Assembly (NCBI GenBank): GCA_964397495.1
Contig: CAYNIO010000001.1
Span: 1 to 27,082, forward strand
Direction of reading: 5' to 3'
From: an uncultured Planctomycetia bacterium
GTDB lineage: Bacteria > Omnitrophota > Gorgyraeia > Duberdicusellales > CBEUCJ01
Length of the DNA: 27,082 nucleotides
Shown here: in pieces, positions 1 through 27,082 of the stretch
How positions within the stretch are numbered: the first letter of the stretch is position 1
How the letters are laid out: every line of letters begins with the position of its first letter
Position numbers and translations under genes: made by a program
The notes under the pieces: model-generated
Seen by the model: the letters and a program-made list of their open reading frames with translations, nothing else
The model's database searches: none
Told to the model about the DNA's origin: nothing

Positions 1-576
1 CAGAGCAATCTCCCTGGCTATGCGGGCAACATTCAAAGAATGAGAATGAGTGTAGTGGTCGCGTGAATCAAGAGCCTGGGCTAAAGCCCTTATAGTCTGA
101 AGATATGTATTGTGTAAATCAGAATACAATTCCTTAAGGTGTTTTGTACTTACTTCAAGCCTCTTGCTCAATATATTTTTCTGCTTCTTAAGACTTTCTA
201 ATTTTTCCTGAAGAAACGACTCTAAACGAAATAACTTCTTGTTGAGTTCTGAAAGGGCTAAAGCCTTCTTTATCTTAAAATATACCTCCTGTTCCTTAAG
301 AGGCTTGACTAAATACTCTAAAAAACCCAACTCCAGAACCTTATTTATAATCTCAGAATTTATTATATCTAGGCAGGCTACTAAAACCACGCCGGGAAAC
401 CTAAATTTCAGGAGTTCTAAGTCCGCCTTCTTCAAACCCTGATTTAGACCGCAGATTATAACCTCGTAATGGCCGGTTCTCTCCAGGGGAGAAGTGGAGA
501 TATCAAAACTCTCGAGAATGCTCTTCAAGATATCTTCGTCTAAAGGTTTAAGGTTGTAAAAACCTATCTTAGCCAT
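1..576 (-). CDS. Atypical receiver (REC-like) domain + coiled coil + HD-GYP-type phosphodiesterase domain; 3' end lies outside the window
   Basis: Not in the ORF track; translated by hand from ATG at 576, one base after the upstream TAG. The frame is open for 192 codons to base 1: MAKIGFYNLKPLDEDILKSILESFD...YEVIICGLNQ...LEYLVKPLKEQEVYFKIKKAL...TYLQTIRALAQALDSRDHYTHSHSLNVARIAREIAL. ALAxALDxRDxYTxxHSxxV is the typical start of an HD-GYP domain, and YLVKP matches the receiver-domain KP motif. The HD and GYP motifs themselves would lie beyond the window. Confidence 0.85.
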   Translation of the reverse strand, partial: MAKIGFYNLKPLDEDILKSILESFDISTSPLERTGHYEVIICGLNQGLKKADLELLKFRFPGVVLVACLDIINSEIINKVLELGFLEYLVKPLKEQEVYFKIKKALALSELNKKLFRLESFLQEKLESLKKQKNILSKRLEVSTKHLKELYSDLHNTYLQTIRALAQALDSRDHYTHSHSLNVARIAREIAL

Positions 577-577
577 A

Positions 578-2275
578 CTATTCCTCAGTAGTTATCCTTA
601 CTACTTCCTCTAAAGTAGTAATTCCCTCAAAACATTTTTTTAGAGCGTCGTCTCTCAAAAGTTTCATACCTTTCCTTTCGACAGCGTAATTCCTTACATC
701 GTCGGAAGAAGCACCCTTTATAATCATCTCCCGAATGTGGTCGTCTATCTCCAGGCATTCTAAAAGCGGGACCCTGCCATGATAACCAGTCATATTGCAA
801 TACTCACACCCCTTGCCACAATAGAAAACCTGATTCTTAGGAAGGTCTCTTATGTCTAACCTTTTTAAAACTAAATCTGAGACCTTGTAAGGCTGTTTGC
901 ACTTGGGGCATATCTTCCTTGCTAACCGCTGGGCCGTAACCAGGATTAATGAAGACGCCACCAAAAATGGCTCTATACCCATATCTTCCAATCTGGTTAT
1001 GGCCCCACAGGAATCGTTGGTGTGGAGTGTAGAAAGAATTAAAGTGCCTGTAAGCGAAGCTTTGATAGCGATATCTGCAGTTTCTGAATCCCTTATCTCC
1101 CCCACAAGAATAATATCTGGGCTCTGCCTCAATACTGCCCTTAAACCCTGGGCAAAGGTAAGACCGATTTCAGGCTTTACCTGAATCTGAGTTATACCTT
1201 CTATCTGGTACTCCACAGGATCCTCAATGGTAATAATATTGCGGTCCGGGGTATTCAACTGCTGAATTATAGAATAAAGAGTGGTGGATTTCCCGCTGCC
1301 GGTGGGGCCGGTAACTAAAATTATCCCATAAGGCTTCTTGATAGCCTCTTGAAAGATGCTCAAAGGCTCAGGGGAAAAACCTAACTTGTCTAAACCTATG
1401 GAAAGATTGCCTTTGTCTAAAGCGCGCAATACGAATTTTTCTCCAAATATAGAAGGGAGGCTTGAAACCCTGAAGTCAACCTCTCTATTCTCCATTTTTA
1501 CCTTAAACCTTCCATCCTGAGGTATGCGGCTCTCTGTAATATCTAAACCAGACATAATTTTAAGGCGGGCAATGACTGCATTTTGATTGCTTTTGGGAAG
1601 GTTGTAAGCTTGATGCAAAGCCCCATCTATCCTGTAGCGCACAATTAAAGAATCTTCTTTAGGCTCAATATGGATATCAGAAACCCTCCTGCGTAACCCC
1701 TCGTAAAGTATCAAATCCACCAGTTTAACAATAGGCGCCCTCTCACTTTCCTTTATAGCTTCAAATACATCGAGTTCTTCAGCCTCTACCACCTCTACCC
1801 CAGAGTCTTGAGAACCCAAGCCCTTGATAATCTCTGAAAAGGGAGTATCTTGGGCAGAGTATAACTTGCTTAAGAAACTCTGAATATCAGACGAGGGAGC
1901 AAGGACAAACTCTACCCTTCTTCCGGTAGATATATAAAGGTCGTCTATAGTCTGGATATCAAAAGGATTTGAAGTTGCTACCATTATCAAATCTTTATCT
2001 AATTTAAGAGGGCAGATATTATGCTTAAAAGCAAGTTCGGAAGGAAAGATATCCTTTAATTCCGGAGAAACTTCCAAATCCCTTAAATCTACATAACTAA
2101 ACCCAAAAACTTCCGCTACTATCTTCAGAAAATCCTCTTCAGAAAACAAACCTTCCTTCACCAAGGCCTGCTTAAGGTCTCGATAGGAATAAATCTTGTC
2201 TATAAGTTCTATCTTCCTGGATTCCACTCCTTTATCCTGAAGAATTTTCTTAATCTTTTCCTTTAATTTATTCAT
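578..2275 (-). CDS. pilB: Type IV pilus / type II secretion assembly ATPase (PilB/GspE family), copy 2
   Basis: SDIHIEP, PQDGRF, Walker A GPTGSGKST, TIEDPVEY, Walker B PDIILVGEIRD, His box STLHTND, zinc motif CPKC...CEYC, GYHGR. Start overlaps the upstream stop (ATGA). Confidence 0.93.
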   Translation of the reverse strand: MNKLKEKIKKILQDKGVESRKIELIDKIYSYRDLKQALVKEGLFSEEDFLKIVAEVFGFSYVDLRDLEVSPELKDIFPSELAFKHNICPLKLDKDLIMVATSNPFDIQTIDDLYISTGRRVEFVLAPSSDIQSFLSKLYSAQDTPFSEIIKGLGSQDSGVEVVEAEELDVFEAIKESERAPIVKLVDLILYEGLRRRVSDIHIEPKEDSLIVRYRIDGALHQAYNLPKSNQNAVIARLKIMSGLDITESRIPQDGRFKVKMENREVDFRVSSLPSIFGEKFVLRALDKGNLSIGLDKLGFSPEPLSIFQEAIKKPYGIILVTGPTGSGKSTTLYSIIQQLNTPDRNIITIEDPVEYQIEGITQIQVKPEIGLTFAQGLRAVLRQSPDIILVGEIRDSETADIAIKASLTGTLILSTLHTNDSCGAITRLEDMGIEPFLVASSLILVTAQRLARKICPKCKQPYKVSDLVLKRLDIRDLPKNQVFYCGKGCEYCNMTGYHGRVPLLECLEIDDHIREMIIKGASSDDVRNYAVERKGMKLLRDDALKKCFEGITTLEEVVRITTEE

Positions 2276-3978
2276 AATGGTTCATCAGGGGCAGTACTTT
2301 TTACTACCTCATCTAAAGACGTTATGCCCTTAACCACTTTGAGCAATCCGTCCTCCCTGAGGGTACGCATCCCTTCAAGCCGGCCTTGTTTTTTTATCTC
2401 ATATTCCTGGGCTCCTTTTAGGACCAGTTTTTTTATCTGGGGAGACAAAAAAAGAACCTCGCATATTCCAATCCTCCCCCTGTAGCCTGTATTCAAACAA
2501 TACCTGCACCCCTTTGGCCTGAAAACCTTCAAGTTATGATTTCTAGATTCCTTAAAACCTAAGCGGGAAACAATATCTGGGGAGAGCACATATTCTTCCT
2601 TGCAATGTTCGCACAATCTCCTCACCAGACGCTGGGCTAAAACCCCCACCAGAGTAGAAGTCAGAAGATAAGACTCCGCCCCCATGTTCACCAATCTTAT
2701 TATCGCTCCTGGAGCGGTGGTAGTGTGGATTGTAGAAAGCAAAAGATGGCCTGTTAAAGCAGCCTTTATAGAAATGTCCAGAGTATCGTAATCTCTTATT
2801 TCTCCTACCATAATGATGTCTGGGTCCTGCCTCAATATAGAACGCAGGGCACTGGCGAAGGTTAACCCTACCTCTGTATTTACATTCACTTGAGTCACCG
2901 TATCTATCTGGTATTCTACCGGGTCCTCAACAGTTATGAGATTTTTCTCGGGGTCGTCTACAAATTTAAGTATGGAATAAAGGGATGTGGTCTTGCCGCT
3001 CCCTGAAGGGCCACAGACAAGTATCATGCCGTGGGGCCGGGAAGCACATTTTTTTATCACCTCTAAAGAATCGTCCTCAAATCCTAAGCGGTCTAAATCT
3101 AGAAGGGCCTGTGACCTGTCCAGAATTCTTAGGGCTACCTTCTCTCCGAAACTTGAAGGTATGCAGGAAACTCTAAAATCTACAATCCTGCCCGAAATTC
3201 TTGCTTTGAACCTTCCATCTTGGGGGAGGCGGTGCTCAGCAATATCTAAATTAGAAAGAACCTTGATACGGGTTACCATATAAGGATGGGTAGCCTTGGG
3301 AGGAGATTCCACCTCCTGCAATACCCCATCTATCCTGAATCTTATCCTTAATCTTTTTTCTAAGGGCTCAATGAGTATGTCTGATGCGCGGGAATCCACT
3401 GCCCTCTTTAGAAGGCTGTCTGTGAATTTAACAATCGGCGCTTCCTCTACAGTCCTTTCTATAACCTCATTTTTTCCTCCAGAAACAATTTCCAAATCTG
3501 GCTTGGAAATATTATCTATAAGATTCTCTATAATCTGACCTGTTTTCTGCTCATAAAGGGTAGATATTTTCTCCTTTATTTCATCAGAACTTGAGATGAT
3601 AGGATTTATCTCAAGGCCTGTAATTTGCCTGAGGTCATCTAAAGCAAATATATTCAAAGGGTCAGAGGTTGCCACAGTAAGGGTTCTGCCAATCTTCGCC
3701 AGAGGAAGAATCTCGTATTTTTTAATAAAGTCAACGGGTATTATCTTAGAAAGGCTGTCATCTATCTTAAAACGGGAAATCTTTAAAAGAGGTATGCCCA
3801 AACCATAACTTAAAGCCAACATAAGGTCTTTTTCGTGAATTAACCCCATCTTCACCAAGATGTGCGAAAGGGAGCCCCCATTCTCCTTCTGGAATCTCAA
3901 AGCATTTTCTAAGTCTTGCACAGAGACCAACTTGTTTTCTACCAAAAAATTCTTCAACTTCTCCTGAAGGGGAATCAT
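2272..3978 (-). CDS. pilB: Type IV pilus / type II secretion assembly ATPase (PilB/GspE family), copy 1
   Basis: SDILIEP, PQDGRF, Walker A GPSGSGKTT, TVEDPVEY, Walker B PDIIMVGEIRD, STIHTTT, CEHC...CRYC, GYRGR. Start overlaps the upstream stop (ATGA). Confidence 0.93.
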   Translation of the reverse strand: MIPLQEKLKNFLVENKLVSVQDLENALRFQKENGGSLSHILVKMGLIHEKDLMLALSYGLGIPLLKISRFKIDDSLSKIIPVDFIKKYEILPLAKIGRTLTVATSDPLNIFALDDLRQITGLEINPIISSSDEIKEKISTLYEQKTGQIIENLIDNISKPDLEIVSGGKNEVIERTVEEAPIVKFTDSLLKRAVDSRASDILIEPLEKRLRIRFRIDGVLQEVESPPKATHPYMVTRIKVLSNLDIAEHRLPQDGRFKARISGRIVDFRVSCIPSSFGEKVALRILDRSQALLDLDRLGFEDDSLEVIKKCASRPHGMILVCGPSGSGKTTSLYSILKFVDDPEKNLITVEDPVEYQIDTVTQVNVNTEVGLTFASALRSILRQDPDIIMVGEIRDYDTLDISIKAALTGHLLLSTIHTTTAPGAIIRLVNMGAESYLLTSTLVGVLAQRLVRRLCEHCKEEYVLSPDIVSRLGFKESRNHNLKVFRPKGCRYCLNTGYRGRIGICEVLFLSPQIKKLVLKGAQEYEIKKQGRLEGMRTLREDGLLKVVKGITSLDEVVKSTAPDEPL

Positions 3979-4448
3979 CTTTTTGCTTCCAGGGATTCTT
4001 TGCCTTGAGGAAAATACTTCTCCAGGGCCCTTCTATACTCTGATTCTGTGCAGATAAATATTTGCAAGTCCAAACCTGTTTCTTCTTCAACCCTCCCTAA
4101 ACTCTCCCTGTCCAAAGGGTCAGGGGTAGCACAGATAAGAATTTTTCCCACTATATCTATAGGAATTACTTTGTATTTGTAAGGAAGGTGGTAAGGAAAT
4201 TCTTTAACCACCCTCTCTTCAATCTCATAATTATCTAAAGGCAAGTAAGGGAAGCCGTACTGCAGAGAAATAGCGTATACAATATCTTCCTCCTTAATAA
4301 AACCTAAGGAGACTAAAATTTTGCCAATAGGGTCCTTGCTCTGTTTTTGGACCTGGAGGGCTTCTCTTACCTGCTCTTTTTTCAGTACCCCAGCCTCTAC
4401 AAGAATCTCTCCCAGCGGTTTCTCTATAACCTTTTTTATAAAAACCAT
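3975..4448 (-). CDS. Stand-alone MshEN / GspE N-terminal domain protein (candidate c-di-GMP receptor)
   Basis: Two 24-residue MshEN-type motifs separated by 5 residues (PLGEILVEAGVLKKEQVREALQVQ-KQSKD-PIGKILVSLGFIKEEDIVYAISLQ), then a GspE-N-like region (YGFPYL...VIPI...ATPDPLD). No ATPase domain. ATG at 4448 is preferred over the track's TTG at 4451. Confidence 0.85.
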   Translation of the reverse strand: MVFIKKVIEKPLGEILVEAGVLKKEQVREALQVQKQSKDPIGKILVSLGFIKEEDIVYAISLQYGFPYLPLDNYEIEERVVKEFPYHLPYKYKVIPIDIVGKILICATPDPLDRESLGRVEEETGLDLQIFICTESEYRRALEKYFPQGKESLEAKR

Positions 4449-4456
4449 CAATTAAA

Positions 4457-4485
4457 AATATAAATGATATTTAAGTTTATGTCAA
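4457..4485 (-). promoter_or_regulatory. Sigma70-type promoter for the MshEN-pilB-pilB-HD-GYP operon
   Basis: Minus strand TTGACA (4485-4480), 17-nt spacer, TATATT (4462-4457), in a 62-bp intergenic gap. The -10 box ends 8 nt before ATG 4448. Confidence 0.75.
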
Positions 4486-4513
4486 TTAAACTCTTGCATA
4501 AATTTATTGCGCA

Positions 4514-6178
4514 TCAATGGGGGGCGAATATTACATGGCTCCATGGCAGGCTGTCACCCTGAGATTTGCTCTGAATATATTCTTCTGGAGGAAGGGAATG
4601 TTTCTTGCAGACACTCAACAAGTCTTTATGTTCCTGCAAGGTGAAAGAAAAATTACGCAGCGGTCCTTTATTTGCGTAAACTTCTACTAAAAAGGGAGCA
4701 ACCCTGCGGTCTGAACGGGAAAGAAACGCTTCCCAAAAACTTTTATAGGGATTGTGAAAATCCCAAACGATATTCTTGAAAACTTTGAGGTTATTTTTAA
4801 AGAAATGGTGTTTGCGCAATAAAGAATCTATGGAATCTAAAGAGACGTTCTCTAAAGGGGTGAAGGGCTTGGGTATAAAATTAGAAAAACTAAGGTGTAG
4901 TTTAAAGTTCTTTCCTTTAATAAGGCGCCCCAAAGAAACAATAAAATCAAGCGTTTGGATAAGGTCATCGTCTTCTTCTTGAGGCAGGCCTAAAATAAAA
5001 TAAAGCTTAAGGGTGCGGTATCTGTAATCCAGGGCAAATCTCAAAACTTCTCTAATCTGACCCAAAGGTATCACCTTGTCTATTAACTTGGCAAGGCGTA
5101 AGGAACAGGTTTCTGGAGCCAGGGTAAGGGATGTCCTTTTTATGCGAGAAATTTTTTTTCCAAGACTGCCCAAGATTTGAGAAACCCTCAGCGAAGGCAG
5201 GCTTATACTGACACCTTTGTCTTTAAACATATCTGTAAGGGAATCTATTATCTGTTCTATGCAGGGGTGGTCTCCTGAAGACAAAGACAATAGGGCAATC
5301 TCTTCATACCCTGTAGCACGAAATAATCTTGAGGCTAAATCAATGATTTTCTCTTTGCTTCTTAACCGCCAGGGAAAATATTGACTTCTAGCCTGACAAA
5401 ATTTGCATCGGTGAGGACAACCTCTCATAATCTCTAAAGAGATTCTGTCGTGGACTATCTCTATATAGGGAACTAACCAATCCTCAGGGAAAAAACAATT
5501 ATCTAAATCCTGAACCGCAGCCTTTTTAATAGAGGAAGGTACATACCTTGCGGACCTCTCCAGCCCTTTAAATCTCCCTCCCTGGTAAAGAGGCTGGTAG
5601 AAACTGGGGATATATACGCCCTCTATTTGAGATAGCCTAAGCAGAAGTTCCTCCTTGGAACTCTTCCTTAAATCTTTCTTTAGGACTTCTGTTATGTGCC
5701 TTAGGCTTTTTTCAGCCTCTCCTATAAAAACGACGTCTGCAAAATCTGCTACAAATTCAGGGTTGGCAATACCCCCTACCATCACCAGAGGAAACCCACG
5801 TCTTTCAGCACTCAGAAGAGGAATTCCTGAAAGTTTAAGGATGTGCAATAAGTTAAATACGTTTAATTCATAATTTAAGGTAAACCCTAGAACATCAAAA
5901 TCCTTTAAAGGAATTCTACCCTTAAGAGAGCGCAAAGGACCTGTTTTTAAGAAAATATCCTAATAATCCTGATAAGGCAGGAAACACCTGTCTACAAAAA
6001 CACCTTCTGCTGTCTGTAGCAAACCATAAACTATCCTAAAACCTAAATTGCTCATTCCCAATTCATAACTCTCAGGAAAACACAAACAGACCTTAAGAGC
6101 GTTGGAATTTAGGGTTCTGCCTTTATCATTCCACTCGTGATTTATATAACGGGCAGGTTTGGATACCTTGACAAGCAT
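4514..6178 (-). pseudogene. TIGR03960-like radical SAM protein interrupted by one in-frame TAG (5960-5962); pseudogene, sequence error or readthrough
   Basis: Track ORFs 5960..6178 and 4514..5935 are in the same frame: ...RCFLPYQDY*DIFLKTGPLRSLKGRIPLKDFDVLGFTLNYELN. The N-terminus has family-like motifs KPARY, FPESYELGMSNLG; downstream are RGCPHRCKFC (CxxxCxxC), SLPSLR, LTLAPE, KLYFILGLP, FIPKPFTP and LPWSHV. The start overlaps the rodA stop (TGATG). Location after rodA fits this family. Confidence 0.8.
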
Positions 6179-7263
6179 CAGCGTCCTTTAAGGGAAAAGA
6201 GAGAACCCAGAAGAAAAAAATCTAAGATGGTATGGGTGCCTCCATAGGTGAGGAAAGGCAAAGGCAGGCCCACCACAGGAAGCAGGCCTAGATTCATCCC
6301 TATATTTATGAATATATGCAAGAGAAAATAGAAAAATACTGCCTGAGCATAGATCTTGTCAAAATTGGTAATGGCTTGGGAACGTTTATAAAGAATAAAT
6401 TTTAAAATAAAGAAATAAAGCAACAATAAGAACACACACCCCACAAAACCCCATTCTTCAGCGTAAACACTAAAAATAAAGTCAGTATGCCTTTCAGGCA
6501 AAAAATTAAATTGGCTCTGGGTACCGCTCATAAAACCCTTTCCTGCAACTCCCCCTGAACCAATAGCAATCTTGGCCTGAATGATGGTGTAACCTGCCCC
6601 AAAAGGGTCTTCTTGAGGGTTGAGGAATATAAGGAGGCGTTTCTTTTGATAATCCTTTAAATGGGGGAAAAGCAGAGGAGAGGCAAGAATACCCAGCATT
6701 ATAAAATAAAGTATGTATTTTTTCTTAAGAGGAAGAAAAAAATACATACATATAAATATCAAAATATAAAATATAGCTGTGCCTAAATCCGGTTCAAGAA
6801 ACACTAGAAATGCTGGAACTGCTGTAAGAATAAGAGGAGCAAGAAATTCGTACCAGAAAACCCTCGGCCAAGACATAAAGAAGGATATCCCCTGAAAATA
6901 TCTATGCCACCAGAAAGCAAGGATTGCCAGAATAGCGAACTTCATTATCTCTGAAGGCTGAAAAGAAAAACCCCCTAGGCCCAGCCACCTCTGGGAACCT
7001 CCCACTTCCTTCCCCAGGATTAAAACCCCAAAAAGAAGCATCAATCCCCCCAAGTAAAGGGCACCTGCCAATTCATAAAGGGGGAGCCTAAATTTCAACA
7101 ATATTAAAAATATTACCCAACCTAACCCGAGCCAGATGGTATGCTTAAAAAGAATGCCTTTATATAAAATATTCCCTGCATAGGAGACAGCACTCATCAG
7201 GTTAAGGATGCTCAAGAAACTTATAATAACTAATGAAGAGATAAGAGTATCTTTATTCTTCAT
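6178..7263 (-). CDS. rodA: Rod shape-determining protein RodA (SEDS glycosyltransferase)
   Basis: Multi-TM protein with GSQRW, FQPSE, EPDLGTA, AIGSGG, LPERHTDFIF, LPFLTYGG; directly follows mrdA. Confidence 0.95.
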   Translation of the reverse strand: MKNKDTLISSLVIISFLSILNLMSAVSYAGNILYKGILFKHTIWLGLGWVIFLILLKFRLPLYELAGALYLGGLMLLFGVLILGKEVGGSQRWLGLGGFSFQPSEIMKFAILAILAFWWHRYFQGISFFMSWPRVFWYEFLAPLILTAVPAFLVFLEPDLGTAIFYILIFICMYFFLPLKKKYILYFIMLGILASPLLFPHLKDYQKKRLLIFLNPQEDPFGAGYTIIQAKIAIGSGGVAGKGFMSGTQSQFNFLPERHTDFIFSVYAEEWGFVGCVFLLLLYFFILKFILYKRSQAITNFDKIYAQAVFFYFLLHIFINIGMNLGLLPVVGLPLPFLTYGGTHTILDFFLLGSLFSLKGR

Positions 7264-8959
7264 CCAGCAACCCCTCTTCTCTAAGAGACTTTAAAAAACT
7301 ATGGGCTGTTTTGCAAGCAAAGAAACTTGAGCCTCCGTGTTCAAGAAACACCACAAATACGTACCTGGGCTTCTTGTAAGGAAAAAAACCTGCAACCCAG
7401 GAATGAGGCGCTCTGTTAGTTTGAGCAGTCCCTGTCTTAGCGCATATCTTCAACTTTAAATCTTCGAGGATATGGGCAGTCCCTCCTTTGTCTCTCACCG
7501 CTCTTCTCATACCATCCCTTACCGTATCCAGATTAACTCTCGAGGCCTCAAGCGTCTCCTGCTGGGAAGGCTCTATGTCTAATGTCCCAATTCTCCTTAT
7601 TATATAAGGCTTGCTAAATCTACCCTGAGCCAATGAGGAAACCATTCTGTAGACCTGCAGGGGTGTAGTTAAAACCCAGCCCTGGCCTATGCTGAGATTG
7701 CAGGTATCTCCCTTAGTCCAACTCCTCCTTAAGGAAAACTGCTTCCATTCCGGGCTGGGCAAGAACCCTGCAGAAGAAGGGAAATACGAAAATACTCTCC
7801 TGCCTAATCCTAACATATGCGCATATTTTAAAATTCTTTGAGGCCCCAGGAGTAAACCCACGTTGTAGAAAAAAACATTACAGGAATTCTTTAAAGCCTC
7901 CCTCACATCCTGAAGACCATGCCTCATCCAACATTTAAAGGTCTGTTGCCCCACAAGAAACTCACCCGGGCAGAAAAACTGTGTTTTATCTGTAATTACT
8001 GACTCTTCTAAACCTGCGGTAGCCACCACCAACTTAAATATTGAACCAGGAGGATACCTCCCCTGCAGTGCCCTGTTATAAAGAGGGGCGTCCAGACTTC
8101 TCAGAACCTTATTTATATAAGAAGAATTTCTTTGTGTAAATTTCTGGGAGTCGAATCCAGGAAAAGAAACTAAAGCTAAAATCTCTCCCTGGGGCCTGCC
8201 AAAGATTATACAACCCTTTTTTCCTTTGAGGGCTTGGAAAGCCAACCTCTGAATATCTACATTTAAGGTAAGTTCGATGTCATTCCCCTTCAGAGGATAC
8301 TTTACCTGCAGCGTCCTGATTTTGTGCGAAGAAGCGTCCACTATAATTATGCGGCCTCCGTCCTTGCCCCTCAAATATTCATCGTAGTATTTTTCTAATC
8401 CCAAATGCCCAATTCTGCGAGGAGGGCTAAGGCCGTATTTCTTAAACAAGAAATATTCCTCCTTGGTAGTATAACCTACATATCCTACCAAATTAGAGAA
8501 TTCATAAGGATAGTGATAGTAACGCCTGAACCTGCGTATAATACCCAAACCCTTAATCCTATAAAGATTTCTTTTTATCTCCTGCAACTCTTTCCTTGAG
8601 AGTTCGTCTTTAAGGACTACGGGCAGAAAACGGGAGACAAAATTCCTTTTGTAGAGCCTTTTCAAAGAAAAGGCGTCAACCTCTAAAAGCAAGGAAACCT
8701 CTTTAAAGAAATACTGAAGATTTTTTACCTCCTGGGGATAAACTACACAGGAATAAATCTGGACATCTTCAGCGATGGGGCGGTTGTGACGATCAAGAAT
8801 TCTTCCCCGCTTCGCAGGCAGGGAAACTACCTTAAGATAATTCCCTGAAGATATAACCCGGTAATAATTAAAATCTTTTACCTGTAAAGACCAGAGGCCA
8901 GCGATTATTGCCAGGAATACAAAAAAACATATAATCCAGAGTCTTCTCTCAACGGACAT
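7253..8959 (-). CDS. mrdA: Penicillin-binding protein 2 (class B PBP)
   Basis: N-terminal TM anchor, RGRILDR, transpeptidase motifs SxxK (PGSIFK), SxN (SCN) and KTG (AKTGT); lies between mreB and rodA. Confidence 0.93.
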   Translation of the reverse strand: MSVERRLWIICFFVFLAIIAGLWSLQVKDFNYYRVISSGNYLKVVSLPAKRGRILDRHNRPIAEDVQIYSCVVYPQEVKNLQYFFKEVSLLLEVDAFSLKRLYKRNFVSRFLPVVLKDELSRKELQEIKRNLYRIKGLGIIRRFRRYYHYPYEFSNLVGYVGYTTKEEYFLFKKYGLSPPRRIGHLGLEKYYDEYLRGKDGGRIIIVDASSHKIRTLQVKYPLKGNDIELTLNVDIQRLAFQALKGKKGCIIFGRPQGEILALVSFPGFDSQKFTQRNSSYINKVLRSLDAPLYNRALQGRYPPGSIFKLVVATAGLEESVITDKTQFFCPGEFLVGQQTFKCWMRHGLQDVREALKNSCNVFFYNVGLLLGPQRILKYAHMLGLGRRVFSYFPSSAGFLPSPEWKQFSLRRSWTKGDTCNLSIGQGWVLTTPLQVYRMVSSLAQGRFSKPYIIRRIGTLDIEPSQQETLEASRVNLDTVRDGMRRAVRDKGGTAHILEDLKLKICAKTGTAQTNRAPHSWVAGFFPYKKPRYVFVVFLEHGGSSFFACKTAHSFLKSLREEGLLDEE

Positions 8960-9011
8960 CTATAAAATGAAAAATTTTATGAATGGATATCTTAAATAGG
9001 AAGGATGTATT

Positions 9012-10097
9012 TTATCCTTCTCCGCGTGAGGCAACTATCAGTCTCTTCAGGTACCCAAACTCCTCCAGGACTTTGCCTGTGCCTAAGGCTACAGCAGTTA
9101 TGGGGTCATCGGCTACAAATACAGGCAGACCCGTCTCTTGTGCTAAGAGTTTATCCAGCCCTCTTAAAAGAGAACCCCCTCCTGCCAAGACTATTCCCCT
9201 CTCAATCAAATCTGCAGCCAACTCTGGAGGAGTCCTTTCTAAAGTAATTTTGGTAGCTTCTATAATTTCCCTTATGGGAGACTCCAAAGCCTCCCTCACC
9301 TCTTGAGAGGTTATCTTTACATGTTTGGGCAGACCCACAATTAAATCTCTCCCCTTAACCTCCATCTCCATCTCTTCCTCCTGAGGGTAGGCTGAACCTA
9401 TTTTTATCTTTATCTCCTCAGCAGTACGTTCGCCTATCATAAGGTTATAGTTTTTCTTCATATATTCAATTATGGCTTCGTCCATCTCGTCTCCGCCTAT
9501 CCTTATAGATTTAGCAAATACTATACCCCCTAGAGAAATGACTGCAATCTCAGTGGTGCCTCCACCGATATCAATAATCATACACCCTGTTGGCTCCTCA
9601 ATGGGAAGACCCACACCTATGGCTCCTGCTAAAGGCTCTTCAATCCAGAAGACGTCTCTGGCACCTGCTTTAAAAGCAGACTCTTTGACTGCGCGCTTCT
9701 CCACCTCGGTTATCCCCGAGGGGATAGCGATTACCATTCTGGGCCTCCCCGAAAACCTTCCAGGATTAACCTTCTTTATAAAATAGCGGAGCATCTTTTC
9801 TGAAATATCAAAATCCGCTATAACTCCGTCTTTCATAGGCCTTATAGCCACAATGCTACCTGGTGTTTTTCCCAGCATACGTTTGGCTTCGGCCCCCACT
9901 GCCAGAACGTTATTGGTTCCCTTCTGTATGGCTACCACTGAAGGCTCGCATAAGGCTATACCTTGGTTCTTAACGTAGATAAGCGTGGTGGCTGTGCCTA
10001 AATCTACGCCTATATCGTTAGAGAAGAGACCTAGAATCTTATCGCTTACTCTAGTGAATCTTTCTTTTAACTGAGAGGTAAGATTTAAAGGCATCAT
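9012..10097 (-). CDS. mreB: Rod shape-determining actin homologue MreB
   Basis: [56 protein letters not shown]. Start could be either of two tandem ATGs (10097 or 10094). Confidence 0.97.
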
Positions 10098-10107
10098 TTT
10101 TCCTAAA

Positions 10108-10136
10108 AATTTACCAGAGAGACTCTAATCTGTCAA
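10108..10136 (-). promoter_or_regulatory. Sigma70-type promoter for mreB-mrdA-rodA
   Basis: Minus strand TTGACA (10136-10131), 17-nt spacer ending in TGG (extended -10 TG-n), TAAATT (10113-10108). Confidence 0.65.
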
Positions 10137-10210
10137 CAAATAAAAGACCCCTTGGCAATCTTTTTTGACTCTGGCAAAATAATCCTTGAAATAATTGACC
10201 TATTTAGATA

Positions 10211-11524
10211 TCAGCTTCTAACCAACCTTTTTATAAATCTAAAAAAATAAGGAAAAGATTTAGAAACGCATTCAGGATGGTCAATCCTGCAAGCCCCTTT
10301 ACATACCTGCGAGGCTACAAATAGACTTAAGAATGTGCGATGGTCAGAAAAACTCTTAAGAAAAGTTCCCTTTAAAACAACGGGGCCTTTTATATAAACA
10401 AAGTAATCCCCTTTTTTCTGAATAACTTTTATTTTTGCGCCCATCCTCTTTAGATTGTAAACCATAGAGTTTATGCGGTCAGTCTCCTTAACTTTGAGTT
10501 CGCCACAATTGTTTATAACACTCTCACCTTGGGATTGGGTAGCCAAAACCATAAATAAAGGCAGTTCATCTATAAGGCGGGGGATTTCTTCTTTATTAAT
10601 CTGAATTGATTTAAGACAAGAGTTTGCCACTTCAACATCTCCGTAGACTTCTGGAATGCTCTCCTTTATGTAAATCTTGATATCTGCCCCCATCCTTCTA
10701 AGGACATCCAGAAAACCTGCGCGGGTAGGGTTGAGGCATACATCCTTTATTAAAAGACGGGAATTTTTGACGAGAAGACTTACAGCCAAAAAGTAAGACG
10801 CAGTAGAAATATCTGAAGGAACAAAAACCTCTCCGGGGTTTCTAAGGGAGGAATTTTCTATGAAGATACTGTTATTTTTTATCTTTATCTTTGCCCCCAT
10901 AAATTTAAGGAATCTTTCAGTATGGTCCCGTGATTTATAACTTTCCCTAATGCGTGTGATCCCTTGAGCATAAAGGGAAGCAAGCAGGATACACGATTTT
11001 ACCTGGGCTGAAGGCACAGGAAGACGGTAATCTATCCCTGTTAATCTCCTTACAGGCTCTATTTTAAGAGGGGGGTGCTCTTCTGTATTCACCCTCCTGC
11101 CGTGTATATCTGCACCCATTAATCTTAAAGGGCGAGTAATCCTCAACATAGGCCTGGAACTCAAAGACCTTCTTGACCTCAAAAGAGTAGGAAATTTTTG
11201 TGCAGAGAGTAGGCCTGCCAGCAACCTTATGGTAGTGCCGGAATCTCTACAATTTATGCCTGAAGAAGGTGCCTTAAGCCCTCTCTTCCCTCTGCCTTCG
11301 ATAACCAGTCCCCCTTTTTCAAACTCATATTTTATGCCCATCTTCTCAAAAGCCCCTAACGTTGCCAGTGTATCGTCGCATATTAAAGGATTCTTTATTC
11401 TCACTTTCCCCCTGCATAAAGAAGACAAAATTATTGCCCTGTGGGTAATGGACTTATCGCCCCCAAGACTTAAAGTACCCTCCCAGGAAGGTATGCGTGG
11501 AAAAATAAAATATTTAGTACTCAC
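10211..11524 (-). CDS. aroA: 3-phosphoshikimate 1-carboxyvinyltransferase (EPSP synthase)
   Basis: GDKSITHRA, SGTTIRL, SAQVKS, SRDHTER, LIDELP, KETDRI, DHR motifs; GTG start. Confidence 0.95.
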   Translation of the reverse strand: MSTKYFIFPRIPSWEGTLSLGGDKSITHRAIILSSLCRGKVRIKNPLICDDTLATLGAFEKMGIKYEFEKGGLVIEGRGKRGLKAPSSGINCRDSGTTIRLLAGLLSAQKFPTLLRSRRSLSSRPMLRITRPLRLMGADIHGRRVNTEEHPPLKIEPVRRLTGIDYRLPVPSAQVKSCILLASLYAQGITRIRESYKSRDHTERFLKFMGAKIKIKNNSIFIENSSLRNPGEVFVPSDISTASYFLAVSLLVKNSRLLIKDVCLNPTRAGFLDVLRRMGADIKIYIKESIPEVYGDVEVANSCLKSIQINKEEIPRLIDELPLFMVLATQSQGESVINNCGELKVKETDRINSMVYNLKRMGAKIKVIQKKGDYFVYIKGPVVLKGTFLKSFSDHRTFLSLFVASQVCKGACRIDHPECVSKSFPYFFRFIKRLVRS

Positions 11525-11531
11525 AGATGAA

Positions 11532-11540
11532 ATTCTATCA
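11532..11540 (-). promoter_or_regulatory. Extended -10 promoter element for aroA
   Basis: Minus strand TG-A-TAGAAT ending 7 nt before the GTG at 11524; no convincing -35 box at 17-nt spacing (TTTGTT). Confidence 0.5.
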
Positions 11541-11592
11541 CGAAACTAAAGACTAACAAAGGCAAAATAATCATAAACTGCATAAAAACTAA

Positions 11593-12513
11593 TTATAAAT
11601 AAGATTTATTTACAAGGATCTTGCGGAAATCTTCAGGCAAAGGAGACCTAAATTCCATATAATCACTGCTTTGGGGGTGGACAAATCCCAAAAGGTAAGC
11701 GTGCAAACACAATCTAACTCCCTTTTGGGAACGATGATACTTAGGGTCTCCAATTATAGGATGACCTAAAAATTTAAGGTGGACTCTTAACTGGTGGGTT
11801 CTTCCTGTGTAAGGCTCCAATAATAATAGAGTGGCGTGCTTAAATCTTTTCAATACCCTGTAACGGGTAAAGGCAGACTTGGCCTTTACAAATGAAACTT
11901 TGAATTTTGTAGGGTCCTTGCGAGAACGACCTAGAGGAACCTCAATAAACCCTTGGGCGTGTCTAACTACACCCTCCACTAAAGCCAAATACTGCCTCCT
12001 TATCGTATGGAGGGAAAACTGACGCGCCAACTCACTGTGAATATAATCTTCAAAAGCCACAACCATTACGCCTGAAGTATCCCTGTCTAAACGGTGCACA
12101 ATTCCTGGACGTGGAGTATCCATCCTTGAAAGTTTAGGGTACCTATAAAGAAGAGCATTGACTAAAGTCTTGGTCTTATTGGTAGAAGTGGGGTGCACTA
12201 CCAACCCCGAAGGCTTATCTACAACTGCCAAGCAATGGTCTTGGTAGAGTATTCTCAAAGGATACCTCCAGGCAGAGATATTTGAATCAGCCTGAGGAAT
12301 GCAAAGGAGCACCTTTTCTGCGCCTTTAACCTTATAGGAAGGTTTTACCTTGATATTTCCTACACTGACTAAACTCTTAGAGAAAAGATCTTTAATGAAA
12401 GAACGAGAAAATCTTCCCTGCAAGGCCTCAAAGAGCGCCTTGTCCAGCCTCTTGCCCCTATAATTCTTACCAAGAGTTAAGACTATTTTCTGGGATTTAA
12501 GAAAAGATACCAT
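11593..12513 (-). CDS. rluD: RluA/RluD-family 23S rRNA pseudouridine synthase with S4 domain
   Basis: S4-like KRLDKAL, VDKPSGLVVHP, catalytic GIVHRLDRDTSG, TGRTHQLRVH, GDPKY, LHA; follows lspA as is common. Confidence 0.92.
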   Translation of the reverse strand: MVSFLKSQKIVLTLGKNYRGKRLDKALFEALQGRFSRSFIKDLFSKSLVSVGNIKVKPSYKVKGAEKVLLCIPQADSNISAWRYPLRILYQDHCLAVVDKPSGLVVHPTSTNKTKTLVNALLYRYPKLSRMDTPRPGIVHRLDRDTSGVMVVAFEDYIHSELARQFSLHTIRRQYLALVEGVVRHAQGFIEVPLGRSRKDPTKFKVSFVKAKSAFTRYRVLKRFKHATLLLLEPYTGRTHQLRVHLKFLGHPIIGDPKYHRSQKGVRLCLHAYLLGFVHPQSSDYMEFRSPLPEDFRKILVNKSYL

Positions 12514-12926
12514 ACCCCTAAGAGAATTACCCCTGCAGTAATAAAAATGTCGGCAAGGTTAAATACTGGAAGAATCCTTATGTCTATAAAGTCTATCACC
12601 CCCCCATACAGAAACCTATCGCAAAGGTTGGAGAAGGCCCCGCTGATTATGCCCACAAAACCACAATAACCCCACACCCCCAAAGACTTCCTTTCAGAGG
12701 CGAAGCTAATTAATACTATTGCCCCTATAATTAAAGATGTGGCAATCCATACCAGATTAAACCCCCTGCCCAAACCAAAAAGCGTGCCTGTATTCCTTAC
12801 CAGATAGAATCTGAAAAAACCCAGATTTAACCCCTCCTTTAAGGAATTCAGGGCCCAAAATTTTGCAAGGCGGTCTAAAAAGACCAATAAGGATATAAAG
12901 AGGGCATCCTTAAGAAGCCTTCTCAC
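12483..12926 (-). CDS. lspA: Lipoprotein signal peptidase (signal peptidase II)
   Basis: Hydrophobic protein with NTGTLFG, GAFSNLCDR, VIDFID, VFNLAD; GTG start. Confidence 0.92.
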   Translation of the reverse strand: MRRLLKDALFISLLVFLDRLAKFWALNSLKEGLNLGFFRFYLVRNTGTLFGLGRGFNLVWIATSLIIGAIVLISFASERKSLGVWGYCGFVGIISGAFSNLCDRFLYGGVIDFIDIRILPVFNLADIFITAGVILLGVWYLFLNPRK

Positions 12927-13302
12927 GCTTCTCTTGACATTTTTTGCAAAGGAGCGCGTAAGGCAGAACTTTAAGGCGGGATTTGGCTATGGGCTTTTTG
13001 CAATCCATACATATGCCGTAAGTACCTTCCTCTATCCTGTGCAGAGCCTCATCAATAGCCATCAGGACTTCGCGCTCATTGGAAGCAAGTTCAAGATTTA
13101 ACTCCTTCTCAAAATTATCTGAGGCTATATCTGCCATATGCAGGGTATAGGAAGAGAGATTTCCCGAAGCCTCTTTAGAATTTAGGCGCGATTCTTTATT
13201 TATATGGTCAATCTCATCTATGATGTCCTCGCGCATTTTGAGCAAAAGTTTCTTAAATTCCTTCATCTGAGTTTTTGTCATTTTTTTTGCGGATCTGCCC
13301 AT
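12910..13302 (-). CDS. dksA: TraR/DksA-family C4 zinc-finger transcription factor
   Basis: Coiled coil with HMADIASD tip, ALHRIEEGTYGICMDC...CKKC. Start moved to ATG 13302, which follows a strong SD (AAAGGAGGAGAT); the track start at 13350 overlaps ileS. Confidence 0.88.
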   Translation of the reverse strand: MGRSAKKMTKTQMKEFKKLLLKMREDIIDEIDHINKESRLNSKEASGNLSSYTLHMADIASDNFEKELNLELASNEREVLMAIDEALHRIEEGTYGICMDCKKPIAKSRLKVLPYALLCKKCQEKREKAS

Positions 13303-13330
13303 ATCTCCTCCTTTGAAAGAATGCTTATTA

Positions 13331-16108
13331 CTAAAAATCCTTGTCCTCAAGGACTAAGACACACCGTTGGCAAATATCAGGAAAATCTTTATTGTTGCCT
13401 ACAGTAGTTGAATAATTCCAGCACCTTAAACATTTCTTGCCTTGAGCGCGTTCTACAATTATATCCAAAGTCTCAGCCTTTTCAAGTTTAACAGAAGAGA
13501 CGATAAAAATCCACTCTAAATTCGTATTTATATCTCTTAAAAAATTATAAAACCCTAAGGGGGCTTTAATAACAAGGGAAGCCTCCAGAGACGAGCCTAT
13601 CAACCCTTGCTGGCGCTTCTCCTCAAGGGCCTTGGTAACTTGGTCCCTAAATTCAAAAAGAAGTTTATTGTATTTATTTAAAATTTCCTCATTTTTAAAG
13701 ACTGAATCGAGTTCTATCCAGGAACTTAAAAAAACAGAGTCTTCTTTTTCCAAACCCAAGTTTTTAGCCGCCCTGAAAGCCTCTTCAGCGGTGAAACTTA
13801 AAATGGGAGAGAGCACTCTGGTAAAGAATTTTATAAGGTAGTAAAGCACGCTCTGGGCAGAACGCCTGGGCCTGCCTTCCTTTCTTAAAGTGTAAAGTCT
13901 GTCCTTAAGGATATCGAAATAAATATTGCTTAAGTCCACTACGCAGAATTTGTAAATATCTTGATAAACTTTAAAAAAGGCATAATCCTCATAAAAACCC
14001 TCTATCCTCTCAAGAATTTGGCAAAGGCGGGATAAAGCCCATTTGTCTATCTCCAAAAGTTGCCGGTAGTCTAAAACGTCCTGGGGAGAAAAATCATAGA
14101 GATTGCCTAAAATAAATCTCAAGGTATTCCTTATCTTCCTGTAAGACTCTACCACCTGAGAAACAATGTGAGGAGACATCTTGACATCCTGATGGTAGTC
14201 AGAAAAACATGCCCAGAGTCTGAGAATCTCTGCCCCGTAACCTTTTACCACCTCCTGAGGTGAAACTACATTCCCTAAGGATTTGGACATCTTCCTCCCC
14301 TTCTCGTCAACCACAAATCCGTGAGTTAAAACCTCTCTGTAAGGAGGTCCTTTGCCTATGCCTATCGCAGGAATTAAAGAAACCTGAAACCAGCCTCGAT
14401 GCTGGTCCGAGCCTTCAAGATACAAATCTGCGGGGAAACCCAAGTTATTATCGCTCATCAACACTGCGTAAAAACTCGCCCCTGACTCAAACCATACATC
14501 CAAAATATCGCCCTGCTTCCTGAAAGACTTTCCTGAACAATGCTTGCAAGAATAACCTGCAGGCAACAATTCCTCTTCAGTTCTTGAAAAATAGATATCG
14601 CTCCCCTCTTTCTCCACCAAATCTGCTAAATGCAAGATAATCTCCTTCTCTATAATAATTCTTTTGCAGTTTTCGCACCTAAATACAGGAAGAGGCACTC
14701 CCCACAGCCTCTGCCTTGAAAGGCACCAATGAGGACGCAATTCAACCATAGAAGATATACGCTCTTTACCCGATGAGGGAACCCACCTCACCTGCGATAT
14801 GGCTTTTAATACCTTATCTCTTAAATCTTTATGGTCGACATCGAAAAAATATTGGTAGGTAGCGCGAAATATTATAGGGTTTTTGCATCTCCAGCAAAAA
14901 GGATAACTGTGGACAATCTTCTCCTCATAAAGAAGCAAACCCCTCTCCTTAAGTATGGCTATGATGAGGGGGTTAGAAGCATAAACATCTTTCCCTTTCA
15001 GGAGTTGGGGCACATAATCATCGTCTTTAAATCTGCCTTCATCATTTACAGGAACGAGTACCTCAAGGTTATACTTCTTGCCTATCTGGAAATCTTCCTC
15101 TCCATGCCCAGGGGCAATATGTACTATGCCTGTACCCTCCTCGCCAGAGACAAAATCTGCAAGAATTACTCTAGAATCCCTGGAAATAAAGGGGTGTTCA
15201 AGCAAGGCGCCTTCCAAATCTCTGCCTCTAAAATCTTGAATAACTTTATAAGTCTTAAGGGAAAGTTTGTCTAAAAGAGGATGGATTAAATCCCTGGCCA
15301 AAACCATCTTTTTAATCTTTCCTTCCAATTCTACCTCTATAAGGCAATAGGATAAATTGGGATTTACTGCGCAAGCCACATTCCCCAACAAGGTCCAAGG
15401 AGTTGTGGTCCATACTGCAAAATATAAATCCTCTGAAGGCAACCCTGCGGGCATATCCTTAACAGGGAAGAGTATGTATATCGAAGGCGACTCCTTGTCA
15501 TAATATTCCACCTCTGCTTCTGCCAGAGCAGTCTGGCAACTCTTACACCAGTTTACAGGCTTAAGGTCTCTGTAAATATATCCCTCCTGCGCCAAAAGGG
15601 AAAACAACCTCAATACCTGGGCTTCATATTTCCTGTCCAAAGTAAGATAAGGATTCTCCCAATCTGCAAATATTCCCAGCCTTTTAAAATCCTCCCTCTG
15701 AATATTTACAAATTTTAAGGCATAATCTTTAGCCATCTTTCTAAACTCTAAAATCTCAACTTGGGCCTTATCTTTGTTTATCTCCTTAAATAACTGATGT
15801 TCCACAGGGAGACCGTGGCAATCCCAGCCTGGCTTCATATACACTCTAAAGCCCTTAAGAGACTTATACTTAAGAACTATATCCTTTAAGATTTTATTGA
15901 GAGCATGACCTATGTGTATAGGGCCATTGGCATACGGCGGGCCATCGTGAAGGACAAACTTTGGAGAATCCTTATTCTTCTTTAACATCCTCTCGTAGAC
16001 ATACCCCTCTTTCCAGAAGGAAAGAAATTGAGGCTCCTTTTTGCTAAGGTTGGCCTTCATAGAAAAATCGGTCTGGGGAAGATTGAGAGTAGAACGCCAG
16101 TCTTTCAT
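13331..16108 (-). CDS. ileS: Isoleucine--tRNA ligase (bacterial type 1)
   Basis: HDGPPYANGPIHIGH, WDCHGLPVE, WTTTPWT, GTGIVHIAPGHG, WCLSRQRLWG, EGSDQHRGWF, KMSKS, C-terminal CLRC...CQRC. Confidence 0.98.
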   Translation of the reverse strand: MKDWRSTLNLPQTDFSMKANLSKKEPQFLSFWKEGYVYERMLKKNKDSPKFVLHDGPPYANGPIHIGHALNKILKDIVLKYKSLKGFRVYMKPGWDCHGLPVEHQLFKEINKDKAQVEILEFRKMAKDYALKFVNIQREDFKRLGIFADWENPYLTLDRKYEAQVLRLFSLLAQEGYIYRDLKPVNWCKSCQTALAEAEVEYYDKESPSIYILFPVKDMPAGLPSEDLYFAVWTTTPWTLLGNVACAVNPNLSYCLIEVELEGKIKKMVLARDLIHPLLDKLSLKTYKVIQDFRGRDLEGALLEHPFISRDSRVILADFVSGEEGTGIVHIAPGHGEEDFQIGKKYNLEVLVPVNDEGRFKDDDYVPQLLKGKDVYASNPLIIAILKERGLLLYEEKIVHSYPFCWRCKNPIIFRATYQYFFDVDHKDLRDKVLKAISQVRWVPSSGKERISSMVELRPHWCLSRQRLWGVPLPVFRCENCKRIIIEKEIILHLADLVEKEGSDIYFSRTEEELLPAGYSCKHCSGKSFRKQGDILDVWFESGASFYAVLMSDNNLGFPADLYLEGSDQHRGWFQVSLIPAIGIGKGPPYREVLTHGFVVDEKGRKMSKSLGNVVSPQEVVKGYGAEILRLWACFSDYHQDVKMSPHIVSQVVESYRKIRNTLRFILGNLYDFSPQDVLDYRQLLEIDKWALSRLCQILERIEGFYEDYAFFKVYQDIYKFCVVDLSNIYFDILKDRLYTLRKEGRPRRSAQSVLYYLIKFFTRVLSPILSFTAEEAFRAAKNLGLEKEDSVFLSSWIELDSVFKNEEILNKYNKLLFEFRDQVTKALEEKRQQGLIGSSLEASLVIKAPLGFYNFLRDINTNLEWIFIVSSVKLEKAETLDIIVERAQGKKCLRCWNYSTTVGNNKDFPDICQRCVLVLEDKDF

Positions 16109-16971
16109 TAAAGGTACCTTTCTATTATGGGTCTGAGTTTTTTCTTGAGTTTTGGAGGAATAAGGTGTTTAGGTGTTACGATGCTATCCCTCAAGGCATC
16201 CTTGCAACTGCAGGTCCTCTCTTCAGGAATCTTAGGTATGAGCGCCTTGAGTATCTTTTTGGCATTCTTAATATTCTTCAAGAGGTTGTCAACTACCATC
16301 TGGGCAGTAACCTCTTCATGGTGGGGATGCCAACAGTCATAGTCTGTAACTGCAGCCAGAGTAACATAACACATCTCTGCCTCGCGGGCTAACTTTGCCT
16401 CAGCGAGGTTAGTCATACCAATGATATCAAACCCCATCTTCCTGTAGAATTGGGACTCAGCCAAAGTAGAAAATTGAGGACCTTCCATATTTACGTATAC
16501 CCCTCCCATATGCACACCTACTCCTGCCTCCCTACAGGATTCATAGACTATGCTTCTAAGTTCGCTACATACAGGTTGAGAAAATCCTACATGGACCACG
16601 CAGCCCTTTTCTAAGAAGAAACTGCATTGACGCCCAGAATTGGTACGGTCAAAGAACTGGTCAGGGATAACAAAATCCAGAGGCTTCAGTTCCTCCTTTA
16701 AACTACCACAGGCAGAGACAGAAATAATCCTCTCCACACCCAACATCTTAAAGGCGCAGATATTAGCCTGAAAATTTAAACTTGTAGGAGGAATTTTATG
16801 GCCGCGGCCATGACGAGGCAGAAAGGCCAATTTTCTTCCCTCTAATTCTCCAATAACTATACTATCGGATGGCCTGCCAAAAGGAGTATTAACATTTATT
16901 CTGCGTCTTTTCTTAAGGCCCTCTATCTCATAAAGACCACTTCCGCCAATTATACCAATCTTCACCTTCAT
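16108..16971 (-). CDS. mtnP: S-methyl-5'-thioadenosine phosphorylase (MTAP)
   Basis: GIIGGSGLY, LPRHGRGH, VSACGSL, PDQFFD, EGPQFSTLAES, IGMT...EAKLAREA, VTDYDCW. Stop overlaps the ileS start (TAATG). Confidence 0.93.
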   Translation of the reverse strand: MKVKIGIIGGSGLYEIEGLKKRRRINVNTPFGRPSDSIVIGELEGRKLAFLPRHGRGHKIPPTSLNFQANICAFKMLGVERIISVSACGSLKEELKPLDFVIPDQFFDRTNSGRQCSFFLEKGCVVHVGFSQPVCSELRSIVYESCREAGVGVHMGGVYVNMEGPQFSTLAESQFYRKMGFDIIGMTNLAEAKLAREAEMCYVTLAAVTDYDCWHPHHEEVTAQMVVDNLLKNIKNAKKILKALIPKIPEERTCSCKDALRDSIVTPKHLIPPKLKKKLRPIIERYL

Positions 16972-17780
16972 CTCCCCAACCTCCTAGATAATTCTTTAGC
17001 CCTTAAATAAGCCTGCCTTAAGGCCTGCTTGTATATACTCTTAAGAGCATATCTTTCAAAAGTCTTCAGAGCCCTCTCAGTAGTCCCCTTTTTAGAGGCT
17101 ACGCTCTTTATCAATCTTGAAGTATCAAAATCAGAATCCTTCAAAATCTCTAAACTTGCAAGAAAAGTCTGGTAAAGAAGTTTAACACAAATTTCTCTGC
17201 CCAGTCCTAGAGAGCGACCTGCCTCAAGAAGAGATTCGAATACATAAAATATGTAGGCCGGCCCACTCCCTGAAAGGGCGGTAATTTTGTCTACATCTAT
17301 TTCTTTAACCCTAATACATAACCCGAAACTCTTCAAAACACTTAGGGCCATCTTCTCATCATTCGCATTGCAATTCCTGCCCAAAGAGTAAACGCTAGCA
17401 GATTTTCCAATCTTAGTTCCCAGATTAGGCATAACTCTGACTACAGGTTTATCCTTAAGATATTTTTCAAGAAAATTTAAACTTACTCCAGCAGCAATAC
17501 TTATAAAAATTATCCTTCTGGAAGGAAGGTGCTTCCTTATGTCCCCAAGGAGCATTCTTAAATCCTGGGGTTTTACACACAAAATTACTACCCTGCAAGT
17601 CGAAAGTATTTGGTTTACATTTTTAGCAAGAATTACCCTATACCTTTTTTGGCACTGTCTTGCCTTTAGAATATCGGTATCATAACCTATTATTCTAGTC
17701 TTAGAAAAATTGCGCCTTAAGGCGTGGGCAATCGACGAACCCATATTCCCTAAACCTATTATCCCTATAGCATATCTCAT
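16968..17780 (-). CDS. proC: Pyrroline-5-carboxylate reductase
   Basis: GIIGLGNMG, VKPQ, ISIAAG, VRVMPN, TALSGSGPAY, VASKKGTT; SD GAGG 7 nt upstream of the ATG. Confidence 0.95.
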   Translation of the reverse strand: MRYAIGIIGLGNMGSSIAHALRRNFSKTRIIGYDTDILKARQCQKRYRVILAKNVNQILSTCRVVILCVKPQDLRMLLGDIRKHLPSRRIIFISIAAGVSLNFLEKYLKDKPVVRVMPNLGTKIGKSASVYSLGRNCNANDEKMALSVLKSFGLCIRVKEIDVDKITALSGSGPAYIFYVFESLLEAGRSLGLGREICVKLLYQTFLASLEILKDSDFDTSRLIKSVASKKGTTERALKTFERYALKSIYKQALRQAYLRAKELSRRLGR

Positions 17781-17789
17781 TTGAGTGCC

Positions 17790-17873
17790 TCAAAAATCTA
17801 AAAACTCGGTAAGAATATCTGCTAATTTTAAACTATCTGGGCTTTTAATGCAATGGAAAAGTTGCAGCGCTGT
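17790..17873 (-). pseudogene. yggS: Putative remnant of yggS (PLP homeostasis protein)
   Basis: The intergenic frame reads *TALQLFHCIKSPDSLKLADILTEFLDF*, resembling the YggS core motif as I recall it (roughly AVxLFDxIHSVDSLxLAxEI), at the position just upstream of proC where yggS often sits. There is no start codon and it is flanked by stops. It overlaps a promoter-like motif, so the resemblance could be chance. Confidence 0.5.
17825..17853 (-). promoter_or_regulatory. Sigma70-type promoter for proC-mtnP-ileS-dksA-lspA-rluD
   Basis: Minus strand TTGCAT (17853-17848), 17-nt spacer, TAAAAT (17830-17825); about 40 nt of leader with an SD before proC. Confidence 0.6.
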
Positions 17874-17915
17874 TTAAGGGCCCTGCAAACTCTAAGGAAT
17901 ATTAGATTTTAGGCA

Positions 17916-19076
17916 CTAGAGGTATTCCTGATAGAGGGCTTTTAGAAATCTTATCGCCCTGCCCAGTCCTTTGTCTGGTGTTTTTTGGGAAAGGGAAAAA
18001 TTGTATTTAGCACACCCCAAGGAAGACAATTCGTGGGAAGGTGCAGGATTCTGCAAAACAACTAATTCTGCGCCGGGTTCAAACAAAGAACCAAAATACC
18101 TTCTCAAGCCCTTGGTAAGAGCCACCCCGCCGCATAGATAAATATTACTTCTTAAAAAAGACGAAAGGCTATCCTGCTGGAAACAATTTTTAAGGGAACA
18201 AACAAATTCCTTTAAAGGTTCTTCTATAATCTTGGTTATATCTCTAACCTTATAGGAAAGGTAATCATCCCCTATCTTCAGCATTAGTTCTTCATTCTCC
18301 GAAGCATTAAAATCTAAAAAATCTTGGCGTATCCTCTGGCAAAGTTCCAAAGAAACCTCTAAACTCTGGGACATCTTTATATCTAAATCGGCGCCGCCAA
18401 AATCCAGAAGGTATCTTTTAATAATCCTATTATCCCTGAATACTAAAACTTCGGTAAGCTTCTCTCCCATATCAATCAGCACCCCTTCTTTAAAACTTCT
18501 CTCCGCAGCCACATAACTTGCGTAAGACGAACTGAGCAAACCTTTAAGGTCTCTTCCTAGATATTCAAAAAGTTTGCGTAAGTTGTCATAGAAACTTACA
18601 TTGCACAGAAAGAGCATAAATTCTCCGCCCAAACTCCTGGCCCACAAGCCCTGGGGCTCATATATCCTCTGGGACTCATCCACAAGAAAATATTGAGGTA
18701 TGCTTAGAAGGAGTTTCTGATCCCAACTTCTTCCCAGAAGGGAAGACTGTTCCTTAAGATATTCAACATCACGCCTGTTTATAAGTCTCTCTTTTTCAGA
18801 GGTGAGAGCAAACTTAAAAAATGAATTCTTTACAACAATATGCTTACTCTTTAAACAACAAACTAAACTATCTATCTGGAAAGAGGTCTTTTTTTCAGCC
18901 TCAGAAAAAATCTTATCCAAAAATTCTACTAATCCATAAAAATCCTTTACTACGCCCCCATCTATATGGGGAGAACTAAAACTCTCAAGATAGAACATAT
19001 CTGATGGAGTTTTTATTCCACAGAGAGAAATTTTGGAAGAGCCCAACTCCAGACCCCAATACACCCTCTTGCTCAT
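17916..19076 (-). CDS. ftsA: Cell division protein FtsA (divergent)
   Basis: GLELGSSKI, IDGGVVKD, SHS2-like IPQYFLVDE...PQG, LIDMGEKLTEV, FGGADLD, LCGGVAL, C-terminal amphipathic tail RAIRFLKALYQEYL; coupled to ftsQ (ATGA). Confidence 0.85.
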   Translation of the reverse strand: MSKRVYWGLELGSSKISLCGIKTPSDMFYLESFSSPHIDGGVVKDFYGLVEFLDKIFSEAEKKTSFQIDSLVCCLKSKHIVVKNSFFKFALTSEKERLINRRDVEYLKEQSSLLGRSWDQKLLLSIPQYFLVDESQRIYEPQGLWARSLGGEFMLFLCNVSFYDNLRKLFEYLGRDLKGLLSSSYASYVAAERSFKEGVLIDMGEKLTEVLVFRDNRIIKRYLLDFGGADLDIKMSQSLEVSLELCQRIRQDFLDFNASENEELMLKIGDDYLSYKVRDITKIIEEPLKEFVCSLKNCFQQDSLSSFLRSNIYLCGGVALTKGLRRYFGSLFEPGAELVVLQNPAPSHELSSLGCAKYNFSLSQKTPDKGLGRAIRFLKALYQEYL

Positions 19077-19756
19077 TTCTTAAAACTTGTTATAGGGTCT
19101 TGGAAACGCAGGTCTAAAAAAGCCAGGTCGTTCTTATCGATACGCACAAGTATAGTCTGGCAACGCTTAAGGTTCTTTTCTAAATCCTTATAACCTAAAA
19201 TTACCTTTGGGCCTTTTTCTATGTAAAAAGAAAAGTTCACCAAAGAATATATATCTATATACTTTATTTTAAAGGGGAAATCTTGAAGATCTAAAATACG
19301 AAAAAATTCTTTAAGCAACTTCTGCTTAGGCCCAGAAAAATCAAACCCCCTCACCAAAGGCAAACCTGGATGCGGACCTTTTTTAATCCTCTCACCAATC
19401 TTGAAATCCTCCAGAACCTCCCAATAGGAACCCTTGCGGTAAATTTGGAAAAGAGGTTTCTTTAACTTCACCTCTACCAAAACCTTACAGGGAAGAATCT
19501 TCTTTATTCTCTTTATTTTGTATTGAGAAAATTTGCTTCGCAAGGTATCTTCAAGAGAACAAAGATTCAAGGACAAAATCCCTTCTCCAGAAAATCTTAA
19601 ACTTAAAAACTCCTTTATCCTGCGGCAAGGAGGCTGAACTTCAAATTCTTCTACCTTAAGTGCCCGCTCCCTCAAAAATAAAAACCCCGCCCCTAACAGA
19701 ATTAACAAAGCCAATATTGCCAAGGGCAATTTAAAAAATCTTGGTTTCATAGGCAA
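19073..19756 (-). CDS. ftsQ: Cell division protein FtsQ/DivIB
   Basis: Short basic N-terminus, single TM, POTRA-like region (IKRIKKILPCKVLVEV), C-terminal LDLRF motif; lies between ddl and ftsA. Confidence 0.8.
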   Translation of the reverse strand: MPMKPRFFKLPLAILALLILLGAGFLFLRERALKVEEFEVQPPCRRIKEFLSLRFSGEGILSLNLCSLEDTLRSKFSQYKIKRIKKILPCKVLVEVKLKKPLFQIYRKGSYWEVLEDFKIGERIKKGPHPGLPLVRGFDFSGPKQKLLKEFFRILDLQDFPFKIKYIDIYSLVNFSFYIEKGPKVILGYKDLEKNLKRCQTILVRIDKNDLAFLDLRFQDPITSFKK

Positions 19757-20699
19757 GGGGGTCTTTTTTACGCTGAAGAGCTAACTCTAACATTTTTATA
19801 CAGAGGTCAGGGTAGTCTAAACCTGCAAGTTTGCAAGCCTTGGGAAGCAGGCTTGTAGGAGTCAAACCAGGGATGGAATTGGCTTCCAACACATAGATCC
19901 TTTGTTCATCCTGTGCAATCATATCCACACGGGAGAAATCCCGCAGCCCTAAAGCCCTGTGGGTCTTAAGGGCTAATTCCTGGGCATAAGAGGAAAGTTT
20001 CTCGGAGACGCGTGCAGGAACTTCATAAAATGTTCTGCCCGGCGTATATTTACAATAAAAACTGAAACAATCTCCCCCCAGGGGCCTTATGCCTATAGGG
20101 GGAAGTGGCTTTTCCTCAAGTACCCCTACAGTTATCTCTTTGCCCAGAATAAATCTTTCTGCGATGAGGGTTTCATCTAAACTAAAAATATCTTCTGCTG
20201 CTTTTACGAAAGAAACCTCGTCCTCTACAATATGGACGCCTATACTGGAACCCTGACAGGCAGGCTTTAACACCACCCTTCCGGGAAAGGGTTTTCTAAG
20301 TTTATCGGCCCTCCTAAAAATCTTGAACTCCGGCTGAAGAATATTCCTTCTCCTGAGGATATTGCGGGTAAGAGTCTTGTCAAAGGCATTCCTGCTTGGT
20401 TGAGGCCCTGAACCTGTGTAGGGAATATTTATTCTCTCCAGAATCTCCTGCAATCTGCCGTCCTCTCCAAATTCGCCATGCAGACCTATAAATACTAAAT
20501 CTATCTTCCAATTGAATATAACCTTCTTTATGGTAAGGGGGTCTTCTGTCAAAAGGTCTACAGGAATGACCTTTAAACCTTTGCCTTTGAGGGCCTGGTA
20601 TACACCTTTGCCAGTAGATAGAGAAATATCCCTTTCCCTGGACCTTCCACCCATAAATACCCCTATGTTCAGATCCTTCAACCCACGATATCTATGCAT
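19731..20699 (-). CDS. ddl: D-alanine--D-alanine ligase
   Basis: GGRSRERDISL, LHGEFGEDG, PYTGSG, KPACQGSSIGV, CKY, SRVDM, EANSIPGLTPTSLLP. Start moved to ATG 20699, just after the murB stop. Confidence 0.95.
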   Translation of the reverse strand: MHRYRGLKDLNIGVFMGGRSRERDISLSTGKGVYQALKGKGLKVIPVDLLTEDPLTIKKVIFNWKIDLVFIGLHGEFGEDGRLQEILERINIPYTGSGPQPSRNAFDKTLTRNILRRRNILQPEFKIFRRADKLRKPFPGRVVLKPACQGSSIGVHIVEDEVSFVKAAEDIFSLDETLIAERFILGKEITVGVLEEKPLPPIGIRPLGGDCFSFYCKYTPGRTFYEVPARVSEKLSSYAQELALKTHRALGLRDFSRVDMIAQDEQRIYVLEANSIPGLTPTSLLPKACKLAGLDYPDLCIKMLELALQRKKDPLAYETKIF

Positions 20700-20701
20700 A
20701 A

Positions 20702-21538
20702 TTAAGTATAAATTTTTATCTGTGTCTCCAATTCTACAGAAAACTTCTCCTTTACTCTTTCCCTTACCTCCAAAATAAGATTCCAAAAATCCTGAAAACA
20801 GGCTCCAGGTTCCACTTCAAAAAAATTTGCATGTATCCTGCTCACCGAGACCCTGCCCCTGCGCATCCCCTTAAGGCCTGTTCTGTCAATCAAGAATCCC
20901 GCAGGTTTATAACCCGGCGGGTTCTTAAATACGCATCCTAATGTTCGCTTATCCCACGGCTGAGTATTCTTTCTGTAAACCATAATCTCTCCTATCTTCT
21001 CAGCAATATCAGGGGGCTCTTTCCTTTCTATCTTAAGTCTTACCTCTGTAATAACTTCGCCTTCAAACCTGCAACTGCGATGGCCAAAATTCAAATCACG
21101 CCTCGGTATCTCAGAAATCTTCCCTTTCCTGTCTAAGACTTTGATAGAAATAACTCTGTCTTCCATCTTGCCCCAGTGAGTAGAGGCGTTGTTGACAACC
21201 GCCCCTCCTATACTGCCGGGAATGCCAGCAAGAAACTCCAGGCCTGACCAACCTCTTTTCTGGGCCTCCTTAAGAAGAAAGGGTATCTTTAATCCTGCGC
21301 CAACCCTAAGGGTATCGCCTTCACTCTGAATATAGTCTATTTCTATCTTAATGAAGGTATCCTCGAACAATCTATCTGAAAAAAGAATACTTGTAGAAGA
21401 AGAAAAAATCTTTATCTCCCTGCCCTCTTTGCCTGAATTCTCCAAAACCTGCTCCAAAGAAGGAAGGTCTCTCACCCTGTATAAAAATTTTGCCTCTCCA
21501 CCTATACCTACAGGCGAAAAATCCTTAAGAAGCGGCAT
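20702..21538 (-). CDS. murB: UDP-N-acetylenolpyruvoylglucosamine reductase (divergent motifs)
   Basis: GIGGEA, GLEFLAGIPGSIGGA, FGHR, QP...GCVFKNP, HANF, ELETQIK; lies between murC and ddl. See the finding on degenerate motifs. Confidence 0.88.
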   Translation of the reverse strand: MPLLKDFSPVGIGGEAKFLYRVRDLPSLEQVLENSGKEGREIKIFSSSTSILFSDRLFEDTFIKIEIDYIQSEGDTLRVGAGLKIPFLLKEAQKRGWSGLEFLAGIPGSIGGAVVNNASTHWGKMEDRVISIKVLDRKGKISEIPRRDLNFGHRSCRFEGEVITEVRLKIERKEPPDIAEKIGEIMVYRKNTQPWDKRTLGCVFKNPPGYKPAGFLIDRTGLKGMRRGRVSVSRIHANFFEVEPGACFQDFWNLILEVRERVKEKFSVELETQIKIYT

Positions 21539-22907
21539 TCTCTTGCTCCCTTAGCCTCTCTATTAAATCTTCCAAAACCTTATAAATATCGCCTGCACCC
21601 ATACTTACTATTAAATCATTATCCCTTAAAATCTTATCCTTTACAAGTGAATCCGCCATTTGTTCCCTTCTTAAATAAAGAACTTGGGCGTGAGGGTAAG
21701 CCTTCTTTATCTTCTTGAAAAGAATTTGGGAATTTATCCCATCGAGAGGCCTCTCCTGGGCAGAGTAAATGTCTGTTATCACTACCAACCCTGAGAAATT
21801 CCCTAAGCAGTTAACAAAATCTTCAAAAAGTTCTCTTAGTCGAGAATAGCGGTGGGGCTGAAAGAGAAGGACTATCCTTCCCGAATGGATATTTTTCAAA
21901 GCCTCTAAACCTACTTTTATCTCCTGAGGGTGGTGGGCATAATCATCATAAAATCTTTTATTCCCTACCCTTCCCCGAAAATGAAGCCTACGTCTTATGC
22001 CAGGGAACCTTTCCAGGGCTTCTCTTATTCCTGCCACCCCCAGGTCCAAATTCAAACCTACAAATATCGCAGGAAGGCTATTGAGAATATTGTGCAGGCC
22101 CAAGATATTTATACGGAATGTTCCCAGGTCTATGCCCCTGAAATAGCATCTAAAAGAAGAACCCTTGCTGTCCTGATTTAAAGGATGGGCAGTAATATCT
22201 GCATCCTTCCAGCCGTACCAAGAACATTCCAAAGAAAATCCCCTTAACACCTCGTCTTCCTTGCATAAGAGTTTTTTTTGAGAAGAATCTATAAACTTCT
22301 TGAAACTTCTTACCAGTTCCTCAAATTTCCCATAGAAACTTATATGTTCTCTGTCAACATTGGTAACTATTCCCAAATGGGGCCTGAATTCTAAAAAACT
22401 TGAATCACTCTCATCGGTTTCCACCACCACAAGCGGTGATTCCCTATGCCAAGCATAATTCATCTCCCTAATGAAATGGCCTCCCACAAACCCGCAGGTA
22501 TTTATGCCATTTTTTTCAAGGACCCAGGATATTAAACCTGAAGTAGTAGTCTTGCCGTGAGAGCCAGCAACGGCAATAAGTCTCTTATCCTGCACAACCC
22601 AAGATAGGAGTTTAGCCCTTCCCACCAAAGGAATATTTTTTCTCTTTGCCTCTATTAACTCAGGATTATCTTCTTTAATAGCAGAAGAAAAACACACCAA
22701 GTCTATATCTCCCCCTATATTCAGAGGGTTATGTCCTAAATTTACTTTGATATTGCTCTTCTTTAGAAGTGAAGTATTGAAGGATTCCTTTATATCCGAA
22801 CCCTCCACCTTTATCCCCTTGGACTTAAGCAGAAAAGCCAAACCGCTCATCCCTATACCGCCAATACCTACAAGGTATACCTTATTTACCTTAGAAAAAT
22901 CACTCAT
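21525..22907 (-). CDS. murC: UDP-N-acetylmuramate--L-alanine ligase
   Basis: GIGGIGMSGLA, AGSHGKTTT, ETDESD, DDYAHHP, FQPHRYSR, MGAGDI. Confidence 0.96.
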   Translation of the reverse strand: MSDFSKVNKVYLVGIGGIGMSGLAFLLKSKGIKVEGSDIKESFNTSLLKKSNIKVNLGHNPLNIGGDIDLVCFSSAIKEDNPELIEAKRKNIPLVGRAKLLSWVVQDKRLIAVAGSHGKTTTSGLISWVLEKNGINTCGFVGGHFIREMNYAWHRESPLVVVETDESDSSFLEFRPHLGIVTNVDREHISFYGKFEELVRSFKKFIDSSQKKLLCKEDEVLRGFSLECSWYGWKDADITAHPLNQDSKGSSFRCYFRGIDLGTFRINILGLHNILNSLPAIFVGLNLDLGVAGIREALERFPGIRRRLHFRGRVGNKRFYDDYAHHPQEIKVGLEALKNIHSGRIVLLFQPHRYSRLRELFEDFVNCLGNFSGLVVITDIYSAQERPLDGINSQILFKKIKKAYPHAQVLYLRREQMADSLVKDKILRDNDLIVSMGAGDIYKVLEDLIERLREQENAAS

Positions 22908-23029
22908 CGCATTCTGTCTCTCTCTAAAAAATCTTCATCTGCATTTTGGCAGTAAATCAGAGAATGAATGCTTATATAAAACTTAAAACCTGCCTCTGCC
23001 CAAGAAGAATAAAATAAAACCGCCCCCAT
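22904..23029 (-). CDS. Putative 41-aa small ORF or gene remnant filling the murG-murC gap
   Basis: MGAVLFYSSWAEAGFKFYISIHSLIYCQNADEDFLERDRMR*. The ATG overlaps the murG stop (TGATG) and the TGA overlaps the murC start (ATGA). No family recognised. Confidence 0.4.
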   Translation of the reverse strand: MGAVLFYSSWAEAGFKFYISIHSLIYCQNADEDFLERDRMR

Positions 23030-24117
23030 CAAAACTGCTGCTTCAAACATTTCCCAACACCATCCAACAAAAACTTTTGAGGGTCCCTGAATACAATTTT
23101 ACAAGAAGAGCGAGGAACCTGAAAATACTCGTTGTCCAGTCTCTGCTCTATATACTTTAATATGGATTGATGGCTGTGTTTCTCAAGAAAAACCTTAACA
23201 AGACCGCGTCTTTGGAAATAAAGGGCGTTGACTACCTGATGCCTGCCAGCATAAGGATAGGGAATAGCCACAATACCTACCCCTGAAAATAGACCCTCGT
23301 AAAGAGAAAGTATCCCTGCCCGCATCACTGCGAGGCTTGAAGCCCGCCACACTCTCCATATGGACTCGTAAAATCCGAAAACTTTAACTCCTTCTTTCTG
23401 AGAAAACCTCTCAAAGTAAGGAAACTCTTTCCTCCCGCAGATAATAATAAACTGAAAGTCTCTGCCTTTAAAATATTCCTGAGCCTCCAAGAATAAGTTG
23501 TTTATAAATCTTGAGCCCTGTGAACCCCCCATAAAAAGCAAAGTCTTCTTGTAAGGAGCCAGACCCAAAGAAAATCTTGCTTCTTGAGGGGTAGCAGAAT
23601 ACTCTCTAAACTCCTTCCTTAAAGGCAGGGGGCAAATAAATTCTTTACGGGGATGCAGACTCTTTGTCCATTCCTGGACCCCCACTCCCTTTGCCCAGGG
23701 GGCAAGAAATTTATTGGCCTTGCCATAAAGAACATTCTGCTCGTGGAGCAAGAAAGGGATTCTTAAAATTAGACAGATTAATCCTGGCATTAAACAGGGA
23801 TATCCCCCAAAGAGAAAAACAAACTTAGGTCTTATACGGACAAGGTAAAGAAGACTCTGCACGCTTGAAAACAAAAGATATGCCAGACTCCTTAATAAAA
23901 CTCCCGCCGGCTGGTAGCGGAAAAAACCTATATTTATAATTGAACCTTCAAAGTTATCGTCTTTTATAATTTTTAAAAATTCTCTCCTGTTGGTAAGAAA
24001 AAATACCTTACAACCTCTGTCTCTGAAGATGCGGGCATATTCCAACGAAGGGAGAAAATGCCCGAAACTCCCTCCAGAGACAAATACTATCCTCTTATTT
24101 TTTCCTCGCGGCAGCAT
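23029..24117 (-). CDS. murG: Lipid II N-acetylglucosaminyltransferase MurG
   Basis: SGGSFGHFLP, FGGY, HEQN, MGGSQGS, RAG...E, IPYPYAGRHQVVNA; follows ftsW. Confidence 0.92.
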   Translation of the reverse strand: MLPRGKNKRIVFVSGGSFGHFLPSLEYARIFRDRGCKVFFLTNRREFLKIIKDDNFEGSIINIGFFRYQPAGVLLRSLAYLLFSSVQSLLYLVRIRPKFVFLFGGYPCLMPGLICLILRIPFLLHEQNVLYGKANKFLAPWAKGVGVQEWTKSLHPRKEFICPLPLRKEFREYSATPQEARFSLGLAPYKKTLLFMGGSQGSRFINNLFLEAQEYFKGRDFQFIIICGRKEFPYFERFSQKEGVKVFGFYESIWRVWRASSLAVMRAGILSLYEGLFSGVGIVAIPYPYAGRHQVVNALYFQRRGLVKVFLEKHSHQSILKYIEQRLDNEYFQVPRSSCKIVFRDPQKFLLDGVGKCLKQQF

Positions 24118-25180
24118 TAAGAAACAAACTCAAAACTAAACTACAAGATAAATAAGAAGAACCTCCATAACTCAAAAATGGGAGAGGCAACCCTTTAGTA
24201 GGAAGAAGCCCCGCAACCACACCCATATTAAGGATGGCCTGAAATACAATAATCCCCAGACAACCCCAGCCTAAATAGAAACTAAAATCTTCTTTGAGCC
24301 CCCTAAGAAGACTCAGGCAGAGATAAAAAAGGAGAAAGAAAAGGCCGACGACCAAAAAGACGCCTAAAAACCCCAATTCCTCACCCACTACGGCAAGTAT
24401 AAAATCGGTATGCGATGCGGGAAGATAAAAGTGTTTCTGAAGACCTTTTCCCAAACCTCTTCCTAAAAGCCCTCCCCTGCCAAAAGCAATCTGAGCCTGG
24501 GTTATCTGAAAGCCTAAACCTTTAGGATCTTGCCAAGGGTTAACAAAAGCAGTAATTCTGCGTAGACGGTAAGGGGAAGAAAATATGAGCAGGGAAAAAA
24601 TAAAAACCCCTCCTATAAATATAGCCAGAAGATGCTTCGCCCTCATCCCTGCTATGAATAACAAAAATACACCCAAAAAGAGCATAAATACTGCTCCTCC
24701 AAAATCAGGTTCAAGAAGCACTAGGCCTCCGATTATACCTGTAATGAAAAGTGGAGGAAGTATTCCCCTAAAAGTGCTGATGATATTTTTTCTACGTGAT
24801 ATATAATCAGCAAGATATACCACAAGAAATATCTTGGCAAACTCTGAAACCTGAAGATTATACCCTCCCAATCTAAACCACCTCTTAGCTCCACCTACCT
24901 GTCTGCCCCATATGAGCACGCCTACAAGCATAAATAAAGAGATTGCAAGTAGTAATATAGATGATTTCTTTAAATATCTCTGGTTTATTTTAAGGGATGT
25001 GAAAAATAGAACTAAACCCAACGTAAAAAATATTAACTGCCTCTTCAAGAAATATTCACTATCCGCATACACCTTCCAGGCATATATGGAAGAAGAACTG
25101 TATACCATCAGTATCCCCAACAAAGAAAGAAATATATATATAGAAAATATCCCCAATACAATAGGCGTCCTATTCTCCAC
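24095..25180 (-). CDS. ftsW: Cell division SEDS protein FtsW
   Basis: GILMVYSSS, GAKRW, QVSEFAK, EPDFG, YRLRRI, GFQITQ, LPASHTDFI, LPFLSYGGSS. Start moved to GTG 25180, which has an AGGAG SD 5 nt upstream. Confidence 0.94.
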   Translation of the reverse strand: MENRTPIVLGIFSIYIFLSLLGILMVYSSSSIYAWKVYADSEYFLKRQLIFFTLGLVLFFTSLKINQRYLKKSSILLLAISLFMLVGVLIWGRQVGGAKRWFRLGGYNLQVSEFAKIFLVVYLADYISRRKNIISTFRGILPPLFITGIIGGLVLLEPDFGGAVFMLFLGVFLLFIAGMRAKHLLAIFIGGVFIFSLLIFSSPYRLRRITAFVNPWQDPKGLGFQITQAQIAFGRGGLLGRGLGKGLQKHFYLPASHTDFILAVVGEELGFLGVFLVVGLFFLLFYLCLSLLRGLKEDFSFYLGWGCLGIIVFQAILNMGVVAGLLPTKGLPLPFLSYGGSSYLSCSLVLSLFLNAAARKK

Positions 25181-26420
25181 AGAGACTCCTGACAATATCC
25201 TTGAAAACCCTGCCCCTTTCTTTGTAATCAGAGAACATATCAAAAGAGGAACACATGGGTGAAAAAAGCACATCTAAAGAGCCCTGCTTTATGGCCTCCT
25301 CTACCGCCTCCCTTATATCCTTAACCCTCACCACATCTTTTACCCCTTGGAGTGCCTGTTCTAAAAGATGCGCGCTCTCACCAAAAACAATTACCTTCTT
25401 TACCCTTTCTAAAAATAAAGGCTCGCTCCTGAGGCAAGAAAAATCCTGCCCCTTGGACCTGCCCCCACATATGAGGACTAAATCTCTGCGCAAAGTCTTA
25501 AGAGCGAATATTCCTGAAGAGATATTGGTGGATTTTGAATCGTTATAGAAATTCCTGCCCCTGAATCTTAACGCTAATTCCAGCCTGTGCCCTAAGGGGG
25601 GGATGCTTTTCATTAAATCAAGGGTCTTGGCCTCTTCTAAACCCACAATCTTTGCACATTCAAGGATGCTGGAAAAATTCTCATTAAGATAGTTATTCTC
25701 TCTAAAAAAAATTACCTGTGCGCGTAAATCTCTAACACATTCTAGAGAAATTCTATCCTGAGAGTTTATGAGGGCAAAATCTTCCTCTGTTTGGTTTTTG
25801 AAAAGATTAAATTTTGAATTCATATAATCTTGAAAGTCGCCATGCCAATCGAGATGGTCGGGCTTAACATTAAGGAGTATTCCTATGTGGGGGCGGAATT
25901 TATCCGTTCTTTTCAATTGGAAACTGCTTACTTCAAGCACCACCCAAGAGCGAGGCTTCAAATCATCTACCAGGGAAGTAAAAGGAGGGCTGAAATTCCC
26001 CCCTATACAAACCTTGAAATTATTTCCTTTCAATATATGGTAAAGGTAATGCGCAACCGTAGATTTACCGTTAGTTCCAGTAACGGCAATAATGTTGGGG
26101 GTAGGACAAAAGAGAAAACCCAACTCTATCTCATCGATTACAGGAATATTATTCTTGTGAGCATACTCAATAATAGGGCATGACTCCTTTATTCCGGGGC
26201 TGGTAACTATAAGGTCCTGGGCCTGAGCAAACTGGAGAGTATGGACTCCAAACTCAGCGTCCTGCAACCTCTGGAGTATGGAAGAATCACTATCCTGGGG
26301 CTCAGATAAAGAACTCACCTTAACTTTGAACCCCCTGTCAAGAAGCAATTTGCAGGCACTCTTGGCACTCTGGCCAAATCCTAGAACCAAAACCTTATTT
26401 ACCCTCCGCGACAGGCTCAT
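25170..26420 (-). CDS. murD: UDP-N-acetylmuramoyl-L-alanine--D-glutamate ligase
   Basis: VTGTNGKST, LEVSSFQL, PDHLDWH, HRLE, NDSKSTN, FSPMCSSFDMF..Y.ERG. Confidence 0.95.
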   Translation of the reverse strand: MSLSRRVNKVLVLGFGQSAKSACKLLLDRGFKVKVSSLSEPQDSDSSILQRLQDAEFGVHTLQFAQAQDLIVTSPGIKESCPIIEYAHKNNIPVIDEIELGFLFCPTPNIIAVTGTNGKSTVAHYLYHILKGNNFKVCIGGNFSPPFTSLVDDLKPRSWVVLEVSSFQLKRTDKFRPHIGILLNVKPDHLDWHGDFQDYMNSKFNLFKNQTEEDFALINSQDRISLECVRDLRAQVIFFRENNYLNENFSSILECAKIVGLEEAKTLDLMKSIPPLGHRLELALRFRGRNFYNDSKSTNISSGIFALKTLRRDLVLICGGRSKGQDFSCLRSEPLFLERVKKVIVFGESAHLLEQALQGVKDVVRVKDIREAVEEAIKQGSLDVLFSPMCSSFDMFSDYKERGRVFKDIVRSLCGE

Positions 26421-27082
26421 CTTATCTTAAGGGTTGAGAGGGCTATTACTGCTAAAATAGCAGAGATTATCCAGAAGCGCACGATTATCTTGGGCTCTTC
26501 CCACCCACGGGCCTGAAAATGGTGATGCAAGGGGGCAATCTTAAAAATCCTCTTATTAAAAAAATTGAAACTTATAATCTGCAAAATCACAGAAAGTGTC
26601 TCTGCCACAAAAATACCGCCTGCGATGAACAACAACATCTCTTTTCTTATAAGGATGCTCACGCACCCCAACATCCCTCCTAAAGCCAGAGAACCTGTGT
26701 CGCCCAGAAATACCTGGGCAGGGAAGCAGTTATACCAAAGAAATCCTAAGACCGCCCCGAGAAAAGAACTCAAAAATACACTTAATTCTCCTGCACCCTC
26801 TACATAAGGAAGGAAAAGATACCCCGAGAAAAGAAAATGGCCGGTAATATAACTAAGCACACCCAAAACTAGGACTACAAAAAGCATACTGCCTGCGGCC
26901 AACCCATCAAGGCCATCTGTAAGATTGACAGCGTTGGACGAACCCATAACTACCAGCAGAGAAAAGACGATATACCCTACGCCTAAAAAGACGACATCCT
27001 TGGTAAAAGGCAGAGTGAGATAAGGTCCTATTTGAGGATGGTTGTAGGCATAAAGAGCTACTGCTATTCCCACCCCAGCCTG
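26417..27082 (-). CDS. mraY: Phospho-N-acetylmuramoyl-pentapeptide transferase; 5' part lies outside the window
   Basis: The frame is open to the window edge. NAVNLTDGLDGLA, GFLWYN.FPAQVFLGDTGSLALG, APLHHHF, KIIVRFW; stop overlaps the murD start (ATGA). Confidence 0.96.
   Translation of the reverse strand, partial: QAGVGIAVALYAYNHPQIGPYLTLPFTKDVVFLGVGYIVFSLLVVMGSSNAVNLTDGLDGLAAGSMLFVVLVLGVLSYITGHFLFSGYLFLPYVEGAGELSVFLSSFLGAVLGFLWYNCFPAQVFLGDTGSLALGGMLGCVSILIRKEMLLFIAGGIFVAETLSVILQIISFNFFNKRIFKIAPLHHHFQARGWEEPKIIVRFWIISAILAVIALSTLKIR

Follow-up and report, generated by a model that had tools for sequence, protein, structure and literature searches.

A 157-aa protein encoded next to two PilB-type ATPases is best explained as a free-standing MshEN-type c-di-GMP receptor belonging to the Omnitrophota type IVa pilus extension machinery, which has two PilB paralogues. 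We give this reading an even chance of being correct. The window we analyzed is the entire 27,082-base contig of a hydrothermal-vent Omnitrophota bacterium, and its sequence suggests that the c-di-GMP signal is sensed by a subunit separate from the PilB ATPases. The reading draws on the gene structure, a phylum-wide synteny, motif conservation, the fold, and the complementarity between an intact site on the free protein and degenerate sites on the ATPases.

The small MshEN gene, PilB1, PilB2 and gene 4 all lie on the minus strand (Table 1). The gene coordinates bear out the gene order and junctions proposed in the first-pass annotation, i.e., ATGA at 3978-3975 (small/PilB1), ATGA at 2275-2272 (PilB1/PilB2) and TAG-T-ATG at 580-574 (PilB2/gene 4). 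An alternative TTG start one codon upstream of the ATG of the small gene would give 158 aa, while the ATG is favoured as the nearest homologue likewise begins MVFIKK. The operon had also been assigned its own promoter. With TTGACA at 4485-4480, a 17-nt spacer and TATATT at 4462-4457, this site ranks first among 16 sigma-70-like sites within positions 1-7000 of the window (11/12 matches), but the total number of such sites in these 7 kb is not above that of shuffled sequences (16 vs 13.1 ± 3.5 expected). As the -10 box ends 8 nt ahead of the small-gene ATG, the transcript would be nearly leaderless. The contig stops inside gene 4, and the window contains no PilC, pilin, PilMNO, secretin or PilT gene and no GGDEF-like gene. 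An exact-sequence look-up with PilB2, aimed at extending the contig, returned no record, and public contigs matched the window in short pieces only.

Table 1. Genes and predicted sites at the left end of the window.
Feature	Coordinates	Strand	Details
Small stand-alone MshEN gene	3975..4448	-	ATG 4448, stop 3975, 157 aa
Predicted c-di-GMP site, two 24-residue motifs and 5-residue spacer	4260..4418	-	Residues 11-63 of the small protein
PilB1, type IV pilus extension-ATPase paralogue	2272..3978	-	568 aa; ATGA start overlap with small gene stop
PilB1 degenerate MshEN_N motifs	3802..3960	-	Residues 7-59; KLKNFLVENK...Q / SLSHILVKMG...G
PilB2, second extension-ATPase paralogue	578..2275	-	565 aa; ATGA start overlap with PilB1 stop
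PilB2 degenerate N-terminal pseudo-motifs KIKKIL..., DLKQAL...	2108..2257	-	No position-3 Gly; 2-residue spacer
Gene 4, pseudo-receiver/coiled-coil/HD-GYP protein	1..576	-	ATG 576; first 192 aa, then contig end
Promoter-like site TTGACA-17-TATATT	4457..4485	-	65-nt gap after radical-SAM gene; putative function

The predicted site of the small protein reads PLGEILVEAGVLKKEQVREALQVQ-kqskd-PIGKILVSLGFIKEEDIVYAISLQ, 53 residues that divide into motif 1 (residues 11-34), a spacer (35-39) and motif 2 (40-63). The 24+5+24 architecture recognized at first reading holds, as the protein fits 22/22 constrained positions of the relaxed motif (Wang et al., 2016) and scores 63.2 bits against the MshE c-di-GMP-motif model NCBIfam NF053729 (cut-off 38, E = 1.4e-17), with model positions 1-53 aligned end to end. 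The same model is matched by 28/28 homologues, and Pfam PF05157 covers residues 64-150 (50 bits). Both motifs have Gly at position 3 (G13, G42), hydrophobic residues at positions 2, 17 and 21, and Gln at position 24 (L12/V27/L31/Q34 and I41/I56/I60/Q63), and G13, Q34, G42 and Q63 are invariant among the 28 homologues. [quoted passage not shown] Its top Foldseek match is 5HTL, MshE with c-di-GMP (TM 0.76/0.84, rmsd 2.3 Å); weaker fold matches include the GspE structures 2BH1 and 4PHT and the PilB-PilZ complex 7LKO. The best PDB match by sequence is PilF (E = 8.5e-34), and the small protein can be aligned residue for residue with PilF GSPII-B, Q190 and Q218 included.

In MshEN domains, the backbone NH of the position-3 Gly binds guanine O6/N7, and the triads at positions 2, 17 and 21 stack on the guanines. 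In MshE, c-di-GMP binding is lost with the substitution G11L and reduced 72-fold with G40I (PMC5013675 supplement). Motif positions 6, 7, 10, 11 and 12 are among the structural core residues (PMC5013675). Position 1 deviates in the small protein, where Pro replaces the consensus Arg (extended, R/K/L) in both motifs and not in the first alone, as had been described. The accompanying concern that Pro may weaken binding is largely removed by published data. The relaxed motif allows [RKPN] at position 1 but still requires the position-3 Gly (Wang et al., 2016), mutation of Arg9 shifts the affinity less than five-fold, and the c-di-GMP binders PA14_29490 and NfrB have a PLG motif start. PilF GSPII-C, with P335 at position 1, binds at ~460 nM, GSPII-B, with K and L at position 1 and no Arg, binds at 6 nM, and GSPII-A, with Ala at position 3 of the second motif, does not bind c-di-GMP (PMC11731258). 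According to the authors of that study, a more hydrophobic residue replacing Arg can predict very high affinity (PMC11731258). Arg at position 1 is therefore not strictly defining, although the pairing of Pro at position 1 of both motifs has no tested precedent in any protein.

PilB1 and PilB2 match Pfam T2SSE (448 and 445 bits) and MshEN (75 and 76 bits). PilB is the best-scoring family of both, with GspE behind, and their TIGR02538 PilB scores of 638.1 and 610.9 bits are below the equivalog cut-off of 675.65. Both proteins and their orthologues have retained the Walker A, Asp box, Walker B, His box and tetra-Cys motifs, and both ATPases appear catalytically competent. Loss of the position-3 Gly from both PilBs, as first noted, is confirmed: PilB1 has K in motif 1 and S in motif 2, and PilB2 has no Gly in either. 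PilB1 further has K at motif-1 position 10 and G in place of the motif-2 Q24, and the spacer of the PilB2 pseudo-motifs is 2 residues long, not 5. To call the PilBs MshEN-degenerate is thus right for the key residues, but PilB1 keeps the fold and its N-terminus scores 44.6 bits against NF053729, above the cut-off of 38; PilB2 gave no match to this model. Since both PilBs keep MshEN-fold N domains, the free protein is an additional sensor domain and not the product of fission, and the earlier term "split" motor is misleading. An origin of the small gene by fission of PilB1 was also rejected for the window on the grounds that the PilB1 N domain is complete and that the three proteins form separate orthologous groups.

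We surveyed 86 non-redundant Omnitrophota loci to follow the recurrence of the module. Small-protein orthologues are encoded in at least 556 species genomes, as anticipated by the first-pass annotation, which had suspected that the layout might be widespread in the phylum. The order small-PilB1-PilB2 is essentially invariant among the informative loci, with PilB1 directly after the small gene in all but two of 84. One of the two exceptions is a contig-end artefact and the other, locus L065, has a five-gene insertion. The fourth gene varies, being PilC in 38 loci, a second free MshEN gene in 5, and HD-GYP in 26 of 71 informative relatives. PilC, pilins, PilMNO, secretin and sometimes PilT are found downstream of the trio in relatives, and 58 loci encode a GAF/degenerate-GGDEF protein as the upstream neighbour of the small gene, while 14 encode PilT there. 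In one lineage (L007), PilB1 has no N domain at all.

Two comparative checks proposed in the first-pass annotation, recurrence of the gene order (here for the trio) and co-occurrence of the Gly loss with the stand-alone gene, favour its reading, which overall is partly supported. Gly at position 3 of both motifs is found in 85/86 small proteins vs 0/79 PilB1 and 0/70 PilB2, so that loss of this residue in the PilBs co-occurs without exception with the stand-alone gene. The small proteins keep Q24 in 84/86 (motif 1) and 85/86 (motif 2), and motif 2 begins with Leu in 81/86. They are constant in length, share 39-65% identity and are better conserved than the PilB N domains, which among PilB2 orthologues are merely 22-39% identical. 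PilB1 and PilB2 are distinct orthologous groups, with core identities of 51-81% within and 45-53% between them.

In the gene 4 fragment, a degenerate receiver is followed by a coiled coil and by ~35 residues from the beginning of an HD domain. Of that domain the fragment has only the DHYTHSHS start, and both the HD and the GYP motif are expected past base 1 of the window. Its sole family match is the NCBIfam NosR-type response-regulator c-di-GMP phosphodiesterase (E = 8e-10). Pfam REC gave no match to gene 4, and the acceptor Asp is absent; its place is taken by C-G (VIICGLNQG), at a position that varies among orthologues. The fragment is collinear with ~356-aa proteins that occupy the same slot in 26 relatives (28-35% identity over ~190 aa) and carry HDLGKIG and HHExxDGxGYP. 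The HD motif and HHExxDGxGYP are present in the 23 full-length same-slot proteins that were aligned, and one orthologue matches Pfam HD_5 with 120 bits. The HD-GYP enzyme reported for this operon is thus a putative one, with its catalytic motifs outside the contig, and the gene type recurs in only 26/71 relatives.

A local c-di-GMP switch had been proposed on the basis of this gene, of which at most a local phosphodiesterase sink can be retained. The upstream GGDEF gene of relatives was considered as a local diguanylate cyclase and rejected, as 68/69 of these proteins are without GG[DE]EF (having SSDEF, GDNEF, EDSLG and similar) and no RxxD I-site was found in them. With the upstream gene degenerate, a local cyclase/phosphodiesterase pair is not supported, and since this neighbour is also missing in the window, the gene-neighbour support for c-di-GMP turnover is weaker than the domain names suggest. 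Three intact GGDEF/GGEEF genes are located near the module in L001, the locus with the small protein closest to that of the window (62% identity).

From the conserved motif and gene order, we infer that the small protein binds c-di-GMP and acts on the PilBs in trans. What it docks on, whether it raises or lowers extension, and any activity of the truncated HD-GYP gene are likewise conjectural. The extension machinery would contain two co-translated PilB paralogues with MshEN-fold N domains that are without the guanine-hydrogen-bonding glycines. c-di-GMP would bind the free MshEN subunit, and the liganded subunit may dock on the PilB1/PilB2 motor, or on a PilM/PilC socket, and so set extension activity. 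In about 1/3 of the lineages, including that of the window, local c-di-GMP could be lowered by the co-transcribed pseudo-receiver HD-GYP phosphodiesterase. A more specific version, in which PilB1 and PilB2 form an obligate hetero-oligomeric motor whose nucleotide-blind N domains dock the free MshEN subunit (two in some lineages), is rather unlikely in our view. If true, it would mean that c-di-GMP control works by subunit recruitment and not by allostery within one chain, and both a heteromeric extension motor for type IV pili and an MshEN domain acting in trans would be demonstrated for the first time.

The small protein may instead bind c-di-GMP and act on a target other than the PilBs, such as PilT, PilC/PilM or the upstream GAF/degenerate-GGDEF protein, or it may buffer c-di-GMP at the pilus base. 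The upstream genes, which resemble FimX-type adaptor chains, are in line with this, as are the known binding of the GspE MshEN_C/N1 subdomain to GspL (2BH1, 4PHT) and the fusion of small-type domains to PilZ-like and DnaA-like modules, by which the domain appears to be a portable sensor. Nevertheless, PilB1 and PilB2 are the sole invariant neighbours, PilT and the GGDEF-like gene are absent from the window, and both the translational coupling to PilB1 and a single PilB1 fusion point to an ATPase, which makes a non-PilB target improbable, at about the level of the obligate hetero-oligomer. The fusion, a metagenomic 765-aa protein (P0044) that joins a small-type domain to a PilB1 orthologue, is weak evidence, as a single contig is its only occurrence; when the junction region served as query, no second fusion came up and the matches were ordinary PilB1 proteins of ~570 aa. 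Less probable still is that the protein is a structural or adaptor subunit of the N1 type, a link to PilM or a competitor or inhibitor of the PilB N domain, which senses no nucleotide and keeps the motif for folding of the bundle. Several motif positions do belong to the structural core (PMC5013675), PilB N domains offer docking surfaces to other proteins, as in PilB-PilZ (7LKO), and PilB has known small protein inhibitors (review PMC11656802). However, the ligand-contact residues are kept in 84-85 of 86 small proteins, and PilB1/PilB2 adopt this fold although they lack the position-3 Gly and the motif-2 Q24, so the fold does not require them.

Slightly less probable again, in our view, is that PilB1 and perhaps PilB2 still bind c-di-GMP through their variant motifs, which would make the small protein a third, redundant sensor comparable to the arrangement in Thermus PilF. 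NF053729 is matched at E <= 1e-9 by 69/79 PilB1 N-termini (32/70 for PilB2), PilB1 orthologues keep the motif-1 Q24 in 65/79, and position 3 of the orthologue N domains is mostly a small residue (Thr, Ser), not a bulky one; PilB1 may therefore retain some binding. Against it, the relaxed published motif requires the position-3 Gly, G11L and G40I are strongly deleterious, and GSPII-A of PilF fails to bind with Ala at position 3 of motif 2. Moreover, 49/79 PilB1 orthologues have Gly in place of the motif-2 Q24, and 51/79 have Lys in place of the position-10 Gly of motif 1. That the small gene is a decaying, functionless remnant of a PilB duplication has nothing beyond its homology to PilB N domains in its favour, and this is effectively refuted by the conservation of the intact gene, with the constant length, identity range, occurrence across the phylum and invariant motif residues given above.

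The proposed receptor shares features with several characterized systems. Like Vibrio cholerae MshE (5HTL; PMC5013675), it has the two-subdomain fold and the 24+5+24 motif, each half of which carries Gly at positions 3 and 10, the hydrophobic triad and Q24. In MshE, however, this domain forms the N-terminal part of the ATPase itself and the motifs start with Arg, whereas here it is a separate polypeptide with Pro at these positions and degenerate copies on the adjoining ATPases; most small-protein orthologues have Gln or Pro at the motif-1 start and Leu at the motif-2 start. Thermus thermophilus PilF (PMC11731258; 6F8L, 8PDK) is similarly a motor with three MshEN-type domains of which some bind c-di-GMP (two of three GSPII), and its GSPII-C shares the KPLGEILVE start with the small protein of the window. 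PilF is one polypeptide that forms a homohexamer, while the module described here has three polypeptides, an intact site on the free one alone, and two ATPase paralogues.

In the FimX-PilZ-PilB system of Xanthomonas/Pseudomonas (PMC8389850; 7LKO), separate c-di-GMP sensors dock on a nucleotide-nonbinding PilB N domain, which is a fold match here, and the chain includes a degenerate GGDEF protein, as do the loci of most Omnitrophota relatives. It differs in using a degenerate EAL sensor and a degenerate PilZ adaptor, where we propose a putative MshEN sensor that is a paralogue of its presumed target domain. Precedent for MshEN outside an ATPase is provided by Pseudomonas aeruginosa PA3740 (MshEN - xT2SSE_N1; Wang et al., 2016, Suppl. 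Table 4), an ATPase-less MshEN protein and tested c-di-GMP binder linked to swarming motility. Unlike the small protein, PA3740 combines canonical RLG motifs with a C subdomain that has diverged strongly, and we found no literature report placing it in a conserved trio with degenerate PilBs. Gene-4 orthologues resemble RpfG-type REC-HD-GYP phosphodiesterases in their receiver-like domain, coiled coil and HD-GYP domain with HD and HHExxDGxGYP, but the receiver acceptor Asp is lost in gene 4 and most orthologues, and the window copy is cut before the catalytic motifs. Literature on stand-alone MshEN proteins, or on Omnitrophota with pili or c-di-GMP, yielded no description of the trio.

How c-di-GMP on MshEN alters PilB output is an open question according to a review (PMC11656802). 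Because the PilBs covered there carry sensor and motor on a single chain, neither can be titrated against the other. A natural system in which the sensor is a polypeptide of its own would make it possible to add or withhold sensor and ligand separately and to map the docking surface. The trio is a conserved pilus feature of a whole uncultured phylum. Omnitrophota are ultra-small and possibly host-dependent, and their type IVa pili are thought to mediate attachment (PMC10066038), a behaviour that the free receptor could plausibly switch. For annotation, profile models call the PilB N-termini c-di-GMP-binding, whereas inspection at residue level indicates that the free protein is the likely receptor.

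The gene trio encoding the stand-alone MshEN protein (here the small protein) and the two pilus extension-ATPase paralogues PilB1 and PilB2 is real and phylum-wide, and the function discussed here is predicted from sequence. We found about 30 close homologues of the small protein (145-166 aa), and all named ones belong to Candidatus Omnitrophota. An exhaustive profile search added many further clusters of 145-180 aa, and a scan of species-representative genomes gave a relative in at least 556 genomes, the best 80 of which are Omnitrophota or bins labelled uncultured Planctomycetes. ORFs were called and classified in 86 non-redundant loci. The first-pass annotation had proposed a four-gene order ending with an HD-GYP gene. 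Its first three genes hold together, as the small gene leads directly into PilB1 and PilB2 in all informative loci but two, namely a contig-end artefact and the relative L065, where five genes are inserted. The fourth slot is less constant, with PilC in 38 loci, an HD-GYP protein of ~356 aa in 26, and a second free MshEN protein in 5. On the 5' side of the small gene, 58 loci have a GGDEF-family gene and 14 have PilT. In relatives, as in the window, the module usually comes after rodA and radical-SAM genes. Genes for pilins, TPR proteins, PilM/N/O and a secretin lie farther 3' in relatives. The three trio proteins form distinct orthologous groups; ATPase core identity is 55-79% within the PilB1 group, 51-81% within the PilB2 group and 45-53% between them, and the small protein (39-65% identity) is more conserved than the N domains of PilB1 (32-63%) and PilB2 (22-39%).

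Features of the module, its surroundings and related loci
Feature	Location	Strand	Remark
Small gene	ATG 4448, stop 3975	minus	157 aa
PilB1 gene	2272-3978	minus	568 aa
PilB2 gene	578-2275	minus	565 aa
Fourth gene	start 576	minus	incomplete, 192 codons to contig end
Promoter-like site TTGACA-17-TATATT	4485-4457	minus	11/12 matches
QYGFPYLPL of small protein	4236-4262	minus	residues 63-71
Radical-SAM gene	4514-6178	minus	
In-frame TAG in radical-SAM gene	5960-5962		
mreB and adjoining PBP2 gene	7253-10097		
HAMP/GAF neighbour of small gene	L003:6570-7880; L011:5565-7004		
PilB1 orthologue of the L007 lineage	L007:10479-11678		399 aa
Second stand-alone MshEN	L022:11025-11486; L031:11212-11679; L050:11057-11518		
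Second stand-alone MshEN	L071:11017-11481; L081:10835-11350		

The window is an entire contig with all its genes on the minus strand, and the public runs holding its sequence are hydrothermal-vent and marine metagenomes. The module is preceded 5' by a dcw cell-wall cluster, housekeeping genes, mreB, PBP2, rodA and the radical-SAM gene, from which a 65-nt gap separates it. The ATGA, ATGA and TAG-T-ATG junctions of the four genes read in the sequence as first described. No promoter-like site in 7 kb scores better than the promoter assigned to them, but the number of such sites in that stretch is at chance level. The -10 box of the assigned site ends 8 nt from the ATG of the small gene, and no Shine-Dalgarno sequence lies between the two (4446-4462); if the site is used, the mRNA of the small gene would have little or no leader. 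The radical-SAM gene is broken by one in-frame TAG into ORFs of 72 aa and 473 aa, while the protein is ~550-600 aa in relatives. In public run X3 one contig has GAG (Glu) there instead, so the TAG is either a nonsense change at strain level or an assembly error from low coverage. Neither mreC nor mreD lies between mreB and PBP2 in the window or in the relative L001; both genes are present at this place in L007 and L008.

In the small protein, Pfam places the MshEN domain at residues 64-150, and residues 11-63 match the NCBIfam MshE-related c-di-GMP-motif model end to end (63.2 bits, cut-off 38). Its AlphaFold model, built with 28 homologues as input, is confidently predicted (pLDDT 88, pTM 0.79) and has an alpha/beta subdomain after a set of four helices. 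Among solved structures it most resembles MshE with c-di-GMP bound (5HTL; TM 0.76/0.84, rmsd 2.3 A); the PilF GSPII domains rank next, and then the Xanthomonas PilB N domain. Sequence comparison puts Thermus PilF first among proteins of known structure (E = 8.5e-34). At the subdomain junction, the nine residues of QYGFPYLPL are invariant in 28/28 aligned homologues and thus conserved more strongly than the ligand motif; they may form a lid or a protein interface.

The loss of Arg to Pro had been described for the first motif only, and while this Pro is confirmed, position 1 of the second motif is also Pro. A change of Arg9 in MshE shifts affinity less than five-fold, and PLG is read in the proven c-di-GMP binders PA14_29490 and NfrB. 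PilF GSPII-B, with Lys and Leu at position 1, binds c-di-GMP at 6 nM, and putting Arg back lowers the affinity; GSPII-C, where Pro335 opens one motif, binds at about 460 nM (PMC11731258). The PilF authors state that very high affinity is predictable from a more hydrophobic residue replacing Arg (PMC11731258). In MshE, G11L abolished binding and G40I lowered it 72-fold (PMC5013675 supplement). By these published data, the missing Arg would matter little for the small protein, whereas the Gly at position 3 is critical.

Both PilBs have full T2SSE cores (448 bits for PilB1, 445 for PilB2) and an MshEN_C subdomain by Pfam, and PilB is the top-scoring family of each, just below the equivalog cut-off. 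Neither is an obvious pseudo-enzyme, since Walker A, Asp box, Walker B, His box and mostly the tetra-Cys are kept. The claimed loss of position-3 Gly from both ATPases is borne out. The pseudo-motifs of PilB1, KLKNFLVENK...Q and SLSHILVKMG...G, have Lys and Ser at this position, Lys at position 10 of motif 1, and Gly for the last Gln of motif 2; those of PilB2, KIKKIL and DLKQAL, lie two residues apart. The c-di-GMP-motif model scores PilB1 at 44.6 bits and does not match PilB2. As read from these residues, the predicted N domains retain the fold and have lost the ligand contacts.

The fragment of the fourth gene has a single, weak family match, the NosR-type response-regulator phosphodiesterase model (E = 8e-10). 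It is collinear with the same-slot proteins of 26 relatives (28-35% identity over ~190 aa), with similarity peaking from the coiled coil into DHYTHSHS. The proposed catalytic motifs would lie beyond the window, but because these relatives carry HDLGKIG and HHExxDGxGYP, one scoring Pfam HD_5 at 120 bits, the HD-GYP assignment is a sound inference from orthology. The receiver part of the fragment has no acceptor Asp, a residue that most orthologues lack as well. In most Omnitrophota a HAMP/GAF protein of the GGDEF family, absent from the window, is encoded directly 5' of the small gene. Pfam still names the domain, but the sequences are degenerate (SSDEF, GDNEF, EDSLG, TDKLA and others); GG[DE]EF is missing in 68/69 of these neighbours and the RxxD I-site is present in none. 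Judged by sequence, they are not cyclases. They may be receptors or adaptors, FimX- or PelD-like. The small protein of L001 is most similar to that of the window (62% identity), and as three intact GGDEF/GGEEF genes lie within 10 kb there, these organisms can probably make c-di-GMP.

Our best reading, given about even weight, is that the free MshEN protein would sense c-di-GMP for a pilus extension motor of two ATPases whose own N domains lack ligand contacts, with a phosphodiesterase co-transcribed in roughly one lineage in three. Loss of position-3 Gly does co-occur with the stand-alone gene, as the residue is present in both motifs of 85/86 small proteins, against 0/79 PilB1 and 0/70 PilB2. 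The terminal Gln of small proteins is likewise kept (84/86 in motif 1, 85/86 in motif 2), and Leu opens motif 2 in 81/86. That the small protein is instead a ligand-independent adaptor seems to us quite improbable. At E <= 1e-9, the c-di-GMP-motif model matches 28/28 small proteins, 69/79 PilB1 and 32/70 PilB2. Since position 3 of PilB1 is mostly Thr or Ser across orthologues, residual binding by PilB1 is possible; that it makes the free protein redundant is the least probable of the main readings.

A receptor with a different target is unlikely, though the likeliest of these alternatives. Several features link the small protein to PilB1. The stop codon of the small gene overlaps the start codon of PilB1, and in the L007 lineage, of higher GC, the small gene is followed after 40 nt by a PilB1 that starts at the N2 domain and has no MshEN-type N domain. 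The metagenomic protein P0044 (765 aa) joins a small-type MshEN domain, through a 45-residue low-complexity Gly/Lys/Asn-rich linker, to a full PilB1 orthologue (51.7% identity over 569 aligned positions). Its MshEN domain is 46.6% identical to small proteins, better than to any PilB N domain. This fusion is weighed lightly, as it is a singleton from one 50-kb contig of a JGI metagenome and a targeted search gave no second small-PilB1 fusion.

For the proposed receptor of a two-ATPase motor, "split" is the wrong word, since PilB1 and PilB2 keep their own N domains. By analogy, the arrangement would be closer to Thermus PilF, whose three GSPII domains correspond to three MshEN-type domains spread here over three polypeptides, or to FimX-PilZ-PilB, where the sensor is also separate but here would be an MshEN paralogue. 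The MshEN domain, its degenerate forms and trans-acting c-di-GMP sensors for PilB are already known. The portion of the published MshEN architecture list considered here includes the ATPase-less PA3740, and shows no plain stand-alone MshEN and none that goes with tandem PilBs of degenerate sequence. The trio is not described in the PilB cofactor review (PMC11656802), in the paper on Omnitrophota genomics (PMC10066038), where pili are mentioned but PilB and c-di-GMP are not, or in the results of wider literature searches.

Other MshEN proteins were also seen. The second stand-alone MshEN (153-171 aa) of five lineages has intact motifs (e.g., LLGEILV.../YIGEILV...) and sits between PilB2 and PilC, the HD-GYP slot of other lineages. 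Three further architectures have the Omnitrophota-type MshEN domain with its QYGFPYLPL signature: P0041 (215 aa) has a duplicated MshEN_N subdomain, P0084 (723 aa) joins the domain to a PilZ-like segment (RxxxR...NxSxxG) and a long C-terminal region, and P0086 (454 aa) combines it with a DnaA-like AAA+ module that carries the annotation DnaA.

Follow-up and report, generated by a model that had tools for sequence, protein, structure and literature searches.

How a walled bacterium divides without FtsZ is a long-standing question that has been studied almost only in the Chlamydiae and the Planctomycetes, both of which lack FtsA. The locus described here raises this question in a different setting. 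The window (the whole 27,082-nucleotide stretch of DNA analyzed) encodes peptidoglycan precursor enzymes together with FtsW, FtsQ, FtsA, MreB, PBP2 and RodA, while the places examined lack ftsZ, yggS, mreC and mreD. The analysis indicates that the window comes from a known FtsZ-less group, the Omnitrophota, in which the loss of ftsZ is probably old, and that decay of yggS, loss of mreCD and divergence of FtsQ and FtsA have been added in this particular lineage. The ftsZ-less state of the phylum was known already; the losses of mreC/mreD and yggS are particular to the lineage.

Gene content and taxonomic placement

The gene set and gene order of the preliminary description hold, as every gene it named was found on the minus strand and in place. 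Read along that strand, the order is mraY-murD-ftsW-murG-murC-murB-ddl-ftsQ-ftsA, a 135-bp gap, proC-MTAP-ileS-dksA-lspA-rluD-murA-mreB, a 52-bp gap, and mrdA-rodA. The features are as follows.

26417–27082, minus: mraY, cut by the window end; PF00953, E=3e-26; position as in relatives L010 and L012
25170–26420, minus: murD; Mur ligase M and C domains and MurD-like N domain; 43–51% identity to murD of L010, L012 and L014
24095–25273, minus: ftsW; TIGR02614, 368 bits (cut-off 337.5); PF01098
23029–24117, minus: murG; PF03033 and PF04101
21525–22907, minus: murC; Mur ligase N, M and C domains
20702–21538, minus: murB; PF01565 and PF02873
19731–20699, minus: ddl; PF07478 and PF01820; 322-aa product as called, ORF reaching 20786
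19073–19756, minus: ftsQ, divergent; 32–41% identity to syntenic FtsQ; weak PF03799 match, E=0.025
17916–19076, minus: ftsA, divergent short form, intact; 386 aa; TIGR01174, 100 bits (cut-off 176)
17781–17915, minus: ftsA-proC intergenic gap, 135 bp, sequence read directly; putative yggS remnant at 17817–17870
16968–17780, minus: proC; TIGR00112, 218 bits (cut-off 197)
16108–16971, minus: S-methyl-5'-thioadenosine phosphorylase (MTAP); TIGR01694, 308 bits (cut-off 275)
13331–16108, minus: ileS; PF00133, PF08264 and PF06827
12910–13350, minus: DksA/YteA-family zinc-finger protein; PF01258; TIGR02890 and NF033459 under cut-off
12483–12926, minus: lspA; PF01252
11593–12513, minus: rluD-type pseudouridine synthase; PF00849
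10211–11524, minus: murA; PF00275, E=1.5e-95; upstream of mreB in L006 too
9012–10097, minus: mreB; NF010539, 530 bits; MreB domain from residue 26
8960–9011, minus: mreB-mrdA junction, 52 bp, sequence read directly; mreC/mreD site in most relatives
7253–8959, minus: mrdA (PBP2); TIGR03423, 495 bits (cut-off 455)
6178–7263, minus: rodA; TIGR02210, 339.4 bits (cut-off 336.7)

FtsW, MrdA, RodA and MreB all exceed their NCBIfam cut-offs, and translation of ftsW probably begins about 30 codons inside its ORF. The best named matches of MreB (73–83% identity) and of Ddl (up to 57%, with the nearest relatives at 53–57%) are all Omnitrophota/Omnitrophica, and the gene order is common to the window and the Omnitrophota loci L015 and L006, both of which also keep the position of the DksA/YteA-family gene. 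These sequence comparisons place the source organism in the Omnitrophota, as proposed earlier; the phylum assignment is drawn from best protein matches and synteny. The window represents ordinary chromosomal DNA of an uncultured member of this phylum that evolves fast. Its genes from mraY to ddl-ftsQ-ftsA make up the distal half of the dcw cluster. The end of the cluster is adjoined by the phylum-conserved block (yggS)-proC-MTAP-ileS-dksA-lspA-rluD, with murA and then the elongasome operon coming next.

Absence of ftsZ

Searches of the 27-kb window by tblastn with E. coli FtsZ gave no match at E<=10, and tblastn was also negative on L001–L003 and L006–L016; the non-Omnitrophota loci L004 and L005 carry ddl-ftsQ-ftsA-ftsZ. 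Eight distinct Omnitrophota dcw ends were examined (the window, L002, L010, L012/L013, L014, L015/L016, L097 and L099), and ftsZ follows ftsA or ftsQ in none of them. The next genes are ahpC in L002, addAB-like genes in L010 and L012/L013, yggS-proC in L015/L016, rpsB in L097 and a radical SAM gene in L099, while L014 has no ftsA and carries a HAD gene after ftsQ. In the distant Omnitrophota locus L015, which reads ftsA-yggS-proC, only 55 bp lie between ftsA and yggS. Furthermore, no FtsZ is encoded in the approximately 150 kb of relatives' dcw and mreB surroundings that were inspected. The slot from which ftsZ had been described as missing is empty at every Omnitrophota locus seen.

Omnitrophota have been reported to lack ftsZ phylum-wide (Seymour et al. 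2023 Nat Microbiol, SI), and Omnitrophica are listed among FtsZ-less phyla, with four of five genomes lacking FtsZ and three of these four keeping FtsA (Pende et al. 2021 Nat Commun). OLB16, a genome labelled Omnitrophica, has an FtsZ adjoining FtsA, and a 2025 paper describes the dcw genes as 'highly conserved' in Ca. Omnitrophota, with no gene-by-gene detail. Since ftsZ is missing at all eight dcw ends, distant ones included, and is reported absent across the phylum, its loss is old and shared. The absence of ftsZ is an ancient, phylum-wide loss and not the result of a recent local deletion, and the ftsA-(yggS)-proC junction is ancestral and was already ftsZ-less. The independent, possibly ongoing loss suggested earlier gives way to this older event. 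Because the whole phylum is reported to be without ftsZ, the lineage very probably divides without FtsZ.

Two points weigh against an FtsZ-less state. Marker-HMM surveys could overlook a very divergent FtsZ or a tubulin-like protein. The best-known job of FtsA is tethering FtsZ, and its retention can be used to argue that an FtsZ-like partner might exist.

FtsA and FtsQ

The ftsA gene had been considered degenerate, a reading that does not survive closer inspection. The ORF is intact (386 aa, approximately 30 residues below typical FtsA length), and its product is 33–36% identical to the FtsA proteins of relatives over the full length. The TIGR01174 score of 100.3 bits is under the curated equivalog cut-off of 175.85, which reflects divergence; orthology is argued from synteny and full-length similarity. 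A PF02491 (SHS2_FTSA) match corresponds to the FtsA-specific 1C (SHS2) subdomain. The AF2 model (pLDDT 94.3, pTM 0.90) has the 1A/1C/2A/2B actin-like fold, with a TM of approximately 0.8 to 7q6d, 3wqt and 4a2a. In a Foldseek comparison of this model with the PDB, the best 19 matches are all FtsA (TM 0.73–0.84 over approximately 370–385 columns), with PilM at 0.55–0.73.

The C-terminal sequence of FtsA, GLGRAIRFLKALYQEYL, is predicted to form a helix at residues 369–385, and this conserved helix carries ...LKALYQEYL. The LYxEY[FL] motif at this end is nearly invariant in 68 FtsA homologues, and the amphipathic helix is a candidate membrane-targeting helix. The phosphate-2 motif reads DMGEKLT, not DIGGGT, throughout the clade. 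FtsA has few close relatives, with matches at E<=1e-60 to no more than three further clusters built at 50% identity, and both FtsA and FtsQ fall within a small subfamily of divergent short forms. Between the sister lineages L012 and L010, FtsA (74% identity) is conserved to the same degree as Ddl (73%), indicating that FtsA is under constraint in those lineages. Taken with the structural model, these comparisons show that FtsA is divergent yet intact; it is apparently functional. Residue-level comparison of FtsA is made at 15–18% identity and is not reliable for the FtsZ-peptide site in subdomain 2B.

Position and similarity to the FtsQ of relatives support the assignment of ftsQ to the ORF between ddl and ftsA. 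Pfam and NCBIfam searches at default thresholds gave no match for its product, but along its whole length it is 32–41% identical to the FtsQ proteins encoded at the syntenic position in L010, L012, L014 and L097. The highest identity (41%) is to the L097 protein, which has a weak POTRA match, and identity is 32–34% to those of L010 and L012, both of which have PF03799 matches. FtsQ and FtsA diverge faster in the lineage of the window, and both are still intact.

The ftsA-proC and mreB-mrdA junctions

The 135-bp gap between ftsA and proC is too small for a gene, consistent with the reported absence of yggS; an intact yggS occupies the same junction in L015. Translation of positions 17817–17870 on the minus strand gives ALQLFHCIKSPDSLKLAD, in which 9 of 18 residues are those of L015 YggS residues 93–110 (50% identity, E=0.003 in a 400-bp search space). 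This segment spans 18–27 residues between stop codons, whereas a full YggS is an ORF of approximately 230 aa with the PF01168 fold. The remnant previously called recognisable is weakly recovered by the 18-residue match and goes undetected by Pfam and NCBIfam profiles. The loss of yggS at this junction is real and lineage-specific; on the strength of these 18 residues, what is left of the gene here is a putative short remnant.

The 52-bp gap between mreB and mrdA is likewise too small for a gene, and tblastn of the window with the MreC and MreD of a sister lineage gave no match, in agreement with the earlier observation that both genes are absent here. The manual comparison covered approximately 10 mreB loci from Omnitrophota. 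MreC- and MreD-sized ORFs lie between mreB and mrdA in L006–L008, L098, L018, L019, L020, L022 and L024, and every inspected relative with mreCD carries both genes at this site. The sister contig L009, from a different organism whose MreB is 83–84% identical to that of the window, has the order mreB-mrdA-rodA-radical SAM-MshEN-pilB-pilB as in the window, without mreCD. The mreC-mreD pair has been cleanly lost at the mreB-mrdA junction, and this loss is lineage-specific and common to the window and L009. Loss is likelier than relocation because every relative with mreCD keeps the genes between mreB and mrdA; from a window of 27 kb, we infer that they are missing from the whole genome. The remaining genes, mreB, mrdA and rodA, are adjacent and apparently co-transcribed.

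MreB has 24 residues ahead of its canonical amphipathic helix, compared with 9 in E. coli (approximately 15 longer). The long N-terminus previously remarked upon is present, but it is not a special adaptation of this lineage, as nine of nine Omnitrophota MreBs aligned with E. coli MreB carry the extension.

The window is a metagenome-type contig, and chimeric assembly or binning joins could in principle have removed ftsZ, yggS and mreCD. Such an artefact is extremely unlikely. Nothing found points to one directly, and an independent ENA assembly (L001; sample ERZ27248458) contains ftsA-gap-proC at 99.94% identity, with 2 mismatches over 3280 bp. The mreB-mrdA junction recurs in a different organism (L009), the GC content of the window is even throughout, and the ftsA-(yggS)-proC order is ancestral, as in L015. 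The junctions, raised earlier as possible artefacts, are real.

Comparison with known systems

The window shares with the FtsZ-less Omnitrophota (Seymour 2023; Pende 2021) its phylum, the retention of peptidoglycan genes with ftsW, ftsQ and ftsA, and the absence of ftsZ, and it shares with L015 the ftsA-(yggS)-proC-MTAP-ileS synteny. It differs from this state in also lacking yggS and the mreC-mreD pair beside mreB, and in the short-form subfamily of its FtsA and FtsQ.

Division in Chlamydia is FtsZ-independent and MreB-dependent, involving MreB/RodZ/FtsK with PBP2 and PBP3 (Lee, Cox & Ouellette 2019 bioRxiv 697953; Jacquier et al. 2014). Both groups belong to the PVC superphylum, lack FtsZ and keep peptidoglycan precursor genes, PBP2, RodA and FtsW/FtsQ, and in both MreB is extended ahead of the amphipathic helix, with a membrane role that in the window is predicted. 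On the Omnitrophota side this likeness is one of gene content; the window includes PBP2 but neither RodZ nor FtsK. In contrast to the window, where FtsA is intact, Chlamydiae have lost FtsA (Pende 2021). The Planctomycetota, which divide by budding or binary fission, also lack FtsZ within the PVC superphylum. However, they have no FtsA, and many have lost mur/fts genes or made them dispensable, whereas the visible peptidoglycan pathway genes of the window are complete and clustered.

As in the FtsZ-FtsA divisome of E. coli, B. subtilis and T. maritima, ftsQ-ftsA lies at the dcw end, and FtsA has the predicted fold and C-terminal membrane helix. The window differs in the lack of ftsZ after ftsA, in DMGEKLT for DIGGGT and in the shorter FtsA. 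Compared with the Rod complex operon mreB-mreC-mreD-mrdA-rodA, MreB, PBP2 and RodA are kept in the usual order, but the operon lacks MreC and MreD in both the window and L009.

Proposed division machinery and alternative explanations

Division in this lineage would proceed without an FtsZ ring. Septal peptidoglycan would be made by FtsW and its class-B PBP partner FtsI, together with FtsQ; in relatives L010 and L012 the dcw cluster begins with a class-B PBP gene, and the corresponding region lies outside the window. The cytoplasmic organiser would be FtsA and/or MreB, two membrane-bound actin-family proteins predicted to be anchored by the conserved C-terminal helix and the extended N-terminus, respectively. 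A minimal module of MreB, PBP2 and RodA, lacking MreC/MreD, would carry out side-wall or general wall synthesis. Which filament organizes division is something we infer. The 'MreB-centred' division proposed earlier is an analogy with Chlamydia, and an FtsA-anchored divisome is at least as likely because the lineage keeps FtsA, unlike Chlamydia and the Planctomycetes. It is tentatively suggested that Omnitrophota may use FtsA as the primary cytokinetic scaffold without FtsZ, the window and L009 being further pared down to MreB-PBP2-RodA and FtsA-FtsQ-FtsW. The lack of MreC/MreD in these two hints at a merged or minimal elongasome-divisome.

In the preliminary description, FtsZ loss was independent and possibly ongoing in a reduced or host-associated lineage, with ftsA degenerating and MreB, through its long N-terminus, taking over as in Chlamydia. 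The short junctions at which ftsZ, yggS and mreCD are all missing fit this account, but ftsZ is equally absent at the other dcw ends and from the phylum as reported. FtsA scores under its cut-off with few close relatives, and the closest dcw relative, L014, has no ftsA; the complete fold, conserved membrane helix and constraint in sister lineages nonetheless argue against decay. Similarly, the extended amphipathic N-terminus of chlamydial MreB serves membrane binding and divisome contacts, yet all nine aligned Omnitrophota MreBs carry an extension. The timing and the ftsA decay are largely refuted, and this explanation as a whole is very unlikely.

It is very unlikely that ftsZ and mreC/mreD lie elsewhere in the genome, with canonical machinery encoded by a rearranged cluster. 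The window is only 27 kb, and a kept, apparently functional FtsA implies FtsZ in model bacteria; OLB16 has FtsZ, and the 2025 survey calls the dcw genes conserved in the phylum. However, neither of two independent published surveys recovered a credible ftsZ from Omnitrophota genomes, and none was seen in the relatives' dcw and mreB sequence. The dcw 3' neighbours differ widely among relatives, indicating frequent rearrangement, but mreCD always lie between mreB and mrdA in relatives having them. Old loss of ftsZ followed by lineage-specific changes is the preferred explanation.

On the absence of FtsZ as such, the window contributes little that is new. It does document an ancestral ftsA-(yggS)-proC junction that is already ftsZ-less, a sub-lineage also rid of MreC/MreD, and an FtsA that is, as modelled, structurally intact even in a fast-evolving lineage, making FtsA a candidate FtsZ-independent scaffold. 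Natural minimal sets of this kind help to define the needs of an FtsZ-independent, peptidoglycan-based division machine. If FtsA does act as the scaffold, the Omnitrophota would represent a third, mechanistically distinct FtsZ-independent solution in the PVC superphylum, and the only one keeping FtsA. The retention of an apparently functional FtsA, FtsQ and FtsW without FtsZ in Omnitrophota can be found only in supplementary notes and the legend of a figure, and is undiscussed in the main Omnitrophota genomics papers.

Gene Organization of the Region

An ORF scan places every long ORF of the window on the minus strand, and the GC content is even throughout (37–46%). In transcription order, the features are as follows.

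mraY, minus strand, first gene, cut by the window end (Pfam/NCBIfam)
murD, minus strand, after mraY (Pfam/NCBIfam)
ftsW, minus strand, after murD (368 bits; cut-off 337.5)
murG, murC, murB and ddl, minus strand, in this order after ftsW (Pfam/NCBIfam)
227-aa ORF, minus strand, after ddl (no family match)
FtsA-like ORF, minus strand, after the 227-aa ORF (TIGR01174, 100 bits, under the cut-off of 176)
17781–17915, ftsA–proC gap, 135 bp (read directly)
proC, MTAP (S-methyl-5'-thioadenosine phosphorylase) and ileS, minus strand, in this order after the gap (Pfam/NCBIfam)
12910–13350, minus strand, DksA/YteA-type C4 zinc-finger gene, after ileS (Pfam/NCBIfam)
lspA, rluD, murA and mreB, minus strand, in this order after the zinc-finger gene (Pfam/NCBIfam)
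8960–9011, mreB–mrdA gap, 52 bp (read directly)
mrdA, minus strand, after the 52-bp gap (495 versus 455 bits)
rodA, minus strand, after mrdA (339 versus 337 bits)
Beyond rodA, minus strand, genes for a B12-binding radical SAM protein, a MshEN-domain protein and two PilB/GspE ATPases (outside the main finding)

Direct reading indicates that both gaps are too small for a gene. RNA families were absent from an Rfam scan of the window, and a promoter/terminator scan returned no more sites than expected by chance, with none in the ftsA–proC gap. A near-consensus sigma-70-like site (TTGACA, 17 nt, TAAATT, with an upstream TG) lies between murA and mreB (10108–10136, minus strand); it may be a candidate promoter of mreB-mrdA-rodA, although such matches occur overall at chance frequency.

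The preliminary description, made by a model from the sequence alone, listed assembly artefacts at the junctions among the things that would undo its own proposal. L001, an independently assembled 3280-bp metagenome sequence of the same organism (ENA assembly ERZ27248458), differs from window positions 16295–19574 by two mismatches and includes the ftsA–gap–proC junction. L009, a sister contig from a different organism (MreB 83–84% identical), carries mreB-mrdA-rodA-radical SAM-MshEN-pilB-pilB in the order of the window, with a mreB–mrdA spacing of ~25 bp. Because both junctions are matched in this way, an assembly artefact is very unlikely. The placement in Omnitrophota, initially a guess, is supported by the named proteins among the best 120 MreB matches (73–83% identity) and the best 120 Ddl matches (up to 57%), all of which are from Candidatus Omnitrophota/Omnitrophica. 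A reference-genome scan with the window Ddl returned three loci only (37–39% identity), none labelled Omnitrophota. The housekeeping proteins of the division/cell-wall (dcw) cluster are only 36–58% identical to the nearest relatives found, which puts the lineage on a long branch.

Absence of ftsZ

Searching the window with E. coli FtsZ (tblastn) gave no match even at E ≤ 10, and the same search of loci L001–L003 and L006–L016 was also negative. The 3' ends of the dcw cluster were recovered from seven more distinct Omnitrophota lineages, and ftsZ is present at none of these seven loci. The canonical order ddl-ftsQ-ftsA-ftsZ was found in L004 and L005, which are not Omnitrophota.

Genes at the 3' end of the dcw cluster in seven further Omnitrophota lineages
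L002: ftsA, then ahpC
L010: ftsA, then addA/addB-like helicase-nuclease genes
L012/L013: ftsA, then addA/addB-like helicase-nuclease genes
L014: ftsA absent; ftsQ, then a HAD gene
L015/L016: ftsA, then yggS-proC-MTAP-ileS-dksA-lspA
L097: ftsA, then rpsB-tsf-pyrH-frr
L099: ftsA, then a radical SAM gene

The most informative of these is L015 (a 409-kb contig, Ddl only 46% identical), which has the junction of the window with yggS intact and only 55 bp from ftsA; this means that the ancestral order of the phylum already ran ftsA-yggS-proC and lacked ftsZ. The loss of yggS from the ftsA–proC junction, as first described, is clear, while the proposed remnant is less so. Within a stop-to-stop interval of the 135-bp gap, positions 17817–17870 (minus strand) encode ALQLFHCIKSPDSLKLAD, of which 9 of 18 residues match residues 93–110 of L015 YggS (E = 0.003, 400-bp search space). 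Profile searches did not detect this putative remnant, as it is too short. Its assignment to yggS is plausible but weak, with synteny as the main support.

The absence of FtsZ has already been reported phylum-wide. The question was left open by Rivas-Marin et al. 2016. Pende et al. reported FtsZ missing from four of five Omnitrophica genomes, with FtsA in three of those four and FtsZ only in OLB16. A survey of 421 genomes from 276 species (Seymour et al. 2023) found a single ftsZ exception, 89% identical to an archaeal protein, which the authors attribute to bin contamination or recent transfer. The main texts of two large Omnitrophota genomics papers mention none of FtsZ, FtsA and MreB, and a 2025 paper describes "highly conserved" dcw genes for the phylum, giving no per-gene detail. 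Given this record, the core inference that the lineage is FtsZ-independent is very probably right. The further reading of the empty slot as an independent, possibly ongoing loss is not borne out, as ftsZ is also missing from the dcw ends of all seven further lineages. The initial observation was largely correct and its interpretation held in part only. Seymour et al. 2023 (Supplementary Information) also report that ftsY is absent lineage-wide, which would be remarkable if true, and that ribosomal protein L30 is uniformly absent in Omnitrophota.

FtsA and FtsQ

The description of ftsA as "degenerate" did not survive closer comparison. The ORF is intact, and its product is 33–36% identical over the full length to the syntenic FtsA proteins of L012, L010 and L097 (E ~1e-81 to 4e-91). 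A word-index search with only two non-self matches had suggested an orphan protein; this was rejected, as the syntenic comparison and an exhaustive HMMER search (2230 homologues) indicate ordinary, divergent orthology. Only three other 50%-identity clusters are close to the window FtsA (34–39% identical, 388–392 aa), and this delimits a small short-form subfamily. The window FtsA has both a phosphate-1 motif (GLELGSSKIS) and an adenosine motif (LCGGVALTKG), and it has the non-canonical phosphate-2 motif (DMGEKLT) in common with relatives. The C-terminus (...LKALYQEYL) is part of a motif that is near-invariant across 68 related FtsAs. An AlphaFold2 model built from the 68-sequence alignment, which replaced an unusable model from three sequences (pLDDT 51), is confident (pLDDT 94.3, pTM 0.90) and has a terminal helix at residues 369–385. 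The top 19 Foldseek matches of this model are solved FtsA structures (whole-chain TM 0.73–0.84), with PilM and MreB well separated. Furthermore, L012 and L010, both without ftsZ beside ftsA, are as similar in FtsA (74%) as in Ddl (73%), which indicates purifying selection on FtsA.

In the alignment of 68 homologues (A4), the extreme C-terminus, which corresponds to window FtsA residues 369–386, has a near-invariant pattern, ...K-E-L-Y-x-E-Y-F; at least 90% of the sequences carry Y385 and F386. Typical FtsA membrane-targeting helices are far less conserved than this end, suggesting that it may do more than bind lipid, for example by docking a partner protein.

The 227-aa ORF is very probably FtsQ, with 32–41% identity to FtsQ of relatives and a weak match to PF03799. 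FtsA and FtsQ appear to diverge faster in the window lineage, as a lineage-specific feature. The closest dcw relative, L014 (MurD 51%, FtsW 55% identical), has in the stretch 10923–12265 ftsQ and, 5 bp after it, a HAD-family gene, in a cluster with neither ftsA nor ftsZ. This missing ftsA is possibly a further step of divisome reduction, and hints at such a trend in the clade of the window and L014.

MreB and the Missing mreC and mreD

The window MreB is a strong family match (530 bits) with 24 residues ahead of the core, compared to 9 in E. coli, and in the alignment the end of this extension (KILGLF) falls opposite KKFRGMF, the known amphipathic helix of E. coli. No recorded protein was an exact match to the window MreB. 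The long N-terminus noted initially is present but not special to the lineage, as all nine aligned Omnitrophota MreBs have an extension of 3–20 residues and variable sequence, which makes it a phylum trait. The extended N-terminus of Chlamydia MreB is responsible for its association with the membrane and for contacts to RodZ and FtsK; a similar role of the window MreB would be a reasonable analogy.

As initially reported, mreC and mreD are missing from their usual slot: the gap is 52 bp, and tblastn of the window with MreC and MreD of a sister lineage gave no match. L009 likewise lacks both genes beside mreB. They are found between mreB and mrdA in L006–L008 (MreB 82% identical), in L098 (MreB 78%), which also shares the rodA–radical SAM synteny, and in five more metagenome loci, probably Omnitrophota. 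These five were read by hand from 80 metagenome mreB loci, most of which are 64–66% identical and probably from other phyla; where Pfam was run, it confirmed MreC at three loci and MreD at a single one. The absence thus appears lineage-specific.

Proposed Mechanism of Division

The gene set of the locus covers lipid II synthesis, the two SEDS polymerases FtsW and RodA, PBP2, FtsQ and two intact actin-family proteins, FtsA and MreB, both predicted to bind membranes. A FtsI-type PBP heads the dcw cluster in L010 and L012. [quoted passage not shown] The preliminary description favored a MreB-centred machine; one anchored by FtsA is no less likely, given that this lineage keeps the FtsA that Chlamydiae and Planctomycetes have lost. 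The locus adds a new member to a group whose lack of FtsZ is on record, and differs modestly, in a lineage-specific way, by the lack of mreCD beside mreB and the decayed yggS. FtsA without FtsZ is a genuine, under-studied puzzle, which the window is not the first to reveal.

Other Neighboring Genes

AddA-like (UvrD helicase) and AddB-like (PDDEXK nuclease) genes directly follow ftsA in L010 (12810–18704) and L012 (12797–18711) with gaps of 2–21 bp, a tight coupling of dcw and recombination genes. A Peptidase_MA_2 gene is inserted between murG and murC in L014 (7030–7809), L015 (7012–7797) and L099 (6943–7728), and is absent from the window, L010 and L012.

The stretch 578–4451 (minus strand), like L009 10620–14465, holds a tandem pair of genes for secretion ATPases of the PilB/GspE type (565 and 568 aa). 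Each has, based on domain matches, a c-di-GMP-binding MshEN N-terminus, and a stand-alone 158-aa MshEN-domain protein precedes the pair; this trio downstream of rodA–radical SAM is conserved in L009. Directly after the second pilB, a truncated gene (1–576, minus strand; ATG at 576–574) had no match in a Pfam search, and its ...LEYLVKPL... stretch is receiver-domain-like by eye only. Its identification as T2SSF was rejected, as it differs from the T2SSF gene at that position in L009.

The DksA/YteA-type zinc-finger gene lies between ileS and lspA in three of three Omnitrophota lineages (the window; L006, 6629–7027; L015, 18283–18666). A TIGR03960-type B12-binding radical SAM gene immediately follows rodA in the window (4514–5935, minus strand), L009 (8933–10585) and L098 (10516–12156), suggesting that its association with the elongasome operon is conserved.

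Follow-up and report, generated by a model that had tools for sequence, protein, structure and literature searches.

A divergent ftsA with an empty ftsZ slot: probable ancient loss of ftsZ in a relative of Candidatus Omnitrophota

The dcw cluster analysed here ends at a divergent ftsA, and the slot that ftsZ would occupy is an empty spacer of 135 bp. We consider it probable (roughly three chances in four) that the window, by which we mean the whole 27,082-nt stretch of DNA, derives from a deep-branching member or relative of Omnitrophota in which ftsZ was lost long ago, the ftsA-proC junction is native and FtsA has been retained in an FtsZ-independent divisome. Nearly all bacteria have FtsZ, for which FtsA is regarded as the membrane tether.

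The dcw cluster closes with ftsA

Every sizeable ORF in the ORF list of the window lies on the minus strand. On this strand the gene order is mraY-murD-ftsW-murG-murC-murB-ddl-ftsQ-ftsA, the 135-bp spacer, and then proC-mtnP-ileS-dksA/yteA-like-lspA-rluD. The window holds a complete, compact dcw cluster running from mraY to ftsA. Pfam matches identify mraY (26417-27073, truncated at the window end), murD (25170-26420), ftsW (24095-25273, which also scores above the TIGR02614 cut-off), murG (23029-24117), murC (21525-22907), murB (20702-21538) and ddl (19731-20786). They are followed by a divergent ftsQ of 227 codons (19073-19756), recognised by hhalign comparison with Omnitrophota FtsQ, and a divergent ftsA of 386 codons (17916-19076), recognised by PF02491, by TIGR01174 as its best family and by an AF2 model searched with Foldseek. 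Taken from their longest-ORF starts, ddl (19731-20786, start TTG) and ftsW (24095-25273) run 85 and 104 bp into the genes before them (20702-21538 and 25170-26420, respectively). Since alignments with homologues begin about 24-40 residues in, the true starts of both genes are probably further downstream.

The position of ftsA is canonical: it lies directly downstream of ftsQ, its start overlapping the ftsQ stop by 4 bp, and closes the cluster. Its TAG stop corresponds to 17916-17918 on the reverse complement, and the ATG of proC to 17778-17780, so that the ORF ends leave a gene-free interval at 17781-17915. Next comes proC, encoding pyrroline-5-carboxylate reductase (16968-17780; TIGR00112 with 218 bits against a cut-off of 196.75, and Pfam P5CR_dimer). 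The original prediction had described ftsQ-ftsA followed by only 135 bp and then proC, and both the ORF coordinates and the Pfam and NCBIfam identities bear this out. From mraY to ftsA the order is that of the canonical dcw clusters of E. coli, B. subtilis and Verrucomicrobium spinosum. In contrast to the canonical ftsQ-ftsA-ftsZ arrangement, the window has the spacer and proC after ftsA.

Beyond proC, Pfam and NCBIfam matches identify mtnP (MTAP, 16108-16971) and ileS (13331-16108), which together with a dksA/yteA-like zinc-finger gene, lspA and rluD fill positions 11593-16971. After rluD come aroA and then mreB (9012-10097; Pfam MreB_Mbl, 2.3e-148), the PBP2 gene mrdA (7253-8959; Pfam Transpeptidase and PBP_dimer domains) and rodA (6178-7263; above the TIGR02210 cut-off). 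These last three genes are contiguous (6178-10097, minus strand), and the 52-bp gap between mreB and the PBP2 gene leaves no room for mreC and mreD, whose usual position is between them. The genes after rodA are a B12/radical-SAM gene, a gene for a MshEN protein and two PilB/T2SSE ATPase genes. The tandem ATPases (565 and 568 aa; 578-4451, minus strand) each carry a MshEN domain, and the protein that precedes them is a stand-alone MshEN protein of 158 aa, of the cyclic-di-GMP-binding type. Together they may be related to the pilus systems described for Omnitrophota.

Affiliation of the window

In a scan with one genome per GTDB species, the best matches of IleRS, at 50-53% identity, were to Candidatus Omnitrophota MAGs and a SAG, and there was no close relative. 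Two further IleRS matches, with equally good scores, carry the label 'uncultured Planctomycetia'; L005, one of the two, has the Omnitrophota gene order. A search of a 5.8-billion-protein collection with PBP2 gave a similar picture: the best 120 matches are at most 42% identical, and all named ones among them are from Omnitrophota/Omnitrophica, including 'Ca. Gygaella obscura', which NCBI taxonomy assigns to the phylum Omnitrophota. The order proC-mtnP-ileS is common to the window and the Omnitrophota loci L002, L004, L005, L007, L010 and L064. Judged from the IleRS and PBP2 best matches (42-53%) and from gene order, the window thus probably represents a deep branch in or next to Candidatus Omnitrophota. 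It shares with the FtsZ-less Omnitrophota a dcw cluster having ftsQ-ftsA without ftsZ, the proC-mtnP-ileS neighbourhood and its best protein matches. It differs from them in that no Omnitrophota sequence is more than about 53% (IleRS) or 42% (PBP2) identical to its proteins, in that its FtsA falls in a small, very divergent clade, and in the lack of yggS between ftsA and proC.

The ileS neighbourhood has a wider distribution. The order ileS, yteA/dksA-like zinc-finger gene, lspA, rluD (11593-16108, minus strand) resembles the B. subtilis order, ileS-ylyA-lspA-rluD. Moreover, yggS is found no more than 5 kb upstream of ileS in a range of loci (L016, L018, L021, L024, L026, L036, L037 and L049) that represent many phyla, and five of these loci have proC between the two genes. 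This suggests that the ileS neighbourhood is very old and that the dcw cluster abuts into it.

FtsZ in the window, in relatives and in published surveys

A six-frame scan of the window detected no tubulin signature of the GGGTG[ST]G type, and GGGxG strings are confined to stop-ridden frames. When the window was searched by tblastn with E. coli FtsZ (E < 100), the best hit had an E-value of 5.6 and only noise was returned. Validated against the PDB, the same query recovered E. coli FtsZ over 383 of 383 residues with 808 bits and archaeal FtsZ at 1e-84. Any ordinary FtsZ in the window would have been picked up. The earlier statement that no GGGTGTG signature occurs in any ORF of the window is borne out by the six-frame scan, and on the strength of both searches an ftsZ relic, whether in the spacer or in the rest of the window, was rejected. 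At the left window end, a partial ORF encodes a response-regulator/HD-type protein and not FtsZ. Exact-protein look-ups with MurD and the terminal T2SS ATPase, made to extend the contig ends, had no matches on record.

Relatives of the window show the same vacancy. No ftsZ follows ftsA in any of ten related arrangements, comprising six Omnitrophota loci, three close relatives of the window FtsA within a dcw cluster and one outside such a cluster. Two of the Omnitrophota loci (L004, in which ftsA is confirmed by Pfam, and L005) have the order murB-ddl-ftsQ-ftsA-proC-mtnP-ileS with ftsA abutting proC. In three others (L010, L017 and L064) the order is ftsA-(PilZ)-yggS-proC-mtnP-ileS, the PilZ gene being present in L064 and the gene between ftsA and proC encoding a 216-241-aa Ala_racemase_N protein of the YggS/YlmE type. 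In L085 (GCA_043817895.1), a gene for an AhpC-type peroxiredoxin is next after ftsA.

The clade to which the window FtsA belongs is small and divergent. It includes P0004-P0006, at 33-40% identity, and the window FtsA is at most 40% identical to anything in the libraries searched; a metagenome locus search with a four-sequence FtsA alignment yielded two loci. In the locus encoding P0004 (L082), rpsB is next after ftsA. P0006 closes a complete murE-murF-mraY-murD-ftsW-murG-murC-murB-ddl-ftsQ-ftsA cluster, and an AddA/AddB-like pair comes next, in the same way in five independent assemblies. In this lineage (L084/L086, 11170-17084) the pair, a UvrD-helicase and a PD-(D/E)XK nuclease, starts 2 bp past the ftsA stop codon. 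P0005 (L091, 7633-8811; 36% identical to the window FtsA) is encoded outside a dcw cluster, after genes for a glycosyltransferase, an ATP-grasp enzyme and a methyltransferase, a hint that FtsA proteins of this divergent clade can occur apart from genes for the cell wall. Searches by tblastn with E. coli FtsZ were negative for loci L001-L083, even with a permissive limit of E < 10, and for all 92 sequences, L084-L091 and the window among them, at E < 1e-4.

An ftsA at the cluster end, with variable downstream neighbours and without ftsZ, is thus the normal state of this lineage. Since the slot is empty in every relative examined, the absence of ftsZ is not a recent deletion private to this genome. 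As to the proposed comparison of the ftsA-proC interval in close relatives, none of the relatives examined has ftsZ after ftsA, and ftsA directly adjoins proC in the distant relatives L004 and L005. The original prediction of a deletion of ftsZ accordingly stands as an ancient, lineage-wide loss, in keeping with all ten relatives and with the literature on the phylum, and fails as an event particular to this genome. It had also suggested the loss of neighbouring genes; here yggS is missing from the position between ftsA and proC that it holds in three Omnitrophota relatives.

Published surveys place the phylum among those without FtsZ. In Omnitrophota, ftsZ was reported to be absent phylum-wide while ftsA is kept (Seymour 2023, PMC10066038, Supplementary Note 1). 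The one ftsZ occurrence in that survey is 89% identical to an archaeal protein (Seymour 2023, PMC10066038), which indicates contamination or recent transfer. According to the same Supplementary Note 1 (PMC10066038), ftsY is missing lineage-wide in Omnitrophota, and ribosomal protein L30 is missing too. Omnitrophica are likewise listed among the FtsZ-less phyla in a figure legend of Pende 2021 (PMC8178401). The supplementary table of that study, whose columns are FtsZ, SepF and FtsA (the order was checked on the B. subtilis row), records FtsA without FtsZ in three of five Omnitrophica genomes, namely, Ca. Omnitrophus magneticus, RIFOXYB12_FULL_50_7 and WOR_2 SM23_29. GWA2_41_15 has neither protein, and 'Omnitrophica bacterium OLB16', with both FtsA and FtsZ, is the sole FtsZ-positive genome of the five (Pende 2021, PMC8178401). 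By contrast, FtsZ is attributed to Omnitrophica in reviews from another group, the earlier of which rest explicitly on OLB16. A 2025 paper groups Omnitrophota with phyla conserving dcw genes, a 2025 review names Planctomycetes as the only free-living bacteria dividing without FtsZ, and the supplements of a 2025 iScience paper on PVC dcw genes contain no Omnitrophota rows. However, OLB16 (taxid 1617433) is now Candidatus Hinthialibacteria bacterium OLB16 in NCBI taxonomy, in the phylum Candidatus Hinthialibacterota. With its move to another phylum, the only FtsZ-positive 'Omnitrophica' genome drops out, and the conflicting reports are reconciled.

These data bear on the possibility, raised in the original prediction, that ftsZ is present in the genome and has moved outside the 27-kb window. 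The window is one contig only, the predicted fold and membrane helix of its FtsA are intact, which in other bacteria implies an FtsZ partner, and one group's reviews list Omnitrophica/Omnitrophota as FtsZ-containing. Nevertheless, two independent surveys found no genuine ftsZ in Omnitrophota genomes, the FtsZ-positive OLB16 is now placed elsewhere, and the fetched flanks of about ten related loci contain no ftsZ. Relocation is thus unlikely: nothing that we found for the window, and nothing published, supports it. The premise that the role of FtsA is tied to FtsZ is itself contradicted by Omnitrophota, where FtsA is kept without it.

A divergent FtsA with a predicted FtsA fold

FtsA is the top-scoring family for the ORF at 17916-19076 in both Pfam and NCBIfam. 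The SHS2_FTSA domain (PF02491) scores 28.6 bits, above its cut-off of 25.4, while PF14450 reaches 24.9 bits (cut-off 31.8) and TIGR01174 (ftsA), the best NCBIfam match, 100.3 bits (cut-off 175.85). Sequence matches in the PDB are to FtsA proteins only. An AF2 model built on a 55-sequence alignment has a pLDDT of 93.6 and a pTM of 0.88. When this model was compared with the PDB using Foldseek, ranks 1-19 were all FtsA (TM 0.72-0.83; from S. aureus, E. coli, Vibrio, Xenorhabdus and T. maritima), followed by PilM at about 0.6 and MreB at about 0.55. A PilM or MreB identity was rejected on this margin. The model is actin-like in fold and has, at the place of 1B, the 1C (SHS2) subdomain specific to FtsA. 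The protein is thus a weak but specific match by sequence, very divergent, with an FtsA fold that is predicted with confidence.

The C-terminus of the protein is predicted to form a helix at residues 369-385 (...GRAIRFLKALYQEYL). This helix is amphipathic, with a muH of 0.59 that is reached or exceeded by 35 of 2000 shuffles, and its LYQEY[FL] tail is conserved across the 55 homologues. It is predicted to be the membrane-targeting sequence expected of an FtsA. Among the nucleotide-binding motifs, phosphate 2 (DxGxxT; D202, G204, T208) and the adenosine GG motif (G316) are conserved. In phosphate 1 (DxG), the window FtsA has Glu10 (19047-19049) where at least 90% of the 55 homologues have Asp. 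The phosphate-1 and adenosine motifs of P0005 are more degenerate than those of the window FtsA. Subdomain 2B is the part of FtsA that engages the C-terminal peptide of FtsZ, and this lineage has no known FtsZ partner.

FtsQ and the rate of divergence

The ORF at 19073-19756 has no Pfam or NCBIfam match to the FtsQ/DivIB domains (PF08478 POTRA_1 and PF03799). Aligned with six Omnitrophota FtsQ proteins, it gives an hhalign probability of 99.8% (E 2.4e-28), and orthologues of the window FtsQ, including that of L086, have weak matches to PF03799 (FtsQ_DivIB_C).

Pairwise identities among the Omnitrophota loci L004, L010, L017 and L064 and the window are 19-34% for FtsA, 21-32% for FtsQ, 32-43% for ProC, 41-51% for Ddl, 48-55% for IleRS and 55-65% for MTAP. 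FtsA is therefore the least conserved and fastest-evolving protein of the neighbourhood across these pairs. Between the window and the P0006 lineage, identity falls from 66% for MraY through 56% for Ddl and 50% for FtsW to 33% for both FtsQ and FtsA. Where bacteria have FtsZ, conservation is usually clearly higher for FtsA than for FtsQ. The fast divergence of FtsA would fit a changed constraint once its FtsZ partner had been lost.

The same divergence could be read differently, with the 'ftsA' no longer being a division gene and representing either a relic in decay or an actin-like protein (PilM-like or other) put to a new use. Several features point that way, namely, the scores below the curated TIGR01174 and PF14450 cut-offs, the replacement of Asp10 by Glu, the highest rate of change in the neighbourhood, and the clade member P0005, encoded away from any dcw cluster and with degenerate motifs for nucleotide binding. 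We give this possibility only a slim chance, considering that the ORF is intact in all relatives, that the confidently predicted FtsA-specific fold with its 1C domain is clearly separated from PilM and MreB, that the amphipathic C-terminal tail is conserved, and that the gene holds its canonical place overlapping ftsQ.

The ftsA-proC spacer

The junction is carried by an independent assembly. The ENA contig ERZ27248458 k141_450539 (3280 bp) spans ftsQ-ftsA-spacer-proC-mtnP and aligns with the window over 3280 of 3280 bp with two mismatches and no gap (99.94% identity), including the same 135-bp spacer and an exact copy of the FtsA-like protein. The window contains no Ns, and there is no composition break at the ftsA-proC junction. 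Because an independent assembly carries the same junction, a collapsed or misassembled segment at 17781-17915, which the original prediction had named as a possible source of error, is excluded. That the junction is a collapsed or chimeric join or a very recent strain-private deletion is thus very improbable, given this gapless contig, the ftsA-proC adjacency in the distant relatives L004 and L005 and the even composition.

Within the spacer, neither a sigma-70 promoter nor a terminator consensus was found. A Shine-Dalgarno-like GAGG for proC lies 7 nt before the ATG. A weak 11-nt inverted repeat (17784-17794 and 17907-17917; 91% complementary) brackets the whole spacer and includes the GAGG preceding the proC start codon. 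G-U pairs lengthen it in the RNA fold, and the fold of the spacer has a z-score of -2.3. The rest of the window has no further copy of the repeat. We considered and rejected the idea that the spacer harbours a regulatory or mobile element: there is no promoter or terminator consensus, and the short inverted repeat was taken as unremarkable.

Discussion

The best-supported reading is an ancient loss of ftsZ throughout the lineage. The present analysis provides the junction, its conservation, the lineage assignment and the FtsA fold, and the literature provides the phylum-wide absence of the gene; the division mechanism is what we infer. With ftsZ lost long ago, the ending of the dcw cluster at ftsQ-ftsA and the ftsA-proC junction would be inherited gene order, and FtsA would have been kept as an intact, membrane-targetable actin-like protein beside FtsQ, FtsW and the Mur enzymes. 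On the membrane, polymers of FtsA might then form the cytoplasmic scaffold of an FtsZ-independent divisome, in which the 1C domain of FtsA would recruit FtsQ and the FtsW septal peptidoglycan synthase. Positioning or treadmilling, normally the job of FtsZ, could be provided by MreB/PBP2/RodA, as in Chlamydia, or by FtsA itself. That FtsA serves FtsQ and the FtsW-type synthase as a scaffold, and that MreB/PBP2/RodA or FtsA filaments exert spatial control, is a tentative proposal, to which we give somewhat less than even odds. The mreB, PBP2 and rodA genes of the window are candidates for a partner or substitute system in FtsZ-less division.

Two other FtsZ-less lineages offer points of comparison. 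Division in Chlamydiota is FtsZ-independent and MreB-dependent. Like the window, as known from the genes within its 27 kb, Chlamydiota have no FtsZ and retain peptidoglycan precursor genes, FtsQ, FtsW and MreB/PBP2/RodA. Unlike the window, they have lost FtsA too, and no sign of an MreB takeover of division was seen in the window. Planctomycetota are also a PVC lineage without ftsZ; however, most of them lack ftsA as well and many have eroded mur and dcw genes, whereas the dcw cluster of the window is complete and compact.

The absence of ftsZ at the level of the phylum was already known, being published in a supplementary note and a figure legend, and is contradicted by recent reviews. What the window adds is of modest value: a very divergent FtsA/FtsQ pair, and an empty ftsZ slot that is inherited and not an error. 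A small clarification is the tracing of the literature conflict over FtsZ in Omnitrophota to the reclassified genome OLB16, on which the earlier reviews were based.

The biology of FtsA without FtsZ is under-studied. A phylum that makes peptidoglycan and has FtsA, FtsQ and FtsW in a compact dcw cluster, but lacks FtsZ, offers a natural experiment in what FtsA can do by itself, and it is relevant to how a divisome finds its position when there is no Z-ring. It is possible, at a little under an even chance in our judgement, that Omnitrophota, including this lineage, divide by an FtsA-based, FtsZ-free divisome in which FtsA organises septal peptidoglycan synthesis, and that this represents a third kind of FtsZ-independent division. 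If so, it would be distinct from the MreB-driven division of Chlamydiota, which have no FtsA, and from that of Planctomycetota, which mostly have none, and the fast-evolving FtsA of Omnitrophota would be an FtsA freed from its tubulin partner and re-adapted after the loss.

Follow-up and report, generated by a model that had tools for sequence, protein, structure and literature searches.

Gene content of the ftsA-proC region

The window (the whole stretch of DNA analyzed here, 27,082 nucleotides) carries a minus-strand run of mraY, murD, ftsW, murG, murC, murB, ddl, a weak FtsQ-like ORF, and a divergent ftsA. Downstream of a noncoding gap follow proC, the gene for an MTAP-type phosphorylase, ileS, a dksA-like gene, lspA, rluD, murA, mreB, the gene for PBP2, and rodA. 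The features on both sides of the gap and within it are listed in Table 1.

Table 1. Features of the ftsA-proC region of the window
Feature	Positions	Strand	Remarks
IleS ORF	13331-16108	-	Gene identity checked
MTAP	16108-16971	-	TIGR01694, 308 bits (above cutoff)
proC (pyrroline-5-carboxylate reductase)	16968-17780	-	Heads the proC-MTAP-ileS-dksA-lspA-rluD block; TIGR00112, 218 bits (above cutoff); Pfam P5CR_dimer
Noncoding ftsA-proC spacer, 135 bp	17781-17915	-	Slot occupied by yggS in other Omnitrophota
Inverted repeat, 3' arm (TTAGATTTTTGAGGCAC)	17784-17801	-	Includes the proC Shine-Dalgarno GAGG; repeat search
Shine-Dalgarno GAGG	17788-17791	-	7 nt upstream of the proC ATG; shares bases with the TGA closing the frame of the probable relic
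Probable yggS relic, core of 21 codons (TALQLFHCIKSPDSLKLADIL)	17811-17873	-	YggS profile positions 89-109; hmmsearch, 8.0 bits
Promoter-like hexamers TTGCAT (17853-17848) and TAAAAT (17830-17825), 17 nt apart	17825-17853	-	Inside the probable relic
Possible upstream extension with two in-frame stops (SLQGP)	17874-17894	-	Exploratory; excluded from the evidence
Inverted repeat, 5' arm (GTGCCTAAAATCTAA)	17902-17917	-	Starts at the last base of the ftsA stop codon; repeat search
Divergent ftsA, last gene of the dcw cluster	17916-19076	-	Pfam SHS2_FTSA, 28.6 bits; TIGR01174, 100 bits (below the 176-bit cutoff)

The FtsA encoded in the window is only 23 to 26% identical to the FtsA proteins of two other Omnitrophota loci (L169 and L086), and a word-based search of 5.8 billion proteins finds 2 distant homologues, the best with 26% identity. 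Its C-terminal ...YQEYL tail is similar to the ...YQEYF tail in L169. The homologues of ProC that carry source names come mostly from Omnitrophota, and in the IleS tree, the window falls within a well-supported clade that also includes loci L005 and L002 and is nested among Omnitrophota MAGs. The ftsA-proC junction is crossed by contigs from independent hydrothermal-vent metagenome runs, X1 (2018) with 0 differences and X4 (2025) with 1, so that it is not an assembly artefact.

A single minus-strand frame is continuous from the ftsA stop codon (17916 to 17918) through the spacer to the proC ATG (17780). Translation of positions 17930 to 17781 gives QEYL*CLKSNIP*SLQGP*TALQLFHCIKSPDSLKLADILTEFLDF*GTQ (asterisks, stop codons), which confirms the initial annotation, where the spacer had been read as ...SLQGP*TALQLFHCIKSPDSLKLADILTEFLDF* in frame with both the ftsA stop and the proC start. 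The 27 stop-free codons at 17873 to 17793 are followed by a TGA (17792 to 17790) and include no in-frame ATG, GTG, or TTG; hence, this stretch is not an ORF. An Rfam search of positions 17000 to 18600 at E values of ≤1 yields two chance snoRNA-like matches only, indicating that no known riboswitch or leader is found in this interval.

The whole spacer is bracketed by an inverted repeat of ~16 nt, whose arms pair in the predicted RNA fold. The minimum free energy of the spacer RNA is -34.7 kcal/mol, compared to -25.8 ± 3.8 kcal/mol for shuffled sequences (z score of -2.3), and a fold this stable is reached by 5 of 200 shuffles. The possibility that the spacer is a MITE-like mobile element with terminal inverted repeats was considered and rejected, as the arm has no further copy elsewhere in the window.

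yggS between ftsA and proC in other Omnitrophota

YggS (PLPBP) proteins form a PLP-binding family (COG0325 and TIGR00044) with the fold-type III PLP barrel of Pfam family PF01168. A genome scan with a ProC alignment produced 80 loci, and a YggS ORF is found upstream of proC in 32 of them, including five Omnitrophota loci. The initial annotation states that yggS commonly precedes proC. Representatives of these 32 ORFs were confirmed as members of PF01168, and the identity of YggS in the Omnitrophota loci was confirmed with both PF01168 and TIGR00044.

The gene order is matched by L169, a 194-kb Omnitrophota contig that reads murC-murB-ddl-ftsQ-like-ftsA-yggS-proC-MTAP-ileS-dksA-like-lspA, i.e., the order of the window plus yggS. 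In L006, ftsA is followed by a 43-bp spacer, yggS, and proC, so that in both of these loci yggS lies exactly between ftsA and proC. L011 adds a PilZ gene (ftsA-PilZ-yggS-proC), and L170 and L023 have yggS-proC. With TIGR00044, for which the cutoff is 106 bits, the L169 YggS scores 186 bits, and the intact proteins of the relatives score 186 to 192 bits. The proC start lies 135 bp from the ftsA stop in the window, 810 bp away in L006, and 1191 bp away in L169. Three tandem units of ~111 nt (positions 4850 to 5160; ...gcctcgggagggaacctaaagattggcgaaggtaccctgtattttagcccggcgggttccac...) are found in the 393-bp spacer between ftsA and yggS of L169, after which, just before yggS, comes a consensus-like promoter, TTGACC-17-TATAAT.

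Conservation of the yggS-proC pair extends to Pseudomonas and to many other phyla. In the window, the flanks of this arrangement are retained, whereas its yggS member appears to be reduced to a fragment.

Similarity of the spacer to YggS

A broad YggS HMM, built from the 32 sequences, was run with all filters off against the six frames of the gap. It matches the sense frame with 4.6 bits (HMM positions 94 to 115), aligning the consensus iaehfdwvhsvDrlkiaerlne with ALQLFHCIKSPDSLKLADILTE. This score is reached in any of the six frames by 9 of 5000 dinucleotide-preserving shuffles (by 1 on the sense strand) and by none of the 591 other 135-nt tiles of the window, the best of which attains 2.5 bits. 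With a closer HMM, made from the five Omnitrophota YggS sequences (L169, L170, L006, L011, and L023), the hmmsearch score of the gap is 8.0 bits (E value of 1.1e-4 for one sequence), and davaifdlihsvDslkLaeei is aligned with TALQLFHCIKSPDSLKLADIL at window positions 17873 to 17811. None of the 5000 shuffles (maximum, 6.9 bits) and none of the 591 other window tiles (maximum, 3.2 bits) reach this value. Among 3407 tiles of the Omnitrophota loci with yggS masked, one does; it lies inside a FabF gene and, at 10.5 bits, is a true false positive, showing that such scores can arise by chance. The other five frames of the gap score <0 bits with the YggS profiles, and the rest of the profile is unmatched in any frame. 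The YggS signal rises with the phylogenetic proximity of the profile, from 4.6 to 8.0 bits. The initial annotation had aligned a YggS motif with this place; both HMM alignments fall there, on the correct strand, and the gap scores better than shuffled sequence with either profile.

The peptide of the probable relic is identical at 8 to 11 of its 21 residues to four intact Omnitrophota YggS proteins, pairs of which share 5 to 14. In tblastn searches of the gap with single sequences, E values range from 0.2 to 1.8 and are not significant alone. When the whole window is searched with five YggS queries, the gap is the top match for those of L006 and L170 and the third-best match for two more, and its place and frame are constant across the queries. 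Other searches are silent. The peptide, with stops entered as X, has no match in Pfam or NCBIfam (hmmscan, E values of ≤10), as expected for so short a stretch given the filters and the correction for multiple models, and no match among PDB sequences (phmmer). Likewise, a DNA profile from the codon alignment of the five Omnitrophota yggS genes has no nhmmer match in positions 17600 to 18100, as expected from the divergence at this level. No YggS is found among the window ORFs of ≥90 aa scanned against Pfam.

For the two profiles, the empirical false-positive rate is ~3e-4 to 2e-3. The hypothesis was drawn from the tested sequence itself, and the nominal p value of ~3e-4 should therefore be discounted perhaps 25-fold, to roughly 1e-2 before synteny is considered; the factor assumes ~25 implicit looks, from a few gaps multiplied by a few neighbor families that might be expected.

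A probable yggS relic

These profile statistics, together with a slot, strand, and neighbors that all predict yggS, suggest that the ftsA-proC spacer is probably a yggS relic, the remnant of a gene that other Omnitrophota keep at this place. Its 21 codons match the conserved segment that follows the HLQxNK motif of YggS, and the similarity exceeds that of both shuffled and real-sequence controls. An intact YggS would be an above-cutoff ORF of ~220 to 240 aa, compared to 27 stop-free codons without a start in the gap. The N-terminal region with the PLP-binding lysine and the C-terminal barrel strands are not present in any gap frame, and the fragment, which represents ~9% of the gene, cannot encode a YggS protein.

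We infer that deletions totaling roughly 0.7 to 1.0 kb took out most of yggS, removing ~88 N-terminal and ~120 C-terminal codons and leaving behind the ~21 codons of the conserved DAVxIFDLIHSVDSLKLAxEI segment. As a mid-gene fragment, it would require at least two deletions, or many small ones, which counts against a relic. The remaining piece would be noncoding, with no start codon and with upstream stops at 17874 to 17876 and 17892 to 17894. It would have no YggS function, and the spacer would now simply harbor the ribosome-binding site of proC and possibly a weak promoter. The first of these stops, a TAA, aligns without gaps to a conserved Lys codon, and reading it as Lys raises the score to 11.2 bits; the LQ at 17883 to 17888 may correspond to that of HLQxNK if two codons were lost. 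Both of these readings were made after the fact.

Gene-decay relics are known from the intergenic spacers of streamlined or host-dependent bacteria, such as the pseudogene remnants of Rickettsia and Mycobacterium leprae. The window resembles these cases in having a short, frame-broken residual similarity in a spacer syntenic with a gene that is intact in relatives, but differs in being a single small relic in an uncultured vent member of the Omnitrophota. If the relic is real, it provides direct sequence evidence that yggS was deleted locally from this slot in a vent Omnitrophota lineage, rather than never having been present there, and dates the loss as later than the ftsA-yggS-proC arrangement that is common to the phylum. 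Apart from this, the case would be one of ordinary gene decay, with a known kind of remnant at the syntenic site, in a phylum that has been little studied.

Alternatively, yggS might have been lost or relocated cleanly, and one of the six frames of an AT-rich intergenic spacer happens to look like YggS. A chance resemblance of this kind appears unlikely. It would account for a match of just 21 codons, a length that itself counts against a relic, for the pairwise tblastn E values, for the silence of the library scans and the DNA profile, and for a FabF tile that scores higher than the gap; it also draws on the origin of the hypothesis in the same data and on clade-mates without yggS or a relic beside proC. 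Set against it are the low empirical false-positive rate with two profiles and the score that climbs with the closer one. Moreover, the gap is the top tile of ~590 and sits in the sole yggS slot predicted by synteny, on the predicted strand.

Nearest relatives and the timing of the loss

In the IleS tree, the window groups with L005, then with L002, as ((window, L005), L002), and this group is sister to (L099, L043). L012 branches next, as the sister of the window's clade, followed by the yggS-bearing lineages. The nearest relatives have IleS proteins 55 to 63% identical to that of the window and have no yggS at the proC site; yggS is absent next to proC in all five clade members, L005, L002, L087, L099, and L043. 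In L005, a chemoreceptor gene and a 316-bp gap are found upstream of proC. L087, a fragment known from ProC only, has a small membrane protein gene there. In L002, the contig has just 200 bp upstream of proC, which are noncoding, and each of three assemblies of this organism is interrupted no more than 200 bp from the gene on that side. AhpC-type and NAPRTase genes lie beside proC in L099 and L043. Within the clade, the ancestral adjacency of ftsA and proC is kept by the window only.

Searches for a YggS relic upstream of proC in L002, L087, and L005 give ≤1.6 bits, which is noise, and the gap shows no DNA homology to the upstream regions of these three loci (p values of 0.47, 0.20, and 0.76, respectively). 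Genome and metagenome scans revealed no closer relatives, the best metagenome match to the ProC alignment being 36% identical. The lack of yggS or of a relic beside proC in the nearest relatives was counted against a relic in the window. The upstream neighbor has changed in the clade-mates, and a breakpoint just before proC may simply have split proC from ftsA-yggS. The best fit is a loss of yggS on the branch leading to the window, after it had separated from L005. Had yggS been lost in the clade ancestor, a neutral relic would be expected to have faded.

The yggS gene of L012 (Omnitrophica bacterium 4484_49; positions 8705 to 9388) contains one in-frame TAA, at the position of the conserved Ala in the HS.D..LA motif (...HSLDRIEL*KEME...). 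Either this gene is a second yggS pseudogene, or the TAA is a sequencing error; the finding was counted in favor of the relic, as yggS decay elsewhere in this part of the phylum.

Absence of ftsZ after ftsA

In all four ftsA-bearing Omnitrophota loci (L006, L011, L086, and L169), the gene after ftsA is yggS, PilZ, or AhpC, never ftsZ, so that no local deletion of ftsZ is needed. A tblastn search with an FtsZ query from L034, confirmed by PF00091 and PF12327, detects no FtsZ, either in the window or in the Omnitrophota loci retrieved. To judge from these gene orders, the ancestor of the lineage already had ftsA followed directly by yggS, and the empty ftsZ slot is old and shared. As ftsZ is absent after ftsA phylum-wide in the sampled loci, the empty slot in the window does not speak for a recent ftsZ loss in this genome.

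The initial annotation had ascribed the gap to a deletion of ftsZ along with most of yggS. The yggS part of this proposal agrees with the profile and synteny data; the ftsZ part does not hold for the Omnitrophota loci. A single deletion that removed both would explain a window without ftsZ, and an order ftsA-ftsZ-...-yggS is found in many phyla (the actinomycetotal locus L034 has ftsZ-yggS-(170-aa ORF)-proC), yet the consistent absence of ftsZ after ftsA and of detectable FtsZ from the fetched loci makes such an event very improbable. Published surveys are at odds on FtsZ in Omnitrophota: one survey detected it in a single genome out of three (PMC5147048), whereas the dcw genes have been called highly conserved in this phylum (PMC12283558).

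A putative proC promoter in the probable relic

The hexamers TTGCAT-17-TAAAAT noted in the initial annotation are present as described on the minus strand and represent a possible proC promoter, for which the fragment might have been retained. They agree with the sigma-70-type consensus at 8 of 12 positions (3/6 and 5/6). Sites equal to or better than this are found in 24% of the gap shuffles and at ~2.9 per kb per strand in the window; the site falls below the threshold of the promoter scan and is not listed by it. TAAAAT derives from the AT-rich codons TTA AAA TTA (Leu-Lys-Leu), and the intact yggS genes of the relatives have nothing promoter-like at the homologous codons. A terminator scan after ftsA found none, and proC may thus simply be cotranscribed with the dcw genes.

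L002 and L087 share a clearly homologous promoter, TTGACA-17-TAATTT with a TG extension, just upstream of proC; the alignment score of their promoter regions is 243, compared to 72 ± 11 for shuffles. In each of the nearest relatives, a consensus TTGACA lies ~17 nt before TAAnTT just upstream of proC, at positions 140 to 200 of L002, 180 to 240 of L087, and 560 to 600 of L005.

In a special case of the relic interpretation, which does not add to the other explanations, selection would have kept the fragment as a putative sigma-70 promoter of a proC-MTAP-ileS operon, as the initial annotation had proposed. Both hexamers lie within the relic core, ~47 nt upstream of the proC ATG. A yggS promoter like that of L169 would have been deleted with the gene, making a replacement plausible; in L002 and L087, proC is directly preceded by a conserved promoter of its own, and no terminator was detected after ftsA. 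The pairing of the inverted-repeat arm at 17902 to 17917 with the Shine-Dalgarno region (fold z score of -2.3) can be read in the same sense. Nevertheless, the site is of a quality common in shuffled sequence and in the window and is uncalled by the scan, the homologous codons in intact yggS genes are not promoter-like, and no DNA homology links the gap to the conserved promoter of L002 and L087 (p values of 0.2 to 0.5). The sampled populations are ~99% identical, too alike to gauge conservation. Retention of the fragment as a promoter is therefore doubtful.

A further speculation is that, in the predicted fold, the helix formed by the repeat would cover the ribosome-binding site of proC on any transcript reading through from ftsA, and that a transcript beginning at the putative internal promoter would be without the 5' arm. 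A selected regulatory module, in which the yggS fragment supplies the putative proC-MTAP-ileS promoter and the repeat masks the ribosome-binding site on dcw read-through, appears less likely still. In that case, only promoter-initiated transcripts would be translated, and the expression of proline and isoleucyl-tRNA synthetase genes would be uncoupled from that of the cell division genes.

Other features of the window

The spacing between mreB and the PBP2 gene is only 52 bp (positions 8960 to 9011). At this site, the relative L002 has mreC (PF04085) and a 124-aa ORF, which indicates that mreC and mreD are missing from the slot in the window, a second local gene loss in the contig. Two tandem full-length genes for T2SSE/PilB-type ATPases, of 565 and 568 aa, are found at positions 578 to 4451. 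They are preceded by a 158-aa ORF that contains the N-terminal MshEN domain only and may be a truncated third copy.
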